Source: Alphaproteobacteria bacterium (GTDB lineage: Bacteria; Pseudomonadota; Alphaproteobacteria; UBA2966). Taken from it: 64,000 bases of DNA. Of this stretch, positions 1 through 64,000 are shown piece after piece. Within the stretch, counting starts at the first letter, position 1. The number at the start of each line of letters is the position of its first letter. The stretch is taken from NCBI GenBank assembly GCA_030740435.1, contig JASLXG010000066.1, positions 24,603-88,602 of the forward strand, given 5' to 3'. The translations under genes and the position numbers were made by a program. The notes under the pieces are model-generated. The model was not told where the DNA came from, searched no databases, and saw nothing but the letters and a program-made list of their open reading frames with translations.

Positions 1-230
1 TGCACAACGGCAACTTCTTCGAACTCAGCGAAGTGGTCGAGTTCTACAACGAAGGCGGTGACCAGAACGAGTTCTCGGCCAACAAGACCAAGTTGCTCAA
101 GCCCCTCAACCTCTCGGACGAGGAGCAGGAGGACCTGGTGGCCTTCCTGGATTCCCTGAGCGGCGACGAAATCAAGATCACGTCGCCCAAGCTGCCGCCC
201 TATGCGCCGCTGCCGGCGTCGACGAATTGA
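1..230 (+). CDS. di-haem cytochrome c peroxidase / MauG-family protein, C-terminal end (5' part outside window)
   Basis: Frame open from the window edge (codons from nt 3) reads HNGNFFELSEVVEFYNEGGDQN...LSDEEQEDLVAFLDSLSG. This is the conserved C-terminal block of bacterial CCP/MauG proteins. Stop TGA at 228-230. Confidence 0.7.
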   Translation, partial: HNGNFFELSEVVEFYNEGGDQNEFSANKTKLLKPLNLSDEEQEDLVAFLDSLSGDEIKITSPKLPPYAPLPASTN

Positions 231-244
231 GCGGGGATGCAATC

Positions 245-835
245 ATGAAAATCGAAACGCAAACTGTGATTTCCGCCCACCAGGCCCACGACATGGTGGC
301 TTCTGGGGCGGTCCACGAAGGCCACGGCAAGTGCCTGATGAGCCGGCGCCAGTTCCTGCTGACCTCGGGTGCCACCAGCGTCGTGATGGTCAGTGCCGGT
401 CCCGGCCTGGCTGCCGCGCCGGCCGTGGTGTCGGGTTATAAGCGCCAGAAGATCGCCAAGCTGAGCCAGCTCAAGACCGACCAGCCGGTCGATTTCAAAT
501 ACCCTGACCAGGGAGCCTTCTCGGAATCGATGGTGGTCAAGTTGGGCACGGAAGCCGGCGGCGGCGTCGGTCCGGGCCGCGACGTGGTGGCCTTCAACTA
601 TGCCTGCACCCATCAGGGCGGGACTTTGAGCGGCACCTACAAGGGCGACACCAAGTCGCTGGGCGCCTGCCCGCTGCACCTTTCGACCTATGACCTGACG
701 CGCCACGGCATTTTGATCTCGGGCCAGGCCTACCAGAGCCTGCCCCAGGTGCTGCTGGAGTTGAAGGGCGACGATGTTTTTGCCGTGGGCGTCTTCGGGC
801 TGATCTTCGGCCGCTACGACAATCTGTTGGGTTAG
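245..835 (+). CDS. TAT-exported Rieske [2Fe-2S] small subunit, arsenite-oxidase/iodate-reductase (AioB/IdrB)-like
   Basis: Twin-arginine signal (MSRRQFLLTSGATSVV...AAAPA). Rieske boxes C-T-H (nt 605-613) and C-P-L-H 18 residues later. Sits directly upstream of the AioA-like large subunit, as in aioBA. Start ATG 245 (GGGGA 7 nt upstream) preferred; ATG 338 is an alternative. Confidence 0.8.
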   Translation: MKIETQTVISAHQAHDMVASGAVHEGHGKCLMSRRQFLLTSGATSVVMVSAGPGLAAAPAVVSGYKRQKIAKLSQLKTDQPVDFKYPDQGAFSESMVVKLGTEAGGGVGPGRDVVAFNYACTHQGGTLSGTYKGDTKSLGACPLHLSTYDLTRHGILISGQAYQSLPQVLLELKGDDVFAVGVFGLIFGRYDNLLG

Positions 836-848
836 GGAGCCAGGAACG

Positions 849-3521
849 ATGACAACACCCTATTACATTCCGGAAACCAACGTTCCGCTGCCGCCCAAGG
901 ACGCGGACGTCATCACCACCGCCTGCGACTACTGCATCGTGGCCTGCGGCTTCAAGGTCTACCGCTGGCCGGTGGCCGGCAACAACAAGGGTGGCCCCAA
1001 GGCCGGCCAGAACGCTTTCGGCGTCGACTTCCCGGTCTCCGCGCTGGGCGAGTGGGTGGCTCCCAACCAGCACAACATCGTGCTGCACAAGAACCAGCCC
1101 CACCACATCGTGATCATCCCCGACAAGGCCACCAAGCACGTCAACACGGATGGTGATTCGAGCCTGCGTGGCGGCTGCATCGCGCAAAAGGTCTACAATC
1201 CCCAGACGCCGACGCGCGACCGTCTGAAATCACCCTTTATGCGCATCTACGGCATCTTGCAGCCGGTGACCTGGGATTTCGCCCTCGACGTGGCGGCCGA
1301 GGTGGGGCGCCATGTCATCGCCAAGCACGGCGACAACGCCTATGGCGTCAAGACGTATTCCTACCAGTACATCGAGAACACCTACGCCATCACCAAGTTC
1401 GCGCTCCGCCACATCCGCACGGCCAACTTCACCTTCCATGATACGCCCTCGGACGTGTCGTCGACACCGGGCTTTCGCGACGCCGGCTTCGACAACTTCG
1501 GGCCGGCCTACGAAGACTGGATGAACGCCGAAACATTGTTCATGTGCGGCACCGATCCCTACGAGACCAAGACCATCCTCTTCACCCAGTGGATCATGAA
1601 GGGCATCCAGAACGGTCAGAAGGCCATCTTCATGCTGCCCCGCCGCACCGCCGGCGTTGCCTATGGCGAGAAGAACGGCGGCCTCTGGCTCGACGTAACC
1701 CCGGGCACCGACCTCCTGGTCATCAACGCCATCGCCCGCACCATCGTCGAGAACGGCTGGGAGGATTCGGAGTGGATCAAGAAGTGGGTCAACAACAAAT
1801 GGGAATCCTCCTCGGGCTTCGGCCAGGGCACGCGCAACACGCCCTGGCAGTGGCGCACCACCTGGGGCAAGTTCCAGACCAAGGGTTTCGCCGACTGGAA
1901 GAAGTGGCTCTTGAGCCGCGATGAGTTCAAGGTCGAAAACGCTTCCGCCGTCTCGGGCGTCGCCGCCAAGAAGATCCTGACCGCCGCCGAGTGGCTGGCC
2001 AAGCCCAAGAACGGCAAGCGGCCCAAGTCCTCGATCATGATCGAGAAGGGCCTTTACTGGTCCAACAACACCGGCAGCACCGAGGCCATCTCGGCGCTCG
2101 GCATTATCGTCGGGGCCGGCGGCCGGCCGGGCCAGGTCATCGGCCGGGCCGGCGGCCATCAGCGTGGCGGCCAGCGTGGCGGCAAATATCCGCGCAACAA
2201 GTCGCCCATGAAGGTGCCGGGCCGGCGCCGTCGGGCCCTGGATACCGATACCTGGACCATGGCCGGCCATACACACATGGCCCACGTCATCGGCACCACC
2301 TGGATCCAGTCCATGTGCGGCTCGCAGCAACTGGCCAAGCGCTTCCACGAACTGACGCTGGCCAACCCGCATCAGGTGCGTTCCTACGACAAGAGGGACA
2401 TCATCGAGAGTCTCAAGAAACGGGCCGATTCGGGCGGCATGGTGGTGATCAACCAGGAAATCTATCTGGTCGATCCCATCGGCAACCGTTATGCCGACAT
2501 CATCTTCCCGGCCGCCACCTGGGGCGAGGACAACTTCATGCGGGCCAACGGCGAACGCCGGCTCAGGCTCTACCAGAAGTTCTACGACGCCCCCGGCGAG
2601 GCCAAACCCGACTGGTGGATCATCGCCAACCTGGCCAAGCGCATGGGCTACGACGGCTTCGATTGGAAGAACTCCAACGACGTCGCCGAAGAGGCCTCGC
2701 GCTTCTCTCGCGGCAGCCGCAAGGACTTTCACATGGTCAAGGTGGCAGCCAAGCGCGAGGGCAAGACGCTGCACCGGAAGATGGCCGAATTCGGCACCAA
2801 CGGCATCCAGGGCCCGGTGTTCATGAACGACGACGGCTCGCTGATGGGCTGGAAGCGCTTGCATGACACCACCGCCAAACTGCCCGGTACGGGTCCGGCC
2901 GGGGCCAACGTCTTCAACAAGAAGTTGACCCACTTCAACAGCCAGACCGGCAAGTGCAACCTGCAGAAATCGCGCTGGTCGCTGTTTTCCGACTACTGGA
3001 ACTGGCTGAAGCCCAAGGGCGAGGAAATGTGGTGCACCTCGGGCCGCACCAACGAACGCTGGCAGTCGGGTTTCGACGACCGGCGCCGGCCCTACATCGT
3101 GCAGCGCTGGCCCGAGAACTATGTCGAGATGAGCCCCGAGGATGCCAAGGCCCGCGGCATCGAATCGGGAGATATGGTGATGGTCTACTCCGACCGGGTG
3201 CCCAGCCTGAAGGAAACCGTGCTCGGTGTCGAAGGCTCGGATTATTCCTTCGCCGGCCAGATGGCCAAGGGCAACGTCGAATTGACCCGGGCGGCGGTGA
3301 CCGGTGTGGCCATGGTGACGCGCCACATCAAGAAGGGCGTCCTCTATATGGACTTCCTGCACCCGGCCCAGCCGGCCAACGCGCTGGAGGGCCGCATCGT
3401 CGATTGGATCAGCGGCAATTATAATTACAAAATGGGCGTCGCCAAGGTGAAGAAGATCGGCGAATCCCCCTACAAGCGTTCCTTCCGCTCGATGTCGTTC
3501 GCGCCGCGCGATATCGTGTGA
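849..3521 (+). CDS. molybdopterin oxidoreductase large subunit, AioA/IdrA-like (3Fe-4S type); substrate unknown
   Basis: 890 aa. N-terminal C26-x2-C29-x3-C33 (TACDYCIVACGFKVYRWP) matches the 3Fe-4S arrangement of arsenite-oxidase-type subunits. Also GRAGGHQRGG block and an AioA-like C-terminal tail (...KKIGESPYKRSFRSMSF). No signal peptide of its own, consistent with hitch-hiking on the TAT Rieske partner. RBS GGGAG 835-839. Confidence 0.8.
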   Translation: MTTPYYIPETNVPLPPKDADVITTACDYCIVACGFKVYRWPVAGNNKGGPKAGQNAFGVDFPVSALGEWVAPNQHNIVLHKNQPHHIVIIPDKATKHVNTDGDSSLRGGCIAQKVYNPQTPTRDRLKSPFMRIYGILQPVTWDFALDVAAEVGRHVIAKHGDNAYGVKTYSYQYIENTYAITKFALRHIRTANFTFHDTPSDVSSTPGFRDAGFDNFGPAYEDWMNAETLFMCGTDPYETKTILFTQWIMKGIQNGQKAIFMLPRRTAGVAYGEKNGGLWLDVTPGTDLLVINAIARTIVENGWEDSEWIKKWVNNKWESSSGFGQGTRNTPWQWRTTWGKFQTKGFADWKKWLLSRDEFKVENASAVSGVAAKKILTAAEWLAKPKNGKRPKSSIMIEKGLYWSNNTGSTEAISALGIIVGAGGRPGQVIGRAGGHQRGGQRGGKYPRNKSPMKVPGRRRRALDTDTWTMAGHTHMAHVIGTTWIQSMCGSQQLAKRFHELTLANPHQVRSYDKRDIIESLKKRADSGGMVVINQEIYLVDPIGNRYADIIFPAATWGEDNFMRANGERRLRLYQKFYDAPGEAKPDWWIIANLAKRMGYDGFDWKNSNDVAEEASRFSRGSRKDFHMVKVAAKREGKTLHRKMAEFGTNGIQGPVFMNDDGSLMGWKRLHDTTAKLPGTGPAGANVFNKKLTHFNSQTGKCNLQKSRWSLFSDYWNWLKPKGEEMWCTSGRTNERWQSGFDDRRRPYIVQRWPENYVEMSPEDAKARGIESGDMVMVYSDRVPSLKETVLGVEGSDYSFAGQMAKGNVELTRAAVTGVAMVTRHIKKGVLYMDFLHPAQPANALEGRIVDWISGNYNYKMGVAKVKKIGESPYKRSFRSMSFAPRDIV

Positions 3522-3530
3522 GTCGACTTG

Positions 3531-3590
3531 CGGGCGGGCTTGGCCGGGATTTTTTCTGGGTCAAGCCCGCCCGATCTTTATGTTCCTTTG
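3531..3590 (+). terminator. stem-loop after the AioA-like gene (possible terminator/attenuator or RNA-processing site)
   Basis: Perfect 12-bp inverted repeat CGGGCGGGCTTG (3531-3542) / CAAGCCCGCCCG (3562-3573), extendable by G-U, C-G and C-G pairs. Followed by a moderately T-rich stretch ATCTTTATGTTCCTTT. Confidence 0.4.
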
Positions 3591-3607
3591 GGATTAGAGT
3601 GCGATAA

Positions 3608-5803
3608 GTGATGAACCAGCATGACCCGCTTGCGCTCCAGCACAATGGAACGGCTGACGTCGTGGCCCTGAAGGCCAACGTCGTGGCCGCCCTGGCCGGC
3701 CTCCTGGGCCAAGGACCCGACGTGGTGCGCTGCGCCGCCGCCCGGGCCCTGGGGGTAATGGGATCCGAGGCTGCCGTCGAGCCACTGGTGGCGGCCTTGC
3801 TGGACGAGGACGAGGACGTGCGCACGGACGCCGCCGGGGCGCTGGCCCGTCTCGGCGCTGCGGCGGCCGACAAGCAGCTTCTGGAAAATTTGCTCGGCGA
3901 TCCCTGCGCCGACGTCAAGGCGGCCGCCATCCGGGCCCTGGCGGGCTCAAGGAATTCCGACGTCGTGCCTTGGCTGCGCCGCCTGGCGGCTGGCCGTGAC
4001 GAGGAGATCGCCTGGGACGAAGAGGCCTTTTTCGACCAGGACTGGGACGATTGGGTGGACTTGCAGGTGGCCGCCATCGAGGCCCTGGCCGAAATGGGCG
4101 GCACCGAGGCGGTGCCCGATATCGTCGCCGCCCTCGATGACGAATACGCCCAGGACATCACCGAGACCGCCTTCAAGGCCCTGGCGCGCCTGGGCGACGA
4201 GGGACTGACTGCGCTCTCGATCTATGCCGAGGGCGGCGACCAGCGCCTGCGCCGGCGCGCCGCGGCGGTCATGGCTACGGCCGGCGGCGAGGTGGCCGAG
4301 GCGGCGGTGGAGCGCGCGCTCGGCGATCCCGAGCCGGCCGTGCGCCTGGCCGTGGCCGAGGTGCTGGCCGCCAAGGCGGCCGCCGATCCCCGGCTCGAGG
4401 CTTTGCTCGGCGATGCCGATCCCGGGCTGCGCGCCATCGCGGCCGTGCGCTGGGGGGAGCACCACCCGGCCGGCCTGAGGCCGCTTTTCGAGGACCGCTC
4501 GGCCGCCGTGCGAACGGCTGCTTTCGCCGCCCTGGCGGCAGCCCCGGCCACTCCCGACGACGAAGGCCTGGCAGATCTCTTGCACCGTAACTTGGCGGCG
4601 ACGCCGGACCAGGTGCCGGCGGCCGCGGCCCAGGCCCTGGCGGCGCACTTCGGACAGGCGGCGCTCGATGACTTGGCGGCGCTGCTGGCGGACCGGTCCC
4701 GTGGACCGGAAGTGCGGCTGGGCGCGTTGCGTGGCCTTGGCCGTCTGGGCCTGGCGGCGGTGCCCGCGCTGAGCGGGCAATTGGCCGATGACGAACGCCA
4801 GATCCGCCTCGAAGCCATGACGGCGCTGGCCGGCGTCGCCAAGGCCGAGAGCTGGCCCAACGCCGCCGGCGAGAGCCTGCTGGCGGCCTTGCGCGGCGAG
4901 ATGGTGGCTGAGCCCGAGCCGGAACCAGAGGCCGAACCCGAGCCGGAACCAGAGCCCGAGCCCGAGCCCGACGAATCAGCCTTCCCGGAATCGACGCTGG
5001 CGGCCATCCTGGGCCCCGAATCGCCGCTGCTGGAAGCCCATGGCGAGGTCCGCGGTGGTGCCGAACTGGGTCCCGATGATTTGGAATTCCTCGGCTTGGC
5101 CCGCGAGGCCCGGCAGGCCGGCGGCAAGAAGCGGGTGCCGCTGGTGCCCGATGTGGCGACCCACCAGGACGTGCCGCGCTTTGCCGCCAACCTGCTCGGC
5201 GATATCGCCCGTGACGAAGTGGCGTTGGCGCTGACGCAAGCTCTGCCGGCCGCCGACCGCGAGTTGCGCATCGAGGCGGCGCGATCGTTGGGCCGCATCG
5301 GTGAGGTGCTGGGCGAGCTGCCCGAGGGGGCATTCGAGGCCCTGGCGGCGCTCAGCCAGGATCGTGAGCGCGATCTCAAGCTGGCCGCCGTGCGCAGCCT
5401 GGGCCTGGCTCCGCTGGCGCTGGCTGAGCCCTTGCTGCGGGCCGGACTCGAGGACGAGGACGGTTTCGTGCGCCGCGAGGCGGTCTCCGCCCTGGCCCGG
5501 CTGGGCCCCGTCGACGGTGCCGTCGACGCCCTTTTGCACGACAACGAGCCCGGCGTGCGCCTGGCCGTGGCGGAGGCGCTTTGCGCCTCGGGCCGCGAGG
5601 ACGCCCTGGCCCTGCTGATGGATTTCGCCTTTGCCTTCGGCGGCGCCCAGCGCCGCGAGGCCGGGCGGCTGCTGCGCCGCCTCGACGCCCCGGCCGCCAA
5701 TGCCCGGCTGTTGCAGGTGCTCGAAGACGAAAGCCGCGAGCCGGTCTGGCAGGTGGCCATCGAGATGCTGGAGGAAATCAATGCTTCCGTGGCGGGTGGA
5801 TAG
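3608..5803 (+). CDS. HEAT-repeat (PBS-lyase HEAT-like) protein, cytoplasmic
   Basis: 731 aa with many repeats of the pattern D(x)xVRxxAAxALGxxG...AvpxLxxxLxD. No signal peptide. GTG 3608 / ATG 3611 start. Confidence 0.75.
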   Translation: MMNQHDPLALQHNGTADVVALKANVVAALAGLLGQGPDVVRCAAARALGVMGSEAAVEPLVAALLDEDEDVRTDAAGALARLGAAAADKQLLENLLGDPCADVKAAAIRALAGSRNSDVVPWLRRLAAGRDEEIAWDEEAFFDQDWDDWVDLQVAAIEALAEMGGTEAVPDIVAALDDEYAQDITETAFKALARLGDEGLTALSIYAEGGDQRLRRRAAAVMATAGGEVAEAAVERALGDPEPAVRLAVAEVLAAKAAADPRLEALLGDADPGLRAIAAVRWGEHHPAGLRPLFEDRSAAVRTAAFAALAAAPATPDDEGLADLLHRNLAATPDQVPAAAAQALAAHFGQAALDDLAALLADRSRGPEVRLGALRGLGRLGLAAVPALSGQLADDERQIRLEAMTALAGVAKAESWPNAAGESLLAALRGEMVAEPEPEPEAEPEPEPEPEPEPDESAFPESTLAAILGPESPLLEAHGEVRGGAELGPDDLEFLGLAREARQAGGKKRVPLVPDVATHQDVPRFAANLLGDIARDEVALALTQALPAADRELRIEAARSLGRIGEVLGELPEGAFEALAALSQDRERDLKLAAVRSLGLAPLALAEPLLRAGLEDEDGFVRREAVSALARLGPVDGAVDALLHDNEPGVRLAVAEALCASGREDALALLMDFAFAFGGAQRREAGRLLRRLDAPAANARLLQVLEDESREPVWQVAIEMLEEINASVAGG
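4910..4972 (+). repeat. in-frame (Glu-Pro)n low-complexity tract inside the HEAT-repeat gene
   Basis: Encodes EPEPEPEAEPEPEPEPEPEPD. The 18-nt unit CCCGAGCCGGAACCAGAG occurs twice (4913-4930 and 4937-4954). Confidence 0.9.
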
Positions 5804-5835
5804 GGAGGCAAACGAACGATGCCAATGAGGAGAGG

Positions 5836-6618
5836 ATGACAATGAAAGCGCAGACGAAATTAGGCTCTTTGGCGATTGCCGTGGCGGTCGCGGTGGCCTT
5901 GGCGGCACCCGCCCAGGCGGCTAAGAAGTACAAGGAAATCGACGTCCAGAACGGCGCCACCATCAGCGGGCGTGTGAGCTTCGAAGGCGCGCTCCCGGCC
6001 GACGCGGTGGAGAAGATCCTGATCACCAAGGATCCCAAGATCTGCGGCGAGGGTGAACGCGAAGTGGTCTGGATCGACGTCAAGGACGGCGCGCTGCGCG
6101 GCAGCTTCGTCTTCATCAACAAAATAAAAGAGGGCAAGAAGTGGGGCGCCCCGACCGGCGGCAAGTACATCATCGACCAGAAGGGTTGCCGCTTCAATCC
6201 CTGGGCCCAGGTGGTGCAGCCCGGCCCCATCACCATCCGCCACTCGGACCCGGGGGCGCTGCATAACATCAACACGCGCGAGATCATCGGCGTGGGCAAG
6301 AAGAAGTCGGTCAAGCGCACCATGTTCAACTTCGGCCAGCCCGAGCCCGGCGATATCGAACAGGCGCTGAAGCCCAGGCGCTCAGCCTTCATCGGCATCA
6401 ACTGCGAGGCCCACAACTTCATGTTCGGCTACATGATGGCACCCAAACACCCCTATGCCGTGGTGGTCGCGGACGACGGCTCGTTCAGCCTTGGCGACGT
6501 GCCGCCAGGCAAGTATTCGGTGCGTGCCTGGCATCCCCGGCTCGGCCTCAAGAAGACCAAGATCACGGTGGCGGCCGGAGCCAAGGCGGAAGCCAATTTC
6601 GCTTTCAAGGCCAAGTAG
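5836..6618 (+). CDS. periplasmic cupredoxin-like protein (putative type-1 Cu site) with carboxypeptidase-regulatory-like beta-sandwich ends
   Basis: Sec signal (AVAVALAAPAQA). C190-E-A-H193-N-F-M196 (nt 6403-6423) is an amicyanin-style C-x2-H-x2-M loop, with upstream His candidates at 6241-6243 and 6262-6264. The N-terminal GATISGRVSFEG and C-terminal DGSFSLGDVPPGKYSVRAW resemble CarboxypepD_reg strands. RBS GAGGAGAGG precedes ATG 5836. Confidence 0.55.
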   Translation: MTMKAQTKLGSLAIAVAVAVALAAPAQAAKKYKEIDVQNGATISGRVSFEGALPADAVEKILITKDPKICGEGEREVVWIDVKDGALRGSFVFINKIKEGKKWGAPTGGKYIIDQKGCRFNPWAQVVQPGPITIRHSDPGALHNINTREIIGVGKKKSVKRTMFNFGQPEPGDIEQALKPRRSAFIGINCEAHNFMFGYMMAPKHPYAVVVADDGSFSLGDVPPGKYSVRAWHPRLGLKKTKITVAAGAKAEANFAFKAK

Positions 6619-6649
6619 CGGCGCCGGACGGGTGCGAGCGGAGAGGACC

Positions 6650-8764
6650 GTGACGAAGGCGGGGCAGGGGCGAAGCAGGCAGGCGCTGCTGGCGCTGGCG
6701 GCGCTGACCCTGGCCGTTCTGGCTGCCTCGCCGGCCTGGGCCCTGGAGGCCAACGAATACCGCCAGGTCCTGGGCCTCGATTCGCGCAAAGTCGTTTGGT
6801 TCCTGGCCCAGATGCACCTTTTCTTCGGCGCCTTCGTGCTCGGCGTGCCGCTGTTCGCCGTGATCATCGAAATCGTCGGCTGGAAGAACGGCGACGAACG
6901 CTTCGACAAGCTGGCCTACGAATTCACCAGCCTGCTCAGCGTCGCCTATGCCACCACGGCGGCACTCGGCGGCATGCTGGCCTTCGCGCTGTTTACGCTT
7001 TACCCGACCTTCATGGGCTTCATGGCCGGAGCCTTCAAGGACGTCTTTTTCGTCTACGCCATCCTGTTTTTTGCCGAGACCTTCTGCCTCTATCTCTACT
7101 ACTACGGCTGGAAGGCGATGCAGGGGCGGGAGCCTTTCGGAAAAACCCTGCAACTGCTCTTCAAGACGGCCGGCGTGGTCATCGCAGGCCTTGGCCTGCT
7201 TTTCCTGTTCGGTCTTATCGGACCCGAGATGCGGGGCGATACCCGGGCCTTCATGGCGCTCTTGTACGTGCTGCCGCTGGGGGCCGGGATATATCTGCTG
7301 AAAGACGGCAAGTCGGGCCACATCCTGATCGGCATCCTGCTCAACCTGGCCGGCACCGGCATCATGCAGGCGGCCAACTCGATGGCCGGCTTCATGATGA
7401 GCCCGGCCGGCGTCAGCGAGGCCGGCGAGATCATCGGCAGCACCTGGCAGGTCTTCGAGAACGTGCTGGCCACGCCGGTGGCTATCCACCGCATGCTGGG
7501 CAATCTCGCCTTCGGCGGCCTGGTGGCGGGATCGTATGCCGCCGTCAAGTTCATCGGCGCCAAAACGGCCGAGGAAAAGGCGCACTACGACTGGATGGGC
7601 TACATCGCCAATTTCGTCGCCATCGCCGCCCTGATCCCGCTGCCCTTCGCCGGCTACTACCTGGGCCGCGAGGTCTATTCGACCTCGGCCGTCATGGGCA
7701 ACAACATGATGGGCGGCGATTTCTCCTGGACCTTCATCATCCAGGCCGTGCTGGTGGGCTCGCTGTTCTTGATCTCGAACTATTACCTCTGGTCCGGCAT
7801 GACCCGCATCCCGGGGTCCGAGCGCTATTACAAGTTCATCAAGTTCATCCTCTTTGCCCTGATCGTCTCCTTCGCCATCTGGCTGACGCCGCACAACCTG
7901 CCGCTGACGGGCTCGGAGGTGGGCGATATGGGCGGCAGCCAATACCACCCGACGCTCAAGTTCCTGGGCCTGATGCCGGCCAAGAACGCGGTGGTCAACC
8001 TGATCATCATCTCGACCTTCGTCAGCTTTCTTTTGTATCGCCGCGGCAACAAGGCCGATGCCGTGTCGATCCGGGCCCAGGGGCGGACGCCGATGATCGT
8101 CATCGGCCTGGCCGGCGCGGCGGCGCTCTTGATCGTTGGCCAATTCGCCTGGTCGCTGATGACCATGAGCCCGGCCGAGCTCGACCTGCCGGCCGACACG
8201 GCGCAGTACTTCCGCACCGTCGGTTGGCTCTTGATCGGCGAATGCGCCATGGTGGTGGTGGCCGTCGGCCTGGCGCTCACGGACCGCGGCAAGTGGGCCC
8301 AGGCGCTCTATCTCGCCTACACCGTCTTCAGCGTCGTGCTGTTCCTCGGCGTCTACGGCTTCGTGGTCATGGAGAAGGCCTCGCCCTTCCTGCGCGACGT
8401 TGCCGTGGCCCAGTTCCTGCAGCTCATCAGTGCCCTCATTCTGGTCTCCGCCATCGACCTATTCCTGTTCAAGGGCGCTCAGGAGATCGGCCCCCTGCAG
8501 TGGGGCAAGATGACCAACCGCAGCCAGTACGCGCTGCTGGCGCTGACCTTCGTCATCACCATGAACATGGGCCTGATGGGCTTCATCCGCTCAGGTTTGC
8601 GCGGCGACTGGCACATCTTCGGGGTCATGCGCGACACCTCGGAATGGTCCTACACGCCGACCAACGCCACCATGACCGAGATGGTCAGCCTGGCCGTGCT
8701 GGTCTTCATGGTGGGCGTCGCCTTCATGTTCTGGCTGGGCAGCATCGCTGCCAAGAAGGACTAG
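6650..8764 (+). CDS. CydA-like (cytochrome bd subunit I-like) polytopic membrane protein, module 1; no cydB partner
   Basis: 704 aa from GTG 6650 (RBS GGAGAGGA 6640-6647), with about 16-18 hydrophobic segments. Blocks alignable to E. coli CydA: AQMHLFFGAFVLGVPLF (His19 region), AILFFAETFCLYLYYYGW (FLESTFVGLFFFGW region), AIHRMLGNLAFGG (His186 region). Confidence 0.65.
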   Translation: MTKAGQGRSRQALLALAALTLAVLAASPAWALEANEYRQVLGLDSRKVVWFLAQMHLFFGAFVLGVPLFAVIIEIVGWKNGDERFDKLAYEFTSLLSVAYATTAALGGMLAFALFTLYPTFMGFMAGAFKDVFFVYAILFFAETFCLYLYYYGWKAMQGREPFGKTLQLLFKTAGVVIAGLGLLFLFGLIGPEMRGDTRAFMALLYVLPLGAGIYLLKDGKSGHILIGILLNLAGTGIMQAANSMAGFMMSPAGVSEAGEIIGSTWQVFENVLATPVAIHRMLGNLAFGGLVAGSYAAVKFIGAKTAEEKAHYDWMGYIANFVAIAALIPLPFAGYYLGREVYSTSAVMGNNMMGGDFSWTFIIQAVLVGSLFLISNYYLWSGMTRIPGSERYYKFIKFILFALIVSFAIWLTPHNLPLTGSEVGDMGGSQYHPTLKFLGLMPAKNAVVNLIIISTFVSFLLYRRGNKADAVSIRAQGRTPMIVIGLAGAAALLIVGQFAWSLMTMSPAELDLPADTAQYFRTVGWLLIGECAMVVVAVGLALTDRGKWAQALYLAYTVFSVVLFLGVYGFVVMEKASPFLRDVAVAQFLQLISALILVSAIDLFLFKGAQEIGPLQWGKMTNRSQYALLALTFVITMNMGLMGFIRSGLRGDWHIFGVMRDTSEWSYTPTNATMTEMVSLAVLVFMVGVAFMFWLGSIAAKKD

Positions 8765-8768
8765 CCGC

Positions 8769-9746
8769 ATGACCGCCACCATGGCCAGGGTTGCGCTGTT
8801 CATGTTTCTGCTGCTGGGCCTTTTCCTGTGGGTCGGCAGCACCATCACGGCCATGACCGGCGGCGACAAGCGGCCCAAGGGCGGCGCCGTCGAGGTCAGC
8901 CCCGAGGGCGGCGAGGCCATCTTCTGGGGCAAGGGGCGCTGCTTCACCTGCCACAGCCTGGGCGGCCAAGGGAGCGCCGTGCGCTGCCCCAACCTGGGCC
9001 AATTCGGCGACAAGTTCGCGCTGCCCATCGGCGCCCGAGCGGCGGAGCGGGCCAAGGAACGCAGCGCCAAGACCGGCCAGACCTACACGACCACCGATTA
9101 CCTGGTGGAAAGCCTGGCCGAGCCTGGGGCCTACGTCGTCGAGGGCTACAAGAACGAGATGGCCATCGTCTACGCGCCGCCGATCTCGCTCAATCTTACC
9201 GAGATCAAGGCCGTGATCGCCTACTTGCAGAGCCAGGGCGGCGACGTCGACATGGAGGCGCTGAACAAGCCAAGCCCGATCAGCCAGAAGTTCTTCGCCC
9301 GCATCAATGCGGCCTCGGCCGCCGGTGGTGGCGATCCCGGTGCCGGCGAGGTGGTCTTCGAGGACAACTGCGCCGAATGCCATGACCTCGGTGGTGAAGA
9401 CGAGGAGCTGCCGGGTCCGGCGCTTTCGGGCGTCGGCAAGAAGGGCCTCAAGTTCCTGGCCGATGCCATCCTCAGGCCGGCCAAGGAGATCACCAAGGGT
9501 TTCGAGACGTATCAAGCGGTGATGAAGGACGGCCGCAAGCACGTTGGCCTGAAAAGCCGTGACGAGGGCGGCGAGGTCGACATCACCAAGGCCAACGGCG
9601 ACGTCGAGACGCTGGCCAAGGCCGAGATCAAGGAGCTCAAGGAAGACAAGGGCAAATCGATCATGCCCGAAGACCTGATCGAGGCCCTGACGGTCAAGGA
9701 CTATCAGGACGTCCTCTCGTTCCTGCTGTTGCAAAAGGGCGAGTAA
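8769..9746 (+). CDS. membrane-anchored di-haem cytochrome c, module 1
   Basis: N-terminal TM helix. CFTCH and CAECH motifs. The C-terminal half resembles the Planctomycete/Verrucomicrobia-type haem-binding domain (...SIMPEDLIEALTVKDYQDVLSFL). Confidence 0.8.
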   Translation: MTATMARVALFMFLLLGLFLWVGSTITAMTGGDKRPKGGAVEVSPEGGEAIFWGKGRCFTCHSLGGQGSAVRCPNLGQFGDKFALPIGARAAERAKERSAKTGQTYTTTDYLVESLAEPGAYVVEGYKNEMAIVYAPPISLNLTEIKAVIAYLQSQGGDVDMEALNKPSPISQKFFARINAASAAGGGDPGAGEVVFEDNCAECHDLGGEDEELPGPALSGVGKKGLKFLADAILRPAKEITKGFETYQAVMKDGRKHVGLKSRDEGGEVDITKANGDVETLAKAEIKELKEDKGKSIMPEDLIEALTVKDYQDVLSFLLLQKGE

Positions 9747-9752
9747 GGCACC

Positions 9753-10718
9753 ATGGCAAAGCTCAGAATCAGTCGCTTCTGGTGGGTCGTGATCACCATT
9801 GTGGCGGTCTATGCCTTCGTCAAATGGGGCATTCCGGCGCTCTCGCGGGAAATCACGGCGCTGCCCTTCCCGCTTTCGGTGCCGGGCACCTTGATGTTCA
9901 TCTACATCGTGCTGACGCTGGTGGCGCTGTTTCTCTTCATCACCTTTTCGGACGACTACCTGGAAGAATTCAGCCGCCCCATCAAGCGTCTGCTGCGCGG
10001 CGAATTCGGCGCCATCCCGCGCCTCGTGGTGCTGCTGGCGGTGCCGTTGATCGTCGGCTGGCAGGTTTACGACGTGACCGTGCCCAAGGTCGAGCTGCCC
10101 TCGACGCTGCGCATCCAGCACCCCTCGTCGAACTTCCCCAAGAAGTTCGAGAGCATGAACAATCCCTTCGCCAATCCCGATGAAGCCACGGTCGCGGCCT
10201 TCATCGAGCAGGCCAAGGACGAGGAGATCGAGTTCATCGCCCAAGTCCAGGGCGACATCGAGGCCTGGCGCGAAGAGATCGATCCAGACAACCCCTACGA
10301 TTTCATCCCCACCAAGCCCTGGCGTGCCTTTCTCGCCCAGCTCGAAGAGGGCGAGGTCGAGCCGGCCGTGGCCAAGGCGGCGCTGGTGGAGAAGAACCTC
10401 TTCGAGGGGCGCGCCCTATATGCCATGAACTGCCGGCCCTGCCACGGCGACAGCGTCGCCGGCGACGGCCCGCTGGCCGACGGCTTCAAGCTCAGGCCGA
10501 TCAACTTCACCGACAACGGCACCATCGAGACCATCGTCGAGGGCTACACCTTCTGGCGCGTGAGCAACGGCGGCCCCGGCCTGCCCACCGAGGCCACACC
10601 CTGGGATTCGGCCATGCCCGAGTGGAAGGTCAGCCTGACCGAGGCCGAGCGCTGGAAGATCATCCTGGCCGAATACGACCTGGCCCAGAAGACGCCGCGC
10701 ATCCCGGAGAGCCATTGA
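9753..10718 (+). CDS. 3-TM membrane-anchored mono-haem cytochrome c, module 1
   Basis: Three N-terminal hydrophobic helices. One CRPCH motif followed by FWRVSNGGPGLPTEATPWDSAMP. Its stop overlaps the next start (TGATG, 10716-10720). Confidence 0.8.
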   Translation: MAKLRISRFWWVVITIVAVYAFVKWGIPALSREITALPFPLSVPGTLMFIYIVLTLVALFLFITFSDDYLEEFSRPIKRLLRGEFGAIPRLVVLLAVPLIVGWQVYDVTVPKVELPSTLRIQHPSSNFPKKFESMNNPFANPDEATVAAFIEQAKDEEIEFIAQVQGDIEAWREEIDPDNPYDFIPTKPWRAFLAQLEEGEVEPAVAKAALVEKNLFEGRALYAMNCRPCHGDSVAGDGPLADGFKLRPINFTDNGTIETIVEGYTFWRVSNGGPGLPTEATPWDSAMPEWKVSLTEAERWKIILAEYDLAQKTPRIPESH

Positions 10719-12337
10719 TGGTTTCGCGCATCACCATGGCGCTGGGCTTGGGCCTTCTCGCTTTCGCGGTCTCGCCGGCCGAGGCCGCCGACGTCTCGCA
10801 GGATCCCCAGCCCGAGTTCACGGACGAGCTGCGGGCTGAAGGCCGGCAGATCTACTTCCAGCGCTGCAGCTTCTGCCACGGCCTGCTGGGCGACGGCGAG
10901 GGACCGGCGGCGCCCTTCATGGACCCCCGGCCGCGCGACTTCACGCTGGGCACCTTCAAGTTCCGCACCACCCAGTCGGGCGAGCTGCCGCAAGATTCAG
11001 ACATCTTCCGCACCGTCAGCCGCGGCCTCAGCGGCACCGCCATGCAGGCCTTCGACGACGAGCGCATCAAGAACGGCCTCAGCGAGCACCAGCGCTGGGC
11101 CGTGATCGCCTACATCCAGACCTTCGCCCAGGAGTTCGACGATGAGGAACTGGACCCGGTCAAGACCGGCAAGGTGGTGGCGCTGCCCAAGGACCGCCCG
11201 GCCTATGGCGCCGAAATCGTGGCCAAAGGCAAAGAAATCTTTCTCAAGGCCAAGTGCTGGGAATGCCACGGCAAGTCGGGCCGCGGCGACGGCCAAAAAT
11301 CCTTCGACCGCAAGGACGACTGGGGCTTTCCCATCCGCATCCGCAACGTCACCCATCCCTGGAAGATCAAGGCCGGCGACCGCGTCGAGGACATCTACAT
11401 GCGTTTCTCGACCGGCATCAGCGGCACGCCCATGCCGTCTTTCGTCAAGGCCCTGAGCGAGAGCGAACGCTGGCAGCTGGCCAACTTCATCAAGTCTTTG
11501 CAGATCCAGCGCACCAGCCACCAGGTGCTGAAGGCGCTGCGCCTGGAGGGCGAGCTGCCCGAGAGCCCGGATGATCCGCGCTGGAAGCAAGCCGAGCCCA
11601 TGGACGTGATTCTTACCGGGCAGGCCGTGGCGCCGCCGCGCTGGCAAAGCCCGTCGGTCGAGATGGTGACGCTGAGGGCCGTCTTCAATGACAACGAAAT
11701 CGCTTTCCGGCTGACTTGGGACGACCCCTTCAAGGACACCAAGCACGACGCCGGGCAGGAACTCGACGTCAAGGAGATCAGCGCCAGCGGCATCTACAGT
11801 TCATACGTCGACGTCAACGAGTTGGCGGTGCGCAAGCTGGAGACCTATCGCGACGCCGTGGCGCTGCAGTTTCCCGTGAAGCCCACCGAGGGCACCAGGC
11901 GGCCGCACTTCCTGCGCGGCTCGGCCTCGGATCCGGTGCATCTCTGGCTTTGGAAAGCCGATGAGGGCGCTGTCGAGGAAGCCGTCGGCCGGGGTTGGCG
12001 CCAAGGCCTGAGGCCGCAGCCCGAGGAGCAGCAGCAGGTCGCCGCCAAGGCCGCCTGGGACCAGGGGCGCTGGCAACTGGTGATGAAACGGCCCTTGCGC
12101 ACCGAGGACAAGAACGACGTCCAGTTCGAGGCCGGCCGCTTCATTCCGCTGTCGCTCAATGCCTGGGACGGCTCCAACGGCGAACACGGTTTGATCATGA
12201 GCCTCTCTAGTTGGTATTACGTCTTCCTCGAAGCGCCGACGCCGATCAGCGTTTACCTCTATACCATCCTGGCGATCTTGATCACGGGCGGTCTGGGTTT
12301 CTGGTTGATGAGAAAAGCTGAAGCGGAAGACGCCTAG
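10718..12337 (+). CDS. di-haem cytochrome c fused to EB_dh-like (ethylbenzene-dehydrogenase gamma/NxrC-like haem-b) domain with C-terminal TM anchor, module 1
   Basis: Signal peptide. CSFCH and CWECH in CcoP-like repeats (PRDFTLG, GTAMQAF / GTPMPSF). Then about 250 aa of beta-rich domain (VTLRAVFNDNEIAFRLTWDD...FIPLSLNAWDGSNGEHG). C-terminal helix VYLYTILAILITGGLGFWL. Confidence 0.65.
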   Translation: MVSRITMALGLGLLAFAVSPAEAADVSQDPQPEFTDELRAEGRQIYFQRCSFCHGLLGDGEGPAAPFMDPRPRDFTLGTFKFRTTQSGELPQDSDIFRTVSRGLSGTAMQAFDDERIKNGLSEHQRWAVIAYIQTFAQEFDDEELDPVKTGKVVALPKDRPAYGAEIVAKGKEIFLKAKCWECHGKSGRGDGQKSFDRKDDWGFPIRIRNVTHPWKIKAGDRVEDIYMRFSTGISGTPMPSFVKALSESERWQLANFIKSLQIQRTSHQVLKALRLEGELPESPDDPRWKQAEPMDVILTGQAVAPPRWQSPSVEMVTLRAVFNDNEIAFRLTWDDPFKDTKHDAGQELDVKEISASGIYSSYVDVNELAVRKLETYRDAVALQFPVKPTEGTRRPHFLRGSASDPVHLWLWKADEGAVEEAVGRGWRQGLRPQPEEQQQVAAKAAWDQGRWQLVMKRPLRTEDKNDVQFEAGRFIPLSLNAWDGSNGEHGLIMSLSSWYYVFLEAPTPISVYLYTILAILITGGLGFWLMRKAEAEDA

Positions 12338-12391
12338 GACGCGCTAGAGTGCGGTCCATCCGTATGGGGAGAGAAGTTTGGGAGAGCGAGT

Positions 12392-13054
12392 ATGAGAATA
12401 ATTTTTGCCTCATCTTTGGCGCTGGCGCTGAGCCTGGCCGCAAGTGGTCCGGCCCGGGCTGATGCGGCGGCCGGCAAGGCCGCCTTCGCGGCCCAGAAAT
12501 GCGAGGGCTGCCATTACACCGAAGGGCCGGCCAGGGAGAAGTCGATCGACGATCAGTTGGCCAAGAAGGGGCCTGAGCTGTGGTACGCCGGTTCCAAGTT
12601 CCAGGCGCCCTGGCTCGAGGCCTGGCTGCAAAAACCCGATGCCATCCGGCCGCTGAAGTACAACACGCTCGAACAAGAGAACCCCGGCGACCATCCCAAG
12701 CTTTCGGGCGGCGATGCCAAGAACGTCGCCGCTTTCCTCATGAGCCTGACCTCGGACGCTGTCAAGGCGGGCAAGGTCAAGGCCAAGAGGAACGCCAAGG
12801 GGCGCCTGATTTTCTCCAAGAAAATGCCCTGTTCCGGTTGCCACTCCTCCATCGGCCGCAAGAAGAAAGTCGGCGGCGGGCGTTCCGGCCCGACCCTGGT
12901 CGGGGCCGGCCAGCGCCTCAACCCGGACTGGATCCTGGCCTATCTCAAGACGCCCGACGTCTTCAAGCCGATCAAGGCCATGCCCGTGTTCGCCGGTATC
13001 CTGGGCGACAAGGACATGCTCAACCTGGCCCGCCACGTGGCCAGCTTCAAGTAG
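12392..13054 (+). CDS. periplasmic di-haem cytochrome c
   Basis: Signal peptide (ALALSLAASGPARA). CEGCH and CSGCH motifs. RBS GGGAGAG. Confidence 0.8.
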   Translation: MRIIFASSLALALSLAASGPARADAAAGKAAFAAQKCEGCHYTEGPAREKSIDDQLAKKGPELWYAGSKFQAPWLEAWLQKPDAIRPLKYNTLEQENPGDHPKLSGGDAKNVAAFLMSLTSDAVKAGKVKAKRNAKGRLIFSKKMPCSGCHSSIGRKKKVGGGRSGPTLVGAGQRLNPDWILAYLKTPDVFKPIKAMPVFAGILGDKDMLNLARHVASFK

Positions 13055-13074
13055 CCCGGCGGGAGGATAGAACC

Positions 13075-13443
13075 ATGAAAAGATTGACCACCGCCGCTGC
13101 CTTCTGCACCCTGGCGTTTGCCCTGGCCGTTCCTTCGGCCCAGGCCGCCGATGCCAAGAAGGTCTACAACTTCTATTGCGCCCAGTGCCACGGCACCGCC
13201 GGCAAAGGCAAGGGACCCAACGTCACCAAGGACTTTCCCGTCAGCCCGCGCGACTTCACCAATGCCGCCGAGATGGACAAGCTCTCGGACGCCGACATGA
13301 AGAACGTGATTCTGGATGGCGGTCCGGCGGCCTCCAAGTCGCCCATGATGCCGCCCTGGTCCAAGACCCTGAAGGGCGACGAGGTTGACGCTCTGGTCGG
13401 CTACCTGCGCAAGTTCTGCGGCTGCAAGGGCAAGCAAGGCTAG
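13075..13443 (+). CDS. periplasmic mono-haem cytochrome c (class I)
   Basis: Signal peptide (FALAVPSAQA). CAQCH, with distal Met candidates in SPMMPPW. RBS GGGAGGA 13061-13067. Confidence 0.8.
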   Translation: MKRLTTAAAFCTLAFALAVPSAQAADAKKVYNFYCAQCHGTAGKGKGPNVTKDFPVSPRDFTNAAEMDKLSDADMKNVILDGGPAASKSPMMPPWSKTLKGDEVDALVGYLRKFCGCKGKQG

Positions 13444-13452
13444 TAAGGCGCC

Positions 13453-13492
13453 CGGTGCCGCCGGGGAGGCGGCGCCGCTTCGTTTCAATTTT
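13453..13492 (+). terminator. rho-independent terminator ending the first module
   Basis: Stem GGTGCCGCC (13454-13462) / GGCGGCGCC (13468-13476) with one G-U pair and loop GGGGA. Followed by GCTTCGTTTCAATTTT. Confidence 0.6.
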
Positions 13493-13723
13493 GGGAGAAG
13501 GGAGCCGCCGCGGTCTTGGACACTGCGGCCTTCAGAAAACGAAAAACCACAGAATCAGCACGATCACCACGGCGTTGATCAGCATGCCGGTGAGAATGAA
13601 GGTGTCGGCCAGACGTTTCTTGGGGATTTTCATTGAGGTAATGCAGTCTGTGGTTGCTTAATCTATGTGAAGGATATGGTTTCGGAGGCAGGTTAGGTTT
13701 CGGGCGCGCAACGATGGCTGGAC

Positions 13724-13846
13724 ATGACGATGACTGAAAACAACGGTGCAACAGGCAGTGGATCAGCCAACGCCTGGGCCGGTCCGGCCCTCTTTACGGT
13801 CGTTGCCGTGGTCATGCTGGTCTTCTTCTATTGGTTCCTGTCCTAG
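13724..13846 (+). CDS. candidate 40-aa single-TM micro-protein upstream of CydA-like gene 2
   Basis: Translates to MTMTENNGATGSGSANAWAGPALFTVVAVVMLVFFYWFLS*. One clear hydrophobic helix. Weak RBS. Not in the supplied track because it is under 60 aa. Confidence 0.3.
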   Translation: MTMTENNGATGSGSANAWAGPALFTVVAVVMLVFFYWFLS

Positions 13847-13897
13847 AGTCAAGGCAGCCTGCAGGGGGGCACAAATGAATAATCCGAGGGATTGCTC

Positions 13898-14014
13898 ATG
13901 AAGGACTACGTGGTGCCCTTTGTGGCGGCGTTCGTGGTGTGGGGTCTCCTCTTTCTCGGTCTCGACGTGGTGATCATGAACGCCCAGGGACTGAACCTGA
14001 TCTATCAGCCGTAG
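13898..14014 (+). CDS. candidate 38-aa single-TM micro-protein immediately upstream of CydA-like gene 2
   Basis: Translates to MKDYVVPFVAAFVVWGLLFLGLDVVIMNAQGLNLIYQP*. GAGGG lies 8 nt upstream of the ATG. The stop is 9 nt before the GTG of the CydA-like gene. Confidence 0.4.
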   Translation: MKDYVVPFVAAFVVWGLLFLGLDVVIMNAQGLNLIYQP

Positions 14015-14023
14015 GGGGGACTG

Positions 14024-15880
14024 GTGACGCACAGCAAGGTTTTGACCGCCTGGCGCCCCTGGGTGCTGGCGGCTCTGGTGGCGACGCTGTTGCTGGCCCT
14101 GGTGCCGCTGCTGGGCAGCGCCCTGGATATCGCGTCGCCGGCCCTGGCGGCCGAAGGCGAGGCGGCGGCGGCGGCAAGCGGCGAGCAGGCGGCGGCCCCG
14201 GCCGGCCCGACCATCGCGCCGCCCAAACTGAAGAGCACCGACTATCCGGTTGTGGCCGGCGTCAACGGACGCATCTTCGTCTGGCTGGCGGCGCAATTGC
14301 ACCTCTGGTTCGCGGCCTTCGTGCTGGCCGTGCCGATCTTCGTCTTCATCATCGAAGCCATCGGCATGTACAGCCGCGACCAACGCTACGACAACATGGC
14401 CTACGAGTTCATCAAGGTCAGCATCACCGCCTATTCCCTGACCGCCATCCTGGGTGGCCTGTTGGCCATCGGCCTGATCGTTTTCTACCCGCACCTCTTC
14501 CAGTACATGTCCGGCGTCTTCAAGGAATCGATGGTCTGGTATGCGGTGCTGTTCTTCGCCGAAAGCGCCTGCCTTTACATCTATTACTACGGCTGGCACT
14601 GGCTGCAGGGCGGCTTCCGCAAGTGGGTTCATCTGACGCTGGGGCTGGTGCTGAATGGCGTCGGCACGACGCTGATGTTCCTGGCCAACGCCTGGCTCAC
14701 CTTCCAGATGAGCCCGGCCGGCGTCGATGCCGCCGGCCTCTATTCCGGCGACGTCTGGGCCGCCATCCACAATCCCTTGTGGAACCCCATCAACCTGCAC
14801 CGCATGATCGCCAACGTCGCCTACGGCGGCTCGGTGGTCGGCGCCTATGCCGCCTTCCGGTTTCTCTCGTCGCGCACGGCCGAGCTCAGGGCGCATTACG
14901 ACTGGATGGGCTACACCGCCAACTTCATCGCCATCAGCGCGCTCTTGCCGCTGCCCTTCGCCGGCTACTACCTGACGGCCGAGATCTACGCCTACAGCCA
15001 GCAGATGGGCATCACCCTGATGGGCGGCGTCTTCGCCTGGCTCTTCATCATCCAGGCGGTGCTGATCGGCACGCTGTTCCTCTCGGCCAACTATTATCTC
15101 TGGTGCGGCATGGGGCGCAGCGACGGGGCGCCGCGTTACAACCCCTATATCAAGTACATAGCCTTCGGTCTGGTGGCCTCGTTCCTGGTCTGGTTCACGC
15201 CCCACACCCTGGTGCTGACGAACGAGGAACTGAAGGCTCTGGGCGGGCCCTACCACAAGTACCTGGGGCCGCTGGGCATCATGCCGGCCAAGAACACGGC
15301 CGTGAACTACATGATCATCCTGACGGCGCTGAGTTTCCTGATTTACCGCCGCGCCAACAAGATCCCGACGGTAAGCTGGGTCAAGATCGGCAATGCCGTG
15401 CAGGTGGCCATGTTCACGGCCGCCGTCGTCAACATCCTTATCCTGGGCGTCTACCACGGCTACTTCACCAACACCGTCTACAAGGTGGCGAGCTCGATCC
15501 CCCAGGTGTTGACGACGCTGGTGGTGATCTTCGTCAGTACGCTCATCGACGTCTTCATGTACCGCGGCGCCAAGGACGTGGCGCCGCTGCATTGGGGCCG
15601 ATTGCCCGAACGCGCCCAGTACGCGCTCTTCCTGCTGGCCGTCTCGTTCACCTGGCTGATGGGCCTGATGGGCTACATCCGCTCGGGCATCCGCCAGCAC
15701 TGGCACGTGGTCGGCATCTTCCGCGACAACTCGGCCGACGCCTTCACGCCGACCCTGGCGGGCGGTGCCAATATCGTCTCTGTGGGGGTCATCATCTTCC
15801 TGGTGATGGTCATCTTCGTCTTCTGGGTCAGCCAGATCAGCGGCCGCAAGACCGAAGTGGCCGGATACTGGAGGACCTAG
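14024..15880 (+). CDS. CydA-like (cytochrome bd subunit I-like) polytopic membrane protein, module 2; no cydB partner
   Basis: 618 aa, about 14 hydrophobic segments. AAQLHLWFAAFVLAVPIF, AVLFFAESACLYIYYYGW, NLHRMIANVAYGG and MGLMGYIRSGIRQHWH are all shared with the module-1 paralogue. GTG start with GGGGGA 14015-14020. Confidence 0.65.
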   Translation: MTHSKVLTAWRPWVLAALVATLLLALVPLLGSALDIASPALAAEGEAAAAASGEQAAAPAGPTIAPPKLKSTDYPVVAGVNGRIFVWLAAQLHLWFAAFVLAVPIFVFIIEAIGMYSRDQRYDNMAYEFIKVSITAYSLTAILGGLLAIGLIVFYPHLFQYMSGVFKESMVWYAVLFFAESACLYIYYYGWHWLQGGFRKWVHLTLGLVLNGVGTTLMFLANAWLTFQMSPAGVDAAGLYSGDVWAAIHNPLWNPINLHRMIANVAYGGSVVGAYAAFRFLSSRTAELRAHYDWMGYTANFIAISALLPLPFAGYYLTAEIYAYSQQMGITLMGGVFAWLFIIQAVLIGTLFLSANYYLWCGMGRSDGAPRYNPYIKYIAFGLVASFLVWFTPHTLVLTNEELKALGGPYHKYLGPLGIMPAKNTAVNYMIILTALSFLIYRRANKIPTVSWVKIGNAVQVAMFTAAVVNILILGVYHGYFTNTVYKVASSIPQVLTTLVVIFVSTLIDVFMYRGAKDVAPLHWGRLPERAQYALFLLAVSFTWLMGLMGYIRSGIRQHWHVVGIFRDNSADAFTPTLAGGANIVSVGVIIFLVMVIFVFWVSQISGRKTEVAGYWRT

Positions 15881-15883
15881 GCG

Positions 15884-16702
15884 ATGATGAACTTCCTCAA
15901 GGTGGCCCTCTTCTCGCTGGTCGTCATCGGCTTTTTCGCGGGCTATTCCAACTGGGGCATCCCGCAGATCGAGCCGGCGGCGCCGCCGGTGGAAGAAGTG
16001 CTCGATCTGGGCGCCATGACCATGGACGACTTCATCGCGCTGGGCGGCAAGATCTACAACGGCAAGGGCACCTGCACGCTCTGCCACAATGCCGTCGGCG
16101 GCCGGGCGCCCATGCTCGATACCGCCGCCGGCCTGGTTGCCGAACGCCTCAAGGACGCCCGCTACAAGGGCGAGGCCAGCGACGCCGAGGGCTATCTGCT
16201 GGAATCGCTGGTCAATCCCTCGGCCTTCGTGGTGGCGGGCTTCGGCAAGAAGGGGACAGCCGATGCCGAAAGCCCGATGCCCGACGTCTCGGGCGGCTCG
16301 GTGGGCTTGAGCGAGGTCGAACTGGCGGCCGTGGTGGCCTTCCTGCAGGATCTCGGCGGCACCGATGTGACGGTGGAGATCCCCTCGGGCGCCCAGGCCT
16401 CCGACGAAAGCGGCGACGAGGAGGGCGAGCCCCGGGCGGCCTACGCCTCGATCGAGGAACTGATCGCCGAGCAGTCCTGCGGCGCCTGCCACAAGGTGGC
16501 CGGCGAGGAAGGCGACGTTGGTCCGGACCTCAACGGCATCGGCGCCAAGTACGATCGCGACTACCTGCGCCGTTCCATCCTCGATCCCAATGCCGACATC
16601 GGCCAGGGCTTCGAGGCCGACACCATGCCGGCGGAATACGGCACCACCCTCTATGCCCAGGAACTCGAAATGCTGATCGACTACCTGGCCAAACTGAAAT
16701 GA
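15884..16702 (+). CDS. membrane-anchored di-haem cytochrome c, module 2
   Basis: N-terminal TM helix. CTLCH and CGACH motifs. YLLESLVNPSAFVVAGF and DYLRRSILDPNADIGQGF blocks are paralogous to the 8769-9746 protein. Confidence 0.8.
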   Translation: MMNFLKVALFSLVVIGFFAGYSNWGIPQIEPAAPPVEEVLDLGAMTMDDFIALGGKIYNGKGTCTLCHNAVGGRAPMLDTAAGLVAERLKDARYKGEASDAEGYLLESLVNPSAFVVAGFGKKGTADAESPMPDVSGGSVGLSEVELAAVVAFLQDLGGTDVTVEIPSGAQASDESGDEEGEPRAAYASIEELIAEQSCGACHKVAGEEGDVGPDLNGIGAKYDRDYLRRSILDPNADIGQGFEADTMPAEYGTTLYAQELEMLIDYLAKLK

Positions 16703-16715
16703 GCAGGGGCGCGGC

Positions 16716-17483
16716 ATGAAAATTCCCAGGCTCCTGCTGTCGGTCATCACCGTCCTGGTCTTCTACGCCGCCTTCGAGGTGGTCTTCGGGCTGATCCTCG
16801 GGCAGCCCATCCCGGCCAGCCTGATGACCATGTACATGTTCTTCGTGGTTGCCGGCGTCTTCATGACGTTTACCTTCACCGAGGAAGGCGGCCGCGAGAT
16901 GGTGGCGCCGATCAAGGCGCTGGTCGAGGATCCCTCCAAACGCATGGTGCGCAACGTCGTCTTCGTCATCGTGCCGCTGCTGGCCGGTGGCCTGACGTAT
17001 TGGCAGATGCAGCCCTCCTTCGAGGCGCCGCTGGAGCTGCGTTCGATCCATCCGGCACCGCCCTCGAGCGCCAAGATCTACGGCAAGCGCTACGATCTGC
17101 TGACGCTGGAGAACCCGTTGCGCAAGTTCGAGAAGGAGGATCCCGAGAAGTTCCGCGAATTGGTGGCGGCGGGCGCCACGGTCTACATCGAGAACTGCCA
17201 GTACTGCCACGGCGACAAGCTCGATGGCCAGGGGCCCTACGCCCAGGGCCTCAATCCGGTGCCGCTCAACTTCCAGGACATCGGCACCATCGCCCAGCTT
17301 CAGGAATCCTACCTCTTTTGGCGCATTGCCACGGGCGGGCCGGGCCTGCCCAGCGAAGCCTCGCCCTGGCTCTCGTCGATGCCGGTGTGGCAGAGCTTCC
17401 TCAAGGAAGAAGAAATCTGGCAGGTCATCCTTTTCCTTTACGACTACACCGGCCACCGGCCGCGCTCATGGGAGCATGAATGA
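16716..17483 (+). CDS. 3-TM membrane-anchored mono-haem cytochrome c, module 2
   Basis: Three hydrophobic helices. CQYCH followed by FWRIATGGPGLPSEASPWLSSMP. Paralogue of 9753-10718. Overlaps the next gene by 4 nt. Confidence 0.8.
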   Translation: MKIPRLLLSVITVLVFYAAFEVVFGLILGQPIPASLMTMYMFFVVAGVFMTFTFTEEGGREMVAPIKALVEDPSKRMVRNVVFVIVPLLAGGLTYWQMQPSFEAPLELRSIHPAPPSSAKIYGKRYDLLTLENPLRKFEKEDPEKFRELVAAGATVYIENCQYCHGDKLDGQGPYAQGLNPVPLNFQDIGTIAQLQESYLFWRIATGGPGLPSEASPWLSSMPVWQSFLKEEEIWQVILFLYDYTGHRPRSWEHE

Positions 17484-19024
17484 TGGCTGCGGTGACGATG
17501 GATAAAGTGCTGCGGGCGCTGGGCGCCGGTATCGTGCTGGCCGCTCTTTCGGCGGGTGCCGCCCTGGCCGTGCCGGGCAATGCCGAGAAGGGCGAAAAGG
17601 TCTACCAGTTCCGCTGCCTGGCCTGCCACGGCGACGAAGGCGACGGCCTGGGCCCGGCTGCCGAGCGCCTCAACCCGCCGCCTCGGGACTTTACGCTGGG
17701 GATTTATAAGATCAAGACCAGCGCCTTTGACGAAGACGCGCCCAACGACGACGACATCTTCCGCATGATCAAGGACGGCATGCCCGGAACCGCCATGCCG
17801 GGCTGGTCGGACGTGCTCAGCGAGCAGGACATGTGGGACCTGGTGGCCTATCTCAAGGTCTTCGCCGAGATCGAGGAGGCGCCGGAGGGCCAGATCGACT
17901 ACGGCAAGCAGATCGAAAGCTCGGCCGACAGCATCGCCCGTGGGCGTGAAATTTTCCTCGATGGCGAGCGCTGCTCCGAATGCCACGGCCGTGAAGGCCG
18001 CGGTGACGGCATCAAGAAGCTCAAGGACGACAACGGCGCCCGCACCTGGCCCAGGAACCTCACCAAGGCCTGGACCTATCGCGCCGACAACAGCGCCAAG
18101 GAGATCTTCCGCCGCGTCACGGTGGGTATTCCCGGCACCCAGATGCCGGCCTTCGCCGATCCCAAGTCGAAAAAGAAACTGAGCATCGAGGAACGCTGGC
18201 ACGTGGCCAACTATGTGGCCTCGCTGGCCAAGACGGTGGAGGTCGTCAATCCCTCCAAGACGGTGATCGTGGCGGCCAAGCTCGAGGGCGCGCTGCCGGC
18301 CAAGGTCGACGACCCGAAATGGGCCGAGGCGGCGCCCGTGACCTTCATGCTGGTGCCCCAGATCATCGCCGAGGACAGGTTCTTCACGCCGGCCCACGAC
18401 AGCATCACCGCCCGCGCCTTCTATAACGACGAAGCGATCGCCATGCTGCTGGAATGGGACGACCGCACCAAGTCCTTGCCCGGGGACGACAAGGCGGCCC
18501 AGATCGCGGACGAGGAGCTGAGCTCCGACATGGTGGCCGTGCAACTGCCGGTGACGATTCCCATAAGCCAGGAGAAGCCCTATTTCCTGATGGGCGACAA
18601 ATCCCATCCCGTGAACTTCTGGCGCTGGTCCAGCGGCGGCAAGGAGGCGTCCCAGGGCGTCGAGTTGATGAACGCCACCGGGCCCTACGAGTTCGCCGAA
18701 CGCGACGCCGCCAAGACTGGTCTCACGGCCAGCGGCAGCTACAAGGACGGCACCTGGCGGGTAGTCATGACCCGGCCCTTGCGCACCGATGATGCCGAGG
18801 GCGACCTGCAGTTCGAGGAGGGCCGCTTCATCCCCGTGGCCTTCGCCAACTGGGACGGCTCCAACAGCGAAAGCGAAACCAGCCACACCCTGACGACCTG
18901 GTACTGGCTGCTGCTCGAGCCGCCGACGGGGACGCGGCCCCTGATCACGGCCCTGATCGTAGTGCTGCTGCTGGCGGCGGCCGAGATCTGGTGGGCGCGT
19001 AGCGCCCGTGGGTCCGATGCATGA
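17480..19024 (+). CDS. di-haem cytochrome c fused to EB_dh-like domain with C-terminal TM anchor, module 2
   Basis: CLACH and CSECH motifs. PRDFTLG and GTAMPGW/GTQMPAF blocks. Then ITARAFYNDEAIAMLLEWDD...FIPVAFANWDGSNSESE. C-terminal helix LITALIVVLLLAAAEIWW. Paralogue of 10718-12337. Confidence 0.65.
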   Translation: MMAAVTMDKVLRALGAGIVLAALSAGAALAVPGNAEKGEKVYQFRCLACHGDEGDGLGPAAERLNPPPRDFTLGIYKIKTSAFDEDAPNDDDIFRMIKDGMPGTAMPGWSDVLSEQDMWDLVAYLKVFAEIEEAPEGQIDYGKQIESSADSIARGREIFLDGERCSECHGREGRGDGIKKLKDDNGARTWPRNLTKAWTYRADNSAKEIFRRVTVGIPGTQMPAFADPKSKKKLSIEERWHVANYVASLAKTVEVVNPSKTVIVAAKLEGALPAKVDDPKWAEAAPVTFMLVPQIIAEDRFFTPAHDSITARAFYNDEAIAMLLEWDDRTKSLPGDDKAAQIADEELSSDMVAVQLPVTIPISQEKPYFLMGDKSHPVNFWRWSSGGKEASQGVELMNATGPYEFAERDAAKTGLTASGSYKDGTWRVVMTRPLRTDDAEGDLQFEEGRFIPVAFANWDGSNSESETSHTLTTWYWLLLEPPTGTRPLITALIVVLLLAAAEIWWARSARGSDA

Positions 19025-19260
19025 CGCCGAACCCGGCGGCTGACGACGAGGAGTTACGGGACGAGGAACCGGTCCGCGGCGTCAAGACGCGTATGATCGG
19101 CGCCGGCTTGATCTTTCTCGGCGTTCTCGACAGTCTGCTCAGTTGGCGGGGCGGTTTCGAGCCCAGCCTGTTTCATTGGTTTCTGATTGCCGCCGGCATA
19201 CTGGTTTTTGCCATCGGCGCGATCCGGCAGAGGCGGGACGCCGGGTCTCCGTCACCCTAG
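19021..19260 (+). CDS. small 2-TM membrane protein, translationally coupled to the preceding gene
   Basis: ATGA start/stop overlap at 19021-19024. Two hydrophobic helices (MIGAGLIFLGVLDSLL; FHWFLIAAGILVFAIGAI). Confidence 0.5.
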   Translation: MTPNPAADDEELRDEEPVRGVKTRMIGAGLIFLGVLDSLLSWRGGFEPSLFHWFLIAAGILVFAIGAIRQRRDAGSPSP

Positions 19261-19270
19261 GAGAGTGTCC

Positions 19271-20944
19271 ATGACTGCACCCGCGTCCAGCCAGCCAGCG
19301 CTGCAGGACGGTGCCCAGGCGTCGCCGCCCGACACGGCGCCGGTTTCCTTCAAGCGCTTCATCGTCGCCCTCGATGCTTCCGACCATGCCAACCGGGCGC
19401 TGGCCGAAGCGCTACGCCTCTCGGCCACGGCCGAGGGTGAGATCACCGGCATCCACGCCTATGCCGCGGCGCTGCATGACCGGCGCTTTCGCCAGATGGA
19501 AGGCGGCCTGCCCGAGCGCTACCTCGACGAAGAGGAAATGTCCTACCAGCGCGACGTCCACGACGACCTGATTACGCGCGGTCTCGACATCATCTCCGAC
19601 AGCTACCACGACCAGGCCGAGGCCGCCTGCGAGACGGCCGGGCTGCCTTATGCCCGCCTCAGCCCCGAAGGCAAGAACGCGAGCCGCATCGTCGAAGCCC
19701 TCGAGGCCGGGGGCCACGACGTGCTGGCCATGGGTGCGCTGGGCCTGGGAGCGGTGCCGGGCAGCCTGATCGGCACCGTCTGCGAGCGCGTGGTGCGGCG
19801 CTCGCCGATCGATGTGCTCGTCGTTCGCGATGTCGAACGGGCCATCGGCGAGGGGCCGGTGGTGGTCGGCCTGGATGGCTCGCCACAGTCCTTCGGGGCG
19901 CTGCTCACGGGCTTCGAGATGGCCCGCCGGCTCGGCGTCGAGCTGCATGCCGTGGCGGCCTACGACCCCTACTACCACTACGTCGCCTTCAACCGCATCG
20001 CCGGCGTGCTCAGCGACGAAGCCGGCAAGGTCTTTCGCTTCAAGGAACAAGAACAGCTGCACGAGGAACTGATCGACGAGGGCATCGCCAAGATCTATCA
20101 GTCCCACCTCGAGGTGGCGTCGCGCACGGCCAAGGATGCCGGCGTCGAGCTCGTCACCAAGCTCCTGGACGGCAAGCCCTTCAAGGCCATCGAGGCCTAT
20201 GTCCGTGAGGTCGGCGCCAGCCTGCTGATGCTGGGCAAGACCGGCATCCACGGCGACGCCATGATCGATATCGGCGGCAACACCGAAAACCTCTTGCGTC
20301 TCGCGCCCTGCCACGTCTGGATCGGCCAGGCCAGCCACGTGCCGGCGCTGGATATCGTCGCCGCCGAAAGCATCAGCTGGAGCCATGAGGCCGAGGCGCT
20401 GCTCAACCGCGCCCCCGAATTCGCCCGTGGCATGGCCCGCCAGGCGGTGATCCGCTTTGCCCATGCCCGGGGCAACACCTACATCACGTCGGATCTGGTC
20501 GAGCAGGTGGCGGCCAAGATGATGCCCGGCCGGGGCCAGGCGGAGGCGGCCGCGGCCAGCCCGGAAACGGTCTGGAGCGCCGCCGCCGAAGCCGAGCTGG
20601 CCAAGCTCGATGATGCCAACCAGGCCGCCGGTGTTCGCCTGCGGGCGGAAAAGCGGGCTCGCCGCGAGGGCGCGGCCGAGGTTGGCGCCGAGCACGTGCG
20701 GGCCTTTGTCGAGGCGCCGGCCGCGGCCACGCTGCCTTGGGCCGCGGCGGCGCTGGCCCGGCTGACCAGGGTGCCCGAGGCCATGCGCGATCGCACCCGG
20801 GCGCGCATCGAAGAGGTGGCGCGCGAGCAGGGCGCCACCGAGGTCACGCTGGCGATCTGCGAGCTGGGCCTCGAAGAGGCCCGCAAGGCCATGCACGAGG
20901 CCATGGTCAAAGGCGGTCACACCAAGACGGTCGAAGACGATTGA
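19271..20944 (+). CDS. tandem universal-stress-protein (UspA) domains followed by two PCP_red-like domains
   Basis: Two USP-like halves (FKRFIVALDASDHANRAL...VCERVVRRSPIDVLVV; VVVGLDGSPQSFGAL...NTENLLRLAPCHVWI). Two repeats of the W-x2-EA-x3-L-x3-P-x-(F/A)-x-R motif (ISWSHEAEALLNRAPEFARGMAR; LPWAAAALARLTRVPEAMRDRTR). RBS AGGAGAG before ATG 19271. Confidence 0.65.
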   Translation: MTAPASSQPALQDGAQASPPDTAPVSFKRFIVALDASDHANRALAEALRLSATAEGEITGIHAYAAALHDRRFRQMEGGLPERYLDEEEMSYQRDVHDDLITRGLDIISDSYHDQAEAACETAGLPYARLSPEGKNASRIVEALEAGGHDVLAMGALGLGAVPGSLIGTVCERVVRRSPIDVLVVRDVERAIGEGPVVVGLDGSPQSFGALLTGFEMARRLGVELHAVAAYDPYYHYVAFNRIAGVLSDEAGKVFRFKEQEQLHEELIDEGIAKIYQSHLEVASRTAKDAGVELVTKLLDGKPFKAIEAYVREVGASLLMLGKTGIHGDAMIDIGGNTENLLRLAPCHVWIGQASHVPALDIVAAESISWSHEAEALLNRAPEFARGMARQAVIRFAHARGNTYITSDLVEQVAAKMMPGRGQAEAAAASPETVWSAAAEAELAKLDDANQAAGVRLRAEKRARREGAAEVGAEHVRAFVEAPAAATLPWAAAALARLTRVPEAMRDRTRARIEEVAREQGATEVTLAICELGLEEARKAMHEAMVKGGHTKTVEDD

Positions 20945-20957
20945 GCATGGGAGGCTC

Positions 20958-22250
20958 ATGAACGCCCAGGCCCATATCGCCGAACCTCCCTTCCTGGTTG
21001 CCCTCAACCTGACGCGGCGGTGCAACCTGGCCTGCGCGCACTGCTACCTCGATGCCGGTACCCGGAGTGACGGGACGGCCGGCGAGATGGGCACGGCCGA
21101 GGTAACGGCGCTGCTCGTCGACATCGCGGCGCTGGACGACGAGACCATGGTGGTACTGACCGGCGGCGAGCCGCTGCTGCGCCGCGATATCGAGGATATC
21201 GCCCGCCATGGCGCCGATCTCGGCCTGATGGTGGTGCTGGGCTCCAATGGCACGCTGCTCGATGGTCCTCGCGTGGCATCGTTGGCGGCGGCCGGCGTGC
21301 GCGGCGTTGGCATCAGCCTCGATTCCCTCGACCCGGCCTACCACGACGGCTTCCGCGGCCGGCCCGGAGCCTGGGAGCAGGCCATGAACGGCATCGACGC
21401 CTGCCGCCGGAGCGGGCTCGGATTCCAGATCCACTTCTCGGCCACCGAGGAGAACGCGGCCGAGCTCGACGACATGATCGCCTTCGCCAAAAGTTCCGGG
21501 GCGCTGGTGCTGAACGTTTTTTTTCTCGTCTGCACCGGTCGCGGCGAGCGTTTCTCGGGCATCTCGGTGAAAACCTACGACCGGGTGCTGGAACGCCTGA
21601 CGGAGGCCGCCCACGACGATACGGGACCCCTGGTGCGGGCCAAGTGCGCGCCCCATTTCCGCCGCCTGGCGATCGAGCTCGATCCGGCCTGGGCGATCAC
21701 GCCGATGCACGGCTACGAGGCCGGTGGCTGTTTGGCCGGCAGCCGTTATTGCCGAGTCACCCCCGAGGGCGAGGTGACGCCGTGCCCCTACATCGAAGAG
21801 CCGGCGGGATCGCTCAGCCAGACAAGTTTCGCCGAGATTTGGCAGGGTGCCGAGCTCTTCGCCCGGCTGCGCCAGCCTGAGCTCGGCGGGCGTTGCGGCG
21901 TTTGCGAATACCGCCGTGTCTGTGGCGGCTGCCGGGCCCGGCCGGCGGCCCGCGACGGCGACCTGATGGGCGAGGATTTCCTTTGCGGCTACCAGCCCCG
22001 GGGCGGTGCCGTGATCGAGCCCCTGGTGCTGGCCGAGAGCGCTCTCGACTGGTCGCGCGAGGCGGAGCAGCGCTTGCGGCGCGTGCCCGCCTTCCTGCGC
22101 CGCATGGTGCGCCGCCGGGCCGAGGTTTTCGTGCGCGGCGAAGGCCGACAGCAAGTCGAGGCCGATGACCTCCAGACCCTGGCGCGGCGGCGCTTTGGCG
22201 AGGCCGGCCCGCCGCGGCCCGAATTTGACGGAGAGCGCCGTGAGCTTTGA
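20958..22250 (+). CDS. radical-SAM/SPASM enzyme (AhbD/NirJ-like) with C-terminal PCP_red-like domain
   Basis: CNLACAHC (C-x3-C-x2-C) near the N-terminus. Cys-rich SPASM-like region (CLAGSRYC...C...CGVCEYRRVCGGCRAR). C-terminal LDWSREAEQRLRRVPAFLRRMVRRR. Confidence 0.7.
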   Translation: MNAQAHIAEPPFLVALNLTRRCNLACAHCYLDAGTRSDGTAGEMGTAEVTALLVDIAALDDETMVVLTGGEPLLRRDIEDIARHGADLGLMVVLGSNGTLLDGPRVASLAAAGVRGVGISLDSLDPAYHDGFRGRPGAWEQAMNGIDACRRSGLGFQIHFSATEENAAELDDMIAFAKSSGALVLNVFFLVCTGRGERFSGISVKTYDRVLERLTEAAHDDTGPLVRAKCAPHFRRLAIELDPAWAITPMHGYEAGGCLAGSRYCRVTPEGEVTPCPYIEEPAGSLSQTSFAEIWQGAELFARLRQPELGGRCGVCEYRRVCGGCRARPAARDGDLMGEDFLCGYQPRGGAVIEPLVLAESALDWSREAEQRLRRVPAFLRRMVRRRAEVFVRGEGRQQVEADDLQTLARRRFGEAGPPRPEFDGERREL

Positions 22251-23637
22251 CGCAGCCATCATCGGCGGCGGCATCTCGGGCCTGGCCACGGCCGAGGAAC
22301 TGCGCCGGCGGGGCCGCTCGGTGGTGCTGTTGGAGCGCCAGGTGGCGGCTGGCGGCAAGGCCTTTTCGGAACGCCTGGGCGGCTTTCTCATGGAGCACGG
22401 ACCCAGCACCGTCGGTGCTCACGTCGCGGCGGCCACCGACTGGTCGCAGCGCCTGGAGTTGGAGACCGAGCGCTGCGAGCTGGGCCCCGCCGTGCGCCGG
22501 CGCTATCTGGTGGCCGGGGGGCGTCTCGAAGGTATGGCCAGCCATCCCTTCAGCCTGCTCAGCTCGGGTTATCTCTCGCTGCCGGCCAGGCTTCGGCTGC
22601 TGGCCGAGGTGGTGCTGCCCCGCGGCCGGGAGGGCGACGACGAATCGGTGGCCCAGTTCGCCCGCCGCCGCTTCGGCCGCGAGGTCGCCGAGCGCCTGGT
22701 CGATCCCCTGGTCGGTGGTATCTACGCCGGGCGGGCCGACGAGATTTCGCTGCGTGCCGCCTTTCCGGCGCTGCATGAGCTGGAGCGCCAGTACCGTTCC
22801 GTGGTGCTGGGCGTGGCGGCGCGGCGCTGGCGCGGCGGCCGCATGCCGGGCGGCCGGCTGTTTTCCTGGCGCCACGGCGTGGCCAGCCTGCCCCGGGCGC
22901 TGCAGCGGAACCTGGGCCAAGCCTTGCGTACCGGCATCGCCGTGCAGGGCCTGGAACGCGGGCGCCGGGGCTTTAGGCTGCTGACGCCAGAGGGTGAGCT
23001 TGAAGCCCGGGCCGTGGTCATTGCCACCCAGCCCCACATGACGGCGGCCCTGATCGAGAAGCTGGACCCGACCGCGGCCGAGGCCGCCGCCGGCGTGGCG
23101 GCGCCGTCGCTGGCCGTGGTTTATCTCGGCTACCGGCGCCAGCAGGTCGAACACGCGCTCGACGGGCTGGGCTTCCTGGCGGCGGCCGACGAAGGCCGGG
23201 CCCTCAACGGCGCCCAATTTTGCTCGACCATGTTCAGCCACCGGGCGCCGGCCGGCCACGTCGCCCTGGCCGCCTATTTCGGCGGTGCCCGCAATCCTGA
23301 TCTGGGCTTGCTGCCGGCCGACGATCTGGTGGCCTTGGCGCGGCGCGAGTTTGGCGATCTGGTCGGCGCCCGCGGCGAGCCGGTGCTGGCGCGGGTGCGC
23401 CACTGGCCGCGCGGTTTGCCGCAATACGCTGCCGGTCACGTCGAGCGGGTGCGGGATTTGGCGGCGCTGCCGCAGCGCCTGCCCGGCCTTTTCCTCACCG
23501 GCAACTATTTTCGCGGACCCTCCGTGGCGGCCTGTCTGGAACTTGCCGATGAGACCGCGGCCCGGCTCGACGGCTTCCTCGCCGGGCTAGGCGAGAGCAG
23601 CGACCGGGCCCCTATCAAGGCTGCCGCAAGCCGCTGA
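22240..23637 (+). CDS. FAD-dependent protoporphyrinogen/coproporphyrinogen oxidase (HemY/CgoX-type)
   Basis: GTG 22240, overlapping the upstream gene by 11 nt. Dinucleotide fold FDAAIIGGGISGLATAEEL. HemY-like blocks VDPLVGGIYAGRADEISL and LFLTGNYFRGPSVAACL. Confidence 0.7.
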   Translation: MSFDAAIIGGGISGLATAEELRRRGRSVVLLERQVAAGGKAFSERLGGFLMEHGPSTVGAHVAAATDWSQRLELETERCELGPAVRRRYLVAGGRLEGMASHPFSLLSSGYLSLPARLRLLAEVVLPRGREGDDESVAQFARRRFGREVAERLVDPLVGGIYAGRADEISLRAAFPALHELERQYRSVVLGVAARRWRGGRMPGGRLFSWRHGVASLPRALQRNLGQALRTGIAVQGLERGRRGFRLLTPEGELEARAVVIATQPHMTAALIEKLDPTAAEAAAGVAAPSLAVVYLGYRRQQVEHALDGLGFLAAADEGRALNGAQFCSTMFSHRAPAGHVALAAYFGGARNPDLGLLPADDLVALARREFGDLVGARGEPVLARVRHWPRGLPQYAAGHVERVRDLAALPQRLPGLFLTGNYFRGPSVAACLELADETAARLDGFLAGLGESSDRAPIKAAASR

Positions 23638-23663
23638 TCGGCGTCTTCGAAGGCCGGAAAGTG

Positions 23664-23689
23664 ACGCCCTTTTTGGGCGTTATTTTTTT
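23664..23689 (+). terminator. rho-independent terminator ending the island
   Basis: ACGCCC (23664-23669), loop TTTTT, GGGCGT (23675-23680), then TATTTTTTT. Confidence 0.7.
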
Positions 23690-23790
23690 GTCTGTGCATA
23701 AATATTCCATCTTTACCTACCTTTAGACACAATATATGGTATGCCACATGAAGAATCTTGCGTAGCCCATTGTGAAGGGGGAGAGTTCGG

Positions 23791-24501
23791 ATGTCGCTCT
23801 TGGAAGAAGCTCCGGCGCCGCTCGGCCACAACAGTATTCCCTGCAGCGAAGAGCTGGTGAGCGACCGTGGGGGACGCAACAAAAAGCTGATTTTTCTTTA
23901 CGAAATTCGGTCGGAGGCTTTGCAAACCGTCGAGCGCGGCGAGATCGAAGCCGAGCACGAGGAGGACGCCTGGCGGCGCTTGCGCCTGCAACGCCTGGCG
24001 CCCAGGCTGCGCTCCAACACACGCATCTGGAGCAAGGTCGATGGCGAAAATGGCGAGCAGCGGAGGCGTTCGAACAAACTGCGGCGCCTGCTGCGCGCCC
24101 TGGCCAGCCACCACCGTTGGCTGACCGGCGGCGAGGGCGAACGCGCCGATCTCAGCGGTCTCGACCTGTCACGGGTATCGCTGCGCAATCGCGACCTGAG
24201 CCACGCCAACCTGGCCAGCAGCGATCTCAGCGAGGCCGATCTCAGCGGCATCCGCCTGGCCGGTGCCAACCTGGCCGGGGCAAATCTCTCGCGGGCCGAC
24301 CTTTCGGGGGCCAACTTGCGCGACGTCGATCTCAGCCATGTCAATTTCTGCCAGGCGGTGCTGATCGGCGCCGATCTCAAAGGCGCCGACCTGTGGCGCG
24401 CCAACCTCAGCGGCTGCGTCATCGCGCCGGCCAACCTGCACAGCGCGCTGGGCTGCCGCAAGGCGGTGGGGATGCACGAGGTGGAAGCCCCGGTTTCCTG
24501 A
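23791..24501 (+). CDS. pentapeptide-repeat protein
   Basis: C-terminal half is a run of A(D/N)LSx pentapeptides (ADLSGLDLSRVSLRNRDLSHANLASSDLSEADLSGIRLAGANLAGANLSRADLSGANLRDVDLSHVNF...). RBS GGGGGAGAG. Confidence 0.8.
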   Translation: MSLLEEAPAPLGHNSIPCSEELVSDRGGRNKKLIFLYEIRSEALQTVERGEIEAEHEEDAWRRLRLQRLAPRLRSNTRIWSKVDGENGEQRRRSNKLRRLLRALASHHRWLTGGEGERADLSGLDLSRVSLRNRDLSHANLASSDLSEADLSGIRLAGANLAGANLSRADLSGANLRDVDLSHVNFCQAVLIGADLKGADLWRANLSGCVIAPANLHSALGCRKAVGMHEVEAPVS

Positions 24502-24531
24502 ATTTTCTCTCCATTGTGATATCGTCCTGGC

Positions 24532-26739
24532 ATGAACAGGACAGATCGTCGGCGCCGGAAAAAGCTGGCAACCAAGGGCCGTTTCAAGCCCGGCGACGAT
24601 CTGACGCCGGCGCTCAAGCAGGCGGCCGAGTGGCACCGCGCCGGGCGGCTGGTCCAGGCGGCGGGGATCTACCAACGTGTTCTCGCCGCCGATCCCGATC
24701 AGGCCGACGTGCTGCACCTGTTGGCCACCATCGTCTATGAGCAGGGCGATGCAAAACGGGCGGTCGAGCTTTCCCGTCGTGCCGTGGCGCAGGCGGCGGC
24801 GAACCCCGACTACCTCAATATGCTGGGTACGGCGCTGCTCGCCCTGGGCCGGCTGCCGGAGGCCGAGACGAGTTTTCGCCAGGCCATCGCGGCGGCGCCG
24901 GGCGGAGCCGAATCGCACAGCAATTTTTTGGCTGGTGCTGCGCCGGCAGGGGCGTTTGTCCGAGGCCGAGGAATCGCTCGGGCGGGCCCTGGAACTGGCT
25001 CCGGAGTCGACCAAGATCCGCAACAACCTGGGCGTTACGCTCCTCGACCAGGGCAAGCCCGTGGCCGCTGCGGCGATCTTCGCCCAGGTGCTGGAGCGCG
25101 ATCCGGGCTATGCCGCGGCCCACAACAATCTGGGGCTGGCCCTGCTCGAGCGTGGTGACAGCGCCGCCGCCATCAGCCAGATGCGTCAGGCCATCGCTCT
25201 CGATCCCGGACTTGCCGACGCCCATTGCAACCTGGCTTCGACGCTGCTCGGCGAGGGCCGGCTGGATGGCGCAACGGAGCATATCGAGAAGGCGCTGGCC
25301 TTGGTGCCGGGCGATACCCGGGCCGAGGAGGTGGCGCTCAGGCACGCTTTGTTTAGCTGTCAGTGGAACCGCGCCCGGCAGCTGACGGCATCGATCGGGG
25401 CCGCCACCGATGCCTCCCTGGCGGCCCGGCGCCGGCCCGCCGAAAGCCCCTTTCTCAGCGTCATCCATGATCCCGACCCGCGGCGCAACCTGGCCATCGC
25501 CCAAGCCTGGTCGGCCGACCTCAACCAGCGCAGCGCCGCCGTCCTCGCGGGCAAAAAGGATCCGGCCGGATCTGCCCGCTCCGGATCCGAGCGCCTCGTC
25601 GTCGGCTACCTCTCCAACGATTTCTTCGAGCACGCCACGGCGCGCCTGATCTCCGGCTTGTTGGAGGCCCACGATGGCCGCCAGTTCGATATTAGGGCCT
25701 ACTCCTACGGCCCCGATGACGGCTCCGAGCTGCGCCGCCGCATCACTGCCGCCGCCACCGACTTCGTCGACCTCAGGGATTTCGACGACGCCGATGCGGC
25801 GCGCCGCATTGCCGACGACGGCGTCGACATCCTGGTCGATCTCAAGGGTTACACCCGGGGCGGACGCCTGGGCATTTGCGCCTGGCGGCCGGCGCCGCTG
25901 CAGCTCACGTGGTTGGGCTTTCCCGGCAGCACAGGCGGCGATTTCTTCGATTACCTGATTGCCGACAGCATCGTGGCGCCGCCGGCCGAGGCCGAAATGT
26001 TCAGCGAGACCCTGGCTTATCTGCCGGATTGCTATCAGCCCTGTGATGGCGGGCGAGAGCCACCGGGCGCGCCGGACGCGCCGGGTGTGCGGCGGGGCCA
26101 GCGCTCAGGGCCGATCTTGGCTTGCCCGAAGAGGGTCTGGTTTTCTGCTGCTTCAACCAGACTTACAAGATCGAGGCGGCGATGTTTTCCCGCTGGATGG
26201 CGGTGCTGGAGGCGCTGCCCGGATCGTCGCTCTGGCTGCTCGACGGCGGTCCCGGCTGCCGCGACAGTCTCGGCGCCGCGGCCCGGGCCGCCGGCATCGA
26301 TCCCGGGCGCCTGCTGTTTGCCCCCAGGATCGCCCAGGCGGCCCACCTCAGCCGCCTGGCCGTCGCCGACCTGGCCTTCGATACCTTCCCCTGCAACGGC
26401 CACACCACGACCTCGGACGCGCTCTGGGCCGGTGTGCCGGTGCTGACGCTGGCCGGCCGTCACTTCGCCTCGCGGGTCTCCGAAAGCCTGCTGCGGGCGC
26501 TGGAAATGCCCGAGCTGGTGGCTGCCGACCTGGACGCCTATGGCAAGCTGGCCATCAGCCTGGCGGAGGACGGCGAACGGCTGGCCGCCGTGCGCGCCAA
26601 GCTGGCGGCCAAGCGAAGGACGGCGCCGCTTTTCGACACGCCGCGCTTTGCCCGCAACCTGGAGGCGCTTTATCGCCAGGCCTGGCAGCGCCAGCTCGAC
26701 GGCCAGCCGCCGGCGCCGCTCAACCTTGCAGCACCCTGA
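24532..26739 (+). pseudogene. TPR-repeat / GT41 (SPINDLY/O-GlcNAc-transferase-like) glycosyltransferase, disrupted by two frameshifts
   Basis: The coherent protein is split over three frames. TPRs run in frame 1 up to ...AESHSNF. TPRs plus the GT41 N-lobe (LVVGYLSNDFFEHATARL...LQLTWLGFPGSTG) run in frame 2 after the T6 run at 24924-24929. The GT41 C-lobe (RADLGLPEEGLVFCCFNQTYKI...FPCNGHTTTSDALWAGVPVLT) is back in frame 1 after a shift near the G-run at 26094-26097. Confidence 0.75.
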
Positions 26740-27667
26740 TCGGCTTGCCGGCCATGAAAGCGGCGATGTCTTCCACCATCTCCGGGTAGAAAGTCTCATA
26801 GGTCGCTTCGGTGACGTAGCCCAGGTGCGGCGTCAGTACCACGTCGGACAGGCTGCGCAGCGGATGGTCCGGCGCCAGTGGCTCCTCGTCGTAGACGTCG
26901 AGCGCGGCGCCGGCGATGAGGTTTTCCTTGAGCGCCGAGACCAGCGCCCATTGCTCGATGATAGGGCCGCGCGAGGTGTTGATCAGCACCGCCGTCGGCT
27001 TCATCAGGGCCAACTCCCTGGGTCCGATGGTGCCGCGCGAGCGCTCGCTCAGCACCAGGTGCAGCGTGATGATGTCGGCCGTTGAGACCAGCGCTTCCTT
27101 TTCCAGCAACGTGGCGCCGCACTCGGCCGCCCGCTCGGCCGTCAGGTTCTCGCTCCAGGCCACCACGTTCATGCCGAAGGCGTTGCCCACCTTCGCCACC
27201 TGGCTGCCCAGCCGCCCGAGCCCGATGACGCCCAGCGTGCGCCCCTTGAGATCGAGGCCCAGCGTGGTCTGCCAACCGCCCTGGCGCATGGCTTCGTGCT
27301 CCACCGGAATGGAGCGGCAAAGCGCCAGGATCAGGCCCCAGGTGAGTTCGGCCGTGGGGTGGGCGACGCCGCCGGTGCCCGAGACGGTGATGCCCAATTC
27401 GGCCGCCGCCTCGAGGTCGATGGAGGCGTTGCGCATGCCCGTGGTAACCAGCAATTTGAGATTGGGCAAGCTCTCCAGCAGCGAGCGCGGGAAGGGCGTG
27501 CGCTCGCGCATGGCGGCGATGGCGGCAAAGGGCTTAAGCCTGGCCACCAGGGCGCTCTCGTCGCTGATGGTGTCGTTGAAGACGGTGATCTCGGCGCCCT
27601 CGAGCACGCTCCAGTCGGCGATCCTGAGCGCCAGGTCCTGGTAATCGTCGAGGATCGCTATCTTCAT
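26720..27667 (-). CDS. D-isomer-specific 2-hydroxyacid dehydrogenase family protein
   Basis: NAD fold GVIGLGRLGSQVA. Catalytic-region blocks LINTSRGPII and LTPHLGY. Confidence 0.8.
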   Translation of the reverse strand: MKIAILDDYQDLALRIADWSVLEGAEITVFNDTISDESALVARLKPFAAIAAMRERTPFPRSLLESLPNLKLLVTTGMRNASIDLEAAAELGITVSGTGGVAHPTAELTWGLILALCRSIPVEHEAMRQGGWQTTLGLDLKGRTLGVIGLGRLGSQVAKVGNAFGMNVVAWSENLTAERAAECGATLLEKEALVSTADIITLHLVLSERSRGTIGPRELALMKPTAVLINTSRGPIIEQWALVSALKENLIAGAALDVYDEEPLAPDHPLRSLSDVVLTPHLGYVTEATYETFYPEMVEDIAAFMAGKPIRVLQG

Positions 27668-27688
27668 GGCGGGGCCGGGCTCGCTGTC

Positions 27689-29242
27689 TCAGACAACTTG
27701 TTTGTCGCGGCCGGCCCAATAGGGTTCGCGCAACTCTCGCTTGAGAATCTTTCCCGAGGGATTGCGCGGCAACTCGGCCGTGAAGTCGACCGATTTGGGG
27801 GCCTTGAAATGGGCGATGCGCTCGCGGCTGAAGGCGATCAGCTCCTCGCTGGTGAGTTCCGCCTCGGGCGCCTTGACGATGATTGCCTTGACCGCCTCGC
27901 CCCAGCGCTCGTCGGGTACGCCGATGACGGCGGCGTCGGCCACCTCGGGATGCTGGTGCAGCACGTTCTCGACCTCGGCCGGATAGACGTTCTCGCCGCC
28001 CGAGATGATCATGTCCTTGACCCGGTCGTGGATATAAAGATAGCCCTCGTCGTCGACATAGCCGGCGTCGCCGGTGTGGAACCAATCGCCGCGTACCGCC
28101 CGGGCTGTATCCTCGGGCAGGTTCCAGTAGCCCTTCATGTTGAGCACGCTTCGCGTCGCCACCTCGCCGATCTCGCCAATGGGCAGCTCCTGGCCGTCCG
28201 GGCCGACGATGCGCAGCTCGACGCAGGAATAGGGCTTGCCGCAGGATTTGAGCCGCGGGCTCTGGCTGACGTGCTCGGCCGGCGGCAGGAAGGTGACGGC
28301 ACCGGTGGTCTCGGTCAGGCCGTAGACCTGGGCGAAGTCGCAGCCGAACACCGGCATGGCCTTTTCCAAAAGCTCCAGCGGCATCGGCGCGGCGCCGTAG
28401 ACGATCAGCTCGAGGCTCGAGAAATCGGTCTTTTCGACGCCGGGAACCTGCAACAGGAATAGCACCACGGCGGGCACGTAGAGCACCTTGGTGATACCGT
28501 CGCGGGGGATCGAGGCCAGGATCTCCGGGGGATCGACCTCGCCTATGATGATGGCCCGGGCGCCGGAAAAGAAGGCCATCAGGCCCCAGGCCGTGCCGCC
28601 GATGTGAAAGAGCGGCAGGACCACTTGCGTCACGTCGTCGTCGGACCAGGTACCGAGCTCCTTGGCGCCTTCGTGGACCTGCCAGAAAAGGTTCTCGTGG
28701 GTGGTCTCGGTGCCCTTGGGATGGCCGGTGGTGCCCGAGGTGTACATCTGCACGGCGGTGTCGCCGGGCTCGGGCGCGCTGTTGGGCTCGCCTGAACTCT
28801 GGCCGGCCAGCCAGTCCTTGTAGCTCGGCCATTCGGTGTGGCCGCCATCCAGCGCGATGATCTCGCGGATCGTCGTGAGCTCGCCCTGGATGCCCTCGAC
28901 GACCTCGTAGAAGTCCTGGTCCACGAACAACACCTCGGCCTGGGCGTCGTTGATGATGAAGCTGATCTCAGGGGGCGCCAGGCGCCAGTTGACCGGCACC
29001 AGGGCGCCCCGGGTCTTGCTGGCGCCGAAGAAGATCTCGAAAAAGAGATCGCTGTTCTTGCCGATCTGGGCCACCCGCTGGCCCGGCCCGATGCCGGCTG
29101 CGGCGAGACCGTTGGCGACTTGGTTGGAGCGCTCGTGGAATTGGCCGAAGCTGGTCTCGCGGCCGGCGAACTCCCAGGCCACGCGGTCGGGCCGCAGCTG
29201 CGCCTGGCGCCGCGTCATGTCGGCCAGGGTCTCGATCTCCAT
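27689..29242 (-). CDS. AMP-dependent acyl-CoA synthetase/ligase
   Basis: YTSGTTGHPKG AMP-binding motif, plus GYGLTE-like (VYGLTETT) and SGKILKRELR. ATG 29242 with GGAGGG RBS; the longer track ORF extension is rejected. Confidence 0.85.
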   Translation of the reverse strand: MEIETLADMTRRQAQLRPDRVAWEFAGRETSFGQFHERSNQVANGLAAAGIGPGQRVAQIGKNSDLFFEIFFGASKTRGALVPVNWRLAPPEISFIINDAQAEVLFVDQDFYEVVEGIQGELTTIREIIALDGGHTEWPSYKDWLAGQSSGEPNSAPEPGDTAVQMYTSGTTGHPKGTETTHENLFWQVHEGAKELGTWSDDDVTQVVLPLFHIGGTAWGLMAFFSGARAIIIGEVDPPEILASIPRDGITKVLYVPAVVLFLLQVPGVEKTDFSSLELIVYGAAPMPLELLEKAMPVFGCDFAQVYGLTETTGAVTFLPPAEHVSQSPRLKSCGKPYSCVELRIVGPDGQELPIGEIGEVATRSVLNMKGYWNLPEDTARAVRGDWFHTGDAGYVDDEGYLYIHDRVKDMIISGGENVYPAEVENVLHQHPEVADAAVIGVPDERWGEAVKAIIVKAPEAELTSEELIAFSRERIAHFKAPKSVDFTAELPRNPSGKILKRELREPYWAGRDKQVV

Positions 29243-29291
29243 ACCACCGTCCCTCCCCTTGGCGTCTCCAACGGCTGCCGAGTGTACCTCT

Positions 29292-30212
29292 TCAATCGCC
29301 GCTTGCCAGCCCCTCGAACAGCGTCGTGATGCGCTGACGCTGGTTCTCGTCCAGGGTCCCCAGCAAGACCAGCCGACTGCCCGCCGCGGCGTTCGCGGCC
29401 TCGCCGATCTGCAAACGCCGCCCGACCAGTTGCACCAGACGCGGCCGCTCGGGGGCCGGGGCAAAACGCACGATGCCTTTGCCCCGCAGCACGCCCGCCG
29501 GCAGCTCGGCCAGGGCGGTACGGAATCGGGTCTCGTCGAGGCCGCCGGGCCAGGTCAATTCGACGCTGGCAAAGGGATGTTCGGGCTCGTGATGGTGACC
29601 GCCCTGGGGCACCTTTTCGAGGCCGCGGCCGAGCAGCAGCGCCAGCGGCGCCGCCGCGTACTCGGTCTCGACGAGCGCCGCCTCGGGCGCCAACTCGGCC
29701 AGCCAGGCCCGAAGCTCGGCCCGCGCGGCGGCATCCACCAGATCGCACTTGTTGAGCAGCACCACGTCGGCTGCCTTGAACTGGCGCTCGACGGTGTCGC
29801 TGAGGCGGGGATCGGCGGCGCGTTCGCGGATCTCGGCGGCGTCGGCCAGCACGATGGTGGCGTCGGGGGTGAGTTCGGGATGCAGGATCGCGACCTCGGC
29901 GATGGGCCTGGGATCGGCCACGCCGCTGGCCTCCACCAGCAGGTGCTCGGGTTTGTCGGCGCCTTGCATCAGGCGCATGACGGTGATCAAGAGGTCGTCG
30001 CCCAACGAGCAGCAGATGCAGCCGTTGGCCAGCGTGATGGTGTCGCCGCCATGCTCGACGATCAAATCCCCGTCGATGGCCAGGTCGCCGAAATCGTTGA
30101 CCAGCACGGCATAGCGCACGCCGCCGGCCTGGCGCAGCAGGTTGTTCAGCAGCGTCGTCTTGCCGGCCCCGAGAAAGCCGCCGATGACCGAAAGCGGAAC
30201 CAGGGGTGCCAT
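29292..30212 (-). CDS. COG0523 (CobW/HypB/UreG-type, G3E) metallochaperone GTPase
   Basis: P-loop GGFLGAGKTTLLN. GCICCS metal-binding motif. NKCDL. His-rich stretch GGHHHEPEHP. Confidence 0.8.
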   Translation of the reverse strand: MAPLVPLSVIGGFLGAGKTTLLNNLLRQAGGVRYAVLVNDFGDLAIDGDLIVEHGGDTITLANGCICCSLGDDLLITVMRLMQGADKPEHLLVEASGVADPRPIAEVAILHPELTPDATIVLADAAEIRERAADPRLSDTVERQFKAADVVLLNKCDLVDAAARAELRAWLAELAPEAALVETEYAAAPLALLLGRGLEKVPQGGHHHEPEHPFASVELTWPGGLDETRFRTALAELPAGVLRGKGIVRFAPAPERPRLVQLVGRRLQIGEAANAAAGSRLVLLGTLDENQRQRITTLFEGLASGD

Positions 30213-30224
30213 GACCGGCGGCGG

Positions 30225-31865
30225 CTAATCGGCGGCGGCGAAGACCCGGCCGCCCAGCACCGTGCCCCAGACCGGTACGTCACGTAGTGTTTCGGGCGCC
30301 ACCAGCAGTGGGTCGTCTTCGAGCACCGCGAAATCGGCCCGCTTGCCGACCTCGATGGAGCCGATCTCGTGGTCCAGCTTCAAGGTATAGGCGGCGCCCT
30401 GGGTGATGGCGTAAAGGGCGTCGGCCGTGCTGATGCGCTCCTCGGGCCCCAGCACCTGGCCCGAAGCCGTCAGGCGATTTACGGCGCACCAGGCGGTAAA
30501 AAGCGGCCCCAAGGGCGTCACCGGGGCGTCGGAATGGATGGCAAAGGGCACGCCCCAGCGCTTGGCCGTGTTGGCCGCATCCATGCGCTTGGCCCGATCG
30601 GGTCCCAAGGTGGTGGCCAGGTGCTCGTCGCCCCAATAGTAGATGTGGTTGGCAAAGAGATTGACGCAGATGCCGAGGCGCGCCATGCGGCGGAACTGGG
30701 CCTCGTCGGCCATCTGGCAGTGCTGCAGGGTGTGGCGGTGGTCGGGCCGGGGCGAACGCGCCAGCACCGCCTCGACGGCCTCGATGGCGAGTTCCGAGGC
30801 CTCATCGGCGTTGGCGTGGATGAAGACCTGCAGGCCGCCGTCATGATAGCCGCCGAGCACCTCCTCGAGCTCGTCCGGCGTCACGTTCCAGACGCCGTTG
30901 GCGGCGCCGTTGTAGTAACCCGGCCACTTGAGCCGCCCCGTGAAGCCCTGGATCGAGCCGTCGGTGACCAGCTTGACGATGCCGAAGTGGAGTTTTTCGT
31001 GGTTGAGCTTCTTGAGCTCGTGCACCCTGGCCACGCCATCACGAGCCGGCATCGAGGAGCCGCCGAAAGCCGGCACGATACGAAAACGAAAATCCTCGCG
31101 CCGGGTGCATTCGAGCATGCTGGCGACGGCCTCGTCGGGGGCTGCGTTGTAGAGATCGGTGGCGGTGGTGACGCCGGTCTGGCAGGCGATGCGGCCGAAG
31201 TTCTCCAGCGACTGGGGCTCGCCCACCTCGGAGAAATAATCCACCCCCATGGTGCTCAGCGCCATGAACTTGGCGGCCATCTCCTGCAATTCGCCGTTGG
31301 GCTCGCCGGCCGCGTCCTTGACGATGCCCTCGACGTTGGTGGCGGCCGTGATGTTGGCTCCCTCCAGGACCGCCGAGTTGACGTTCATGATGTGGAAGTT
31401 GGAATGCACCACGGCCACCTGGCGGCGCTGGGAGACGGCGTCGAGATCCTGGCGGTTCATGCGCCGGCCCTCGAAATAGATGGGATCGAAGCCCCAGGCC
31501 ACCAACGGCGCGTCTGCGTCCGGCATTTCGCTTTCCACCTGGCAGAGCCGCTCGACCACCGCCTCGATGCTGGTCAGGCCTTCGTGTAGCTGGCCGTCGG
31601 GTCCCGTGCGGGCATGGGAACCGGCGTACTGGTAGCGCCAGATGCTGCCCTCCATGAGGTGGCAGTGGCCTTCCACGAACCCCGGCAGCAGCACCTTGTC
31701 GGCAAAGCGCTCATCGAGCGTGTAGTCGCCCCAGCCGGCCAGCTCGTCGAGCCGGCCCACGCCCAGGATACAGCCCTGGCGCACGGCCACATGGCTGGCC
31801 TCGGGCTGGTAGCGGTTCATGGTGATTATTTTGCGCGCGCTGAAGACGGTGGTCTCGCCGGACAT
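30225..31865 (-). CDS. metal-dependent amidohydrolase (Amidohydro_3 / YtcJ-like)
   Basis: GFVEGHCHL (HxH) near the N-terminus, and FAIHSDAPV. 546 aa from ATG 31865 (RBS GGAGAAG). Confidence 0.75.
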   Translation of the reverse strand: MSGETTVFSARKIITMNRYQPEASHVAVRQGCILGVGRLDELAGWGDYTLDERFADKVLLPGFVEGHCHLMEGSIWRYQYAGSHARTGPDGQLHEGLTSIEAVVERLCQVESEMPDADAPLVAWGFDPIYFEGRRMNRQDLDAVSQRRQVAVVHSNFHIMNVNSAVLEGANITAATNVEGIVKDAAGEPNGELQEMAAKFMALSTMGVDYFSEVGEPQSLENFGRIACQTGVTTATDLYNAAPDEAVASMLECTRREDFRFRIVPAFGGSSMPARDGVARVHELKKLNHEKLHFGIVKLVTDGSIQGFTGRLKWPGYYNGAANGVWNVTPDELEEVLGGYHDGGLQVFIHANADEASELAIEAVEAVLARSPRPDHRHTLQHCQMADEAQFRRMARLGICVNLFANHIYYWGDEHLATTLGPDRAKRMDAANTAKRWGVPFAIHSDAPVTPLGPLFTAWCAVNRLTASGQVLGPEERISTADALYAITQGAAYTLKLDHEIGSIEVGKRADFAVLEDDPLLVAPETLRDVPVWGTVLGGRVFAAAD

Positions 31866-32009
31866 TCTTCTTCTCCGCAAACTGGGGATCGGGCAGTGTG
31901 TGCCGCCGCCGATCATGAACCTAGGACCAAGCCGCCTCAAGCGTCTGGTCCAGGGGCTTGGGCGCGGCTATATTTGGCGCCCCGTGAACCAGCATGCCGG
32001 AGAATCCCT

Positions 32010-33152
32010 GTGAAGTTCGATACCAAAGTCGTGCGCGCCGGAATCACCCCCGACCCCACCACCGGCTCGATCGTGCCGCCGATCTACGAGACCGCCACCT
32101 ACGTTCTGCCCGAAGTCGGCCGCGACAAGGGTTTCGACTACACGCGCTCCTCCAACCCCACGCGCCAGGTGCTGGAAGCCAACCTGGCGGCCATCGAGGG
32201 CGGTGCCCATGGCATCTGCTTTTCCTCGGGCATGTCGGCCGTCGACACCTGCCTCAAGCTCTTGAGCGCCGGCGACCACGTGGTTTGCTCCGACGACGTC
32301 TACGGCGGCGTCTCGCGCCACTTCAACAAGGTGCTGGCGCGCTACGGCCTGACCTTTACTTACGTCGATTCATCGAGCCCCGACCTGGTGCGACAGGCCG
32401 TGCGGCCCGAGACCAAGATGCTCTGGGTCGAAACGCCGACCAATCCGCTGCTCAAGGTCACCGACCTGGACGCCATGTCGGCCATCGCCAAGGAACATGA
32501 CCTCTACTTCGGCGTCGATTCGACCTTCGCCACGCCGGTTTTCCTCAGGCCGCTGGAGTTCGGCGCCGACATCGTCATGCACTCGACCACCAAGTACCTG
32601 GCCGGCCACAACCAGATCATCGGCGGCACCCTGATCACCAACCGCGACGACCTGCGCGACGAGTTCAAGTTCATCCAAAAAACCATCGGCGCCGTGCCCA
32701 GCCCCTTCGACTGCTGGCTGACGCTGGCCGGCATCAAGACGTTGCATTTGCGCATGGAGCGCCACGCCGCGAACGCCCAGAAGGTGGCCGAATACCTGGA
32801 AGCCCACGCCAAGGTGGCCTCCGTCAGCTACCCCGGCCTCCCCTCCCACCCCCAGCACGCCGTGGCCAAGGCCCAGATGTCGGGCTTTTCCGGCATGATC
32901 TCGTTCGAGCTCAAGGGTGGTATTCCGGCCGGCACGACGCTGATGAACACGGTCGAGCTTTGCGCCCTGGCCGAAAGCCTGGGCGCCGTCGAGACCATGA
33001 TCACGCATCCGGCGACCATGACCCACGCCGAGGTGCCGGCCGAGGACCGTCACGCGCGTGGGCTAAGCGACGGCCTGGTGCGCTTGAGCGTCGGCATCGA
33101 AGACGCCGACGACATCATCGCCGATCTCGATCAGGCCCTGGCGGTGGCTTAA
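32010..33152 (+). CDS. PLP-dependent trans-sulfuration enzyme (cystathionine beta-lyase/gamma-synthase family)
   Basis: YTRSSNPT, and HSTTKYLAGHN with the PLP lysine. C-terminal GLVRLSVGIED. GTG 32010 after GGAGA; the upstream part of track ORF 31614 is antisense to the amidohydrolase and is rejected. Confidence 0.8.
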   Translation: MKFDTKVVRAGITPDPTTGSIVPPIYETATYVLPEVGRDKGFDYTRSSNPTRQVLEANLAAIEGGAHGICFSSGMSAVDTCLKLLSAGDHVVCSDDVYGGVSRHFNKVLARYGLTFTYVDSSSPDLVRQAVRPETKMLWVETPTNPLLKVTDLDAMSAIAKEHDLYFGVDSTFATPVFLRPLEFGADIVMHSTTKYLAGHNQIIGGTLITNRDDLRDEFKFIQKTIGAVPSPFDCWLTLAGIKTLHLRMERHAANAQKVAEYLEAHAKVASVSYPGLPSHPQHAVAKAQMSGFSGMISFELKGGIPAGTTLMNTVELCALAESLGAVETMITHPATMTHAEVPAEDRHARGLSDGLVRLSVGIEDADDIIADLDQALAVA

Positions 33153-33171
33153 GCCGCGGGGGCGGCGCCCC

Positions 33172-33699
33172 TTATTCGCCCTCGAATTCGCACAGCGTCA
33201 TCACCTTGACGTCGAGCGCTTCGAGCCGTTGGCGGCCGCCGATGTCGGGCAGGTCGACGACGAAGCAACACCCCACCACCTCGCCGCCGGCCTGGCGGAT
33301 CAGCTTGACGGCGGCCTCGGCGGTGCCGCCGGTGGCGATCAGGTCGTCGACCAGCAGCACCTGATCGCCGCGGCGCACCGCGTCCTGGTGCATCTCGACC
33401 TCGTCGGTGCCGTACTCCAGCTCGTACTCCTCGGAGAAGGTCTTGTGCGGCAGCTTGCCTTTCTTGCGCACCGGCACGAAGCCGACGCTCAATTGATGGG
33501 CCACGGCGCCGCCCAGGATGAAGCCCCGGGCCTCGATGCCGGCGACCACGTCGATGCGCTGGCCGGCATAGGGCTGGACCAGCTCGTCGACCACCTTGCG
33601 GAAGCCGAAGGGGTCCTGGAGCAGCGTCGTGATGTCGCGGAACATGATCCCGTCCTGGGGGTAGTTCGGGATGGTGCGGATACGGGATTTGATCGGCAT
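33172..33699 (-). CDS. apt: adenine phosphoribosyltransferase
   Basis: 175 aa. [15 protein letters not shown], plus the PRPP motif [22 protein letters not shown]. Confidence 0.9.
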
Positions 33700-33719
33700 G
33701 GTCGCCTCCGGGCCGGCCT

Positions 33720-34607
<888 letters not shown>

Positions 34608-34681
34608 TCTGCCGCCCTATTGATTGCCGATTGCCAAACCCGGGCGGCAGATTAGCGGGGAAAACCCAGCCCGACTATGCC

Positions 34682-35455
34682 CTAATGCACGTCGGCCCAG
34701 ACCCGGCGCTTGGTCAGGTAGAAGAGCCCGGTCAGGATGATGAGAAAGATCATCACCTTGAAGCCCAGCCGCTTGCGCGCCTCGAGGGTGGGCTCGGCCG
34801 CCCACATCAGGAAGTGGACCACGTCGTGGGACTGCTGCGCCACGGTCGCCTTGGTGCCGTCGGCGTATTCCACGCCCTCGTCGAAGATGGGCTCGGGCAT
34901 GGCGATCTGGTGCCCCGGGAAATAGGGGTTGTAGGCCATGCCCTCGGCCAATTCCACGCCCTCCGGGGCTTCGCGGTAGCCCGAGAGCAGCGAATAGATG
35001 TAGTCGTGAAAGCCCGGTCGGGCCTTGACGATGAGCGAAAGGTCCGGCGGCAGGGCGCCGTTGTTGGCCGACCGGGCGGCGTTGGCGTTGGGGTAGGGAT
35101 CGAGGAAATAGTCCGAAAGCCGGGCCGGCCGGTCGAACATCTCGCCCTCGTCGTTGGGCCCGTCCTGGACCTCGAACTCGGCGGCAAAGGCCTTGGCCTG
35201 GTCCTGGCTCAGCCCGATCTCGGTGAGATTCCGAAAGGCGATGTATTCCAGGCCGTGGCAGCCGGCGCAGACCTCCTGGTAGACCTGCAGCCCGCGCTGC
35301 AGCGCCGCCCGGTCGAAAGTGCCGAAGAAGCCTTCGAAGGTCCAGCCCGGCGATTTGGGTTTTTCGACCACGCCCGAGGCCTGGGCCGGGGCGGCGGAAA
35401 GCGCCAGGGCGGCCAGAGCCGCCAGCAGCGTGGCCTTCATGCCGAGCGCCTTCAT
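34682..35455 (-). CDS. petC: cytochrome c1 of the bc1 complex
   Basis: Signal peptide. CAGCHG motif. C-terminal anchor helix. 4-nt overlap with petB. Confidence 0.9.
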
Positions 35456-36705
35456 GGCCCCGCCTCCGCTTTGGCGGCGTCCGGTTTTCGCGCCTTGTCG
35501 AGCACCGCCTGGGCGATCGAATCGGGCAACGGCTTGGGCGTTTCGAGCCAGCCCACCAGCGGCATGACGAGGAGGAAATGGGCGAAATAGTAGGCCGTGG
35601 CGATGCGTCCGATGAGCACGTAGTAGCCCTCGGCCGGGTTGGCGCCGATCCAGCCCAGCACGATGCAGTCGATCACCAGGATCCAGAAAAACTGCTTGTA
35701 GATGGGCCTGAAGGTGGACGAGCGCACGCGCGAGGTGTCGAGCCAGGGAATGACGAACAGCACCGCCACCGCGGCAAACATCAAGATCACGCCGCCCAGC
35801 TTGTCAGGCAAAGCGCGCAAAATGGCGTAGAAGGGCAGGAAATACCATTCCGGCACGATATGCGCCGGCGTGGCCATGGGATTGGCCGGAATGTAGTTGT
35901 CGGGATGGCCCATGTAGTTGGGCCGGTAGAAGACGAAATAGGCCAGCACCAGCAGGAAGACGCCCAGCCCCACCAGATCCTTGGTGGTGTAGTAGGGATG
36001 GAAGGGCAGGGTGTCCTGTGGGCCCTTGATCTCGATGCCGAGCGGATTGTTCGACTTGTGTACGTGCAGCGCCCAGATGTGCACGATGACCACGGCGGCG
36101 ATGACGAAGGGCAGCAGGTAATGCAGGCTGTAGAAGCGTTTGAGCGTCGAGTTGTCGACGGCGAAGGCGCCCCACAGCCAGATCACGATGTCCTCGCCGA
36201 CCAGCGGCACGGCGGAAAACAGGTTGGTGATGACGGTGGCGGCCCAGAAGCTCATCTGGCCCCAGGGCAGCACGTAGCCCATGAAGGCCGTAGTCATCAT
36301 CAGCAGCAGCAGGATGACGCCCAGCCCCCAAAGCAGCTCACGGGGATACTTGTAGGAGCCGTAATAGAGGCCGCGGAAGATGTGCACGTACATGCAGAAG
36401 AAAAACAGCGCACTGGCGTTGGCGTGGATGTAGCGGATCAGCCAGCCATAGTTGACGTTGCGCATGATGTGCTCGACGCTGCCGAAGGCGAGGTCGGAGT
36501 GCGGCACGTAGTGCATGGCCAGCACGACGCCGCTGACGATCTGGATGACCAGGGCGATGCCGGCCAATGATCCGAAATTCCACCAGTAGCTCATGTTCTT
36601 CGGCGAGGGATAGTTGGTGCCGACCGAATCGTTGATGAAGGTGAAGATCGGCAGCCGGTACTCGATCCAGTTGACGACCGCTTGTGTGATACCGCGGGAT
36701 GCCAT
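35452..36705 (-). CDS. petB: cytochrome b of the bc1 complex
   Basis: 417 aa. [15 protein letters not shown], the [13 protein letters not shown] motif, and His pairs in helices B and D. Confidence 0.95.
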
Positions 36706-36714
36706 GATCCGCCC

Positions 36715-37266
36715 CTAACCCAGCTTGACGGTGGTGTCGTCGAGGAACTCATATTTCGGCACCTCGAGGTTGGTCGGTGCCGGCCCCAGGCGGATGCGGC
36801 CCGAGGTGTCGTAGTGCGAGCCGTGGCAGGGACAGAACCAGCCCCCGAATTTGCCCTTGGGCTCGGTGTCCTTCTGGCCCAGCGGCACGCAGCCGAGATG
36901 GGTGCAGACGCCGACCATGACCAGCCACTGGGGTTTCTGCACGCGCTCGGCATCGCTTTCGGGATGCGGCAGCTCGGCGCCGTCGTCGGCCCGGGCCTGG
37001 GCGATTTCCTTCTCCGTGCGGTAGCGCACGAAAGCCGGCTTGCCGCGCCACTTGACGGTGATGGCCTGGCCCGGCTCGAGGGGCGAGAGATCGACCTCGA
37101 TCGAGGCCAGCGCCAAGACGTCGGCGGTGGGATTCATCTGGTCGATGAAGGGCCAGGTGGCCAGGGCGGTGCCGACGGCGGTGAAGGCGCCGGTCGCTAT
37201 ATAGAGGAAATCACGCCGGGTGGTGCCCTCGGCGGGATCGGAATCGGGTGTTGTGGTCGACATCAA
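36715..37266 (-). CDS. petA: ubiquinol-cytochrome c reductase Rieske iron-sulfur subunit
   Basis: CTHLGCVP and CPCHGSHYD boxes. TAT-like N-terminus (RRDFLY). Confidence 0.95.
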
Positions 37267-37693
37267 CTAACCATCCAATGGCGGGCCATTCAGCCCCGGG
37301 GCTGGAGTTGGGCGCCCTTTTTTCATGAATCCGGCGCCATGTCCAGAGTCCCAGGCCGTGGCGGGTGGCGGCCTTTGAAGCCTGTCCCCACTCGGCGATT
37401 GTTCTAAAGTGCAGGTCCTGCCCGAGGAGATGCCATGGCCACGGCAAAAGGCGACAAACAACGCCTCCAGGCTCGGACCCGGTTCTAGAGCATGTCGAGG
37501 ACGAATTCAGCGCTTGCCCCCTGCCGCCCGGCGCAAAATGGCCCTGAGGCCGCGCCGATATGTCCCTGTGGCGCCCCTCCCCGTCCCGGGCACGGCGGAA
37601 CATATTTCCGGGCGTCTGGGCAAGGCTTGGCCGAAGGGTCGGTTCTTGCCCTCGGCAGAATTTTCAAGACGTTGATTTTAAATGATTTTTTGC

Positions 37694-37708
37694 TGGCACG
37701 GGGCTTGC
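37694..37708 (+). promoter_or_regulatory. sigma-54 (-24/-12) promoter
   Basis: TGGCACGGGGCTTGC matches TGGCAC-N5-TTGC exactly (GG at 37695-37696, GC at 37707-37708). Preceded by an AT-rich tract (TTGATTTTAAATGATTTTTTG). About 100 nt upstream of ATG 37807. Confidence 0.55.
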
Positions 37709-37806
37709 TAAATAGGTAGCGGGCAGTGGGCTTATTCGAGCCGCAAACGGTCCACGGCCCAGGGAAGACCCATCAGAGGTCATCGCACCAAGATAGGGAA
37801 AGACCC

Positions 37807-38250
37807 ATGACATCCACCCCAGCCAACGCCGAATGGGCGTATCAGGCGTCAGCGCGCAGGATCCCGACCGACTATGTCGCGACGGTCCAGCCGATGGCGT
37901 CAGCGGCTCCCGAACCTGAACCGGGCAACCGGTATCAGGGCATCGTCTCGCGCTACAATGTGGGCACGATGACCGGGACCGAAGCAGTGCGGTTCGCCAA
38001 CGACCTCATTGCGACGGGCGTGGAAGAAACCGATGCCCTTGCCGTCACGCTGCCCATCACCAGCCGCAACCTGTTGCTGTCGGTGGGTAAGGCCAGCACG
38101 GCTCCCAAGACCGAGAACTGGAACGACGTGGTGCGCCATCATCAGGCCCAGCACGAACTGGCGCAACGACGCGCCAGCAAGAATTACGCGTATCAGCTCG
38201 AGCGGCTGATCACGCTGGCTCAGGACCTGCAGGAGGCTGAAGCAGCCTGA
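37807..38250 (+). CDS. hypothetical protein (147 aa), no recognisable family
   Basis: ORF with plausible codon usage. ATG 37807 is preferred over track start 37726. No motif recognised. Confidence 0.4.
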   Translation: MTSTPANAEWAYQASARRIPTDYVATVQPMASAAPEPEPGNRYQGIVSRYNVGTMTGTEAVRFANDLIATGVEETDALAVTLPITSRNLLLSVGKASTAPKTENWNDVVRHHQAQHELAQRRASKNYAYQLERLITLAQDLQEAEAA

Positions 38251-38289
38251 GCCACCTTGCCGCCTCCCCAGACGGATACCAAGGGCCGG

Positions 38290-39531
38290 CTAAACGCCGG
38301 CCTTTCCTTTTGCGGCTGCCAGCTGCACCAGCTTCTCCAGGCAGGCTTCCCGCCCGGCCTGAAAGTCACCGTCGAGCCACCAGTCCTCGGCGGCGGCCAA
38401 CAGGCAACCGACCTGGGGGCCAGGGCTGATGCCAAGCGCCAGCACATCGTCACCGTCGACGGGCAGAACCGGCACCGTCCAGTCGTTGGCCAGGGCCAGA
38501 TGCGCCGCCCAGCGCCCGTCTTCGGGACGTTCGGCCCAGCGCAGGTAGGCGGCATCGGCAAAACCCTCGGCCCCCAGACCATAGACGGCCCGGCGCGCAC
38601 CTGCCGGGTCGAGGTCGGTCTCCAGCGTGGCCTCGGCCAGGGCCCGGAGCCGCTCGCCCTGGGCCCGCGAGAGCTTGAGGCGGCGGGCCAGGCTTTGCGC
38701 TCCAGCGCCGTCGACGGCCAACAGCGCGCCCAGGCGGCGCAGCGGGTCGGGATCGTCGCCATCCAGCCCTACCAGCCCGGCCAGGCGCCGCAGCCTGCGC
38801 GCCTCGGGCACTATCTCGGCCAGGATGTCGCAGTCCGCCATGACATTCAGCGCCGGCCCCGGATCCCGGGCCGCCAGCAGCTTCAAAAGCTCGGCCGCCA
38901 CCCGTTCCGCCGACAGCCTCGACAAGCCAGCCCGGGCCTGACGGCAGGCGGCCAGGGCCGCGGCATCGATGGGCGGCCGGCCGAAATGGGCGTAGAAGCG
39001 GAAAAAGCGCAGGATGCGCAGATAATCCTCCTTGATGCGCTGTTCGGCCTGGCCGACAAAGCGCACCCGGCCGGCCTCGAGGTCGGCGCGGCCCTGGCAA
39101 GGGTCGTAGAGCGTGCCGTCGGCATCGAGGTATAGCGCGTTCATGGTGAAGTCGCGGCGCCCGGCGTCGGTCAGCCAGTCGCCCTCGAAGGCCACCTGGG
39201 CGTGGCGTCCGTCGCTTTCGACGTCGCGCCTGAGCGTCGTGATCTCGAAGTGGCGCCGGCCGCTGACGGCGGTGACGGTGCCGTGCTCGAGACCGCTGGG
39301 CAGGGCCTTGAGGCCGGCCGCCGTCAGCCGTTCCATGACGCGCTCGGGCGGCTCCGGGGTGGCCAGGTCGATATCGCCGTCAGCCGGCACCGGCCTTCCC
39401 AGCACGGTGTCGCGCACGGCGCCGCCGACGTAGCGCACCGGGGCGCCGCCGGCCGTCAGCGCCGCCATCACTGCCGTGCTCTCGGCCGCCAGCATCCAGG
39501 GCGCGGGCGCCAGGCGGTCGACCGGCTGCAT
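38290..39531 (-). CDS. cca: CCA-adding enzyme / tRNA nucleotidyltransferase (poly(A) polymerase family)
   Basis: YVGGAVRDTVLGR...DIDLAT nucleotidyltransferase motif. RRDFTMNAL and EDYLRILRFFRF. Start ATG 39531; the 599-aa track ORF is an unstopped 5' extension. Confidence 0.8.
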   Translation of the reverse strand: MQPVDRLAPAPWMLAAESTAVMAALTAGGAPVRYVGGAVRDTVLGRPVPADGDIDLATPEPPERVMERLTAAGLKALPSGLEHGTVTAVSGRRHFEITTLRRDVESDGRHAQVAFEGDWLTDAGRRDFTMNALYLDADGTLYDPCQGRADLEAGRVRFVGQAEQRIKEDYLRILRFFRFYAHFGRPPIDAAALAACRQARAGLSRLSAERVAAELLKLLAARDPGPALNVMADCDILAEIVPEARRLRRLAGLVGLDGDDPDPLRRLGALLAVDGAGAQSLARRLKLSRAQGERLRALAEATLETDLDPAGARRAVYGLGAEGFADAAYLRWAERPEDGRWAAHLALANDWTVPVLPVDGDDVLALGISPGPQVGCLLAAAEDWWLDGDFQAGREACLEKLVQLAAAKGKAGV

Positions 39532-39539
39532 GGGGCTCA

Positions 39540-39806
39540 CTACTTCCTGCTGCCCGGGACGATGCGGCCATCCTCGAGCCGGGCCGGCGTGTAGTCGCCC
39601 TCGATACTGTCGACGGTGGTGAAGCGGACGATGAAAAGCGAGGCGATCAACAACACCACGCCGACGATGGTCAGCCACATCCAGGGTGCTTCGCGCCAGC
39701 CCTGTTGCTGGCCGTGGCGGCGCAGCCGGCCCAGCCCTATCCACAGCCCGTAGGCCAGGAAGGGCAGCAGGAAGGGAATGGCGTACTTGAGGATTTTCCA
39801 GATCAT
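39540..39806 (-). CDS. small 2-TM membrane protein
   Basis: 88 aa with two hydrophobic helices. 4-nt overlap with the upstream Nudix gene. Confidence 0.5.
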   Translation of the reverse strand: MIWKILKYAIPFLLPFLAYGLWIGLGRLRRHGQQQGWREAPWMWLTIVGVVLLIASLFIVRFTTVDSIEGDYTPARLEDGRIVPGSRK

Positions 39807-40456
39807 GGCGCCGCCACTTTGCCGTGGAGTTTGCCGTAGAGGTTGACCAGCATGCCCGCCGTGGCCCCCCAGATGAAGCGTTTTTGGTAGTTGATGACAT
39901 AAAACTGCCGGCGCTGGCCCTGCCAGATCTGGCTGCGGCGTTCGTGGTTGGCCGGGTCGAAGACGAAAGCCAGCGGCACCTCGAAAACCTCCGCCACTTC
40001 GAAATCGTCGAGCTCGAGGGTATAGCCGGAATCGACGAAGCCCACCACCGGCGTGATGCGAAAGCCGGTGCCGGTTTCGTAGGTGTCAAGGAACCCCAGA
40101 ATTTCCACCAGATCGGGCTGGATACCGATCTCCTCGTCGGTCTCGCGCAATGCCGCGGCCACGGCGTCGGCGTCGACGCTCTCGATGCTGCCGCCGGGGA
40201 AGCTGATTTGGCCGGCGTGGTCGTTGAGATGTTCGGTGCGCTGGGTCAGCAGGACCGAGGTGCCGTCCCGGCGCTCGACCAGCGGCACCAGCACGGCGGC
40301 CGGCTTCATGGCGCGGCCGTCGAGGCTTGAGCGATAATCGGGATTGAGATCGAAATCGCCGCGCAGATCGCCGCTGCCGCTGCCGCTGTCCGCGTCGTCG
40401 AGGGGATGGAGGCTGCTCTCCAGGCGCACACGTAGATCCCGCATAGGGCTAGTCAT
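39803..40456 (-). CDS. CoA pyrophosphatase (Nudix hydrolase)
   Basis: Nudix box GGSIESVDADAVAAALRETDEEIG, and LLTQRTEHLNDHAGQISFPGG. Start is ambiguous (ATG 40456 or 40444). Confidence 0.75.
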   Translation of the reverse strand: MTSPMRDLRVRLESSLHPLDDADSGSGSGDLRGDFDLNPDYRSSLDGRAMKPAAVLVPLVERRDGTSVLLTQRTEHLNDHAGQISFPGGSIESVDADAVAAALRETDEEIGIQPDLVEILGFLDTYETGTGFRITPVVGFVDSGYTLELDDFEVAEVFEVPLAFVFDPANHERRSQIWQGQRRQFYVINYQKRFIWGATAGMLVNLYGKLHGKVAAP

Positions 40457-41042
40457 CGAGCCGGCCCAGGTCGAACCAGGTGCCGGCGCTCCGCACCGCC
40501 AGCACCGGTCCCTGGGCGCCCGGGCGCTCGATGCCATGGTCGACCAGTTGGTAATAGACCGCCCGCCCGATCAGGGCCTCGAGGCCGTCGCGCACCAGCA
40601 CGTAGGGTGCCGGCCCGCCGCTCACGGCTTCGTGATCGACGCGGATGGGATGGCGGGCATCGGCCGTGACCTCGTCGTCCAGGTTGGTGCGGAAGGTCAG
40701 GCGCTGGCCCTGGCCCTGGCCCGTGACATTGAGTTCCACCGCCACGAAGGGCGCGTCGTCGACCTGGATGCGGCCCTTCTCATAGGGCGTCTCTAGGTAG
40801 TAGTGACCGTCGTTTTCACGCTTCAGCACGCTGGCGAACAGCTTGACCAGTGGTTTGCGGCGGATCGGCGAAGCGTGATAAAACCAAGTTCCATCGCGGC
40901 CGATGCGAATGTCGATGTCAGCCCACATTGGCTCCCCGGGGGGAGCGGCAGTAGGCCGACGTCCACCGCTTGCTGCGGGGCCCATTTGATCCCCGTGCAA
41001 AAAAGCCGCCCAGGCGGCGGCATCGCTGGGTGTTTTCGACAT
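40449..41042 (-). CDS. DUF1285-family protein
   Basis: DGTWFYHASPIRRKPLVKLFASVLKRENDGHYYLETPYEKGRIQVDDAPF. Start ATG 41042 or 41051; the 399-aa track ORF is over-extended. Confidence 0.65.
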   Translation of the reverse strand: MSKTPSDAAAWAAFLHGDQMGPAASGGRRPTAAPPGEPMWADIDIRIGRDGTWFYHASPIRRKPLVKLFASVLKRENDGHYYLETPYEKGRIQVDDAPFVAVELNVTGQGQGQRLTFRTNLDDEVTADARHPIRVDHEAVSGGPAPYVLVRDGLEALIGRAVYYQLVDHGIERPGAQGPVLAVRSAGTWFDLGRLDD

Positions 41043-41076
41043 GGCCGTCATTTTCGTGGCGAATTCGGAGGTAACG

Positions 41077-42132
<1,056 letters not shown>

Positions 42133-42151
42133 GCGGGTGGGGGGCAGCGCC

Positions 42152-43018
42152 ATGCCAACGGGCATGCGCCAGCAAGCCGAGCAGCTTGCCGCCACCTTGC
42201 CGCCGCTGCTGGTGGCGGCCGAACGCGTTGCCGCCACCGTGGCCCAGGGCGTCCATGGGCGCCGCCGCGTCGGCCAGGGCGAAAGCTTTTGGCAGTTCCG
42301 CCAGTACCAGCCCGGCGACGAGGTGCGGGCCATCGATTGGCGCGCCACGGCCAAGTCGGAACGCGTCTTCGTGCGCGAACACGAATGGGAGGCGGCCCAG
42401 AGCGTCTGGCTGTGGCCCGACGCCTCGCCCTCGATGCACTATGCCTCGGCCGGCGCCCCCGTCGCCAAGGTCGAGCGGGCGACGCTGCTCACGCTGGCGC
42501 TGGCGGCGCTGCTGCTGCGGAGCGGCGAGTTCGTCGGACTGTTGGGCGTCGACCGGGTGCCGACCTCGGGCCGGGCGGCGCTGGCCCGCCTGGCCGCCAG
42601 CCTGCACGCCCGGGCCGGCGCAGGCCCCAGCCTGCCGCCCGCCGAGCCCCTGCCGCGCTATGCCCGGGTGGTGCTGATCGGTGATTTCCTGTCACCGGTC
42701 GCGGACATCGAAGAGTGCGTGCGCCACTTTGCCGCCAACGCCGTCGACGGCCACCTGCTGCAGCTGCTGGACCCGGCCGAGGAGGATCTGCCGTTCACCG
42801 GCCGCACCCGCTTCGAGGGACTGGAGGGCGAGCCGAGCTACCTGGTCAGCCGGGCCGAGACGCTGCGCCAGGCCTACGGTGCCCGCCTGGCGGCGCACCA
42901 CGAGGACCTGCTGACGCTGAGCCGGGGCGTCGGCTGGACGCTGGCCCGCCACCGCACCGATCGGGCGCCGGAAACGGCGCTGCTGGCGCTCTACCAGGCG
43001 CTGGCCGGCAAGGAATAG
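42152..43018 (+). CDS. DUF58-domain protein
   Basis: GESFWQFRQYQPGDEVRAIDWRATAKSERVFVRE. Typical partner of MoxR. ATG 42152 after a G6 run; GTG 42137 is an alternative. Confidence 0.8.
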   Translation: MPTGMRQQAEQLAATLPPLLVAAERVAATVAQGVHGRRRVGQGESFWQFRQYQPGDEVRAIDWRATAKSERVFVREHEWEAAQSVWLWPDASPSMHYASAGAPVAKVERATLLTLALAALLLRSGEFVGLLGVDRVPTSGRAALARLAASLHARAGAGPSLPPAEPLPRYARVVLIGDFLSPVADIEECVRHFAANAVDGHLLQLLDPAEEDLPFTGRTRFEGLEGEPSYLVSRAETLRQAYGARLAAHHEDLLTLSRGVGWTLARHRTDRAPETALLALYQALAGKE

Positions 43019-43024
43019 GTAGCC

Positions 43025-45796
43025 GTGCTCAGCCTCGGAACCCTGGCCTTCGCCACGCCCTGGATGCTGCTGGCCCTGACGGCGCTGCCGCTGCTTTGGT
43101 GGCTTTTGCGCCTGACGCCGCCGGCGCCGCGCCGCGTTGTCTTTCCCGCCATCCAACTGCTGCGCGGGCTGGTGGCGCCGCAGGAGACGCCGCATAGCAC
43201 GCCCTGGTGGCTGTTGCTGCTGAGGTTGCTCATCGCCGTGCTGATCATCGCCGCCCTGGCCCAGCCCCTGCTCAACCCCGGCAGCCGCCTGGGCCCGCGG
43301 GGTGCCGTGCTGCTGGTGGTCGACGACGGCTGGGCGGCGGCGGCGGACTGGCCGCGCCGCCGTGCCAGCCTCGACAAGCTGTTGGCCGAGGCCGAGCGCA
43401 AGGGCCGCCCGGTGCTGTTGCTGACCACGGCGCCGCCGGCCGGCGGCGGCGCCTTACAGGTCTCCGAGGTGATGCCGGCGGGCGCCGCCCGCGAGCTGGT
43501 GGCGGCGCTCGAGCCCAAGCCCTGGCCGGTCGACCGTGCCGCCGCCCGCCGGGCCATCGCCGAGCTTGACCTGGGCGGCCCGGCCGACGTGGTTTGGCTC
43601 AGCGACGGCTTGCAGGCCATGCCCGGTGGCGACGCCGCCATTCTGCTGGCCGAGCGCCTGCAGCGCTTGGGACCGGTGCAACTGGTGGCACCACGGCCGG
43701 CAGCCCTGGCCAAGGTGCTGCTGCCGCCAGAGGCCGTCGGCACGCTGCTCTCGCTGCGAGCCTGGCGGGCGCCGACGGCGGCGGCCGAAACGGTCTGGCT
43801 GCGGGCGCTGGGCCAACGTGGCCAAGTGCTGGCGCGCCAGCGCCTCGAGTTCGCCGCCGCTTCCCAACATGCCGAACAGGTGCTGGAGTTGCCGGCCGAG
43901 ATGCGCAACCGGCTGGCCCGGCTGGAGCTCGAGAACGCCGGCACGGCGGCCGGCGTGGTGCTGCTCGACGAGCGCTGGCGGCGCCGCCCGGTGGGTCTTG
44001 TTTCGGGCAGCGCGAGCGGCCCCGACCAGCCGCTCTTGTCGAGCCTCTATTACCTCGAGCGCGCGCTGGCGCCTTTCGCCGAGATCCGCCAGGGCAAGGT
44101 GGCCAAACTGCTGGCCCGGCGGCTGGCCTTGCTGGTGCTGGCCGATGTCGGCCAGGTCGTCGGCCCCGACCGGGCCCGCATCGAGGATTGGCTTGACCGG
44201 GGCGGCGTGCTGGTGCGTTTCGCCGGTCCGCGCCTGGCCGAGCAGGCCGACGATCTGGTGCCGGTACCGCTGCGCGTCGGTGGGCGCAACCTGGGCGGCG
44301 CGCTGACCTGGACCCAGCCGGTGCGGCTGGCGCCCTTCGCCGCCACCAGCCCCTTCGGCGGCCTGGTGCCGCCGGACGACGTGCTGGTATGGCGCCAGGT
44401 GTTGGCTCAGCCCTCGCTGCAACTGGGCTCGCGCACCTGGGCTCGCCTGGCCGACGGCACGCCGCTGATCACCGCCGAGCGCCGCGGCCGGGGCTGGATC
44501 GTGCTCTTTCACACCAGTGCCGACACCAGTTGGTCCAACCTCTCGCTCAGCGGCCTCTTTGTCGCCATGCTGCAGCGCATCGTGGCCCTGGCCGAGGGCG
44601 TGCCGGGTGCCGCCACGACGGCCTTGCCGGCGCTCAGCGTGCTCGATGGCTTCGGCCGGGCAGAGGCCCCGCCGGCCACCGCCCGTCCCATCGCCGTCAG
44701 CGAATTGCAGGAAGCCGGGCTCGACGGCGTGGCGGTCGGGCCGGTTCATCCGCCGGGTCTTTACGGCAGCGCCCAGGCCCGCCATGCCCTTAACCTGGGC
44801 CCCTCGGTGGGCCATCCGGCGGCCCTGGCCGGTCTGCCCCAGGGCATCACGGTGTCGGGCTTCGCGGCCAGTCGCGAGGTTGATCTCAAGCCCTGGCTGT
44901 TGGCCGCGGCGGTGCTGCTGACGCTGATCGAATTTCTCCTCAGCCTGGGGCTGAGGGGCCTGTTGCAGAGCCCGCTCGGCCGCCGCGCCACGATACTGGG
45001 CGCCATCACGCTGGTGCTCCTGGCCCAGCCCCAGGCGGCCCGCGCCCAGGCCACCGACGACGAGTTCGCCCTGGCCGCCACGCTCGAGACCCGGCTGGCC
45101 TACGTCATCACCGATTTCGCCGAGATCGACGAAATGAGCCGGGCCGGCCTGAGCGGGCTGACGCGTCTTCTCGATCGGCGCACGGCGGTCGAGGGCGGCG
45201 AGCCGCTGGGCGTCGACCTGGAGCTCGACGAGTTGGTCTTCTTCCCGCTGCTCTATTGGCCCGTGCTGCCCGAACAGCGCCAACTCAGCCCGGCCGCCCT
45301 GGCCAAGGTCGACGCCTTCATGAAGAACGGCGGCACCATCCTCTTCGATACCCGCGACGAGCAGATGCTGGTGTCCCAGCCCGGTTTTGGCCGCCTGGGG
45401 GCCGGCAGCCCGGCCCGGCAGCGCCTCAGGCAACTTCTCAACCGGCTCGACGTGCCGCCGCTGGTGCCGGTGCCGCAGCAGCATATCCTGACCAAGGCCT
45501 TCTACCTGCTGCAACAGTTCCCGGGACGCTGGAGCGGCGGCCCGGTGTGGGTCGAGCGCCATGCCGGCGGTGTCAACGACGGTGTTTCGGCGCTGGTCAT
45601 CGGCAGCCACGATTGGGCCGCGGCCTGGGCCGTGGACGACCAGGGCCGGCCTCTGGCGGCGGTGGTGCCGGGCGGCGAACGCCAGCGCGAAACGGCCTTT
45701 CGCTTCGGCATCAACCTGGTGATGTACACGCTGACCGGCAACTACAAAAGCGACCAGGTGCACGTGCCGGCCATCCTGGAAAGGCTGGGGCAATGA
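43025..45796 (+). CDS. BatA-like N-terminal double-TM domain / DUF4159-type membrane protein
   Basis: N-terminus FATPWMLLALTALPLLWWLLRLTPP...VVFPAIQLL. 923 aa. Third gene of the MoxR/DUF58 operon. Confidence 0.65.
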   Translation: MLSLGTLAFATPWMLLALTALPLLWWLLRLTPPAPRRVVFPAIQLLRGLVAPQETPHSTPWWLLLLRLLIAVLIIAALAQPLLNPGSRLGPRGAVLLVVDDGWAAAADWPRRRASLDKLLAEAERKGRPVLLLTTAPPAGGGALQVSEVMPAGAARELVAALEPKPWPVDRAAARRAIAELDLGGPADVVWLSDGLQAMPGGDAAILLAERLQRLGPVQLVAPRPAALAKVLLPPEAVGTLLSLRAWRAPTAAAETVWLRALGQRGQVLARQRLEFAAASQHAEQVLELPAEMRNRLARLELENAGTAAGVVLLDERWRRRPVGLVSGSASGPDQPLLSSLYYLERALAPFAEIRQGKVAKLLARRLALLVLADVGQVVGPDRARIEDWLDRGGVLVRFAGPRLAEQADDLVPVPLRVGGRNLGGALTWTQPVRLAPFAATSPFGGLVPPDDVLVWRQVLAQPSLQLGSRTWARLADGTPLITAERRGRGWIVLFHTSADTSWSNLSLSGLFVAMLQRIVALAEGVPGAATTALPALSVLDGFGRAEAPPATARPIAVSELQEAGLDGVAVGPVHPPGLYGSAQARHALNLGPSVGHPAALAGLPQGITVSGFAASREVDLKPWLLAAAVLLTLIEFLLSLGLRGLLQSPLGRRATILGAITLVLLAQPQAARAQATDDEFALAATLETRLAYVITDFAEIDEMSRAGLSGLTRLLDRRTAVEGGEPLGVDLELDELVFFPLLYWPVLPEQRQLSPAALAKVDAFMKNGGTILFDTRDEQMLVSQPGFGRLGAGSPARQRLRQLLNRLDVPPLVPVPQQHILTKAFYLLQQFPGRWSGGPVWVERHAGGVNDGVSALVIGSHDWAAAWAVDDQGRPLAAVVPGGERQRETAFRFGINLVMYTLTGNYKSDQVHVPAILERLGQ

Positions 45797-47901
45797 ACGG
45801 CGCCGTGGATGGCTCTGTAGCCTCTGTGGTCACCGGCTTCAGCGGCTTGATCTGGGCGCCGTTGCTGCCCTGGTCGTTGCTCGCCGGCCTCGGCGCCGGG
45901 GCGCTGATCATCGTCGGATATGCCGCGCTGCGGCGCGCCGGCGGCACGCTGTGGCGCCTGCTGGCCCTGTTTGTGGCCTTGTTGGCGCTGGTCAATCCCA
46001 AGCTGATCGAGGAACAGCGCCAGCCGTTGAGCGACGTCGTGGCCCTGGTGGTCGACCGCTCGGATAGCCAGGACATCGGCCAACGCCGGCAGGCGACGCA
46101 CCAGGCCACCGCGGCCTTGCGTGCGAAACTAGAGGGCTTCAAAGGCCTCGAGATACGCGAGGTGGCCGCCGGCGGCCGCCACAGCCGGCTTTTCGCGGCC
46201 CGCGACGAGGCCCTTTCCGATGTTCCCCCCAACCGCCGGGCCGGCACCATCATGATCAGCGACGGCCAGGTCGACGACGTACCCCAGGCGGCCGCCGGCG
46301 AGGCCCCGGGTGGGCCGCTGCACGTGCTGTTGTCGGGCCGGCGCGATGAACGCGACCGGCGCCTGGTGGTGGTCGAGGTGCCGAGCTACGGCATGGTCGG
46401 CGATCCGCTGGCCATGACGCTGCGCATCGAGGATCGGGGTGGGCCGGCGGCGGCAGGGCGAGCTTCCGCTCGTGCCCTGGTGACGATCCGCCGCGACGGC
46501 GGAGCGGCGCTGAAGAGAAGCCTGGGGATCGGCCAGGACGTTCGCCTGCCCTTCGTGCTCGAGCACGCCGGGCGCTCCATCATCGAGATCGAGGTCGAGG
46601 CCGGCCCGGACGAGCTCAGCTTGCGCAACAACCGCGCGGCGCTGCTGCTTAACGGCGTGCGCGACCGCCTGCGGGTGCTGCTGGTCTCGGGCGAGCCGCA
46701 CGCCGGCGAACGCACCTGGCGCAACCTCTTGAAGGCCGATCCTTCGGTCGATCTGGTGCATTTCACCATCCTGCGTCCGCCCGAGAAACAGGACGGTACG
46801 CCGGTCAACGAGCTCTCGCTGATCGCCTTTCCCATCCGCGAGCTGTTTGAGATCAAGCTGGCCGAGTTCGACCTCATCATCCTCGACCGCTACCGCCGCC
46901 GCGGCGTGCTGCCGCACGGCTATTTCCTCAACATCGCCAATTATGTCGAGGCCGGCGGGGCGCTGCTGGAGGCGGTCGGCCCCTCGTTCGCCGGCGCCAT
47001 GTCGCTGTTTCGCACACCGCTGGCCAACGTCCTGCCGGGCCGGCCGACGGGCCAGATCCACCGCCAGGGCTTCAAGCCCCGGTTGGCCGCCAGCGGCTTG
47101 CGCCATCCCGTCATCGCCGACCTGACGCCCGGCGGCGACGGCGGCGACGGCGGCGAGCCGGATTGGGGCCGCTGGTTCCGCATGATCGACGCCGATGCCG
47201 AGAGCGGCGAGGTGCTGATGCGCGGCGTCGCCGAGCGGCCCTTGCTCATCCTCGACCGCGTCGGTGAGGGCCGGGTGGCACTGCTGCTCTCCGACCACGG
47301 CTGGCTCTGGGCCCGGGGCTTCGAGGGCGGCGGCCCCCAGGCCGAGTTGCTGCGCCGGCTGGCGCACTGGCTGATGAAGGAGCCCGAGCTGGAAGAAGAG
47401 GACCTGCGTGCGACGGCGGCAGGAAACAAGATCGACATCGTGCGGCGCAGCCTGAAGCCCGGCGCTGCTCCGGTGACGGTGACACCACCCGGCGGCGAGG
47501 CTTTCGAGGTGGATCTCGACGAGGGTCCCGGTGGTCGCGCCAGCGCCCGCATCGAGGTGACGCGTGACGGCATCTATGCCGTGACCGACGGTCGCCACAA
47601 GACGGTGGTGCCGGTGGGCGATCCCAATGCCCGTGAACTGATCGACGTGCGCGCCACGTCAGAGCTGTTGCGGCCGGCCACCCGGGCGCAGGGCAGCATC
47701 CGCTGGCTCGAGGACGGCCTGCCGCGCTTGCGCCGCGTGCGGCCCGGGCGCGACGTTGCCGGCAGCGACTGGATCGCCATCCACGACAACCAGGCCTACA
47801 CCGTCGGCGGCGTCGAAGAGATGCCGCTGCTGCCGCCGCTGGCCGTGCTGATTCTGCTGCTGGGCGGCCTGATGGCGGCCTGGTATCGTGAGGGTCGGTA
47901 G
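45793..47901 (+). CDS. membrane protein with vWA-like DxSxS motif, fourth gene of the MoxR/DUF58 operon
   Basis: ATGA overlap with the preceding gene. N-terminal TM helices. VVDRSDSQ (MIDAS-like). C-terminal TM helix. Confidence 0.55.
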   Translation: MNGAVDGSVASVVTGFSGLIWAPLLPWSLLAGLGAGALIIVGYAALRRAGGTLWRLLALFVALLALVNPKLIEEQRQPLSDVVALVVDRSDSQDIGQRRQATHQATAALRAKLEGFKGLEIREVAAGGRHSRLFAARDEALSDVPPNRRAGTIMISDGQVDDVPQAAAGEAPGGPLHVLLSGRRDERDRRLVVVEVPSYGMVGDPLAMTLRIEDRGGPAAAGRASARALVTIRRDGGAALKRSLGIGQDVRLPFVLEHAGRSIIEIEVEAGPDELSLRNNRAALLLNGVRDRLRVLLVSGEPHAGERTWRNLLKADPSVDLVHFTILRPPEKQDGTPVNELSLIAFPIRELFEIKLAEFDLIILDRYRRRGVLPHGYFLNIANYVEAGGALLEAVGPSFAGAMSLFRTPLANVLPGRPTGQIHRQGFKPRLAASGLRHPVIADLTPGGDGGDGGEPDWGRWFRMIDADAESGEVLMRGVAERPLLILDRVGEGRVALLLSDHGWLWARGFEGGGPQAELLRRLAHWLMKEPELEEEDLRATAAGNKIDIVRRSLKPGAAPVTVTPPGGEAFEVDLDEGPGGRASARIEVTRDGIYAVTDGRHKTVVPVGDPNARELIDVRATSELLRPATRAQGSIRWLEDGLPRLRRVRPGRDVAGSDWIAIHDNQAYTVGGVEEMPLLPPLAVLILLLGGLMAAWYREGR

Positions 47902-47913
47902 CAGGAGATCGCC

Positions 47914-48819
47914 ATGTCATTTTCCCTCGTCACCCTCGACCTCGATGGCGCCACCGGCTGTCTCGAATTGGACGGCCGTTGCTGGCCGCTGCGTGCCACC
48001 GCCGAGCGGCTGGGCTTCGAGCTGCCCAACGCCCTGATCGAGCTTTTCGCCGACTGGCCGGGTAGCCAGATCCGCTTGCAGAACCTAGCCGACCGGGCAC
48101 CTCAAGACGCTCCCGAGCTGGCCCTGGAGACGGCCGGGGCGCAGCTGTTGGCGCCGCTCAGATACCCCGGCAAGGTGCTGTGCGCTGGGGCCAACTATTA
48201 CGACCATCTGGCCGAGATGGGCAGCGAGGACACGCGCAAGGAAGCCCAGCGGCTCTTTTTCTTCTTCAAGCCGGCCCGGACCGCCGTGGTCGGACCCGGC
48301 GCCACGGTGAAAAAGCCCGGGCGGACCGAGATGTTCGATTGGGAGATCGAACTGGCGGCGGTGATCGGCAAGACAGTGAAAGACGTGGCCGAGGAAGATG
48401 CCATGGCGGCCGTGGCGGCCTATACCGTGGCCATCGATTTCTCCGCCCGCGACCTCAATTTCGCCCCCGAGACCTTCTACAAGCTGGATTGGGTGGCGGG
48501 TAAGGGCCAGGACACCTGCTGCCCCACCGGCCCGCGCCTGGTGCCGGCCGAGGCCATAAAGGATCCCCAGGACTTAGGGCTCAGGCTGGCCGTCAACGGC
48601 CAGACCAAGCAGGATTCGCGAACCTCGCAGATGATCTTCTCGATCGCCGAGCAGATCGCCGAGCTCTCGTCGATCATGACGCTGGAGCCCGGCGACCTCT
48701 TGCTCACCGGCACCCCGGCCGGCGTCGGATTCCCCCAGAAAACCTTCTTGGAGGTGGGCGACCGGGTGACCGCCGAGATCGAGGGCATCGGGGCATTGGA
48801 AGTCGAGATCACGGCGTAG
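47914..48819 (+). CDS. fumarylacetoacetate hydrolase (FAH) family protein
   Basis: KVLCAGANYYDH, FFFFKP, WEIELAAVIGK, and LLLTGTPAGVG. RBS AGGAG. Confidence 0.8.
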   Translation: MSFSLVTLDLDGATGCLELDGRCWPLRATAERLGFELPNALIELFADWPGSQIRLQNLADRAPQDAPELALETAGAQLLAPLRYPGKVLCAGANYYDHLAEMGSEDTRKEAQRLFFFFKPARTAVVGPGATVKKPGRTEMFDWEIELAAVIGKTVKDVAEEDAMAAVAAYTVAIDFSARDLNFAPETFYKLDWVAGKGQDTCCPTGPRLVPAEAIKDPQDLGLRLAVNGQTKQDSRTSQMIFSIAEQIAELSSIMTLEPGDLLLTGTPAGVGFPQKTFLEVGDRVTAEIEGIGALEVEITA

Positions 48820-49328
48820 CGGCGAAGACACCTCCCGGGCACCACGGTGCCGGTAAGGCGAGCCAGGGCGCCGGGCACCAGTTCACGGGCCAGTAGGCGG
48901 TCGGCCGCTTCGCCCGGCAACGCGATGTCGCCCGCCAGGCGGTGCGAGAATCCGAAACGCCGGTAGTAGCCCAAGTCACCGGTCAGCAGCACGGCGGCGT
49001 GGCCGGCGGCCTGGGCCGCCGCCAGGCCGCTGCGCACCAGGGCGCTGCCGAGACCGGCACCGGCGAATTCCGGGGCCACGGCCAGAGGGCCCAGGATCAG
49101 CACCTCGATCAGCTGGCCCGAGCGGTATTCGCGCACCGCGGCGGGCCAGAAGCGCAGACTGCCAGTGACCGTGTCACCGGCCAGCGCCACGCGGCCGAGC
49201 TCGGTCAGCGCTGCCCGGCCGGCGCGCAGCCGTTCGATGGGTTTCAAATCGGGCGAGGGAAAGGCCTGGGCCAGCAGGCGGGCGATGGCGGCGGCGTGCT
49301 CGGGCCGCTCGGGGGATATGCTGAACAT
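48477..49328 (-). CDS. GNAT-family N-acetyltransferase (3' end uncertain)
   Basis: GNAT core LGPLAVAPEFAGAGLGSALVRSGL...GYYRRFGF in the first ~165 codons. No stop codon follows until 48477, so the ORF runs about 340 nt antisense into the FAH gene. Confidence 0.55.
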   Translation of the reverse strand: MFSISPERPEHAAAIARLLAQAFPSPDLKPIERLRAGRAALTELGRVALAGDTVTGSLRFWPAAVREYRSGQLIEVLILGPLAVAPEFAGAGLGSALVRSGLAAAQAAGHAAVLLTGDLGYYRRFGFSHRLAGDIALPGEAADRLLARELVPGALARLTGTVVPGRCLRRYAVISTSNAPMPSISAVTRSPTSKKVFWGNPTPAGVPVSKRSPGSSVMIDESSAICSAIEKIICEVRESCLVWPLTASLSPKSWGSFMASAGTRRGPVGQQVSWPLPATQSSL

Positions 49329-49550
49329 GACGGGCTCCGACAAAAAAGGGTGCAAACGCACCCCTGTCGCGAAAGCCGGGTGCGCGCTAGGAGGCTGGAC
49401 CGCCTCGTCGTCGCAGTGTGGTGCGCCGGATCGTCATGGCGGCGCATGTAGCATGGACGGGTCGCCGCCGCCAACCCCTTTTTGCCGCTCTGGACCGGCC
49501 GAACGAATCCCGCTAGCGTCCGGCAGCCCGCAAACCAACGCAGATAAGAA

Positions 49551-50165
49551 ATGTTCTATGAACCCAAGGACGGCCACGGCCTGCCCCACAATCCCTTCAA
49601 GAGCCTGATCGTGCCGCGGCCCATCGGCTGGATTTCGACCATCAGCGCCGACGGCATCGCCAATCTGGCGCCTTTCAGCTTCTTCAACGGCGTTTCCGAG
49701 GCGCCGCCGGCGGTGATGTTCGCGGCCAACGGCAAGCTCGACCGGGGCCGCCTCAAGGACACCCTGACCAACGTCGAGGAGACCGGGGAATTCGTCGTCA
49801 ACCTGGTCACCGAGGTGCTGACGGACGAGATGAACGCCACTTCGGCCCACGTCGATCCCGAGGTCGACGAGTTCGCCCTGGCCGGCCTGACGGCGACGCC
49901 TTCGCAACTCGTCAAGCCGCCCCGGGTGGCCCAGTCGCCGGCCCAGATGGAATGCCGCTACCTGCAGACCGTGGCGCTCGCCAGCTCCGATGCCGAGTGG
50001 CAGAACGCCGTGGTGCTGGGCGAGGTGATCGGCATCCACATCGCCGACGAGGCGCTGACGGCCGAGGGCAAGGTCGACGTCGCCCTGCTCAGACCGCTGG
50101 CGCGCCTGGGTTACATGGAATACACCGTCGTCGAGAAGGTCTTCAGCCTCGACCGGCCGGCCTGA
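49551..50165 (+). CDS. flavin reductase-like (FMN-binding split-barrel) protein
   Basis: PRPIGWISTISADGIANLAPFSFFN. Confidence 0.75.
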   Translation: MFYEPKDGHGLPHNPFKSLIVPRPIGWISTISADGIANLAPFSFFNGVSEAPPAVMFAANGKLDRGRLKDTLTNVEETGEFVVNLVTEVLTDEMNATSAHVDPEVDEFALAGLTATPSQLVKPPRVAQSPAQMECRYLQTVALASSDAEWQNAVVLGEVIGIHIADEALTAEGKVDVALLRPLARLGYMEYTVVEKVFSLDRPA

Positions 50166-50175
50166 TCGAGGCGAT

Positions 50176-51369
50176 ATGACGGCTGAAGCGCCGCCCCAAC
50201 GCGAGGGCGAGACACGTTTTTTACTGGCCAGCTTTTCGCTCGGCCACATGGCCAACGACTGGGCCCCGGGCGCGGTCTGGCTGATCGCCCCGGCCATCGC
50301 TTTCGACCTCGGCCTCTCGCCTTCCGAGCTTGGCTTGCTCATCACCATTTCGGCCATCGGCGCCTCGCTGGCCTACTTCCCGGCCGGCCTGCTGGCCGAT
50401 CACGTGGCCCATCGTGGGCGCCTGCTGGCGCTCACCTTCTGGTGGGTGGCCATCGGCTTCTTCGCGGCCTCGTTCGCCACCTCGTTCTGGTCCATCGCCA
50501 TCCTGCTGGCCCTGGCCGGGCTGGGCGACGCGGCCTGGCACCCCATCGCCACCGGCGTCTTGGCCAAGCGCTGGCCCGCCCGCCGCGGCGAGGCGCTGGG
50601 CGTGCATGCCATCGGCGGCAGCCTGGCGGTGGTGCTGGCACCGCTGGCGGTGGGGTATCTGTTGGCCGTGCTCGACTGGCGCGAGGCGCTGAGGATCTCG
50701 GTGCTGCCGGCCCTGATCATGGCCCTGGTCTTTACCGTCTTCATCGCCCGCCGGGTGCCGCCGTCCGACGACAGCGGCACCACGCGCGGCGACGTGGGCG
50801 CCTTCTTTGCCGTCTGGTTGCGACCGCTCGGCCTGGCCTTCCTGACCATGGTCGTCGCCTATCACATGTCCTTCACGGCGGTGATGAGCATGACGCCGCT
50901 CTATTTGCAGACCACGCACGGCTACAGCCCGGCCCAGGCCGGCACGCTGTTTGCCGTCGGCCTGCTGGCCGGCACCGTCGTGCTGCCCTGGCTGGGGCGG
51001 GTCTCGGACCGCATCGGCCGCAAGCGGGTGGTCGTGGTGATGACGTTTTTTGGCGGCCTGCTGGCCGCCGGTATCGCCTTCGCCGGCCCCGGCCCCGCCC
51101 TGCTGCTCACGGTGGTGGGCGCCATCGGCATGCTGGTCGGCGTGCGCGCCGTGATCCTCGCCCTGGCCGTCGATTTCGCGGCCAAGCGCGAAGGCACGAC
51201 GCTGGGATTCGTTTTCGGCCTGATGGATGGGGTGGGAGCATTGGGGGCGGTTCTGGCCGGGCTGGTGGGCGAGGTCGATCTCAGCCGAGCCTTCCTGCTG
51301 GGCGGCGGCCTGGCGCTGGCCTCGGCGCTGCTGGCCTTGCTGTTGCCGCTACGCCGGGCGAGCGGTTGA
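50176..51369 (+). CDS. MFS transporter
   Basis: 397 aa, about 12 hydrophobic helices. GRVSDRIGRKR loop motif. Confidence 0.75.
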   Translation: MTAEAPPQREGETRFLLASFSLGHMANDWAPGAVWLIAPAIAFDLGLSPSELGLLITISAIGASLAYFPAGLLADHVAHRGRLLALTFWWVAIGFFAASFATSFWSIAILLALAGLGDAAWHPIATGVLAKRWPARRGEALGVHAIGGSLAVVLAPLAVGYLLAVLDWREALRISVLPALIMALVFTVFIARRVPPSDDSGTTRGDVGAFFAVWLRPLGLAFLTMVVAYHMSFTAVMSMTPLYLQTTHGYSPAQAGTLFAVGLLAGTVVLPWLGRVSDRIGRKRVVVVMTFFGGLLAAGIAFAGPGPALLLTVVGAIGMLVGVRAVILALAVDFAAKREGTTLGFVFGLMDGVGALGAVLAGLVGEVDLSRAFLLGGGLALASALLALLLPLRRASG

Positions 51370-51420
51370 ACCTACGTCCGCAGGGCGCCAGAATGTTGCT
51401 GTCGGATCCAGGAGGAAAGA

Positions 51421-52398
51421 ATGGGCCTATTGGTCGAAGGTCGTTGGCAGGCCGGCGGCAGGGACGCGCGCCAGACCGGGGGCCGATTCGTGCGCCAGGA
51501 TGCGCAGTTCCGCGACTGGATCTCGGCCGATGGGTCGAGTGGCTTCGCGGCCCAGCCCGGGCGCTATCACCTTTATGTCTCTTTTGCCTGTCCCTGGGCC
51601 CACCGCACCCTGATCTTCCGCACCCTCAAAGGCCTGAAGGCCGCCATCGAGGTCTCGGTGGTGCATCCCTTCATGGGCGACGATGGCTGGAGTTTCGCGG
51701 CCGGCCAGGGCGTCGTGCCCGACCCCCTCAACGGCGCCGAGTTCATGCGCGACGTTTACCTGGCGGCGGCGCCTCGTTACAGCGGCCGTTGTTCGGTGCC
51801 GGTGCTCTGGGACAAAGAGCGGCAAACCATCGTCAGCAATGAATCTTCCGAGATCATCCGCATGTTCAACAGCGCCTTCGATGCCCTGATCCCGGCGGCT
51901 GAGGCGGCACTCGATTTCTATCCCGAGGAAATGCGGGGCGAAATCGATAGGATCAACACCGAGGTCTACGACAACCTCAACAACGGCGTCTACAAGTGCG
52001 GCTTCGCCACCACCCAGGAAGCCTATGAGGAGGCCCTTACGGCGCTATTCGGCACCCTGGAGAGGCTGGAAGAAGTCCTCGGCCGCCAGCGTTATTTGGC
52101 TGGCGGGCGAATAACGGAAGCCGACTGGCGGCTCTTTGCTACGCTCGTGCGCTTCGACGCCGTCTACGTCGGCCACTTCAAATGCAACCTCAAGCGTATC
52201 GAGGACTACCCCAACCTGAGCCACTATCTGCGTGAACTCTACCAGCTGCCCGGTGTGGCGCCGACCGTCAACCTCGACCACATCAAGCGCCACTATTACC
52301 AGAGCCACGCCACCGTCAATCCCACCGGCATCGTGCCGGCGGGGCCCGAGCTCGACTTCAGCCGCCCCCACGACCGCGGCCGTTTGGCGGCAGCCTGA
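51421..52398 (+). CDS. glutathionyl-hydroquinone reductase (Xi-class GST, YqjG/ECM4-like)
   Basis: GRYHLYVSFACPWAHRTLI (CPWA active site). 325 aa. Confidence 0.8.
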   Translation: MGLLVEGRWQAGGRDARQTGGRFVRQDAQFRDWISADGSSGFAAQPGRYHLYVSFACPWAHRTLIFRTLKGLKAAIEVSVVHPFMGDDGWSFAAGQGVVPDPLNGAEFMRDVYLAAAPRYSGRCSVPVLWDKERQTIVSNESSEIIRMFNSAFDALIPAAEAALDFYPEEMRGEIDRINTEVYDNLNNGVYKCGFATTQEAYEEALTALFGTLERLEEVLGRQRYLAGGRITEADWRLFATLVRFDAVYVGHFKCNLKRIEDYPNLSHYLRELYQLPGVAPTVNLDHIKRHYYQSHATVNPTGIVPAGPELDFSRPHDRGRLAAA

Positions 52399-52439
52399 GG
52401 CCCCACGAGGTTTCGTTACGTTCGGTGATGAAATGCGGG

Positions 52440-52634
52440 TTAAGCCGCGTCGCGTCCGGATTCGCTGTCCGCGGCTTCGTTGGCGGCTGTCGCCAACGCT
52501 GCCGGAGCCTCGCCTTGCTGTTCCGGCGTAGGCTGGTGCAGCTTCCCCGAATTAAGCGCCCAAAGAAAAAACACGACGCCAATGCCGCCAATCACCAGGA
52601 TCAAAGACAGAATGATAAGCGCACTCGATGCCAC
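52440..52634 (-). CDS. CcoS/FixS-like small membrane protein (cbb3 oxidase maturation family)
   Basis: 64 aa, GTG start after GAGGGG. A single helix followed by FFLWALNSGKL, resembling the F-x-W-A-x-(R/K)-SGQ motif of CcoS. No cco/fix genes nearby. Confidence 0.4.
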   Translation of the reverse strand: MASSALIILSLILVIGGIGVVFFLWALNSGKLHQPTPEQQGEAPAALATAANEAADSESGRDAA

Positions 52635-52805
52635 GGTCCCAACCCCTCGTTGCTGCCGCCAATGTTACTTTTGGCGGCGGCGGATTTGTAGGTGAATCGT
52701 GTCCAAAATGAACAAGACCACGGAGCGCCGTCATTGCTCTGGCAAAATCGCGCGGCATCGTTCATGACTGGTTCAGCATCTCGAGTCTCTAGGAGTACCC
52801 CAAGA

Positions 52806-53504
52806 ATGATCGACGCCCACTATTGGCCGACGCCGAACGGCTGGAAGCTGTCCATCGCCCTCGAGGAAATGGAGCTCGAATACCGCGTCGTGCCGGTGAA
52901 CATCGGTGCCGGCGACCAGTTCGAGGCCGAATTCCTGGTCATCAGCCCCAACAACCGCATGCCGGCCATCGTCGACCACGACCCGCCCGGCGGCGGCGAG
53001 CCGGTCTCGGTGTTCGAAAGCGGCGCCATCCTGATCTATCTGGCCGAGAAGTGTGGCCGCTTCCTGCCCAGCGACCTGCGCGGCCGCACGCAAGTGCTGC
53101 AATGGCTGATGTGGCAGATGGGCGGTGTCGGCCCGATGTTCGGCCAGGCCGGGCATTTCCGCTTCTATGCCCCGGTGGCAGAGCCCTATGCCCAGGAACG
53201 CTACCGCAACGAAATGCTCAGGCTATACGGCGTGCTCGACCGGCGCCTGGAAGGGCGCGAGTTCGTCGCCGGCGATTATTCCATCGCCGACATGGCGATC
53301 TGGCCTTGGGTCATCACCTACAAGCGCCAGGAAGTGGATCTCGAGCAATTCGCCAACGTGCGGCGCTGGTACAAGGCCCTGCAAACCCGCCCGGCGCTAC
53401 GCCGCGGCTACGACGTGGGCAAGGAATTCGGCAAGCCCGACGGCAATTGGGACGACGAGGCGCGCAAGCACCTGATGGCCCAGGCCAATCCCGGCAAGCA
53501 GTAA
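52806..53504 (+). CDS. Nu-class glutathione S-transferase (YfcG/YghU-like)
   Basis: YWPTPNGWKLSIALEE, ISPNNRMPAIVD, VFESGAILIYLAEK. ATG 52806. Confidence 0.8.
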   Translation: MIDAHYWPTPNGWKLSIALEEMELEYRVVPVNIGAGDQFEAEFLVISPNNRMPAIVDHDPPGGGEPVSVFESGAILIYLAEKCGRFLPSDLRGRTQVLQWLMWQMGGVGPMFGQAGHFRFYAPVAEPYAQERYRNEMLRLYGVLDRRLEGREFVAGDYSIADMAIWPWVITYKRQEVDLEQFANVRRWYKALQTRPALRRGYDVGKEFGKPDGNWDDEARKHLMAQANPGKQ

Positions 53505-53516
53505 AGGGAGAGTGCG

Positions 53517-53984
53517 ATGATCGAAGTCAACGGCATGGCCCACGTCATTCTCACCGTCAGCCAGTTCGAGGCGTCACGTGAGTTCTATTGCGAACTGCTG
53601 CCCTACCTGGGCATGCAGAAGGTCTTCGACGGCGACAACTTCGTCTATCACGTGGGCGGCCGCACGGCGCTGGGCATCCAGCGCTGTGCCGAAGAACACG
53701 AAGGCGAGCGCTTCGTCCAGAACCGCGTCGGTCTGCACCACGTCTGCCTGCGCGCACGTTCGCGCGATGATGTCGACAAGGCGGCGGAAAAGCTGCGCCA
53801 GATGGGTGCCTACATCGACCGCGGGCCGATGCAGCGCCAATGGGCGGAGGGGTACTACTTTTTCGTTTTCGAGGACCCGGACGGGATTCGTCTGGAGATC
53901 AACCACATCCCCGGCAAGGGGTTGTTGGAGGGCGACCGGCCGGCCAGCCCCAGCCAGGACCCGAACTGGGACCAGAACGCCTGA
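53517..53984 (+). CDS. VOC (glyoxalase/bleomycin-resistance/dioxygenase) family protein
   Basis: GMAHVILTVSQFEASREFY and GLHHVCL. About 155 aa. Confidence 0.7.
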   Translation: MIEVNGMAHVILTVSQFEASREFYCELLPYLGMQKVFDGDNFVYHVGGRTALGIQRCAEEHEGERFVQNRVGLHHVCLRARSRDDVDKAAEKLRQMGAYIDRGPMQRQWAEGYYFFVFEDPDGIRLEINHIPGKGLLEGDRPASPSQDPNWDQNA

Positions 53985-53996
53985 AGCGAGTCGGGA

Positions 53997-54521
53997 TCAA
54001 GCGCTCGCTGCCGCACCCTCCGGGTCGTGGCGCCGCTCGTCGCCGGCGTAGGGGTCATAGAACTGCGCCGGCAGGCGGCGGCGACAGGGGCCGACATAGC
54101 TGCCGATTTCGATTTTCTCGGGCGGCTGGGCGATCAGGTTGCGGATCGTTGCCTCCAATTCGGCGGGAGATATGGGCTTGACCAGGATGTGGTCGGCGCC
54201 GGCCTTGATGGCTGCCGTGATGTGATTTCTGTGATGATCGTCGGTGGTCATGATGACCGGCAGGTGCGCTACCGGCGTGGTTTTGGGATCGCGCAGGTAG
54301 CGCAACACAACGAATCCCTTGCCGTCTTCGAGGGTGCGGTCGAGCAGCACGTAGTCGAGCGGCGCTTCATCTATCTCGGCCCGCGCCTCGACGGCATCGC
54401 CGGCCAGACGGACCTGGGAGATGCCGATGCGGCGCAACATGCTGGTCATCAGACGGCGGTAGCTCTGATCGTCATCGACGACGAGAAAGCGGAGCTCTTG
54501 CAGGTCAATTCGCTCGTCCAT
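53997..54521 (-). CDS. single-domain response regulator (CheY-like receiver) with short C-terminal extension
   Basis: FLVVDDD acidic pocket, LLD phospho-acceptor, MTT, and KP. ATG 54521 preferred over TTG 54539. Confidence 0.75.
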   Translation of the reverse strand: MDERIDLQELRFLVVDDDQSYRRLMTSMLRRIGISQVRLAGDAVEARAEIDEAPLDYVLLDRTLEDGKGFVVLRYLRDPKTTPVAHLPVIMTTDDHHRNHITAAIKAGADHILVKPISPAELEATIRNLIAQPPEKIEIGSYVGPCRRRLPAQFYDPYAGDERRHDPEGAAASA

Positions 54522-54685
54522 GTTCGGCGGCCTCGGCAAAGCGGTTTACCCAACCATTCACCTATCGTGAGAATCACTAAACCACGGAAATCGTTGATAA
54601 TTCCTCAAGATTGTGCGGTCGACCCTGGTGGAAAGAAAAGGGCGCGCCGCGGCGCACCCCTTCCCCGGTAGCAAATTTCCCGGCG

Positions 54686-55648
54686 CTACCACATGGCGAC
54701 GGGGTTGATGATCATCTGCACCGTGCCCTTGATGCGGGCCTGGCCCAGCACGAACATGAACTCGTGCACGCCTTCACGGGCCAGGCGGCCGGTGTTCATG
54801 GTCTCGAGGATGTAAATGCCGCCATTCTTGAGCATATGGACATGGCCGTAGAAGACCTTGTCGCCCTTTGGCGGGGGCACCACGTCGACGCCCCAGGTAT
54901 CGGCACCGACGGCCATCGGGTTGAGCGAGGCCACGTAGGCCATGGCCTCGTTGTTGAGGCCGGGCTCGGACGAGACCCAGGCCTTAGGATCCGAGGCCAG
55001 CTTGCCGTCGGTCCAGCCGGTGTGGAACAGCACCACGTCGCCCTGGCGGATGCTGACGCCCTGGGCCTTGGCGGCGGCCTTGATGTCGGCCGAGCCGATG
55101 GCCTGGCCGCCCTTCATGGTGGCGACGCCGAAATGCTTGGCCATATCGATCATGACGCCGCGTCCCACCAGCGGCGGGATGTTATGGACGGCGAGCTTCT
55201 TCAGGCCGGTGATGTGGACGAAATCGGCGGCGGCGTTGCAGTTGTAATAGAGGTTGTCCTCGCCCAGGTGCCCCAGCCCGTCGATCTGCGGTCCGGTGCC
55301 GAACCAGAGCTGTGCCAGGTCGTCGTTGTAGACGATGGGCCAGCCGAAGTCCTGGGCCAGGCTGCGGCCGTTGTGCTGTCCCGGCGACACTATCTGCAAC
55401 GAGGTCGAGCGTGGCGGAAAGGCCGGCATCTTGGGATCGACGACGATGCCCAGAGGATGGCTCTCGCCCTTCTTGACCAGCTTGACGGCGGCCAGAACCT
55501 GGGCCGGTGTGACGTAGTTGGCGGCGCCGATCTCGTCCTTGGCACCCCATTTCGAGGTCTTGCAGGCGGCGGCCTGGGCGGTGCCGGCGGCCATTGCCAG
55601 GGCCCCCGCGGCCACGGCGGTAAGGCATAAGGTACGCAAGTTTCGCAT
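54686..55648 (-). CDS. secreted cyclase-family (kynurenine-formamidase-like fold) protein
   Basis: Signal peptide (AMAAGTAQA). GTGPQIDGLGH block at the position of the cyclase-family metal motif. ATG 55648 after GGGAGAG. Confidence 0.55.
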   Translation of the reverse strand: MRNLRTLCLTAVAAGALAMAAGTAQAAACKTSKWGAKDEIGAANYVTPAQVLAAVKLVKKGESHPLGIVVDPKMPAFPPRSTSLQIVSPGQHNGRSLAQDFGWPIVYNDDLAQLWFGTGPQIDGLGHLGEDNLYYNCNAAADFVHITGLKKLAVHNIPPLVGRGVMIDMAKHFGVATMKGGQAIGSADIKAAAKAQGVSIRQGDVVLFHTGWTDGKLASDPKAWVSSEPGLNNEAMAYVASLNPMAVGADTWGVDVVPPPKGDKVFYGHVHMLKNGGIYILETMNTGRLAREGVHEFMFVLGQARIKGTVQMIINPVAMW

Positions 55649-55690
55649 CTTTCTCTCCCTGCTATGATGTCTTTTTTTGTAAGCGTTCAA

Positions 55691-55713
55691 CATTCACTAC
55701 TACGGCGTGAATG
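55691..55713. promoter_or_regulatory. 7-bp inverted repeat in a divergent promoter region (possible operator)
   Basis: CATTCAC (55691-55697) N9 GTGAATG (55707-55713), between the divergent cyclase and SDR genes. Confidence 0.25.
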
Positions 55714-55828
55714 ATCCCCAATTCGTCACCCAGATCAAATCTTATCGCTGGGCCCCGAGGCGACAGCGGGCCGAGTCGGGGCTACACTCGGCGCCGAAAA
55801 TTCCAGGCAGCGCAGGCGGGAGTGCGAT

Positions 55829-56611
55829 ATGACGGATGGTGGCAGACTGGCGGGAAAGGTGGCGCTGATCAGCGGCGCGGCTTCGGGCATCGGGGCCGAA
55901 ACGGCGCGCCTGTTTGCCCGCGAAGGCGCCGCCGTGGCGCTCTCCGACGTCAACGACAACCTGGGCCGCCAGGTGGCCGACGAGATCACCGCCGAGGGCG
56001 GCCGGGCGCATTATTTGCACCTCGATACCTCCGACGAAGGCGAATGGCGGGACGCCGTGGCCGCCACGCTGGAGGAATTCTCCGCGCTCCACATACTGGC
56101 CAACGTGGCCGGGGTTTCCGGCCGCCGCCCGGGCGGCAAGGCCACGAATAAGATCGACGCCACCGAGCTCGACGACTGGAACGCCGTGATGGCCGTCAAC
56201 GCCACCGGCGTCTTCCTCGGCACCAAGCACGTCATTGCCGCCATGCGCCAGGCCGGCGGCGGCTCGATCATCAATATCTCGTCGATCTACGGCATTGCCG
56301 GCTCGCCCCAGAGCGCGCCCTACCACGCCTCCAAGGGCGCCGTGCGCACACTCTCGAAGTCAGCCGCCATCCAGTTTGCCCCCGACAACATCCGGGTCAA
56401 TTCGATCCACCCCGGCTTCGTCGACACGGCCATGACCGAGTTCATCCACGACGATCCCAAGATCGCCAAGTGGCGCCTCGACCAGACGCCGCTACGCCGC
56501 TTCGGCCAGCCCCGCGACATCGCCATGGGCTGTCTCTACCTGGCCTCCGACGAGGCCGAATGGGTGACCGGAACCGAGTTGATCATCGACGGCGGCTATC
56601 TGGCCCAGTAG
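55829..56611 (+). CDS. short-chain dehydrogenase/reductase (SDR)
   Basis: GAASGIGAETA cofactor motif, NISS, and the YHASKGAV catalytic YxxxK. Confidence 0.85.
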   Translation: MTDGGRLAGKVALISGAASGIGAETARLFAREGAAVALSDVNDNLGRQVADEITAEGGRAHYLHLDTSDEGEWRDAVAATLEEFSALHILANVAGVSGRRPGGKATNKIDATELDDWNAVMAVNATGVFLGTKHVIAAMRQAGGGSIINISSIYGIAGSPQSAPYHASKGAVRTLSKSAAIQFAPDNIRVNSIHPGFVDTAMTEFIHDDPKIAKWRLDQTPLRRFGQPRDIAMGCLYLASDEAEWVTGTELIIDGGYLAQ

Positions 56612-56631
56612 GGCGCCGGGCACCGTCTGCC

Positions 56632-58146
56632 ATGCCCGATTTTTCTACCATGGTCGAGATGTTCGACCATGTCGCCGGGCGCTGGCCCGAACGCACGGCC
56701 ATGATCTCGGGCGAGGCGCGCCTGAGCTACCGCGCCTACCGCCATGGCGCCGGGGTGCTGGCGGAACGCTTGTGGAGCCTGGGGGTGGAACGCGGCGGCC
56801 GGGTCGCGGTCTTCAAGGGGAACTCGATCGAGCTCTCCATCGCGGCCCAGGCCATCTGGGCCGCCGGGGCCCAATTGGTCCTGCTCAACCCGCTCTATAC
56901 GGCCCGGGAACTCGGTCCCCTTTTGCTTGACGCGGCACCGGCGGTGCTGCTCTGCGACGACGATCTGATGGCGCTGGCGGCGCCGCTGGCGGCCGAGGCC
57001 GGGATCGCGGTTCTGGCCTTCCAGGCAGACGGGTTGACTGACGAACGCGGCGACGAATCGGCCGACCGGCCCTTGCCCGGCCCGCCGCCGGGCCCCGGCG
57101 AACCCGCCTCGCTGGTCTATACCGGCGGCACCACCGGCCTGCCGAAAGCCGCCTTCCACAGCCACGCCACCACCATGGCCCACATCCGCATGCACGATGC
57201 CACCTGGCGGCTCGGCGAGTCCGGCCAGACGGTGCTCAACGTGGCTCCGCAAAGCCACGTCTGGGGCCTGGCCATGACCTTGCAGTCGCCCCTGCTGGGC
57301 GGCGCCACCATCGTCAACGTGCCGCGCTTTCAGCCCGCCGAGGTGCTTGAGGCCCTGGTGCGCCACCGTGTCACCGTCTTCACCGGCGGCCCTTCAACGG
57401 TCTACAATGCCCTGATGGGCCTGCCCGAGATCGCCACGGCCGATCTCGGTGCGCTGGAGCGCTGCTTCGGCGGCGGCGCGCCCTTCGCCGAGGAAACCGT
57501 TCGCGCCTGGCAGGGCCTCACCGGCAACCCCATCCTCGAGGGCTATGGCATGAGCGAGGCCGGGCCGATCTGCGGCAATCCCCTGGACCGGCCCCGCCCC
57601 GGCAGCGTCGGCCTGGCCATGCCCGGCATGGAGCTCGAAGTGGTGGATGTCGAAAGCGCCACCCAGGTGCTGGCGCCGGACGAGGCCGGCGAGATCCGGG
57701 TGCGCGGTCCCAACGTCTGCTCGCACTACTGGCAGCGCCCCGAGGAAAGCGCCCAGGCCATCCGCGGGGGCTGGCTCTATACCGGCGACATCGGCCTGGT
57801 TGATGCCGAGGGTTACGTCTGCATCGTCGAGCGCAAGAAGGACATGGCCATCACCGGCGGCTACAACGTCTACCCGCGCGAGATCGACGAGGTGCTGTTC
57901 GCCCATCCGGCCGTGCAAGAGGCCGCCGCCGTGGCCGTGCCCGATGCCCACTGGGGCGAGGTGCTGTGGGCCTACGCGGTGTTGTCGCCGGGCCAGACGG
58001 CGGACGCGGACGAGCTCATGGACTGGTGCCGCGAGCGCCTGGCCAAATACAAGATCCCGGCGCGGATCGAGCTGGCCGAGGGGCTTCCCAAGACGCCGGC
58101 CAACAAGATCGACAAGCGGGCCTTGCGCGAGTTGGCGCGAAAATAG
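56632..58146 (+). CDS. AMP-dependent acyl-CoA synthetase/ligase
   Basis: YTGGTTGLPKA, GYGMSE, and a TPANKIDKRALRE tail. ATG 56632. Confidence 0.85.
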   Translation: MPDFSTMVEMFDHVAGRWPERTAMISGEARLSYRAYRHGAGVLAERLWSLGVERGGRVAVFKGNSIELSIAAQAIWAAGAQLVLLNPLYTARELGPLLLDAAPAVLLCDDDLMALAAPLAAEAGIAVLAFQADGLTDERGDESADRPLPGPPPGPGEPASLVYTGGTTGLPKAAFHSHATTMAHIRMHDATWRLGESGQTVLNVAPQSHVWGLAMTLQSPLLGGATIVNVPRFQPAEVLEALVRHRVTVFTGGPSTVYNALMGLPEIATADLGALERCFGGGAPFAEETVRAWQGLTGNPILEGYGMSEAGPICGNPLDRPRPGSVGLAMPGMELEVVDVESATQVLAPDEAGEIRVRGPNVCSHYWQRPEESAQAIRGGWLYTGDIGLVDAEGYVCIVERKKDMAITGGYNVYPREIDEVLFAHPAVQEAAAVAVPDAHWGEVLWAYAVLSPGQTADADELMDWCRERLAKYKIPARIELAEGLPKTPANKIDKRALRELARK

Positions 58147-58348
58147 AGGTTTGAGGCGAAGATTCTGGACACAACTTATTTTCCCGCGCTTCCTCAGACG
58201 GATCATGCCAATACGCAAACCGCCAGACGGAACCTGGGGGGCTGCCGGGGTGAGCTGGTTCAGCAGCCGGCGTGCGTTCTATTGCGCTCGGCCGGAAGAG
58301 TCCTTATTTTTGAGCTACGTTGTAGCCCAGACGTGGGAGATTGATATC

Positions 58349-58606
58349 GTGAGTACCGTCGTTCGTGCGCGCATCGACGAAAGGGTCAAGGACGAAGCGG
58401 CCGCCGTACTGGCGTCGATCGGCCTGACCGTATCCGATGCCTTCCGTCTCATGTTGGTGCGCGTCGCCGCCGAGAAGAAACTGCCCTTTGAGCCGCTGGT
58501 GCCGAACGAAGAGACCGTCGAGGTCATGCGCGCGGCCCGCAGGGGCGACATTGTCGAGGTCGGCAAACTGGACGATCTGCTGGCGGATCTGAATGCGGAC
58601 GATTAG
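58349..58606 (+). CDS. RelB/DinJ-family type II antitoxin
   Basis: VVRARIDERVKDEAAAVLASIGLTVSDAFRLMLVRVAAEKKLPFEP (ribbon-helix-helix DinJ pattern). GTG 58349 after GGGAGA. Confidence 0.75.
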   Translation: MSTVVRARIDERVKDEAAAVLASIGLTVSDAFRLMLVRVAAEKKLPFEPLVPNEETVEVMRAARRGDIVEVGKLDDLLADLNADD

Positions 58607-58874
58607 CCGCACCACAGCCTTCAAACGCGATTACAGACGGGAAAAAAGGGGCCGGCATCGCGACGTCCTCGACAACGAGTTGCTGTCGGCTCTGCGCCTG
58701 CTGGTCGCCGACTAGCCGCTGCCGCCGCGTTATCACGACCATTCCCTGGTCGGGGAATGGAAGGACCATCGTGATTGCCACATCAAGCCGGATCTGGTGC
58801 TGATTTACCGCAAACCCGACGACGGAACCCTCGATCTCGTGCGCCTGGGCTCGCATAATGAGCTTGGGCTGTGA
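58593..58874 (+). pseudogene. YafQ/RelE-family toxin with in-frame TAG at codon 41
   Basis: ATG 58593 overlaps the antitoxin by 14 nt. Reads MRTISRTTAFKRDYRREKRGRHRDVLDNELLSALRLLVAD*PLPPRYHDHSLVGEWKDHRDCHIKPDLVLIYRKPDDGTLDLVRLGSHNELGL. TAG at 58713-58715. The family-conserved His-containing blocks lie after the stop. Confidence 0.75.
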
Positions 58875-59005
58875 TCTTTGCCTGAATCCGCTTGCCAGAA
58901 GGCGCTACGCTTGAAAACATAGCGCTCAAAGCACAACACAAACAGCGCCGCCGCGCGGCCCCGGTGGGAGGGGCCCGAACGAGGCGGCATTTCGGGGCAT
59001 TGATC

Positions 59006-61027
59006 ATGAACTCAGGCAGAGAAACCGGGCCTCACAACGTGGCACTTGTGGGGCCGTACCTATCGGGCAAGACGACGCTCTTGGAAAACCTTCTGTTCGT
59101 CTCCGGCGGCGTCCACCGCAAGGGCAACATGCGCGACGGCAACACGGTCGGCGATTCCTCGGCCGAGGCGCGCGATCGCGGCATGAGCGTCGAGGTCAAC
59201 GTCGCCACCACCAGCTTCATGGACGACCAGTTCACCTTCCTCGACTGCCCCGGCTCGATCGAGTTCAGCCAGGAGATGGCCTTCGCCCTCAAGGGCGCCG
59301 ACTGCGCCGTGGTGGTTTGCGAGCCCGAGGCCGACAAGGCCCTGGCGCTGGCGCCCATTCTCAAGCAGCTCGACGACCTGGATCTGCCGCGCTTCATCTT
59401 CGTCAACAAGATGGACCGGGCGGTGACGCCGGTGGCCGATCTGGTGGCGGCACTCGACGATATCTCCTCCAAGCCCGTGGTGCTGCGCCACGTGCCCATC
59501 CGCCAGGACGAGGAGGTCACGGGCTACGTCGACCTGGCCAGCGAAAAAACCTACCACTGGGAGGAGGGCGCCGCTTCATCGGCCTCGGAGCCGCCGGCCG
59601 AGATGGCCGACGAGCTGGCCGACGCCCGTTTCGCCATGCTGGAGAAGCTCTCCGACTTCAACGACGAGCTGATGGAGAAGCTGCTGGAAGACGAGATGCC
59701 GCCGATGGCCGACGTCTACGGCCATCTCACCGAATGCACGCGCTCGGGCGACATCGTGCCGGTGCTGCTCGGTGCCGCCGAGCACGAACACGGCGTGCGC
59801 CGGCTGTTGAAGGCTTTGCGCCACGAAACCCCGGCGGCCGCCGTCACGGCCGAGCGCCTGGGCGTCAACGGCAGCGACACCGTGGCCCAGGTGCTCAAGA
59901 CCTACCATACGGCGCATGGCGGCAAGCTCTCGGTGGCCCGGATCTGGTCGGGGGCGCTGAAGGACGGCATGACGATGAACGGCGAGCGTGTCTCGGGCAT
60001 TTTTCACCTCAGCGGCCTGGCCACCGAAAAGGCCGCCGAGGCCAAGGCCGGCGAGATCGTGGCGCTGGGCCGCATGGAAAGCGTGGCCACCAACGACACC
60101 CTGATCGAGGGCAAGGAGAGTGGCGATCTGGCCCGGGCCGAGGTGCCGCAGGCGGTCTATGCGATGAAATTGAAGGCCGCCGACCGCAACGACGAGGTCA
60201 AGCTCTCCGGTGCCATGAACAAGCTTTTGGAGGAGGACCCCTCGCTCACCTTCGAGCACGAACACGATACCAACGAGTGGATCCTGGCGGGCCAGGGCGA
60301 GATGCACCTGCGCGTCGCGGTGCAGCGCCTGGAAAACAAGTACGGCCTCAAGGTCGAAGGCACCCGCCCCAAGGTGCCCTACAAGGAAGCCATCCGCAAA
60401 TCGGTCGAACAGCACGCCCGCTTCAAGCGCCAGACCGGCGGCCACGGGCAGTTCGGCGACGTCCACGTCGAGATCAAGCCGCTGCCCCGCGGCACCGGCT
60501 TCCAGTTCGAGGACAAGATCGTCGGCGGCTCCATCCCGCGCCAGTTCATCCCCGCCGTCGAGGCCGGCATCGTCGAATACCTGAGCAAGGGGCCGCTGGG
60601 TTTTCCCGTGGTCGACCTGGCCGTCAGGCTTTACGATGGCCAGTTCCACGCCGTCGACTCATCGGAACTGGCCTTCAAGACGGCCGGCCGCATGGCCATG
60701 TCGGAGGGCCTGCCGAAGTGCGATCCGGTGTTGCTGGAGCCCATCTTGCAGGTCGATATCTATGTCCCCAACGAGGCCACGCCCAAGGCCAATGCCCTGG
60801 TCTCCAGCCGGCGCGGCCAGATCATGGGCTTCGATGCCCGCGAGGGCTGGTTGGGCTGGGACGTGGTGCAGGCGCAACTGCCGCAATCGGAAATCCACGA
60901 CCTGATCATCGAGCTGCGCTCGATCTCGTCGGGCGTTGGCAGCTACGGCTGGAAGTACCATCACCTGCAGGAGCTCAGCGGGTCGTTGGCCGACAAGGTC
61001 ATCGCGGCCTACGCCGAAGAGGAGTAG
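59006..61027 (+). CDS. elongation factor G-like GTPase (EF-G paralogue)
   Basis: G1 GPYLSGKT, G3 DCPG, G4 NKMD. EF-G domain IV/V-like blocks (FKRQTGGHGQFGDV; LLEPI). ATG 59006. Confidence 0.75.
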   Translation: MNSGRETGPHNVALVGPYLSGKTTLLENLLFVSGGVHRKGNMRDGNTVGDSSAEARDRGMSVEVNVATTSFMDDQFTFLDCPGSIEFSQEMAFALKGADCAVVVCEPEADKALALAPILKQLDDLDLPRFIFVNKMDRAVTPVADLVAALDDISSKPVVLRHVPIRQDEEVTGYVDLASEKTYHWEEGAASSASEPPAEMADELADARFAMLEKLSDFNDELMEKLLEDEMPPMADVYGHLTECTRSGDIVPVLLGAAEHEHGVRRLLKALRHETPAAAVTAERLGVNGSDTVAQVLKTYHTAHGGKLSVARIWSGALKDGMTMNGERVSGIFHLSGLATEKAAEAKAGEIVALGRMESVATNDTLIEGKESGDLARAEVPQAVYAMKLKAADRNDEVKLSGAMNKLLEEDPSLTFEHEHDTNEWILAGQGEMHLRVAVQRLENKYGLKVEGTRPKVPYKEAIRKSVEQHARFKRQTGGHGQFGDVHVEIKPLPRGTGFQFEDKIVGGSIPRQFIPAVEAGIVEYLSKGPLGFPVVDLAVRLYDGQFHAVDSSELAFKTAGRMAMSEGLPKCDPVLLEPILQVDIYVPNEATPKANALVSSRRGQIMGFDAREGWLGWDVVQAQLPQSEIHDLIIELRSISSGVGSYGWKYHHLQELSGSLADKVIAAYAEEE

Positions 61028-61825
61028 ATGGATCCAGCCTTGGACCCCGCCATCGCCAAGGCCGCGGCGGCCCTGGCGGCGGCGCGCCGGCGCCGGCGGC
61101 GGCTGCCCGGCCTGGGCGAATACATCGAGCTCGACAGCCTGCTCGATGCCTATGCCATCCAGCACAGGCTGGTGCAGTCCTGGGGCGGGCGCGTGGCGGG
61201 CTGGAAGGTGGGCTGCACCAACGCGATAGCGCAAAAGCAGCTCGGCGTGGACGAGCCCTTCCGCGGCCAGGTGCTGGCTTCGGCCATGCACGAAAGCCCG
61301 GCGACGGTGCCCGGTGGCGATTTTTCCATGCGCGTCATCGAGCCCGAGTTCGCCTTCCGCCTGGCCCGCGACCTGCCGGCCCGCGAGGCGCCCTATGACC
61401 AGGACGGCGTGGCGGCGGCGGTGGGCGAGCTGATCCCGGTCATCGAGATCGTCGATACCGCCTACCAGGATTGGCTCAGCGTCGGCGCGCCTTCGCTGAT
61501 CGCCGACAACGGCTGCTTCGCCGCCCTGGTGCTGGGCCGGGCGGTCGGCGACTGGCAGCGCTTGGACCTCGGCGGCCACAGCGTGCGCGGCTTTCTCAAC
61601 GGCCGGCAGGTGGTCGAAGGCAGCGGCGCCAACGTCTTGGGCCATCCCCTGAATTCGCTGGCCTGGCTGGCCAACGACCTGGCCAGCGTCGGGCTTTCCC
61701 TGACGGCCGGCGAGATCGTCAGCACAGGCGTTTGCAGCGGCTTCTTCACGGCCGAGCCGGGCGACAGCGCCAGCGCCGACTTCGGCGAGCTGGGCGAGGT
61801 CACGGTGGCCTTTTCGGCCGATTGA
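61028..61825 (+). CDS. 2-keto-4-pentenoate hydratase (MhpD)-like hydratase/decarboxylase family protein
   Basis: GWKVGCTN and IEPEFAF blocks. The start abuts the EF-G-like stop (TAGATG). Confidence 0.6.
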   Translation: MDPALDPAIAKAAAALAAARRRRRRLPGLGEYIELDSLLDAYAIQHRLVQSWGGRVAGWKVGCTNAIAQKQLGVDEPFRGQVLASAMHESPATVPGGDFSMRVIEPEFAFRLARDLPAREAPYDQDGVAAAVGELIPVIEIVDTAYQDWLSVGAPSLIADNGCFAALVLGRAVGDWQRLDLGGHSVRGFLNGRQVVEGSGANVLGHPLNSLAWLANDLASVGLSLTAGEIVSTGVCSGFFTAEPGDSASADFGELGEVTVAFSAD

Positions 61826-61867
61826 GGTAGGCTCCGGCGGCCCCGTTCCTGCCCGGCGCCCTGAACC

Positions 61868-63091
61868 ATGGCCGGATATCTCGACTTCGTTCTGTCGCAC
61901 CGCCGGTTTCTCGCCTTCGGCTTCTTTTTGTCTTTCGCTTCGGCTTCCGGCCAGACCTTTGTCATCGCCCTTTTCGGCGGCGAAATCCGGGCCGAGTTCG
62001 GGCTCGGCCACGGCGCCTTCGGCACCGTCTATTCGTTGGCCACGCTGGCCAGCGGCGTGCTGCTGGTGTGGACCGGGCGACTCATAGACCGGCTCGATCT
62101 GAGGCTGATCACGGCGTTTTCCTTTCTCGGCTTCGCCGCGGCCTGCATGGGTTTGGCGCTGGTCCCGGGCGTGGTGCTGCTGGGCGTCGCCATTTTCGGC
62201 CTGCGCTTTTGCGGCCAGGGCCTGATCTCGCTGATCGCCACCACCAGCATGGCGCGCTACTTCGAAGCCGGCCGGGGCAAGGCCATGACCGTGGCGGCGC
62301 TGGGTTTCCAGGCCGCCCAGGCGGTCTACCCCGTCGGCCTGGTGGCCCTGACGGCGTTGCTGGGCTGGCGTCAGGTTTGGCTGGTGATGGCGGCGGGTTT
62401 GCTGGTGCTGGCTCTGCCGGCGGCGCTCTGGATGCTGCGCGGGCATGGCTTGCGCCATCGCCGCCTGTTGGCCCGCAGCAGCGATCCCGGCCCGGGCTCG
62501 CGCCAGTGGTCGCGCCGCGAGGCCCTTGGTGATCGCCGCTTCTGGCTGCTGGCCCCGGCGGTGATGGCGCCATCCTATGTTTACACGGGCCTCTTTTTCC
62601 ACCAGGTCCACTTGGTCACCGTCAAGGGCTGGTCGTTGGCCTGGTTCGCCAGCGGGTTCCTGGTCTTTTCCGCCGCCTCGGTGCTCACGGCGCTGGTCTG
62701 CGGCAGCCTGATCGACCGCTTCGGGGCACGCCGTCTGGCCGGCTGGTACATTCTGCCCATGTCGCTCTCGCTGGTGCTGCTGCTGGCCTTCGACCATGCC
62801 GCCGTGGTGCCCCTCTTCATGGTTAGCGCCGGCGTCACATCGGGCGCCGCCATGACGGTGGTCGGCGCGCTGTGGGCGGAGCTCTACGGTGTGCGCAACC
62901 TGGGCGCCATCCGCTCGCTGGTCTGGGCCATGATGGTGGTGGCCTCGGCGCTGGCGCCCTTTTCCATGGGGTTGTTGATCGATGCCGGCACGGGCATCAC
63001 CGCCATCATCGCCGGCTGCCTGGCCTTCACTCTCATCGGCGGCGCCTTGATGCCTGCCGCCTTGACTGAGGCGGCCGGCGCGCAACATTAG
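61868..63091 (+). CDS. MFS transporter
   Basis: 407 aa, about 12 hydrophobic helices. Confidence 0.7.
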   Translation: MAGYLDFVLSHRRFLAFGFFLSFASASGQTFVIALFGGEIRAEFGLGHGAFGTVYSLATLASGVLLVWTGRLIDRLDLRLITAFSFLGFAAACMGLALVPGVVLLGVAIFGLRFCGQGLISLIATTSMARYFEAGRGKAMTVAALGFQAAQAVYPVGLVALTALLGWRQVWLVMAAGLLVLALPAALWMLRGHGLRHRRLLARSSDPGPGSRQWSRREALGDRRFWLLAPAVMAPSYVYTGLFFHQVHLVTVKGWSLAWFASGFLVFSAASVLTALVCGSLIDRFGARRLAGWYILPMSLSLVLLLAFDHAAVVPLFMVSAGVTSGAAMTVVGALWAELYGVRNLGAIRSLVWAMMVVASALAPFSMGLLIDAGTGITAIIAGCLAFTLIGGALMPAALTEAAGAQH

Positions 63092-63125
63092 GTAAGTAGC
63101 GTCAAGCGCAGAGCGGGGGAGCGGC

Positions 63126-64000
63126 ATGCTGATCAAACGGCAAAAAGGCTGGGAGCTGCCCGAGGCGGCAGCCAGCGACGAGCGCCATTTCCTCGACCGG
63201 CGCCGCTTGATGCAGGGGCTGGCGGCGGGATCGATCCTGGCGGCGGCGTCGCCGCTGGTCTCGGCGGCACGGGCCGCGGGCGATCCTTCGGGCCAGCTTT
63301 ATCCCGCGGCCGGCAGTTCGAAATACCCGGCCGGCCGCGAGGTGACGGCCGAGAAGTTCGCCGCCACCTACAACAACTTCTACGAATTCGGCTCGCACAA
63401 GGAGATCGCCCGGGCGGCCCAGAACCTGAAGATCCGGCCCTGGCAAATCCGCATCGACGGCCTGGTGGAAAAGCCCTTCAGCATCGCCATCGACGAGCTG
63501 CTGGCCCGGGTGGCGCTGGAGGAACGCGTCTACCGCCAGCGCTGCGTCGAGGCCTGGTCGATGGTGGTGCCCTGGACCGGCTTTCCCCTGCGCGCTCTGT
63601 TGGACCTGGCGCGGCCGCTGGGCAGCGCCAAATACCTGGTCATGCAGACCTTCAAGGATGCGGGCCAGGCGCCCGGCCAGAAGCAGTTCTGGTATCCCTG
63701 GCCCTATACGGAGTGCCTTACCATGGCCGAGGCGGCCCACGATCTGGCCTTTCTGGTCAGCGGCGCCTATGGCAAGCCGGCGGCCAAGCAGTTCGGCGCG
63801 CCGCTGCGCCTGGCCGTGCCCTGGAAATACGGCTTCAAGTCGGTCAAGTCGATCAACCGCTTCAGTTTCGTCGAGCGCCGCCCCAAGACCTTCTGGGAGG
63901 AGATCCAGCCCCGCGAATACGGCTTCTGGGCCAACGTCAATCCCCAAGTCGACCACCCCCGCTGGAGCCAGGCCAGCGAACGCGTGCTGGGCGGCAGCCA
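63126..64000 (+). CDS. msrP: protein-methionine-sulfoxide reductase catalytic subunit MsrP (YedY), 3' truncated by window edge
   Basis: My own translation, since the ORF has no stop inside the window and is absent from the track. TAT signal DRRRLMQGLAAGS. YNNFYEFG, RCVEAWSMVVPWTGFPL, RLAVPWKYGFKSVKSI, VDHPRWSQASER. RBS GGGGGAG. Confidence 0.85.
   Translation, partial: MLIKRQKGWELPEAAASDERHFLDRRRLMQGLAAGSILAAASPLVSAARAAGDPSGQLYPAAGSSKYPAGREVTAEKFAATYNNFYEFGSHKEIARAAQNLKIRPWQIRIDGLVEKPFSIAIDELLARVALEERVYRQRCVEAWSMVVPWTGFPLRALLDLARPLGSAKYLVMQTFKDAGQAPGQKQFWYPWPYTECLTMAEAAHDLAFLVSGAYGKPAAKQFGAPLRLAVPWKYGFKSVKSINRFSFVERRPKTFWEEIQPREYGFWANVNPQVDHPRWSQASERVLGGS

Follow-up and report, generated by a model that had tools for sequence, protein, structure and literature searches.

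How does a periplasmic molybdoenzyme come to stand beside two cytochrome bd-like membrane modules, and do electrons pass from one to the other, away from one another, or along separate paths? We examined this in a 64,000-bp stretch (the window) from an uncultured marine alphaproteobacterium that probably originates from an oxygen minimum zone (OMZ). Two autonomous respiratory units are joined in the region (Table 1). Unit 1 is an idrP2-P1-B-A iodate reductase cluster with a conserved HEAT protein. The core of Unit 2 is formed by two OR-N2-type cytochrome bd-like complexes in tandem; encoded along with them are a cupredoxin-like protein, a pair of soluble c cytochromes, small membrane peptides, and tetrapyrrole enzymes, three in number.

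Table 1 Features of the respiratory region, with coordinates counted from the start of the window.
Feature	Coordinates	Strand	Evidence
idrP1, second of two di-haem cytochrome c peroxidases, C-terminal 75 residues	3..227	+	NCBIfam MauG/MbnH C-terminal matches
idrB, Rieske 2Fe-2S small subunit	245..835	+	PF00355, TAT_signal, TIGR02694 115 bits
idrA, molybdopterin large subunit, 3Fe-4S, 890 aa	849..3521	+	PF18465 (Rieske_3), PF00384, PF01568
Cytoplasmic HEAT-repeat protein, ~730 aa	3608..5803	+	HEAT_2 E 2e-54
Periplasmic cupredoxin-like protein, C-terminal CarboxypepD_reg beta-sandwich	5836..6618	+	signal peptide
CydA1, OR-N2-like cytochrome bd subunit-I homologue, ~704 aa	6650..8764	+	PF01654 E 2e-10
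c2a, membrane-anchored di-haem cytochrome c, module 1	8769..9746	+	two CXXCH, PF00034, N-terminal TM helix
c1a, three-TM mono-haem cytochrome c, module 1	9753..10718	+	one CXXCH, PF13442
EBa, di-haem c + EbdC-like haem b + C-terminal membrane anchor, module 1	10718..12337	+	PF00034 x2, PF09459 85 bits
c2x, soluble periplasmic di-haem cytochrome c	12392..13054	+	two CXXCH, signal peptide
c1x, soluble mono-haem class I cytochrome c, 122 aa	13075..13443	+	PF13442 E 4e-12
Terminator-like hairpin	13453..13477	+	best in scan: 10-bp stem, 9 G-C pairs, T-rich tail
sC, 33-aa single-TM peptide	13532..13633	-	tblastn conservation; called as gene in L173
sA, 40-aa single-TM peptide (WAGPxLF...FFWW)	13724..13846	+	homologues upstream of CydA2-type genes
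sB, 38-aa single-TM peptide (..IMxaQGL..)	13898..14014	+	kept directly upstream of CydA2 in nine loci
CydA2, OR-N2-type cytochrome bd subunit-I homologue, 618 aa	14024..15880	+	PF01654 E 2e-14
c2b, membrane-anchored di-haem cytochrome c, module 2	15884..16702	+	two CXXCH, PF00034
c1b, three-TM mono-haem cytochrome c, module 2	16716..17483	+	one CXXCH, PF13442
EBb, di-haem c + EbdC-like haem b + C-terminal anchor, module 2	17480..19024	+	PF09459 81 bits, TIGR03477 102 bits
79-aa small membrane protein	19021..19260	+	ORF search; overlaps EBb stop codon
Tandem-USP protein, two PCP_red (tetrapyrrole-binding type) domains	19271..20944	+	PF00582 x2, PF08369 x2
AhbD/NirJ-family radical-SAM/SPASM enzyme, C-terminal PCP_red	20958..22250	+	PF04055, PF13186, PF08369
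HemY-type protoporphyrinogen/coproporphyrinogen oxidase	22240..23637	+	TIGR00562 220 bits (cut-off 98), PF01593
Cytochrome bc1 operon (Rieske, cytochrome b, cytochrome c1)	34682..37266	-	PF10399/PF00355, PF00033/PF00032, PF02167

Pfam and NCBIfam profile searches placed every gene listed in a preliminary description of this DNA where it had been reported, including two EB_dh, USP/PCP_red, radical-SAM/SPASM, and HemY-type genes and, by its domain matches, the bc1 operon. The start/stop overlaps at 10716-10720, 17480-17483, 19021-19024, and 22240-22250 were present, the count of 13 CXXCH motifs over 8 proteins was reproduced exactly, and four small membrane-peptide ORFs were found beyond that list. 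Intergenic gaps were ≤110 bp throughout, except for 580 bp (13443-14024) and 246 bp (19024-19271), both occupied by conserved small membrane ORFs. Two convincing terminators had been described; the first (13453-13477) stood and probably closes an idr-to-c1x transcription unit, while the second, near 23654-23676, was weak in our scan. Terminator-like motifs overall were not above chance (15 found vs 13.3 expected). The earlier label of "island" was not borne out by mobile-element marks, as a search of the region for tRNA genes, an integrase, and a GC shift returned none.

Arsenite oxidase (Aio) was rejected as the identity of the molybdoenzyme. The match to AioA structures was distant (~270 bits, vs 1,660–1,875 bits to IdrA-clade members), the AioA Glu203 position was Ser here as in 202/237 homologues, and the gene order was CCP-CCP-Rieske.

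The enzyme is an iodate reductase. IdrA was 69–87% identical to IdrA-clade genes, all of them behind CCP-CCP-Rieske, including those of Photobacterium proteolyticum (70%) and Roseibium (Labrenzia) album (76%), which both belong to the published IdrA clade. The "Aio/Idr-type" unit of the preliminary description is thereby confirmed as the Idr type with peroxidases. The remainder of idrP1 precedes the window start; at this place identical contigs (L001-L006) had two complete CCP_MauG genes (372 and 379 aa) in the order idrP2-P1-B-A, the same as in confirmed iodate reducers. They also contained a histidine kinase and a sigma-54 response regulator ahead of the idr cluster, and a sigma-54-like promoter lay upstream of idrP2. 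The start of idrB may be 245 or 338 (stop 835); its twin-arginine signal was SRRQFL and the gene was called at 196 aa in L001. Marine aerobes induce idr, and show its activity, only when O2 is limiting, and the distribution of idrA is restricted to OMZs.

Each module of Unit 2 comprised a 14-TM-class CydA homologue, an anchored di-haem cytochrome c, a three-TM mono-haem cytochrome c, and a di-haem c/EbdC-like haem b subunit, with 10 c and 2 b haems evident in the two. EBa overlapped c1a by one base. The di-haem domain of EBb matched Kuenenia 6h5l_B (E 7e-40), and EBb kept the EbdC Met108 ligand position. Soluble c2x always lay between the two modules or, where CydA2 formed the only module, ahead of it, and the position of c1x was conserved among related loci. 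CydA1 and CydA2 (41–46% identical) are paralogues. As previously proposed, both matched the bd subunit I family, with PF01654 covering the N-terminal part only, and no cydB is present. Residues H93, Y173, E180, H203, H259, M420/N424, S554, and W560 were invariant in CydA2 and equal to the OR-N2 reference pattern (Murali et al. Supplementary Table 6), and the OR-N2 operon type of the same authors has "multiple cytochromes c and an ebdC homologue". Both proteins agree with the OR-N2 subfamily of bd-like oxidases in their signature residues as well as in operon type.

The pairing of the two units recurred across genomes. The gene-neighborhood survey that the preliminary description had suggested as a check on chance juxtaposition found co-localization with CydA-like/multi-haem modules conserved in many genomes. 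A CydA-like gene lay ≤10 kb away in 23/43 well-flanked idrA loci, and idr was upstream in 30/36 CydA1-type loci, linkage far beyond chance in independent loci; the CydA-like family itself is rare (164 cluster representatives at E ≤ 1e-30 among 1.84 billion). Our literature search found no published description of idr paired with a bd-like module, in keeping with the earlier view of the combination. The idr/OR-N2-type pairing recurs in many low-oxygen-ocean bacteria with known components but in an apparently undescribed combination, and offers a way to test how iodate and trace oxygen are respired in these cells.

Adjacency could also arise if Idr and OR-N2 units were separate low-oxygen adaptations without direct coupling, brought together through joint transfer and regulation in OMZ lineages. 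Each unit also exists alone, the modules beside sox genes or by themselves and idr without modules in isolate-type genomes; published work describes idr as an island spread by horizontal transfer, gene order differs from lineage to lineage, and the strong hairpin lies between idr and module 2. We nevertheless consider this account quite unlikely, as the adjacency persists through no fewer than four gene orders, spans four lineages of phylum or class rank (SAR324 and the Alpha-, Beta-, and Gammaproteobacteria), and is common to two IdrA classes only 54–57% identical to each other. One arrangement packs module and idr on the same strand ~200 bp apart, and in class-b loci the cupredoxin-like gene is relocated to the head of the idr operon.

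What the modules do depends on the OR-N family, which is known only from genomics and for which electron transfer from cytochrome c to O2 is the field's assumption. In Nitrospinota and Nitrospirales, OR-N is taken to be the terminal oxidase that oxidises cytochrome c, and some cultured Nitrospira have no other oxidase. The "NXR-like wiring" of the preliminary description is an apt analogy because the CydA-like proteins here share the OR-N family with those accompanying NXR in Nitrospira and Nitrospina. By definition OR-N2 lacks the quinol-binding Q-loop, and its members are regarded as cytochrome c-oxidising O2 reductases. We detected no Q-loop in CydA1 or CydA2, whose alignments to solved CydA end before that region. 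Foldseek returned bd oxidase subunit I as the top matches of the CydA2 model, but this model is poor (pLDDT 58), so the missing quinol site rests on sequence only.

The explanation we put first, with about an even chance of being correct, is a low-oxygen respiratory hub with its own haem supply, in which iodate reduction and a high-affinity O2 reductase both draw electrons from cytochrome c. A periplasmic cytochrome c/cupredoxin pool would be kept reduced by bc1, encoded 11 kb away and the likely source of reduced cytochrome c, and probably by sulfur oxidation. One branch would deliver electrons to periplasmic IdrAB for iodate reduction, with IdrP1 and IdrP2 clearing peroxide-type by-products. 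The other would pass them via the multi-haem subunits to the OR-N2 complexes and O2, allowing trace-O2 use and shielding O2-sensitive Idr, and may also consume O2 or oxidants arising during iodate reduction. The tetrapyrrole genes would supply or tailor ~18 haems of the two modules, if each CydA-like subunit binds three. Several observations count against the hub. The six periplasmic haems per module exceed the wiring need of a simple cytochrome c oxidase, the near-constant position of CydA1-type modules beside idr (30/36) suggests a partnership more specific than two parallel branches, and the strong hairpin separates idr from module 2 and the haem genes.

The preliminary description had favored a dedicated quinone-linked route independent of bc1. 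In a fuller form of this reading, quinol would be oxidised by at least one of the bd-like modules, most plausibly the idr-associated CydA1 type, and the electrons would reach IdrAB by way of the haem b/c subunits, the cupredoxin-like protein, and the soluble cytochromes without going through bc1. In its favor, CydA1-type genes lie beside idr in 30/36 loci, whichever of the two divergent IdrA classes is present, and the long haem wire in each module (5 c and 1 b) is reminiscent of quinol:cytochrome c oxidoreductases, alternative complex III among them. Other periplasmic oxyanion-reductase islands, as for perchlorate reduction, carry their own quinol dehydrogenases. Quinol is also considered the donor for the related OR-N1 and OR-N5 subfamilies, but through petABD-type (bc1/b6f-like) partner subunits of the same operon and not the CydA-like protein itself. 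We regard the quinol route as possible but doubtful, given the OR-N2 signature without a Q-loop, the nearby bc1 complex, the occurrence of modules without idr and of idr without modules, and the finding that idrABP1P2 alone, from OMZ Alphaproteobacteria and SAR324 MAGs, is enough for iodate reduction in E. coli. Loci L012, L023, and L082 bear Arabian*_MAG_* names, the MAG naming scheme of that expression study.

Electrons could instead run in reverse, with an Idr-like enzyme oxidising iodide, or an intermediate such as HOI or iodite, and passing high-potential electrons through cupredoxin and c cytochromes to OR-N2 and O2, in parallel to NXR plus OR-N in nitrite oxidisers. OR-N does accompany oxidisers of high-potential donors, namely nitrite (Nitrospira, Nitrospina) and Mn(II) (Ca. 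Manganitrophus), Aio as the nearest characterised relative is an oxidase donating to azurin or cytochrome c, and the marine biological route from iodide to iodate is still unknown in the literature. Such operation is highly improbable: all experimental results for the clade, including OMZ alphaproteobacterial and SAR324 clusters, are of iodate reduction, idrA genes and transcripts are most abundant in the anoxic core of the OMZ, the zone of iodide accumulation, the estimated energy yield is very small, and peroxidases suit a reductive pathway.

Among the accessory genes, the one for the HEAT protein is the extra partner most widely kept with idrA: it follows idrA in 37/43 well-flanked loci, and does so also in Nitrospinota and isolate-type genomes. 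The cupredoxin-like protein had invariant H143, C190, H193, and M196 (C-x2-H-x2-M), and C-[ED]-A-H-[ND]-F-M occurred in 60/60 inspected sequences out of 80 distinct homologues. Using hhalign, amicyanin and plastocyanin matched only locally, at the ligand loops; the earlier label holds at the motif level only, as a putative assignment. SCO1/SenC copper chaperone genes lay within the unit in L087 and L171.

The USP/PCP_red gene accompanied the CydA2 module with or without idr. The radical-SAM/SPASM enzyme probably modifies tetrapyrrole side chains; its scores to TIGR04545 (293 bits) and TIGR04055 (289 bits) were both under the 500-bit cut-offs. The HemY-type gene may start at 22165 or 22240.

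The small membrane peptides were conserved in related loci. sC was on the minus strand here, in L007, and in L173 but had the opposite, plus-strand orientation in L087 and L088. Matches to sA occurred at L007, L008, L038, L044, L048, L087, and L088. Genes of 58–85 aa occupied the position of the 79-aa ORF in L088, L171, L172, L173, and the P0226 locus. sB, which may be a small subunit of the CydA2 complex, was annotated as a gene of 38 aa in L088 and L171-L173.

The molybdoenzyme encoded in the window is, by sequence, an iodate reductase of the ocean clade. Its molybdopterin large subunit, IdrA, occurred as an identical protein on at least 23 metagenomic contigs reaching upstream of the window, which were 99-100% identical to it over the shared genes and encoded a HAMP histidine kinase, a sigma-54 response regulator, two complete CCP_MauG peroxidases, the Rieske subunit, and the large subunit. 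The gene order on these contigs (idrP2, idrP1, idrB, idrA) is that of the published clusters; the window itself holds only the tail of idrP1, followed by a TAT-exported Rieske small subunit directly upstream of the large subunit. All homologues of 69-87% identity (80 species-level genomes) kept the arrangement CCP-CCP-Rieske-large subunit, and adjacent peroxidases are the published criterion dividing the IdrA clade from the AioA clade. Names on the published IdrA-clade list recurred among the relatives: Photobacterium proteolyticum (70% identity to the window IdrA) and Ruegeria and Pseudovibrio (as genera or species) among the 80 loci, and Roseibium (Labrenzia) album (76% identity) in the protein search. 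We placed the window protein in this clade by pairwise identity and bit scores rather than by a formal tree.

Arsenite oxidase (AioAB) shares its fold family and cofactors with the window enzyme, and the NCBIfam Aio models were passed narrowly (TIGR02693 with 400.9 against a cut-off of 359, TIGR02694 with 115 against 96). The best solved matches were AioA/AroA, but AioA structures were distant from the window IdrA (~270 bits), far below the similarity of IdrA-clade proteins, and peroxidase genes adjoin the window enzyme. We take the AioA active-site tetrad to be His195/Glu203/Arg419/His423 (A. faecalis numbering). Positions equivalent to His195, Arg419, and His423 were invariant in 237 homologues, and the Glu203 position was Ser in 202/237, the window protein included. 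An arsenite oxidase identity was rejected on the peroxidase neighbors, the Glu-to-Ser change, and clade membership; because of the same neighbors, the same substitution, and the low similarity, "arsenate reductase (azurin)" names are probably misnomers. The public names of IdrA relatives P0001-P0120 were "arsenate reductase (azurin) large subunit" or "arsenite oxidase", and those of CydA-like relatives P0121-P0240 were "cytochrome ubiquinol oxidase subunit I". For these clades neither label is likely to be right, and on hundreds of metagenomic genes both probably mislead.

The window enzyme shares with IdrABP1P2 of Pseudomonas sp. SCT, Denitromonas sp. IR-12, and the oxygen minimum zone (OMZ) MAG clusters the same four genes in the same order, a 3Fe-4S/Mo large subunit, a TAT Rieske subunit, two di-haem peroxidases, and a marine low-oxygen setting. 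A June 2026 paper (Li et al. 2026) described idrA of OMZ MAGs as a new clade (44% Alphaproteobacteria, 46% SAR324), and found that idrABP1P2 from one alphaproteobacterial and one SAR324 OMZ MAG turns iodate into iodide in E. coli. Three surveyed loci (L012, L023, L082) have isolate names that follow the MAG scheme of that paper (Arabian*_MAG_*). In the published model, electrons come from bc1 via soluble cytochrome c, and one of the two main idr genomics papers reported "poor conservation" of the flanking genes. The window differs from published clusters in that a HEAT-repeat gene, a cupredoxin-like gene, two bd-like multi-haem modules, and haem genes follow. A second class of IdrA-like proteins (897 aa, sharing 54-57% identity with the window IdrA) came only from MAGs of many phyla (L100 4614-7307 and about 20 other metagenome loci, among them L089, L090, L093, L097, L099, L107, and L112-L114).

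The respiratory region (positions 1-23,689) contained 18 large and 3 small co-directional ORFs and one small minus-strand ORF, which are listed in the table. Recounting gave exactly the 13 CXXCH motifs in 8 proteins of the preliminary description, gaps and overlaps between genes had the same values on re-check, and the bc1 operon at 34682-37266 is genuine. Of the two intrinsic terminators it had claimed, a hairpin at 13453-13477 looks real and no other does; terminator-like motifs across the window were at chance level overall. The GC content of the region (0.61-0.72) equals that of the remainder of the window, and scans of the window found no tRNA and no Rfam match. A mobile genomic island was rejected, as the window has no tRNA, integrase, or compositional break.

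Features of the respiratory region, with the domain or motif matches reported for each
Feature	Position	Strand	Matches and remarks
MauG/CCP-type di-haem peroxidase (idrP1), last 75 residues	3-227	+	Pfam, NCBIfam
TAT Rieske protein (idrB)	245/338-835	+	PF00355, SRRQFL motif, TIGR02694 115 bits
idrA large subunit, 890 aa	849-3521	+	Rieske_3 (3Fe-4S) PF18465, Molybdopterin PF00384, Molydop_binding PF01568
HEAT-repeat protein, 730 aa	3608-5803	+	Pfam
Secreted cupredoxin-like protein, 260 aa	5836-6618	+	
CydA1, CydA-like (module 1)	6650-8764	+	PF01654 E 2e-10
c2a, di-haem c (module 1)	8769-9746	+	
c1a, three-TM mono-haem c (module 1)	9753-10718	+	
EBa, di-haem c + EB_dh, C-terminal anchor (module 1)	10718-12337	+	
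c2x, soluble di-haem cytochrome	12392-13054	+	
c1x, soluble mono-haem cytochrome	13075-13443	+	
sC, hydrophobic peptide, 33 aa	13532-13633	-	
sA, small membrane ORF, 40 aa	13724-13846	+	
sB, small membrane ORF, 38 aa	13898-14014	+	
CydA2, CydA-like (module 2)	14024-15880	+	PF01654 E 2e-14
c2b (module 2)	15884-16702	+	
c1b (module 2)	16716-17483	+	
EBb (module 2)	17480-19024	+	
Membrane ORF, 79 aa	19021-19260	+	
Tandem-USP protein with two PCP_red domains	19271-20944	+	
Radical-SAM/SPASM + PCP_red enzyme	20958-22250	+	
HemY-type oxidase	22165/22240-23637	+	two possible starts

Module 2 had the same four-gene make-up as module 1 in Pfam and NCBIfam scans, and CydA1 and CydA2 are paralogues (41-46% identical) whose PF01654 matches were confined to the N-terminal helices. 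Alignment to solved CydA (9r2g_A, 5doq_A) kept the His19, Glu107, and His186 equivalents, which are thus common to canonical CydAB(X), and ended ahead of the Q-loop; no alignment of the CydA-like proteins to the Q-loop region was obtained. The modules also differ from CydAB(X) in their additional C-terminal helices, their c-type and EbdC-like subunits, and the absence of cydB, of which there was none in the window or related loci. The reference residues of the cytochrome bd-like subfamily OR-N2 (H99, Y183, E190, H213, H269, M430/N434, S563, W569, Y197, Y199) correspond in pattern and spacing to the residues invariant in a 51-sequence alignment of CydA2 (H93, Y173, E180, H203, H259, M420/N424, S554, W560, Y187, Y189). 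In pairwise alignment with CydA2, CydA1 kept the OR-N2 signature residues, including the glutamate position that is Gly in the OR-N1 reference. Judged by these residues, both modules are OR-N2-like, because CydA1 keeps the glutamate that OR-N1 is without. They look like two parallel complexes, since each CydA-like gene has its own cytochrome subunits; an OR-N1/OR-N2 CydAA' heterodimer was rejected on this full cytochrome set per gene and on the OR-N2 glutamate in both.

The OR-N2 enzymes of Murali, Gennis & Hemp (2021; NIDE0901-type "bd-like oxidase" of Nitrospira) are 14-TM-class CydA homologues that lack the Q-loop, and the window proteins may be alike in this, with no Q-loop detected and a helix count for CydA2 taken from a model of pLDDT 58. 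Both have the His19, Glu107, His126, and His186 equivalents, Tyr for Glu99, Met/Asn at the Met393 position, and Ser at the Glu445 position, and the operons of both modules, with several c cytochromes and an EbdC homologue, fit the OR-N2 family description. The window differs in its tandem duplicate of the whole four-gene module, unlike the proposed OR-N1/OR-N2 CydAA' heterodimer, and in its proteobacterial host, its Aio/Idr-type partner in place of NXR, and its extra small peptides, cupredoxin-like protein, and USP/rSAM/HemY genes, with SCO1 in some loci. The CydA2 AF2 model (51 homologues) gave 14-15 helices at low confidence (pLDDT 58), and bd oxidases headed its Foldseek matches, at TM scores of 0.2-0.3; we gave this model no weight for or against a quinone site, and the hydropathy scan of the helices was crude. 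The CydA-like family is small: at E<=1e-30 it had 164 cluster representatives in a set of 1.84 billion.

In EBb, the Met108 ligand position of the EbdC-like domain was conserved, and the EBb domain matched Kuenenia NXR-C (7b04_C) weakly. The di-haem c domain of EBb (window 17582-18232, residues 35-251) matched Kuenenia stuttgartiensis 6h5l_B with E 7e-40, which we take to be the di-haem redox partner of an HAO-like enzyme of this anammox organism. NXR loci of Nitrospira, Nitrospina, and anammox bacteria resemble the window in having a periplasmic molybdoenzyme adjoining a bd-like membrane protein, EbdC/NxrC-type haem b domains, c cytochromes, and cupredoxin-type proteins. The catalytic subunit of the window is of Aio/Idr type (3Fe-4S + Rieske), whereas NXR belongs to the type II DMSO reductases and carries NxrB, a ferredoxin subunit.

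The small ORFs account for two apparent gaps: a 580-bp "gap" holds the three small hydrophobic ORFs and a 246-bp gap the 79-aa membrane ORF, all four positions being kept in related loci. Single-TM peptides beside the large subunit recall CydX, and sA, sB, and the 79-aa protein, which flank module 2, may serve the bd-like complex as small subunits in the manner of CydX. The sC peptide between c1x and CydA2 was on the minus strand in the window, L007 (20407-20508), and L173, and co-directional (plus) in L087 (9644-9724) and L088 (3886-3978); a small segment with sC seems to be inverted in some lineages.

The preliminary description had named loss of co-localisation in related genomes as the sign of a chance juxtaposition. 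Linkage was instead conserved: of 43 species-level genome loci flanked by 7 kb or more on each side, 23 had a CydA-like gene within 10 kb of idrA, and idr lay upstream of CydA1 in 30/36 metagenomic loci with at least 7 kb upstream. The HEAT gene was present in 37 of the 43 idrA loci. There were at least four arrangements: (i) idr-HEAT-cupredoxin-like-module 1-c2x-c1x-module 2 in the window and many alphaproteobacterial MAGs, and, without the cupredoxin-like gene, in the betaproteobacterial MAG L087; (ii) CydA2-type module-idr-HEAT-cupredoxin-like-USP-rSAM-HemY in Sneathiellales and others; (iii) a CydA2-type module directly 5' of idr in Gammaproteobacteria; and (iv) idr-two cupredoxin-like genes-module 1-module 2 in SAR324. 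Loci of the second IdrA class were also linked to CydA1 genes, which were just as conserved, and there the cupredoxin-like gene stood first in the operon. Each unit also stood alone. Ruegeria, Stappiaceae, Pseudovibrio, Photobacterium, one Rhodovibrionaceae genome, and one Nitrospinota MAG had idr and HEAT only, while the CydA2 module with c2x, c1x, small peptides, and tetrapyrrole genes occurred without idr beside sox genes or unrelated neighbors, and L095 had the full double module with idr absent. The parts are identified, their adjacency is conserved, and each unit is autonomous; co-transfer of idr and the modules without functional coupling is a less likely rival of the mechanism given below. 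The locus L169 (10001-14592) had a truncated idrA-like gene (816 aa) and a HEAT partner among transposases and toxin-antitoxin genes, with the peroxidase and Rieske genes absent, and looks like a decaying remnant of an idr cluster.

We infer a low-oxygen hub in which idr and the OR-N2 modules share a cytochrome c/cupredoxin pool. This pool would feed two branches. In one, IdrAB would reduce iodate to iodide while IdrP1/P2 clear peroxide; in the other, the OR-N2 complexes, with a predicted cytochrome c-dependent activity, would reduce O2 to water. In the field, OR-N enzymes are regarded by presumption as cytochrome c-oxidising O2 reductases, and certain cultured Nitrospira have no other oxidase. 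A low-oxygen hub fits three reports in the literature: O2 limitation is the only condition under which idr is induced and active, idrA does not occur outside OMZs, and idr-bearing OMZ MAGs also carry sulfur-oxidation genes. The quinone-linked route proposed earlier, in which quinol would supply Idr through the bd-like modules, accords with the near-exclusive association of CydA1 with idr and the long haem wire of the modules. It is disfavored by the undetected Q-loop, the nearby bc1, the modules that exist without idr, and the activity of idrABP1P2 in E. coli. The chain might also run in reverse and oxidise iodide, much as NXR and OR-N work together in nitrite oxidisers, but this is unlikely, as experiments on the Idr clade have all shown the reductive direction. 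A single respiratory chain made up of the Idr-type enzyme and the bd-like module linked to idr, able to take iodide or HOI/iodite to periplasmic iodate and pass the high-potential electrons via the cupredoxin-like protein and c/b haems to the OR-N2 oxidase and O2, is very improbable; if true, that chain would be the missing biological route of marine iodate regeneration.

In the full-text literature searched, we found no paper joining iodate with bd-like oxidases or idrA with cytochrome bd, and the two main idr genomics papers make no mention of HEAT, cupredoxin-like, bd-like, or haem neighbors. The components are known. What seems new is the conserved idr/OR-N2 fusion, the tandem duplication of the entire OR-N2 module, and the set of accessory genes. 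Iodate reduction in OMZs controls marine iodide, and with it iodine emission and ozone loss. Iodate reducers were tied to idrABP1P2 only in 2021-2026, and the linkage bears on their electron-transport context. OR-N bd-like oxidases are the presumed terminal oxidases of nitrite oxidisers, and their link to idr in Proteobacteria and SAR324 offers a hypothesis for joining trace-O2 with iodate respiration in OMZs. The window also offers a proteobacterial, potentially expressible OR-N2 complex with probable accessory genes for small subunits, copper delivery, and tetrapyrrole enzymes.

Among the accessory genes, the secreted protein between HEAT and module 1 had H143, C190, H193, and M196 invariant in a 13-sequence alignment, and C-[ED]-A-H-[ND]-F-M (C-x2-H-x2-M type) occurred in 60/60 sequences inspected of 80 distinct homologues, with a ligand spacing that resembles amicyanin and plastocyanin. 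The 13-sequence profile matched only the C-terminal CarboxypepD_reg beta-sandwich in the PDB, and the single-sequence AF2 model was unusable (pLDDT 35). We call the protein cupredoxin-like at motif level only, because hhalign matches to amicyanin (E 0.07) and plastocyanin (E 0.02) were local, at the ligand loops. A paralogue of this cupredoxin-like/CarboxypepD_reg protein (34% identity) lay upstream of the idr regulators at L001 2513-3250 (minus), on a contig identical to the window. SCO1/SenC copper chaperone genes were found within or directly after bd-like modules (L087 14988-15605, L171 9176-9886). Together with the cupredoxin-like protein and the invariant CydA2 His394/His411/His559/His561, they hint at a copper requirement.

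The radical-SAM enzyme is a member of the wider AhbD/NirJ group (293 and 289 bits, below the 500-bit equivalog cut-offs) that also has a PCP_red domain, and the HemY-type oxidase passed TIGR00562 (220 bits, cut-off 98). One locus had HemJ in place of HemY, with ferrochelatase added. The USP/PCP_red, radical-SAM, and HemY genes look like late haem synthesis or tailoring for the bd-like complex, which would hold ~18 haems if each CydA-like subunit carried three; 10 c and 2 b haems are in evidence. PDB searches returned generic USP matches for the USP/PCP_red protein and generic repeat matches for the HEAT protein. In almost all lineages, Nitrospinota and isolate-type genomes among them, the HEAT-repeat gene followed idrA (further copies at L170 6250-8265, L174 12916-15282, and L175 12777-15122), and it looks like a fifth member of the idr cluster that has so far been overlooked. 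The window HEAT protein has an acidic (EP)n linker.

A sigma-54-like box (TGGTACGGTTTTTGCG) at L001 6965-6981, just outside the window and ~130 bp upstream of idrP2, sits downstream of the HAMP histidine kinase and sigma-54 response regulator and suggests that idr is under its own two-component control. Scanned for sigma-54 promoters, the window had none in either internal gap, and its matches as a whole were no more frequent than expected by chance. One perfect consensus (TGGCAC-N5-TTGCW) at 37694-37709 lay 17 bp ahead of an ORF (37726-38250) that lacks a Pfam match and adjoins the bc1 operon, which is divergently oriented. Downstream of the respiratory genes, 41041-45796 encodes a MoxR-type AAA ATPase, a DUF58 protein, and a BatA/DUF4159 protein, by domain content a Bat-like "aerotolerance" operon.

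Follow-up and report, generated by a model that had tools for sequence, protein, structure and literature searches.

We propose that two adjacent genes near the start of the window (the whole stretch of 64,000 nucleotides analysed here, from an alphaproteobacterial contig) are idrB and idrA, encoding, in that order, the small and the large subunit of a dissimilatory-type molybdenum iodate reductase of the periplasm; judging from the sequence and its relatives, we put the probability of this reading at roughly 0.87. The enzyme kind is already known from marine and oxygen-minimum-zone (OMZ) bacteria, and a new enzyme type is ruled out; points that are possibly new are limited to the accessory genes, i.e. 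a HEAT-repeat gene and cytochrome bd-like/cytochrome c modules. The three open reading frames given in a preliminary description of this DNA (the two genes and the C-terminal piece of a peroxidase before them) were all found, and are assigned as follows:

1–230, plus strand: 3′ end of idrP2 (second gene of a tandem pair for dihaem cytochrome c peroxidases, CCP_MauG), as seen on the window's own contig, which was recovered
245–835, plus strand: probable idrB, Tat-exported Rieske [2Fe-2S] small subunit, 196 aa (TIGR02694, Pfam Rieske, SRRQFLL, C-x-H-x18-C-x2-H)
849–3521, plus strand: probable idrA, catalytic 3Fe-4S/bis-molybdopterin subunit, 890 aa, 100.0 kDa (Pfam, motif, tree, pocket)

The window's own contig carries idrP1 and the rest of idrP2 directly upstream of the window: with window position 1 at position 9153 of that contig (L001), the two peroxidase genes occupy L001 7114–8232 (372 aa) and 8243–9382 (379 aa), and both match PF03150. 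The second peroxidase that the preliminary description had suggested looking for upstream is thus present, in tandem with idrP2. The two CCP_MauG genes are preceded by a HAMP histidine kinase and a sigma-54 regulator, whose best matches are AtoS and AtoC; atoS/atoC-type regulators lie upstream of idr in Azoarcus sp. DN11 as well (PMC10149662). At a distance of 134 nt, idrP1 is preceded by a sigma-54-type −24/−12 box; Azonexus idrP1 has a similar box in its upstream DNA. The layout kinase/regulator/CCP/CCP/small/large is identical on a plasmid of Azonexus hydrophilus NCP973, an isolated iodate respirer (strain described in PMC13455634); the four proteins are reciprocal best matches between the two clusters (48–49% identity for IdrA, 56% for IdrB, 48% for P1 and 56% for P2), and the lengths of P1 and P2 are the same in both. 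Each of the 73 related loci whose upstream DNA was long enough has the order P1-P2-B-A, which is also kept in Moritella, Roseibium and Sedimenticola. The order peroxidase, small subunit, large subunit had been taken as a departure from idr, but it is the physical order of idr clusters; “idrABP1P2” is a name, not a gene order. The earlier lean towards an Idr-type enzyme on account of the peroxidase neighbour was right.

The family scores point to a relative of arsenite oxidase rather than to a typical AioA: the large subunit scores just 400.9 bits against TIGR02693 (cutoff, 359.05), and its best solved structure, AioA of strain NT-26, matches with 270 bits at ~29% identity. In a neighbour-joining tree (Kimura distances, 792 columns, 300 bootstraps; not a maximum-likelihood tree), the window large subunit falls in a marine clade with 100% bootstrap support; this clade is sister to Azonexus and Thiothrix (93%), whereas the canonical AioA sequences group apart in a clade of their own (100%). 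Robust placement inside IdrA, named beforehand as the mark of a known iodate reductase, is therefore what the tree returns. Members of the marine clade include Ruegeria halocynthiae (78% identity to the window IdrA), Labrenzia/Roseibium alba (76%), Thiomargarita (71%), Moritella viscosa (69%) and Thalassovita (Litorimicrobium) taeanensis; Table S3 of PMC8692401 names R. halocynthiae, L. alba, M. viscosa and Thiomargarita among the carriers of idrABP1P2. Public assemblies of marine metagenomes and MAGs contain the contig itself, and MAGs from OMZs and Saanich Inlet are the closest relatives. Compared with the marine/OMZ IdrA clade as published (PMC8692401, PMC11445184, PMC13455634), the window shares IdrA identity of 66–87%, the cluster, the pocket residues and the HEAT-repeat neighbour, and differs in nothing substantial; the two tandem bd-like/cytochrome c modules and the two-component regulators that it has besides occur in just some members.

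The product of idrA matches Pfam Rieske_3, Molybdopterin and Molydop_binding, and shows no signal peptide or N-terminal hydrophobic segment in its sequence. The AioA-type C-x2-C-x3-C cluster and the R-x-GGHQ block reported earlier are both present, as C26/C29/C33 and R433-A-G-G-H437-Q; the [3Fe-4S] motif reads C26-x2-C29-x3-C33 followed, after 70 residues, by S104 (CX2CX3CX70S). The glycine-rich loop reported as missing is indeed absent (the DHGGxGGG of AioA is replaced by a 4-residue gap, YSY----QYIENTY), but it is not the loop that carries the catalytic His195: in A. faecalis AioA (1G8K), F173 begins FENTW, and the segment IHNRPAYNSE, which holds His195, Ala199 and Glu203, comes 22 residues later. 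By alignment, His195 is kept in the window IdrA as H197; the residue that does sit in the glycine-rich loop is the funnel residue Asp169 (NT-26 numbering), which corresponds to Ser171. The insertion is AioA-specific, being absent from every Idr-clade and intermediate sequence examined and from the outgroups.

The second-sphere residues of AioA are D169, H199, R201, E207, K413, R447, H451 and E453 in NT-26 numbering (PMC10448176), and align with S171, H197, T199, S205, K400, R433, H437 and R439 of the window IdrA. Four of the eight are kept in the window, compared with all eight in each of the 5 AioA-clade sequences aligned; the changes are D169S, R201T, E207S and E453R, and three acidic residues are gone. 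A pocket that retains His, Lys, Arg and His while losing three acids would fit an anionic substrate. The same pattern recurs in 14 of the 15 marine-clade sequences aligned, the Mariprofundaceae sequence having N at the position of R201. The claim of a divergent pocket thus holds insofar as the pocket differs from that of AioA, whereas the argument from His195 fails because this residue had been misplaced, and the differences are common to the marine Idr clade. The corrected residue map (His195 kept, three acids lost, funnel Glu453 replaced by Arg) could guide mutagenesis on anion reduction by the Aio scaffold.

The product of idrB scores 115.2 bits against TIGR02694 (cutoff, 95.65), matches Pfam Rieske, and is 56% identical to Azonexus IdrB and 42% identical to NT-26 AioB. 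Its twin-arginine signal is present as SRRQFLL, with a weak match to Pfam TAT_signal (17.1 bits vs. a 22.7-bit cutoff). Both Rieske boxes (CTHQGG and CPLHLS, with H-x18-C spacing) lack the disulfide cysteines, which are present in the Rieske protein of the bc1 complex in this window (36715–37266, minus strand; CTHLGC...CPCHGS), as was noted before; the absence discriminates nothing, since the disulfide is also missing from 82 of 84 Idr loci and from NT-26 AioB. The motifs CX2CX3CX70S in IdrA and CXHX18CX2H with a Tat signal in IdrB have been described for Azoarcus sp. DN11 (PMC10149662).

The closest known system is IdrABP1P2 of the isolates, i.e. Azonexus NCP973 and, by the literature, Pseudomonas sp. 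SCT, Denitromonas iodatirespirans IR-12 and Azoarcus sp. DN11; Azonexus is the sole isolate whose IdrA was aligned, and the link to the other three and to Roseovarius azorensis is made via published species lists. The window and Azonexus share the four genes in P1-P2-B-A order with a kinase and a sigma-54 regulator upstream, the two cofactor motifs, a Tat signal on IdrB only, and positions in sister clades. They differ in the low IdrA identity and at three pocket positions (T199, S205 and R439 in the marine subclade vs. K, D and C in the Azonexus subclade). Moreover, the Azonexus and Thiothrix clusters have a small cytochrome c and moaA downstream, and are without the HEAT-repeat gene and bd-like modules of the window.

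The preliminary description had left the substrate open, which was over-cautious given published work on the Idr clade (PMC8692401, PMC11445184, PMC13455634). Aerobic marine Alphaproteobacteria with idr reduce iodate when oxygen is limiting, and the activity-stained band was shown to contain IdrA; in three marine Alphaproteobacteria with such clusters, idr is induced by iodate and iodate is converted to iodide (PMC11445184). In addition, E. coli became able to reduce iodate when given the idrABP1P2 cluster of an alphaproteobacterial MAG from an OMZ (PMC13455634). These observations argue against an Idr-like enzyme of other substrate or direction, one that reduces bromate, chlorate or selenate, or that runs oxidatively and passes electrons via cytochromes c to the adjacent bd-like oxidases; we consider this unlikely, even though the pocket differences between the two subclades favor it, 36 of 84 loci have bd-like/cytochrome c modules no more than 10 kb from idr, an arrangement that would fit a chain coupled to an oxidase, and the marine aerobes tested could not use iodate for anaerobic growth (PMC11445184). 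The conserved peroxidase pair fits reductive oxyanion chemistry, and the bd-like modules are not obligatory, being absent near idr in Ruegeria and Roseibium. Because of the lack of anaerobic growth of marine aerobes on iodate, the physiological role of the iodate reductase may be respiration or that of an electron sink.

We infer the following path for the iodate reductase. The folded IdrAB complex would be exported by the Tat system, as in other members of the family; electrons of the quinol pool would reach periplasmic c-type cytochromes via the bc1 complex (34.7–37.3 kb) and/or the neighbouring cytochrome modules, and then pass from the Rieske cluster to the 3Fe-4S cluster to Mo, opposite to the flow in arsenite oxidase. 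IO3− would be reduced to hypoiodous acid, which would end as iodide, and the dihaem peroxidases IdrP1 and IdrP2 may, following published models, clear H2O2 or other oxidants formed en route. The histidine kinase and the sigma-54 regulator encoded upstream probably drive transcription. Published accounts disagree on whether iodate reductase yields HIO alone or HIO plus H2O2.

A genuine arsenite (or antimonite) oxidase AioAB, with electrons flowing from As(III) through Mo, 3Fe-4S and Rieske to cytochrome c, is less probable still. In its favor, TIGR02693 and TIGR02694 both score above their curated cutoffs, the pocket keeps His199, Lys413, Arg447 and His451, the upstream DNA encodes a kinase and a sigma-54 regulator as it does at aioSR loci, and all named database relatives are labelled “arsenate reductase (azurin)” or “arsenite oxidase”. 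Against it, the large subunit is only 29% identical to AioA and lies outside the AioA clade, substitutions affect four second-sphere residues, among them Glu207, regarded as pivotal, the AioA-specific loop is absent, and the two peroxidase genes are not found in aio clusters (PMC8692401). No aioX-like phosphonate-type binding protein was seen beside the upstream regulators, in contrast to the NT-26 locus, and no arsenic-related or cld genes were seen among the 40-odd scanned open reading frames of the window. What the window shares with AioAB of Pseudorhizobium banfieldiae NT-26 and Alcaligenes faecalis is the architecture (a Rieske small subunit with a Tat signal and a 3Fe-4S/Mo-bisMGD large subunit), the four conserved pocket residues and sigma-54-type regulation; it differs further in having Ser at the Mo-ligand-equivalent Ala203 and in a presumably reversed electron flow. 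The label carries no weight, because the IdrA of the validated iodate respirer Azonexus NCP973 bears the same NCBI product name; TIGR02693 and TIGR02694 therefore do not separate Aio from Idr. As genes of this clade are systematically named in this way, marine and OMZ metagenomes are credited with too much arsenic cycling and too little iodine cycling, and the practical value of the assignment is in annotation and ecology rather than in discovery.

Downstream of idrA, the window contains the following accessory genes:

3608–5803, plus strand: HEAT-repeat protein, cytoplasmic, 731 aa (Pfam HEAT_2, 182 bits)
5839–6618, plus strand: secreted CarboxypepD_reg-like beta-sandwich protein, 259 aa (weak Pfam matches, C-terminal part)
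6650–8764, plus strand: module 1 (6650–12337), cytochrome bd-like (putatively OR-N-type) membrane protein (Pfam Cyt_bd_oxida_I, first helices only)
8769–9746, plus strand: module 1, dihaem cytochrome c (Cytochrom_C, CxxCH counts)
9753–10718, plus strand: module 1, monohaem cytochrome c with 3 TM segments (Cytochrom_C, CxxCH counts)
10718–12337, plus strand: module 1, dihaem cytochrome c fused to an EB_dh haem-b domain (Cytochrom_C and EB_dh matches)
12392–13054, plus strand: soluble dihaem c-type cytochrome, 220 aa (Cytochrom_C/Cytochrome_CBB3 matches, signal peptide, CxxCH)
13075–13443, plus strand: soluble monohaem c-type cytochrome, 122 aa (Cytochrom_C/Cytochrome_CBB3 matches, signal peptide, CxxCH)
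14024–15880, plus strand: module 2 (14024–19024, a paralogous copy of module 1), bd-like protein (Pfam)
15884–16702, plus strand: module 2, dihaem cytochrome c (Pfam)
16716–17483, plus strand: module 2, monohaem cytochrome c (Pfam)
17480–19024, plus strand: module 2, dihaem cytochrome c with EB_dh (Pfam)

An orthologue of the HEAT-repeat gene lies directly 3′ of idrA in 81 of the 84 loci, and we infer a possible role of its product in maturation or assembly. The CarboxypepD_reg-like protein, for which no PDB relative was found, is present in 41 of the 84 loci and is tied to idr by position only. The two soluble cytochromes at 12392–13443 are candidate electron carriers.

The two bd-like paralogues are 41–46% identical; their Pfam matches are confined to profile positions 3–117 and 3–231, and they retain the residues that align with two of cytochrome bd, the His of the active site and the Glu of the proton channel. 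Copy 1 has ~15 hydrophobic segments; for copy 2, the TM count is a rough estimate. These proteins resemble OR-N1/OR-N2 of the cytochrome bd superfamily (Murali et al., bioRxiv 10.1101/2021.01.16.426971) in CydA homology limited to the first helices with the oxygen-reduction site, in having about 14 or more TM segments, in the occurrence of two ~40%-identical paralogues side by side, and in redox-protein partners other than cydB; the tentative OR-N assignment is made by these shared features only. We found no literature report linking OR-N-type proteins with idr.

It is conceivable, though we hold it tentatively, that the working unit of the marine clade is larger than idrABP1P2: it would include the HEAT-repeat protein as a maturation/assembly factor and, in many members, one or two OR-N-type bd-like/multi-cytochrome c/EB_dh modules and the secreted beta-sandwich protein, as a private electron-transfer or oxygen-/oxidant-handling branch coupled to iodate reduction. 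Such a branch may supply electrons independently of bc1, or consume the O2, H2O2 or HIO formed. If the HEAT-repeat gene and the modules are functional partners, the iodate reduction island, as yet defined by four genes, would have to be defined more broadly in the marine clade, and the uncharacterised OR-N oxidases would gain a testable physiological context. The HEAT-repeat protein, in which no signal peptide was seen, has conserved residues at W135 and W145-D-x-W148.

The small- and large-subunit genes at the start of the window most probably encode IdrB and IdrA of an iodate reductase (Idr) of the marine and oxygen-minimum-zone (OMZ) clade, a reading to which sequence comparison leads us to give a probability of about 0.87. 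The preliminary description had spotted this gene pair correctly; the enzyme is of an already known kind and not a new one.

Genes of the probable idr cluster within the window
1-230: 3' end of the second peroxidase gene (idrP2), which starts upstream of the window
245-835, + strand: small subunit, 196 aa; TIGR02694 at 115 bits (cutoff 95.65) and Pfam Rieske
849-3521, + strand: large subunit, 890 aa, 100.0 kDa; Pfam Rieske_3, Molybdopterin and Molydop_binding

The two subunit genes are co-directional. The best solved structures are NT-26 AioA (270 bits) for the large subunit and NT-26 AioB (103 bits) for the small subunit. As the large subunit passes the TIGR02693 cutoff of 359 only barely (400.9 bits) and shares about 29% identity with AioA, the pair is, by sequence, a distant relative of arsenite oxidase. 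The motifs read earlier from the sequence were all recovered: the small subunit carries a twin-arginine motif (SRRQFLL) and Rieske boxes without the disulfide cysteines (CTHQGG and CPLHLS), while the bc1 Rieske protein of the same window (36715-37266, − strand) has CTHLGC...CPCHGS; the large subunit carries the AioA-type cluster motif C26-x2-C29-x3-C33, with S104 seventy residues further, and the R-x-GGHQ block as R433-AGG-H437-Q. The Rieske disulfide is missing in 82 of 84 related loci, and NT-26 AioB is without it too. Also absent, as had been proposed, is the Gly-rich insertion DHGGxGGG (YSY----QYIENTY in the alignment); it is specific to canonical AioA and lacking from every aligned Idr-clade, intermediate and outgroup sequence, so its absence is ancestral or clade-wide and no peculiarity of the window gene.

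By exact-sequence matching, several public assemblies contain the window's contig; in the contig as recovered (L001), the window starts at position 9153. Upstream of the window, L001 encodes a HAMP histidine kinase, a sigma-54-dependent response regulator (best matches of the pair, AtoS and AtoC) and two tandem CCP_MauG dihaem peroxidases (372 and 379 aa); the second peroxidase that the preliminary description had suggested seeking upstream is thus present, and the cluster reads kinase, regulator, P1, P2, small, large. Azonexus hydrophilus NCP973 is among the five dissimilatory iodate reducers that have been isolated, and it raises expression of its idrABP1P2 genes while reducing iodate (PMC13455634). 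Its idr cluster, located by tblastn against plasmids, has the same six genes in the same layout, with P1 and P2 lengths identical to those on the window's contig and reciprocal best matches for IdrA (48%), IdrB (56%), P1 (48%) and P2 (56%). The order peroxidase-small-large had been held to depart from that of idr; given the identical Azonexus layout this objection falls, 'idrABP1P2' being a name and not a physical order. In a genome-collection search, the best 80 of 559 relatives, each at least 76% identical, were used for synteny: among them P1-P2-B-A was kept in all 73 loci with enough upstream DNA, and the closest relatives of the window were OMZ and Saanich Inlet metagenome-assembled genomes (MAGs), Rhodospirillaceae and Sneathiellales. 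The same order also occurs in Moritella, Roseibium and Sedimenticola. For the validated strain Azoarcus sp. DN11, regulators of the atoS/atoC type are reported upstream of idr (PMC10149662). Its reported motifs, CX2CX3CX70S and CXHX18CX2H, are both present in the window proteins.

For phylogeny we aligned the window protein with fourteen relatives from Alpha-, Gamma- and Zetaproteobacteria, Azonexus IdrA (the one isolate IdrA in the set; those of SCT, IR-12, DN11 and R. azorensis did not appear by name among the best 120 protein-database matches), a partial Thiothrix homologue, seven intermediates, NT-26 AioA, four AioA-like proteins and outgroups. In the neighbour-joining tree (Kimura distances, 792 columns, 300 bootstraps) the marine clade holding the window protein has 100% bootstrap support, its union with Azonexus and Thiothrix 93%, and the AioA clade 100%. 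Members of the marine clade include Ruegeria halocynthiae (78% identity to the window protein), Labrenzia/Roseibium alba (76%), Thiomargarita (71%) and Moritella viscosa (69%), all four of which Reyes-Umana et al. list in their Table S3 as carrying the genes for iodate reduction (PMC8692401), as well as Thalassovita (Litorimicrobium) taeanensis, named in the text of that paper. Among sequences clustered at 50%, one close representative (67% identity) is followed by proteins at 36–43% and then by AioA-like proteins at 30–33%. Tree and synteny together place the window protein robustly inside IdrA, the outcome that the preliminary description had equated with a known iodate reductase. Two 'intermediate' Aio/Idr-like proteins (P0128 and P0134; 36–38% identical to the window protein) are without the Gly-rich loop and keep the AioA-type Arg201, Glu207 and Glu453; they may represent the 'unknown clade' that PMC8692401 mentions as including arsenite oxidisers.

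Functional data have been published for this subclade. Kine et al. showed iodate reduction to iodide, under limited oxygen, in three aerobic marine Alphaproteobacteria that carry such clusters; 0.1 uM iodate induced the idr genes, and the main protein of the activity-stained band was IdrA, of 99.4 kDa (PMC11445184). Li et al. identified 41 OMZ MAGs with idrABP1P2, 44% of them alphaproteobacterial, forming a clade distinct from the isolates; clusters of two MAGs, one of them alphaproteobacterial, conferred iodate reduction on E. coli, Fu_MAG_99 being a MAG whose cluster was so expressed (PMC13455634). That the marine subclade acts on another substrate, or in another direction than iodate reduction, runs contrary to these observations, and we consider it improbable.

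The preliminary description had also called the substrate pocket divergent. Engrola et al. list eight conserved second-sphere residues of AioA (NT-26 numbering); they treat His199, Glu207, Arg447 and His451 as pivotal and place Asp169 and Glu453 where the funnel opens (PMC10448176). We mapped the window protein by NT-26 numbering, a PDB fragment search for the R419/H423 numbering having returned no match; the mapping is sound, since the translated NT-26 sequence has all nine published residues at their published numbers.

Second-sphere pocket residues of AioA (NT-26) and their counterparts in the window protein and in Azonexus IdrA
Asp169: S171 in the window, changed; S in Azonexus
His199: H197 in the window, kept; H in Azonexus
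Arg201: T199 in the window, changed; K in Azonexus
Glu207: S205 in the window, changed; D in Azonexus
Lys413: K400 in the window, kept; K in Azonexus
Arg447: R433 in the window, kept; R in Azonexus
His451: H437 in the window, kept; H in Azonexus
Glu453: R439 in the window, changed; C in Azonexus

The pocket is therefore divergent at four of eight positions, but the catalytic histidine thought to be missing (His195) is kept, as H197. Its assignment to the Gly-rich loop was mistaken: in A. faecalis AioA (1G8K) the F of FENTW is residue 173, and His195, Ala199 and Glu203 lie downstream in IHNRPAYNSE. All eight residues are kept in 5/5 AioA-clade sequences, and the window's pattern recurs in 14 of 15 marine-clade sequences, the Mariprofundaceae sequence differing only at Arg201 (N). 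Relative to AioA, the pocket has three fewer acidic residues, with arginine taking the place of one, a change that would suit the anion IO3- as substrate instead of neutral As(OH)3. The position that corresponds to the molybdenum ligand of other family members (Ala203 in NT-26, aligned with the formate dehydrogenase Cys) is Ser201 in the window; Sedimenticola has Ala there and one Mariprofundaceae sequence has Gly, and because the position varies we draw no conclusion from it. A genuine arsenite oxidase is very unlikely: its sole support is a database label that is also attached to the Azonexus enzyme, and the identity of 29%, the four changed pocket residues, the presence of peroxidase genes and the absence of aioX all speak against it. 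Idr-clade proteins, scored just above cutoff by the NCBI equivalog model TIGR02693, are systematically misannotated (Azonexus NCP973 IdrA, positions 8983-11661 of its locus L088, is annotated 'arsenate reductase (azurin) large subunit'), which inflates arsenite-oxidase counts in marine data. Besides this misannotation note, the value that remains in the present analysis lies in the corrected residue map and in the accessory-gene associations, which serve as leads.

As an iodate reductase, the window enzyme would work in the periplasm: IdrB bears a Tat signal and IdrA none, so far as sequence tells, and by analogy with the family IdrAB would be exported folded via the Tat system. Periplasmic cytochromes c would then deliver electrons to IdrAB; iodate would be reduced at the molybdenum centre to hypoiodous acid, ending as iodide; and IdrP1 and IdrP2, both dihaem peroxidases predicted to be secreted, would clear peroxide or other oxidants (PMC8692401). 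The window encodes several soluble cytochromes c and, at 34.7–37.3 kb, a bc1 complex, which is a likely route of electrons to the periplasmic cytochromes c and hence to Idr.

Electron-transfer operon
34682-37266, − strand: complete cytochrome bc1 operon (Rieske, cytochrome b, cytochrome c1)

A sigma-54-type −24/−12 box, TGGTACGGTTTTTGC, lies at L001 6966-6980, 134 nt upstream of idrP1 and about 2.2 kb upstream of window position 1. Similar boxes precede idrP1 in Azonexus (L088 6042-6056) and in three other loci carrying the sigma-54 regulator; in six more loci with the regulator the same pattern gave no match, so we regard the box as supportive only. G+C content is 0.61–0.67 in window 1-20000, the idr and cytochrome region, versus 0.67–0.74 in 20000-64000, a weak hint of horizontal acquisition; the 64-kb window holds no tRNA genes.

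Several genes follow idrA whose association with idr is positional, and their counts are not independent events, since the 84 loci include many that are closely related.

Genes downstream of idrA
3608-5803, + strand: HEAT-repeat protein, 731 aa, directly after idrA; no signal peptide, predicted cytoplasmic
5839-6618, + strand: secreted CarboxypepD_reg-like protein, 259 aa (domain C-terminal)
6650-12337, + strand: four-gene module 1, with cytochrome bd-like, cytochrome c and EB_dh matches
14024-19024, + strand: four-gene module 2, paralogous to module 1

An orthologue of the HEAT-repeat gene, which lies outside the published idrABP1P2 definition, occupies the same place after idrA in 81 of the 84 marine-clade loci; in Moritella it stands divergently upstream, and the clusters of Azonexus, Thiothrix and Sedimenticola are without it. 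Its product diverges much faster than IdrA (28–52% versus 76–86% identity) and has a conserved W-x9-WD-x-W patch. The CarboxypepD_reg-like protein occurs in 41/84 idr loci and has a paralogue upstream of the window (L001 2513-3250, − strand). A type-1 copper site suspected in it from H...C-x2-H-x2-M was dropped, as the protein has no relative in the PDB and its single-sequence AlphaFold model (pLDDT 37.5) is unusable.

Gene conservation around idrABP1P2 was described as poor by Reyes-Umana et al. (PMC8692401), and our literature search found no paper tying idr to HEAT-repeat or bd-like genes. Each of the two tandem modules encodes a many-helix protein, in which homology to cytochrome bd subunit I is confined to the first helices, together with three cytochromes c: one dihaem, one monohaem with three helices, and one dihaem that carries a fused EB_dh haem-b domain. 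These features would suit the OR-N1/OR-N2 subfamilies described by Murali et al. (bioRxiv 10.1101/2021.01.16.426971). Of the 84 loci, 36 have such a bd-like module no more than 10 kb from idr, in some on the downstream side and in others directly upstream of idrP1; in the gammaproteobacterium Sedimenticola it adjoins a SCO1/SenC gene. Module 2 is directly followed by a gene for a 585-aa protein (19187-20944, + strand) with two universal-stress-protein domains and two short PCP_red domains (protochlorophyllide reductase subunit B). Farther downstream, genes for a MoxR-type AAA ATPase, a DUF58 protein and a BatA/DUF4159 protein stand in a row (41041-45796, + strand), resembling the Bacteroides aerotolerance operon.

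Follow-up and report, generated by a model that had tools for sequence, protein, structure and literature searches.

The two large membrane proteins M1 and M2 encoded in the window (the whole 64-kb stretch of alphaproteobacterial DNA that was analysed) are very probably the haem-b membrane subunits of two paralogous respiratory complexes of the OR-N2 type, a family that is already published and is also described as the "bd-like oxidase" of Nitrospira, Nitrospina and anammox bacteria. The case for this family is based on fold, residue conservation, gene content and synteny. As to function, the analysis leans slightly towards a terminal (O2) reductase fed by cytochrome c over a quinol:cytochrome c anchor.

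Both open reading frames stood as first delimited, and from end to end their products are identical to P0001 and P0271 in the database. A preliminary description made from the sequence alone had aligned them with E. coli CydA, which is borne out by PF01654 matches of 40.2 bits for M1 (E 2e-10) and 53.3 bits for M2 (E 2.3e-14), both above the gathering score of 26.2. Structure prediction was performed with alignments built from two subfamilies only; the resulting AlphaFold model of M2 (pLDDT 72, pTM 0.71) returned CydA as all ten of its top Foldseek matches and thus resembles solved CydA in three dimensions. The models contain 14 helices in M2 and 18 in M1, in agreement with the extra N-terminal helix and the larger helix number of M1 noticed before; the N-terminal helix, included in both counts, looks like an export signal or anchor (AWA/LE in M1, ALA/AE in M2). 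The helices that carry His259 and Met420 are separated by three modelled helices, where E. coli has a single helix and the Q-loop, so that the reported lack of a long Q-loop is confirmed, with helices standing in its place both here and in the published account of the family. No CydA model of NCBIfam matched M1 or M2, no solved structure closer than the CydA chains was found by PDB sequence search, and literature searches yielded neither characterisation nor structure of a bd-like complex, which together with the operon content agrees with the earlier placement in a bd-like, biochemically unsolved lineage beside c-type cytochromes. In comparison with canonical CydABX (E. coli bd-I, Geobacillus bd), M1 and M2 keep the equivalents of His19, His186 and Glu107 but are without CydB, Glu99 and Glu445; two helices replace the Q-loop, the partners are c-type cytochromes, and the helices exceed the canonical number by five in M2 and by nine in M1.

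All four motif blocks were found again in the two proteins, namely AQMHLFF/AQLHLWF, FFAE(T/S)xCLYxYYYGW, HRMxxNxAxGG and RSG(L/I)R(G/Q)(D/H)WH. In HMMER alignment M2 His93 corresponds to Geobacillus CydA His21 and E. coli His19, M2 Glu180 corresponds to Geobacillus Glu108 and E. coli Glu107, and His259 of the HRM motif is matched by a His in each of the two solved CydA chains and is taken to be the His186 equivalent; these three assignments therefore stand as first made. The treatment of Glu99 does not. Under the six-residue spacing common to all non-qOR1 families, this position is an invariant Tyr (M2 Tyr173) and not Val or Trp, and in E. coli-type structures the axial ligand of haem d is His19 and not Glu99. 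Since His19 is retained in M1 and M2, the phrase "without the haem-d ligand" is misleading. The GRQPW motif, described as replaced, is in manual motif register degenerate and not lost, with Arg and Trp remaining (IRQHW/LRGDW). In the same kind of register the Glu445 position is occupied by Ser (M2 Ser554), which agrees with the S/A given in the published OR-N2 table.

The OR-N2 signature, which in M2 comprises His93, Tyr173, Glu180, Tyr185/Tyr187, His203, His259, Met420-x3-Asn424, Ser554 and Trp560, is complete in both proteins at the offsets of the published reference sequence. Its positions are invariant or nearly so among 82 sequences, including the two His residues and the candidate Met ligand, and among representatives down to about 30% identity His203 is kept in 34 of 35, His93 in 32 of 34 and Glu180 in 26 of 34. 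Met420, at the Met393 position, is the candidate second ligand of a b558-type haem; further conserved histidines are His394, His411 and His561, while a check of the inserted helices of M1 for further haem ligands showed a Met (Met194) and a Cys (Cys532) but no His that is conserved. According to Murali, Gennis & Hemp 2021 (bioRxiv 10.1101/2021.01.16.426971), OR-N2 shares with M2 about 14 helices and with both proteins the kept His19, Glu107, His126 and His186, the changes of Glu99 to Tyr and of Glu445 to Ser, the YxY after Glu107, the M-x3-N at the Met393 position, and an operon in which several cytochromes c accompany an EbdC (EB_dh) homologue. M1 differs by its 18 helices, the two mini-genes 5' of M2 are not mentioned in the consulted parts of that paper and its supplement, and the present setting is proteobacterial and Idr-linked, the assignment here being made by signature residues, helices and operon. 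Two other families were considered and rejected: OR-N1, for M1, which like M2 retains Glu107 (Gly in OR-N1) and is neighboured by cytochromes c and EB_dh instead of petA/petB/petD; and OR-C (8 helices, internal CxxCH), for both proteins, as neither contains CxxCH and the helices number 14 and 18.

Table 1. Genes of the two bd-like modules and of their surroundings (positions within the window).
Feature	Position	Strand	Basis
idrP2-like di-haem cytochrome c peroxidase, 3' end, cut by window start	3..230	+	frame 3, 64-70% identical to C-terminus of second CCP_MauG gene in L074, L060
Rieske subunit, AioB/IdrB-like	245..835	+	PF00355; TIGR02694 115 bits (cut-off 95.65)
Molybdopterin subunit, AioA/IdrA-like, 3Fe-4S "Rieske_3" N-terminal domain	849..3521	+	PF18465, PF00384, PF01568; TIGR02693 401 bits (cut-off 359)
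HEAT-repeat protein	3608..5803	+	HEAT_2 182 bits
Exported protein, candidate cupredoxin-like ligand set, C-terminal beta-sandwich	5842..6618	+	weak CarboxypepD_reg, fn3_3 matches
M1, CydA-like (OR-N2-type) subunit	6650..8764	+	704 aa, 18 predicted helices
M1 cA, membrane-anchored dihaem cytochrome c	8769..9746	+	two CxxCH, cytochrome c Pfam, N-terminal hydrophobic helix
M1 cB, monohaem cytochrome c, ~3 N-terminal helices	9753..10718	+	one CxxCH, Pfam, hydrophobic segments
M1 cC, dihaem cytochrome c + EB_dh (haem b) + C-terminal helix, "alternative NxrC"-type	10718..12337	+	EB_dh 85 bits, two cytochrome c domains, TIGR03477-like, two CxxCH
cytX, exported dihaem cytochrome c	12392..13054	+	Pfam, two CxxCH; between the two modules in relatives too
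cytY, exported monohaem cytochrome c	13075..13443	+	Pfam, one CxxCH; position conserved
sA, conserved 40-aa single-helix mini-protein	13724..13846	+	consensus waGPalF..vl.a.lvFFwWfL
sB, conserved 40-aa single-helix mini-protein	13892..14014	+	consensus F..Al.v....F..LD..iM..QGLsL
M2, CydA-like (OR-N2-type) subunit	14024..15880	+	618 aa, 14 predicted helices; PF01654 53.3 bits
M2 cA, membrane-anchored dihaem cytochrome c	15884..16702	+	Pfam, helix, CxxCH motifs
M2 cB, monohaem cytochrome c, N-terminal helices	16716..17483	+	Pfam, helices, CxxCH motif
M2 cC, dihaem cytochrome c + EB_dh + C-terminal helix	17480..19024	+	EB_dh 81 bits, TIGR03477-like, two CxxCH
Protein with two Usp and two PCP_red domains	19268..20944	+	Pfam; beside modules in ~30 loci, several phyla
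Radical SAM/SPASM protein, AhbD/NirJ (haem-modifying) kind, C-terminal PCP_red	20958..22250	+	Pfam; syntenic in ~25 loci
HemY-like protoporphyrinogen/coproporphyrinogen oxidase family flavoprotein, start codon uncertain	22165..23637	+	PF01593; TIGR00562 220 bits (cut-off 97.85); syntenic in many loci

Each module follows one gene order: the bd-like subunit, a dihaem cytochrome c, a monohaem cytochrome c, and a dihaem cytochrome c with EB_dh and a terminal helix. The absence of cydB was verified by a survey of multi-helix reading frames, which throughout the 64 kb are limited to M1, M2, the bc1 cytochrome b and two MFS transporters, and among the called genes and homology matches of more than 80 related loci no CydB was found either, the same cytochrome c partners being present instead. 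The parallel statement on cydX must be tempered: two conserved 40-aa single-helix reading frames, sA and sB, lie directly upstream of M2, with the sB stop 9 nt before it. In most loci, those of Nitrospirae and Nitrospinota among them, homologues of sA and sB are placed directly 5' of the M2-type gene; a Pfam search with both matched no family, so by sequence they are not CydX, CydS or FixQ. Rfam and tRNA scans gave no matches.

The same gene content and order are known from the module of Nitrospira, Nitrospina and Kuenenia (bd-like_3/4, two cytochromes c and alternative NxrC; kustd1709-1712) and from Manganitrophus TO_1, and a tandem pair of modules like the one seen here is reported in Nitrospira too. 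M2 is 61-65% identical to its Nitrospirae and Nitrospinae orthologues, and the module order of the window is kept in six loci of these groups (L036-L041) at 59-65% identity. Orthologues at 60-80% identity were found in lineages named for known lithotrophs with high-potential donors (Gallionella, Mariprofundaceae, Nitrospinae, Nitrospirae, Acidiferrobacteraceae and Magnetococcales), and close relatives also in Thermodesulfobacteriota MAGs. In Proteobacteria the module is abundant; a single scan matched more than 588 species-level genomes, and thousands of metagenome proteins match in addition. While the module of Nitrospira, Nitrospina and anammox bacteria is NXR-associated, no NxrAB-type genes occur in the window, and an AioAB/IdrAB-type molybdoenzyme with two peroxidases adjoins the modules instead. 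Because the module is here away from nitrite oxidoreductase, the EB_dh subunit probably belongs to the module itself and is not an NXR-specific gamma subunit. The module is likewise distinct from alternative complex III (ActABCDEF), since its membrane subunit is CydA-like with haem ligands and not NrfD-like, and no ActB-type Fe-S/Mo-like subunit is present.

Downstream of M2 the AhbD/NirJ-like radical SAM gene and the HemY-like gene recur beside the modules of relatives; the radical SAM protein scored 293 bits with TIGR04545 and 289 bits with TIGR04055, both under their cut-offs. A gene with Usp domains stands by the module here, and a UspA gene is found within the NXR cluster of Kuenenia.

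Upstream, both modules are co-directional with the idrP-idrB-idrA-HEAT genes and directly 3' of them. On the same contig extended upstream (L081) two full CCP_MauG genes are followed by the Rieske gene call, and every relative examined has two cytochrome c peroxidase genes and a Rieske gene ahead of the Mo subunit. This peroxidase-Rieske-AioA-like synteny is the published criterion for calling IdrA, and the two di-haem peroxidases, Rieske and AioA-like Mo subunit are those of the iodate reduction island idrABP1P2 (Yamazaki 2020; Reyes-Umana 2021, PMC8692401). The neighbouring cluster thus appears iodate-reductase-like by gene content; its Mo subunit is distant from solved arsenite oxidases (270 bits over 890 aa). 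The published island has no dedicated membrane complex (PMC8692401), whereas bd-like modules adjoin it here, as they do in many marine Alpha- and Gammaproteobacteria: the 18-helix M1 type lies 3' of the Idr-like cluster in all four long contigs examined, and a single-module type lies directly 5' of CCP-CCP-Rieske-Mo in at least 16 loci. The HEAT gene is not considered a part of the module, as it stays 3' of the Mo subunit even at loci that lack a bd-like module (Roseibium album, Rhodovibrionaceae A322). A third module 5' of the window, as in L060 and L074, was also sought, but the extended contig has a sensor kinase and a sigma-54 regulator there. In the cupredoxin-like protein His144, Cys191, His194 and Met197 (C-x2-H-x2-M) are at least 90% conserved among 26 homologues and may be type-1 copper ligands; a PDB sequence search with this protein gave no useful match.

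In the scheme that we infer for cofactor occupancy, direction of electron flow and substrate, the complex would consist of the CydA-fold protein without CydB, the membrane-anchored dihaem c, the three-helix monohaem c and the dihaem-c/EB_dh subunit, with the two 40-aa single-helix peptides added in the M2 complex. Exported carriers (cytX, cytY and the cupredoxin-like protein) would exchange electrons with the EB_dh haem and the five c haems; the electrons would then move to a b558-type haem near the periplasmic face (His259, with Met420 as candidate second ligand), and last to a haem on the His19 equivalent, His93. It is tentatively proposed that this last haem is a proton-consuming site of terminal reduction, most likely of O2, with electrons taken from periplasmic cytochrome c and protons from the cytoplasm via Glu107/His126; because the protons are drawn from the cytoplasm by this path, the reaction would add to the proton motive force. 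As the modules and the IdrP1P2BA-like set share one co-directional cluster, the arrangement suggests one low-oxygen respiratory island.

The proposed reductase role is favoured by the kept His19 equivalent and proton-channel residues Glu107 and His126, and the former conclusion that the proteins are probably not oxygen reductases, drawn in part from the wrong ligand assignment, is for this reason not supported. The published quinol-binding elements are missing from the OR-N2-type family; the module ranks near the top in expression during aerobic growth of Nitrospira and Manganitrophus and is treated as a terminal oxidase by other authors; and Sco1/SenC chaperone genes recur beside it in about 12-16 loci and PCuAC genes in at least three. 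Against it stand reports of the same module in anammox bacteria, which are strict anaerobes, and the close relatives in Thermodesulfobacteriota MAGs. In addition, Glu99 and Glu445, which are conserved in the reference sequences of the O2-reducing qOR1, qOR2 and qOR4a subfamilies, are changed to Tyr and Ser, so that any O2 chemistry here would have to differ from canonical bd. The loss of these two residues and the anammox occurrence are counted in favour of the main competitor, a conceivable and only slightly less favoured arrangement in which quinol or quinone would be bound by the CydA-like subunit and the complex would work as a quinol:cytochrome c oxidoreductase analogous to bc1 or alternative complex III, feeding the Idr-like reductase and the two peroxidases. 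The quinone-anchor idea is already published for the module of Nitrospina, Nitrospira and anammox bacteria and was also the preliminary view; it gains some contextual support from the Idr-like neighbourhood, which fits a quinol dehydrogenase better than an oxidase, since periplasmic reductases need electrons and the published Idr island "lacked a quinone oxidoreductase" (PMC8692401), and from the recurrent placement of M1-type and single modules at that cluster. In CydB a quinone sits in the pocket that in CydA holds haems, and hence the pocket with Ser for Glu445 could have turned into a quinone site. However, the Q-loop and every known quinol-binding residue are missing and no alternative site was identified, the genome already encodes a bc1 complex, and the cytoplasm-side proton path is conserved. 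The Idr-like cluster does not require the module, because Roseibium and Rhodovibrionaceae carry it with no module nearby. Moreover, in iron, nitrite and manganese oxidisers only reverse transfer would be useful, with no obvious coupling to the proton motive force, and by charge-balance reasoning such transfer would be beyond a non-pumping cytochrome c:quinone reductase in lineages with high-potential donors.

If the same haem site reduced an oxidant other than respiratory O2, such as H2O2, NO, or the iodate-reduction by-product HIO or O2 released from it, the co-occurrence with iodate-reductase-like genes and peroxidases would be explained; H2O2, HIO and possibly O2 figure as intermediates in published models of iodate respiration, and the active-site residues have diverged from canonical bd. 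This is nevertheless improbable, as 60-80% identical orthologues of iron- and nitrite-oxidiser lineages have no Idr genes in the fetched flanks. A redox-passive scaffold, with a non-catalytic CydA-like protein (cf. CydA' or "b" paralogues) that only anchors the cytochrome c and EB_dh subunits for periplasmic docking, has precedents in bd paralogues without catalytic residues (qOR4b and OR-N "b" types) and in the term "anchor point" used for the EB_dh subunit. Yet His19, His186, the candidate Met393 and the channel residues vary neither between the paralogues nor from phylum to phylum, and identity between phyla is 60-80%; this is unexpected for a passive protein and makes the scaffold slightly less probable still. 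Finally, the product name "cytochrome ubiquinol oxidase subunit I", given to both proteins by NCBI and JGI, and the PF01654 match would agree with subunits I of an ordinary ubiquinol oxidase having CydB elsewhere in the genome, which is very unlikely indeed in view of the lack of Q-loop, Glu99 and Glu445, the 14 or 18 helices, the silence of NCBIfam CydA models, and the cytochrome c partners that take the place of CydB in the window and the related loci. The cytochrome-c-fed terminal reductase thus remains slightly preferred.

The Idr-like setting, the 18-helix paralogue M1 and the recurrent haem-related genes form a context that was not found in the literature searched, in which no paper tying IdrA to bd-like proteins was met. 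A bolder extension, rather doubtful as a whole, would regard OR-N2 modules as the missing membrane partner of marine iodate reduction, with M1 dedicated to Idr, either as the quinol dehydrogenase absent from the published island or as a reductase of oxidant by-products, with a special or modified haem supplied by the AhbD/NirJ-like radical SAM, HemY-like and PCP_red proteins, and with the two mini-subunits in place of CydX-type peptides.

Thousands of database entries carry the misleading label "cytochrome ubiquinol oxidase subunit I". In nitrite and manganese oxidisers the genes of the bd-like/OR-N complexes belong to the most strongly expressed respiratory genes, and the reaction they catalyse has been a standing question since 2010. 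The present data indicate that the module is wider than the nitrite oxidisers, being abundant in Proteobacteria and not tied to nitrite oxidoreductase. The two mini-subunits and the co-conserved haem-related genes sharpen the co-expression set for biochemistry and cryo-EM, and the repeated linkage to an iodate-reductase-type cluster points to proteobacterial lineages that may include hosts more tractable than Nitrospira.

The two CydA-like genes of the window, M1 and M2 (see the table), lie in high-GC bacterial DNA (62-74% GC) and encode proteins identical over their full length to the database proteins P0001 and P0271, respectively. The assignment of both to the CydA family in the preliminary description proved right: in Pfam the cytochrome bd subunit I family PF01654 (gathering score 26.2) was matched with 40.2 bits by M1 and 53.3 bits by M2, and both matched by sequence the solved CydA chains of Geobacillus (5doq_A) and Mycobacterium (9r2g_A). 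According to these matches and to the AlphaFold models, which were based on 82-sequence alignments and reached pLDDT 80 and pTM 0.78 for M1 and pLDDT 72 and pTM 0.71 for M2, the homology to CydA is real and well above chance. M1 and M2 share 41-47% identity and differ by two insertions of two helices apiece in M1, the models predicting 18 helices for M1 and 14 for M2. In the M2 model two helices take the position of the Q-loop, between the His259 and Met420 helices, and two further helices precede the Ser554 helix. The single N-terminal helix of M2 resembles an export signal or anchor, and judged by sequence the extra N-terminal helix of either protein may be a cleaved signal peptide, absent from the mature form. 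The CxxCH motif is absent from M1 and M2 themselves.

Features of the window and of related loci discussed in the text
Feature	Position (strand)	Description
idrP-like peroxidase, Rieske, AioA-like Mo subunit	3-3521 (+); 7114-12673 in L081, the contig extended upstream	iodate-reductase-island synteny
Exported protein, putative copper carrier	5842-6618 (+)	
M1	6650-8764 (+)	CydA-like, 704 aa
M1 N-terminal extra helix	6650-6760 (+)	ends in AxA-like motif, AWA|LE
Exported cytochromes c between the modules	12392-13054, 13075-13443	
sA	13724-13846 (+)	one hydrophobic helix, 40 aa
sB	13892-14014 (+)	one hydrophobic helix, 40 aa
M2	14024-15880 (+)	CydA-like, 618 aa
M2 N-terminal extra helix	14024-14160 (+)	ends in AxA-like motif, ALA|AE
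Recurrent trio	19268-23637 (+)	Usp/PCP_red protein; AhbD/NirJ-like radical SAM with PCP_red domain; HemY-like oxidase
bc1 operon	34682-37266 (-)	Rieske, cytochrome b (35452-36705, -), cytochrome c1
MoxR AAA+ ATPase, DUF58, BatA/DUF4159	41041-45796 (+)	in a row
Sulfite-oxidase-family molybdoenzyme domain (PF00174)	63126-63998 (+)	cut by window end
Fused cytochrome c, Motiliproteus locus L058	12682-15108	monohaem and dihaem/EB_dh parts, 808 aa
Examples of Sco1/SenC and PCuAC loci	15214-16431 in L058; 17060-17701 in L087	

Where the HMMER alignment with Geobacillus CydA is ungapped, His93, Tyr173 and Glu180 of M2 correspond to Geobacillus His21, Glu101 and Glu108 (E. coli His19, Glu99 and Glu107), while His259 aligns with a histidine of the Geobacillus protein and is assigned to E. 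coli His186. By the offsets in Supplementary Table 6 of Murali et al., His203 is equivalent to E. coli His126, Met420 (in Met420-x3-Asn424) to Met393, and Ser554 to Glu445. These residues, including both histidines pointed out initially and the candidate methionine, are invariant or near-invariant among the 82 M1/M2-type sequences, and most are still kept in representatives at about 30% identity. The Glu99 position, first described as Val or Trp, is Tyr in this alignment, and the statement that the haem-d ligand had been lost with it was mistaken, since a conserved histidine, retained here, serves as axial ligand of haem d in structures of the E. coli type, and Glu99 lies farther off. The GRQPW motif is altered, as had been described, but it is degenerate rather than simply replaced; Arg557 and Trp560 of M2, conserved like the residues above, look like its remnants in a register read by eye from the motif.

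Pfam searches of essentially all plausible ORFs and a six-frame hydrophobicity scan agreed with the earlier statement that no cydB lies within the window: only five multi-helix ORFs were found (M1, M2, the bc1 cytochrome b and two MFS transporters), and thus no cydB is encoded there. The bc1 operon is complete, and therefore the organism already possesses a conventional quinol:cytochrome c oxidoreductase. The claimed absence of cydX holds insofar as no Pfam family was matched by the mini-ORFs sA and sB, but these two 40-codon ORFs, contained in the 580-nt "gap" upstream of M2, resemble CydX/CydS-type peptides in size and position and probably encode small CydX analogues that have escaped annotation. 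In 73 of the 88 sequences examined, from at least five phyla, one or both have homologues immediately before the M2-type gene; the carriers include Nitrospirae, Nitrospinota, Thermodesulfobacteriota, and Alpha- to Zetaproteobacteria, and the conserved motifs are waGPalF...FFwWfL and LD..iM..QGLsL. M1 is not accompanied by mini-ORF genes, because it begins just 31 nt from the preceding gene, and has four extra helices in their place.

Downstream of each CydA-like gene come three cytochrome c genes, spaced by -4 to 13 nt, in accordance with the operons proposed at the outset. The first encodes a membrane-anchored dihaem cytochrome c, the second a monohaem cytochrome c that has about three helices, and the third a dihaem cytochrome c with an EB_dh domain and a C-terminal helix, EB_dh being the ethylbenzene dehydrogenase gamma-type haem b domain. 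The fusion of the second and third products in Motiliproteus supports their being parts of one complex.

Similar modules have been published. In Murali, Gennis and Hemp (2021) the OR-N2 subfamily is defined as a 14-helix CydA relative without quinol site, with Tyr at Glu99, Glu107 retained and Ser or Ala at Glu445, whose operons also contain several cytochromes c and an EbdC homologue; M2 shares the 14 helices, the Tyr, the Glu107 and the Ser. In the study of Lücker et al. (2013) a 14-helix protein of the same kind was found in Nitrospina, Nitrospira, and Kuenenia, its N-terminal part aligning to CydA with haem-b ligands retained, helices in place of the Q-loop and quinol residues absent, and it was suggested that it might work as an alternative complex III-like unit in reverse electron transport. 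In Nitrospira, Mundinger et al. (2019) described a very highly expressed cluster of four genes (bd-like_3, two membrane cytochromes c and an alternative NxrC), duplicated a few genes downstream, and Yu et al. (2021) regarded the same composition as a terminal oxidase and named it TO_1. The Nitrospirae/Nitrospinae orthologues have 59-65% identity to M2 and share its gene order, so both the initial observation and the proposed quinone role are already in the literature. Literature searches and a PDB sequence search revealed no biochemical or structural characterisation of the bd-like family.

The start of the window cuts a di-haem cytochrome c peroxidase gene, and the extended contig shows the order sensor kinase, sigma-54 response regulator (both just upstream of the window), two peroxidases, Rieske, AioA-like Mo subunit, HEAT, cupredoxin-like gene, and M1 module. 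The peroxidase-peroxidase-Rieske-Mo synteny is the criterion for iodate reductase IdrABP1P2 in Reyes-Umana et al. (PMC8692401); the Mo subunit is a distant relative of solved arsenite oxidases and only barely passed the AioA equivalog model. All four long M1-type contigs examined have this Idr-like arrangement. A further module type, the third, occurs singly and has 57-61% identity to M2; in at least 16 loci, belonging to Sedimenticola, Thiodiazotropha, Chromatiales, Thiotrichales, Hyphomicrobiales, and one Nitrospinota, it immediately precedes the peroxidase-peroxidase-Rieske-Mo genes. This association is facultative: in Roseibium album and in a Rhodovibrionaceae isolate Idr-like genes and HEAT occur without the module nearby, and at loci of Gallionella, Mariprofundaceae, and Magnetococcales there are M2-type modules with no Idr genes in the fetched flanks.

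The exported protein listed before M1 gave no Pfam cupredoxin and no PDB sequence match, and its residues His144...Cys191-x2-His194-x2-Met197, kept in 26 homologues and resembling a type-1 copper site, suggest a blue-copper carrier; cupredoxin-like genes are present also in nitrite-oxidiser clusters (Lücker et al. 2013). The recurrent trio, found next to the module in about 25-30 loci of several phyla, may be a system dedicated to supplying or modifying haem. In relatives a Sco1/SenC copper chaperone gene adjoins bd-like modules in about 12-16 loci and PCuAC in at least three; both are absent from the window. The MoxR-to-BatA row resembles aerotolerance (Bat) operons and is unrelated to M1 and M2.

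The fold, the conserved ligand-type residues, the set of subunits and the synteny are shown by the data; on the inferred path, electrons would start at the exported cytochromes c or the cupredoxin, pass the EB_dh haem and the five c haems, continue to a b558-type haem on His259/Met420 at the periplasmic face, and finally reach the haem on His93, where two chemistries are possible. A proton-consuming terminal reduction of O2 at this site is put forward tentatively, at somewhat below even probability; it is slightly favoured over a quinol anchor because His19, Glu107, and His126 are conserved family-wide, known quinol-binding elements are missing (Lücker et al. 2013), orthologues occur in lineages named after iron, nitrite, and manganese oxidisers, and the module ranks with the most strongly expressed genes of aerobic Nitrospira (Mundinger et al. 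2019) and Manganitrophus (Yu et al. 2021). These orthologues are 60-80% identical and should have a common function, and by charge-balance reasoning a cytochrome c:quinone reductase that does not pump would be unable to work uphill in such organisms.

The serious rival, only slightly less probable than O2 reduction, is the original model of M1 and M2 as quinol:cytochrome c anchors that are probably not oxygen reductases. It is favoured by the loss of Glu99 and Glu445 in both proteins, by the report of the module from anaerobic anammox bacteria, by the quinone filling the haem-equivalent pocket of CydB, and by co-encoding here with periplasmic reductases, the published Idr island having no dedicated quinol dehydrogenase. 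Minor alternatives are that another oxidant is reduced at the same site, that the proteins act as a passive scaffold, and that they belong to a canonical oxidase whose CydB is encoded outside the window.

In summary, the preliminary description was essentially right in its observation and in the family and erred in one ligand statement. The M1 and M2 modules are proteobacterial members of a known, biochemically uncharacterised kind, to which the linkage with Idr, the paralogue of 18 helices, and the pair of mini-subunits are possibly useful additions.
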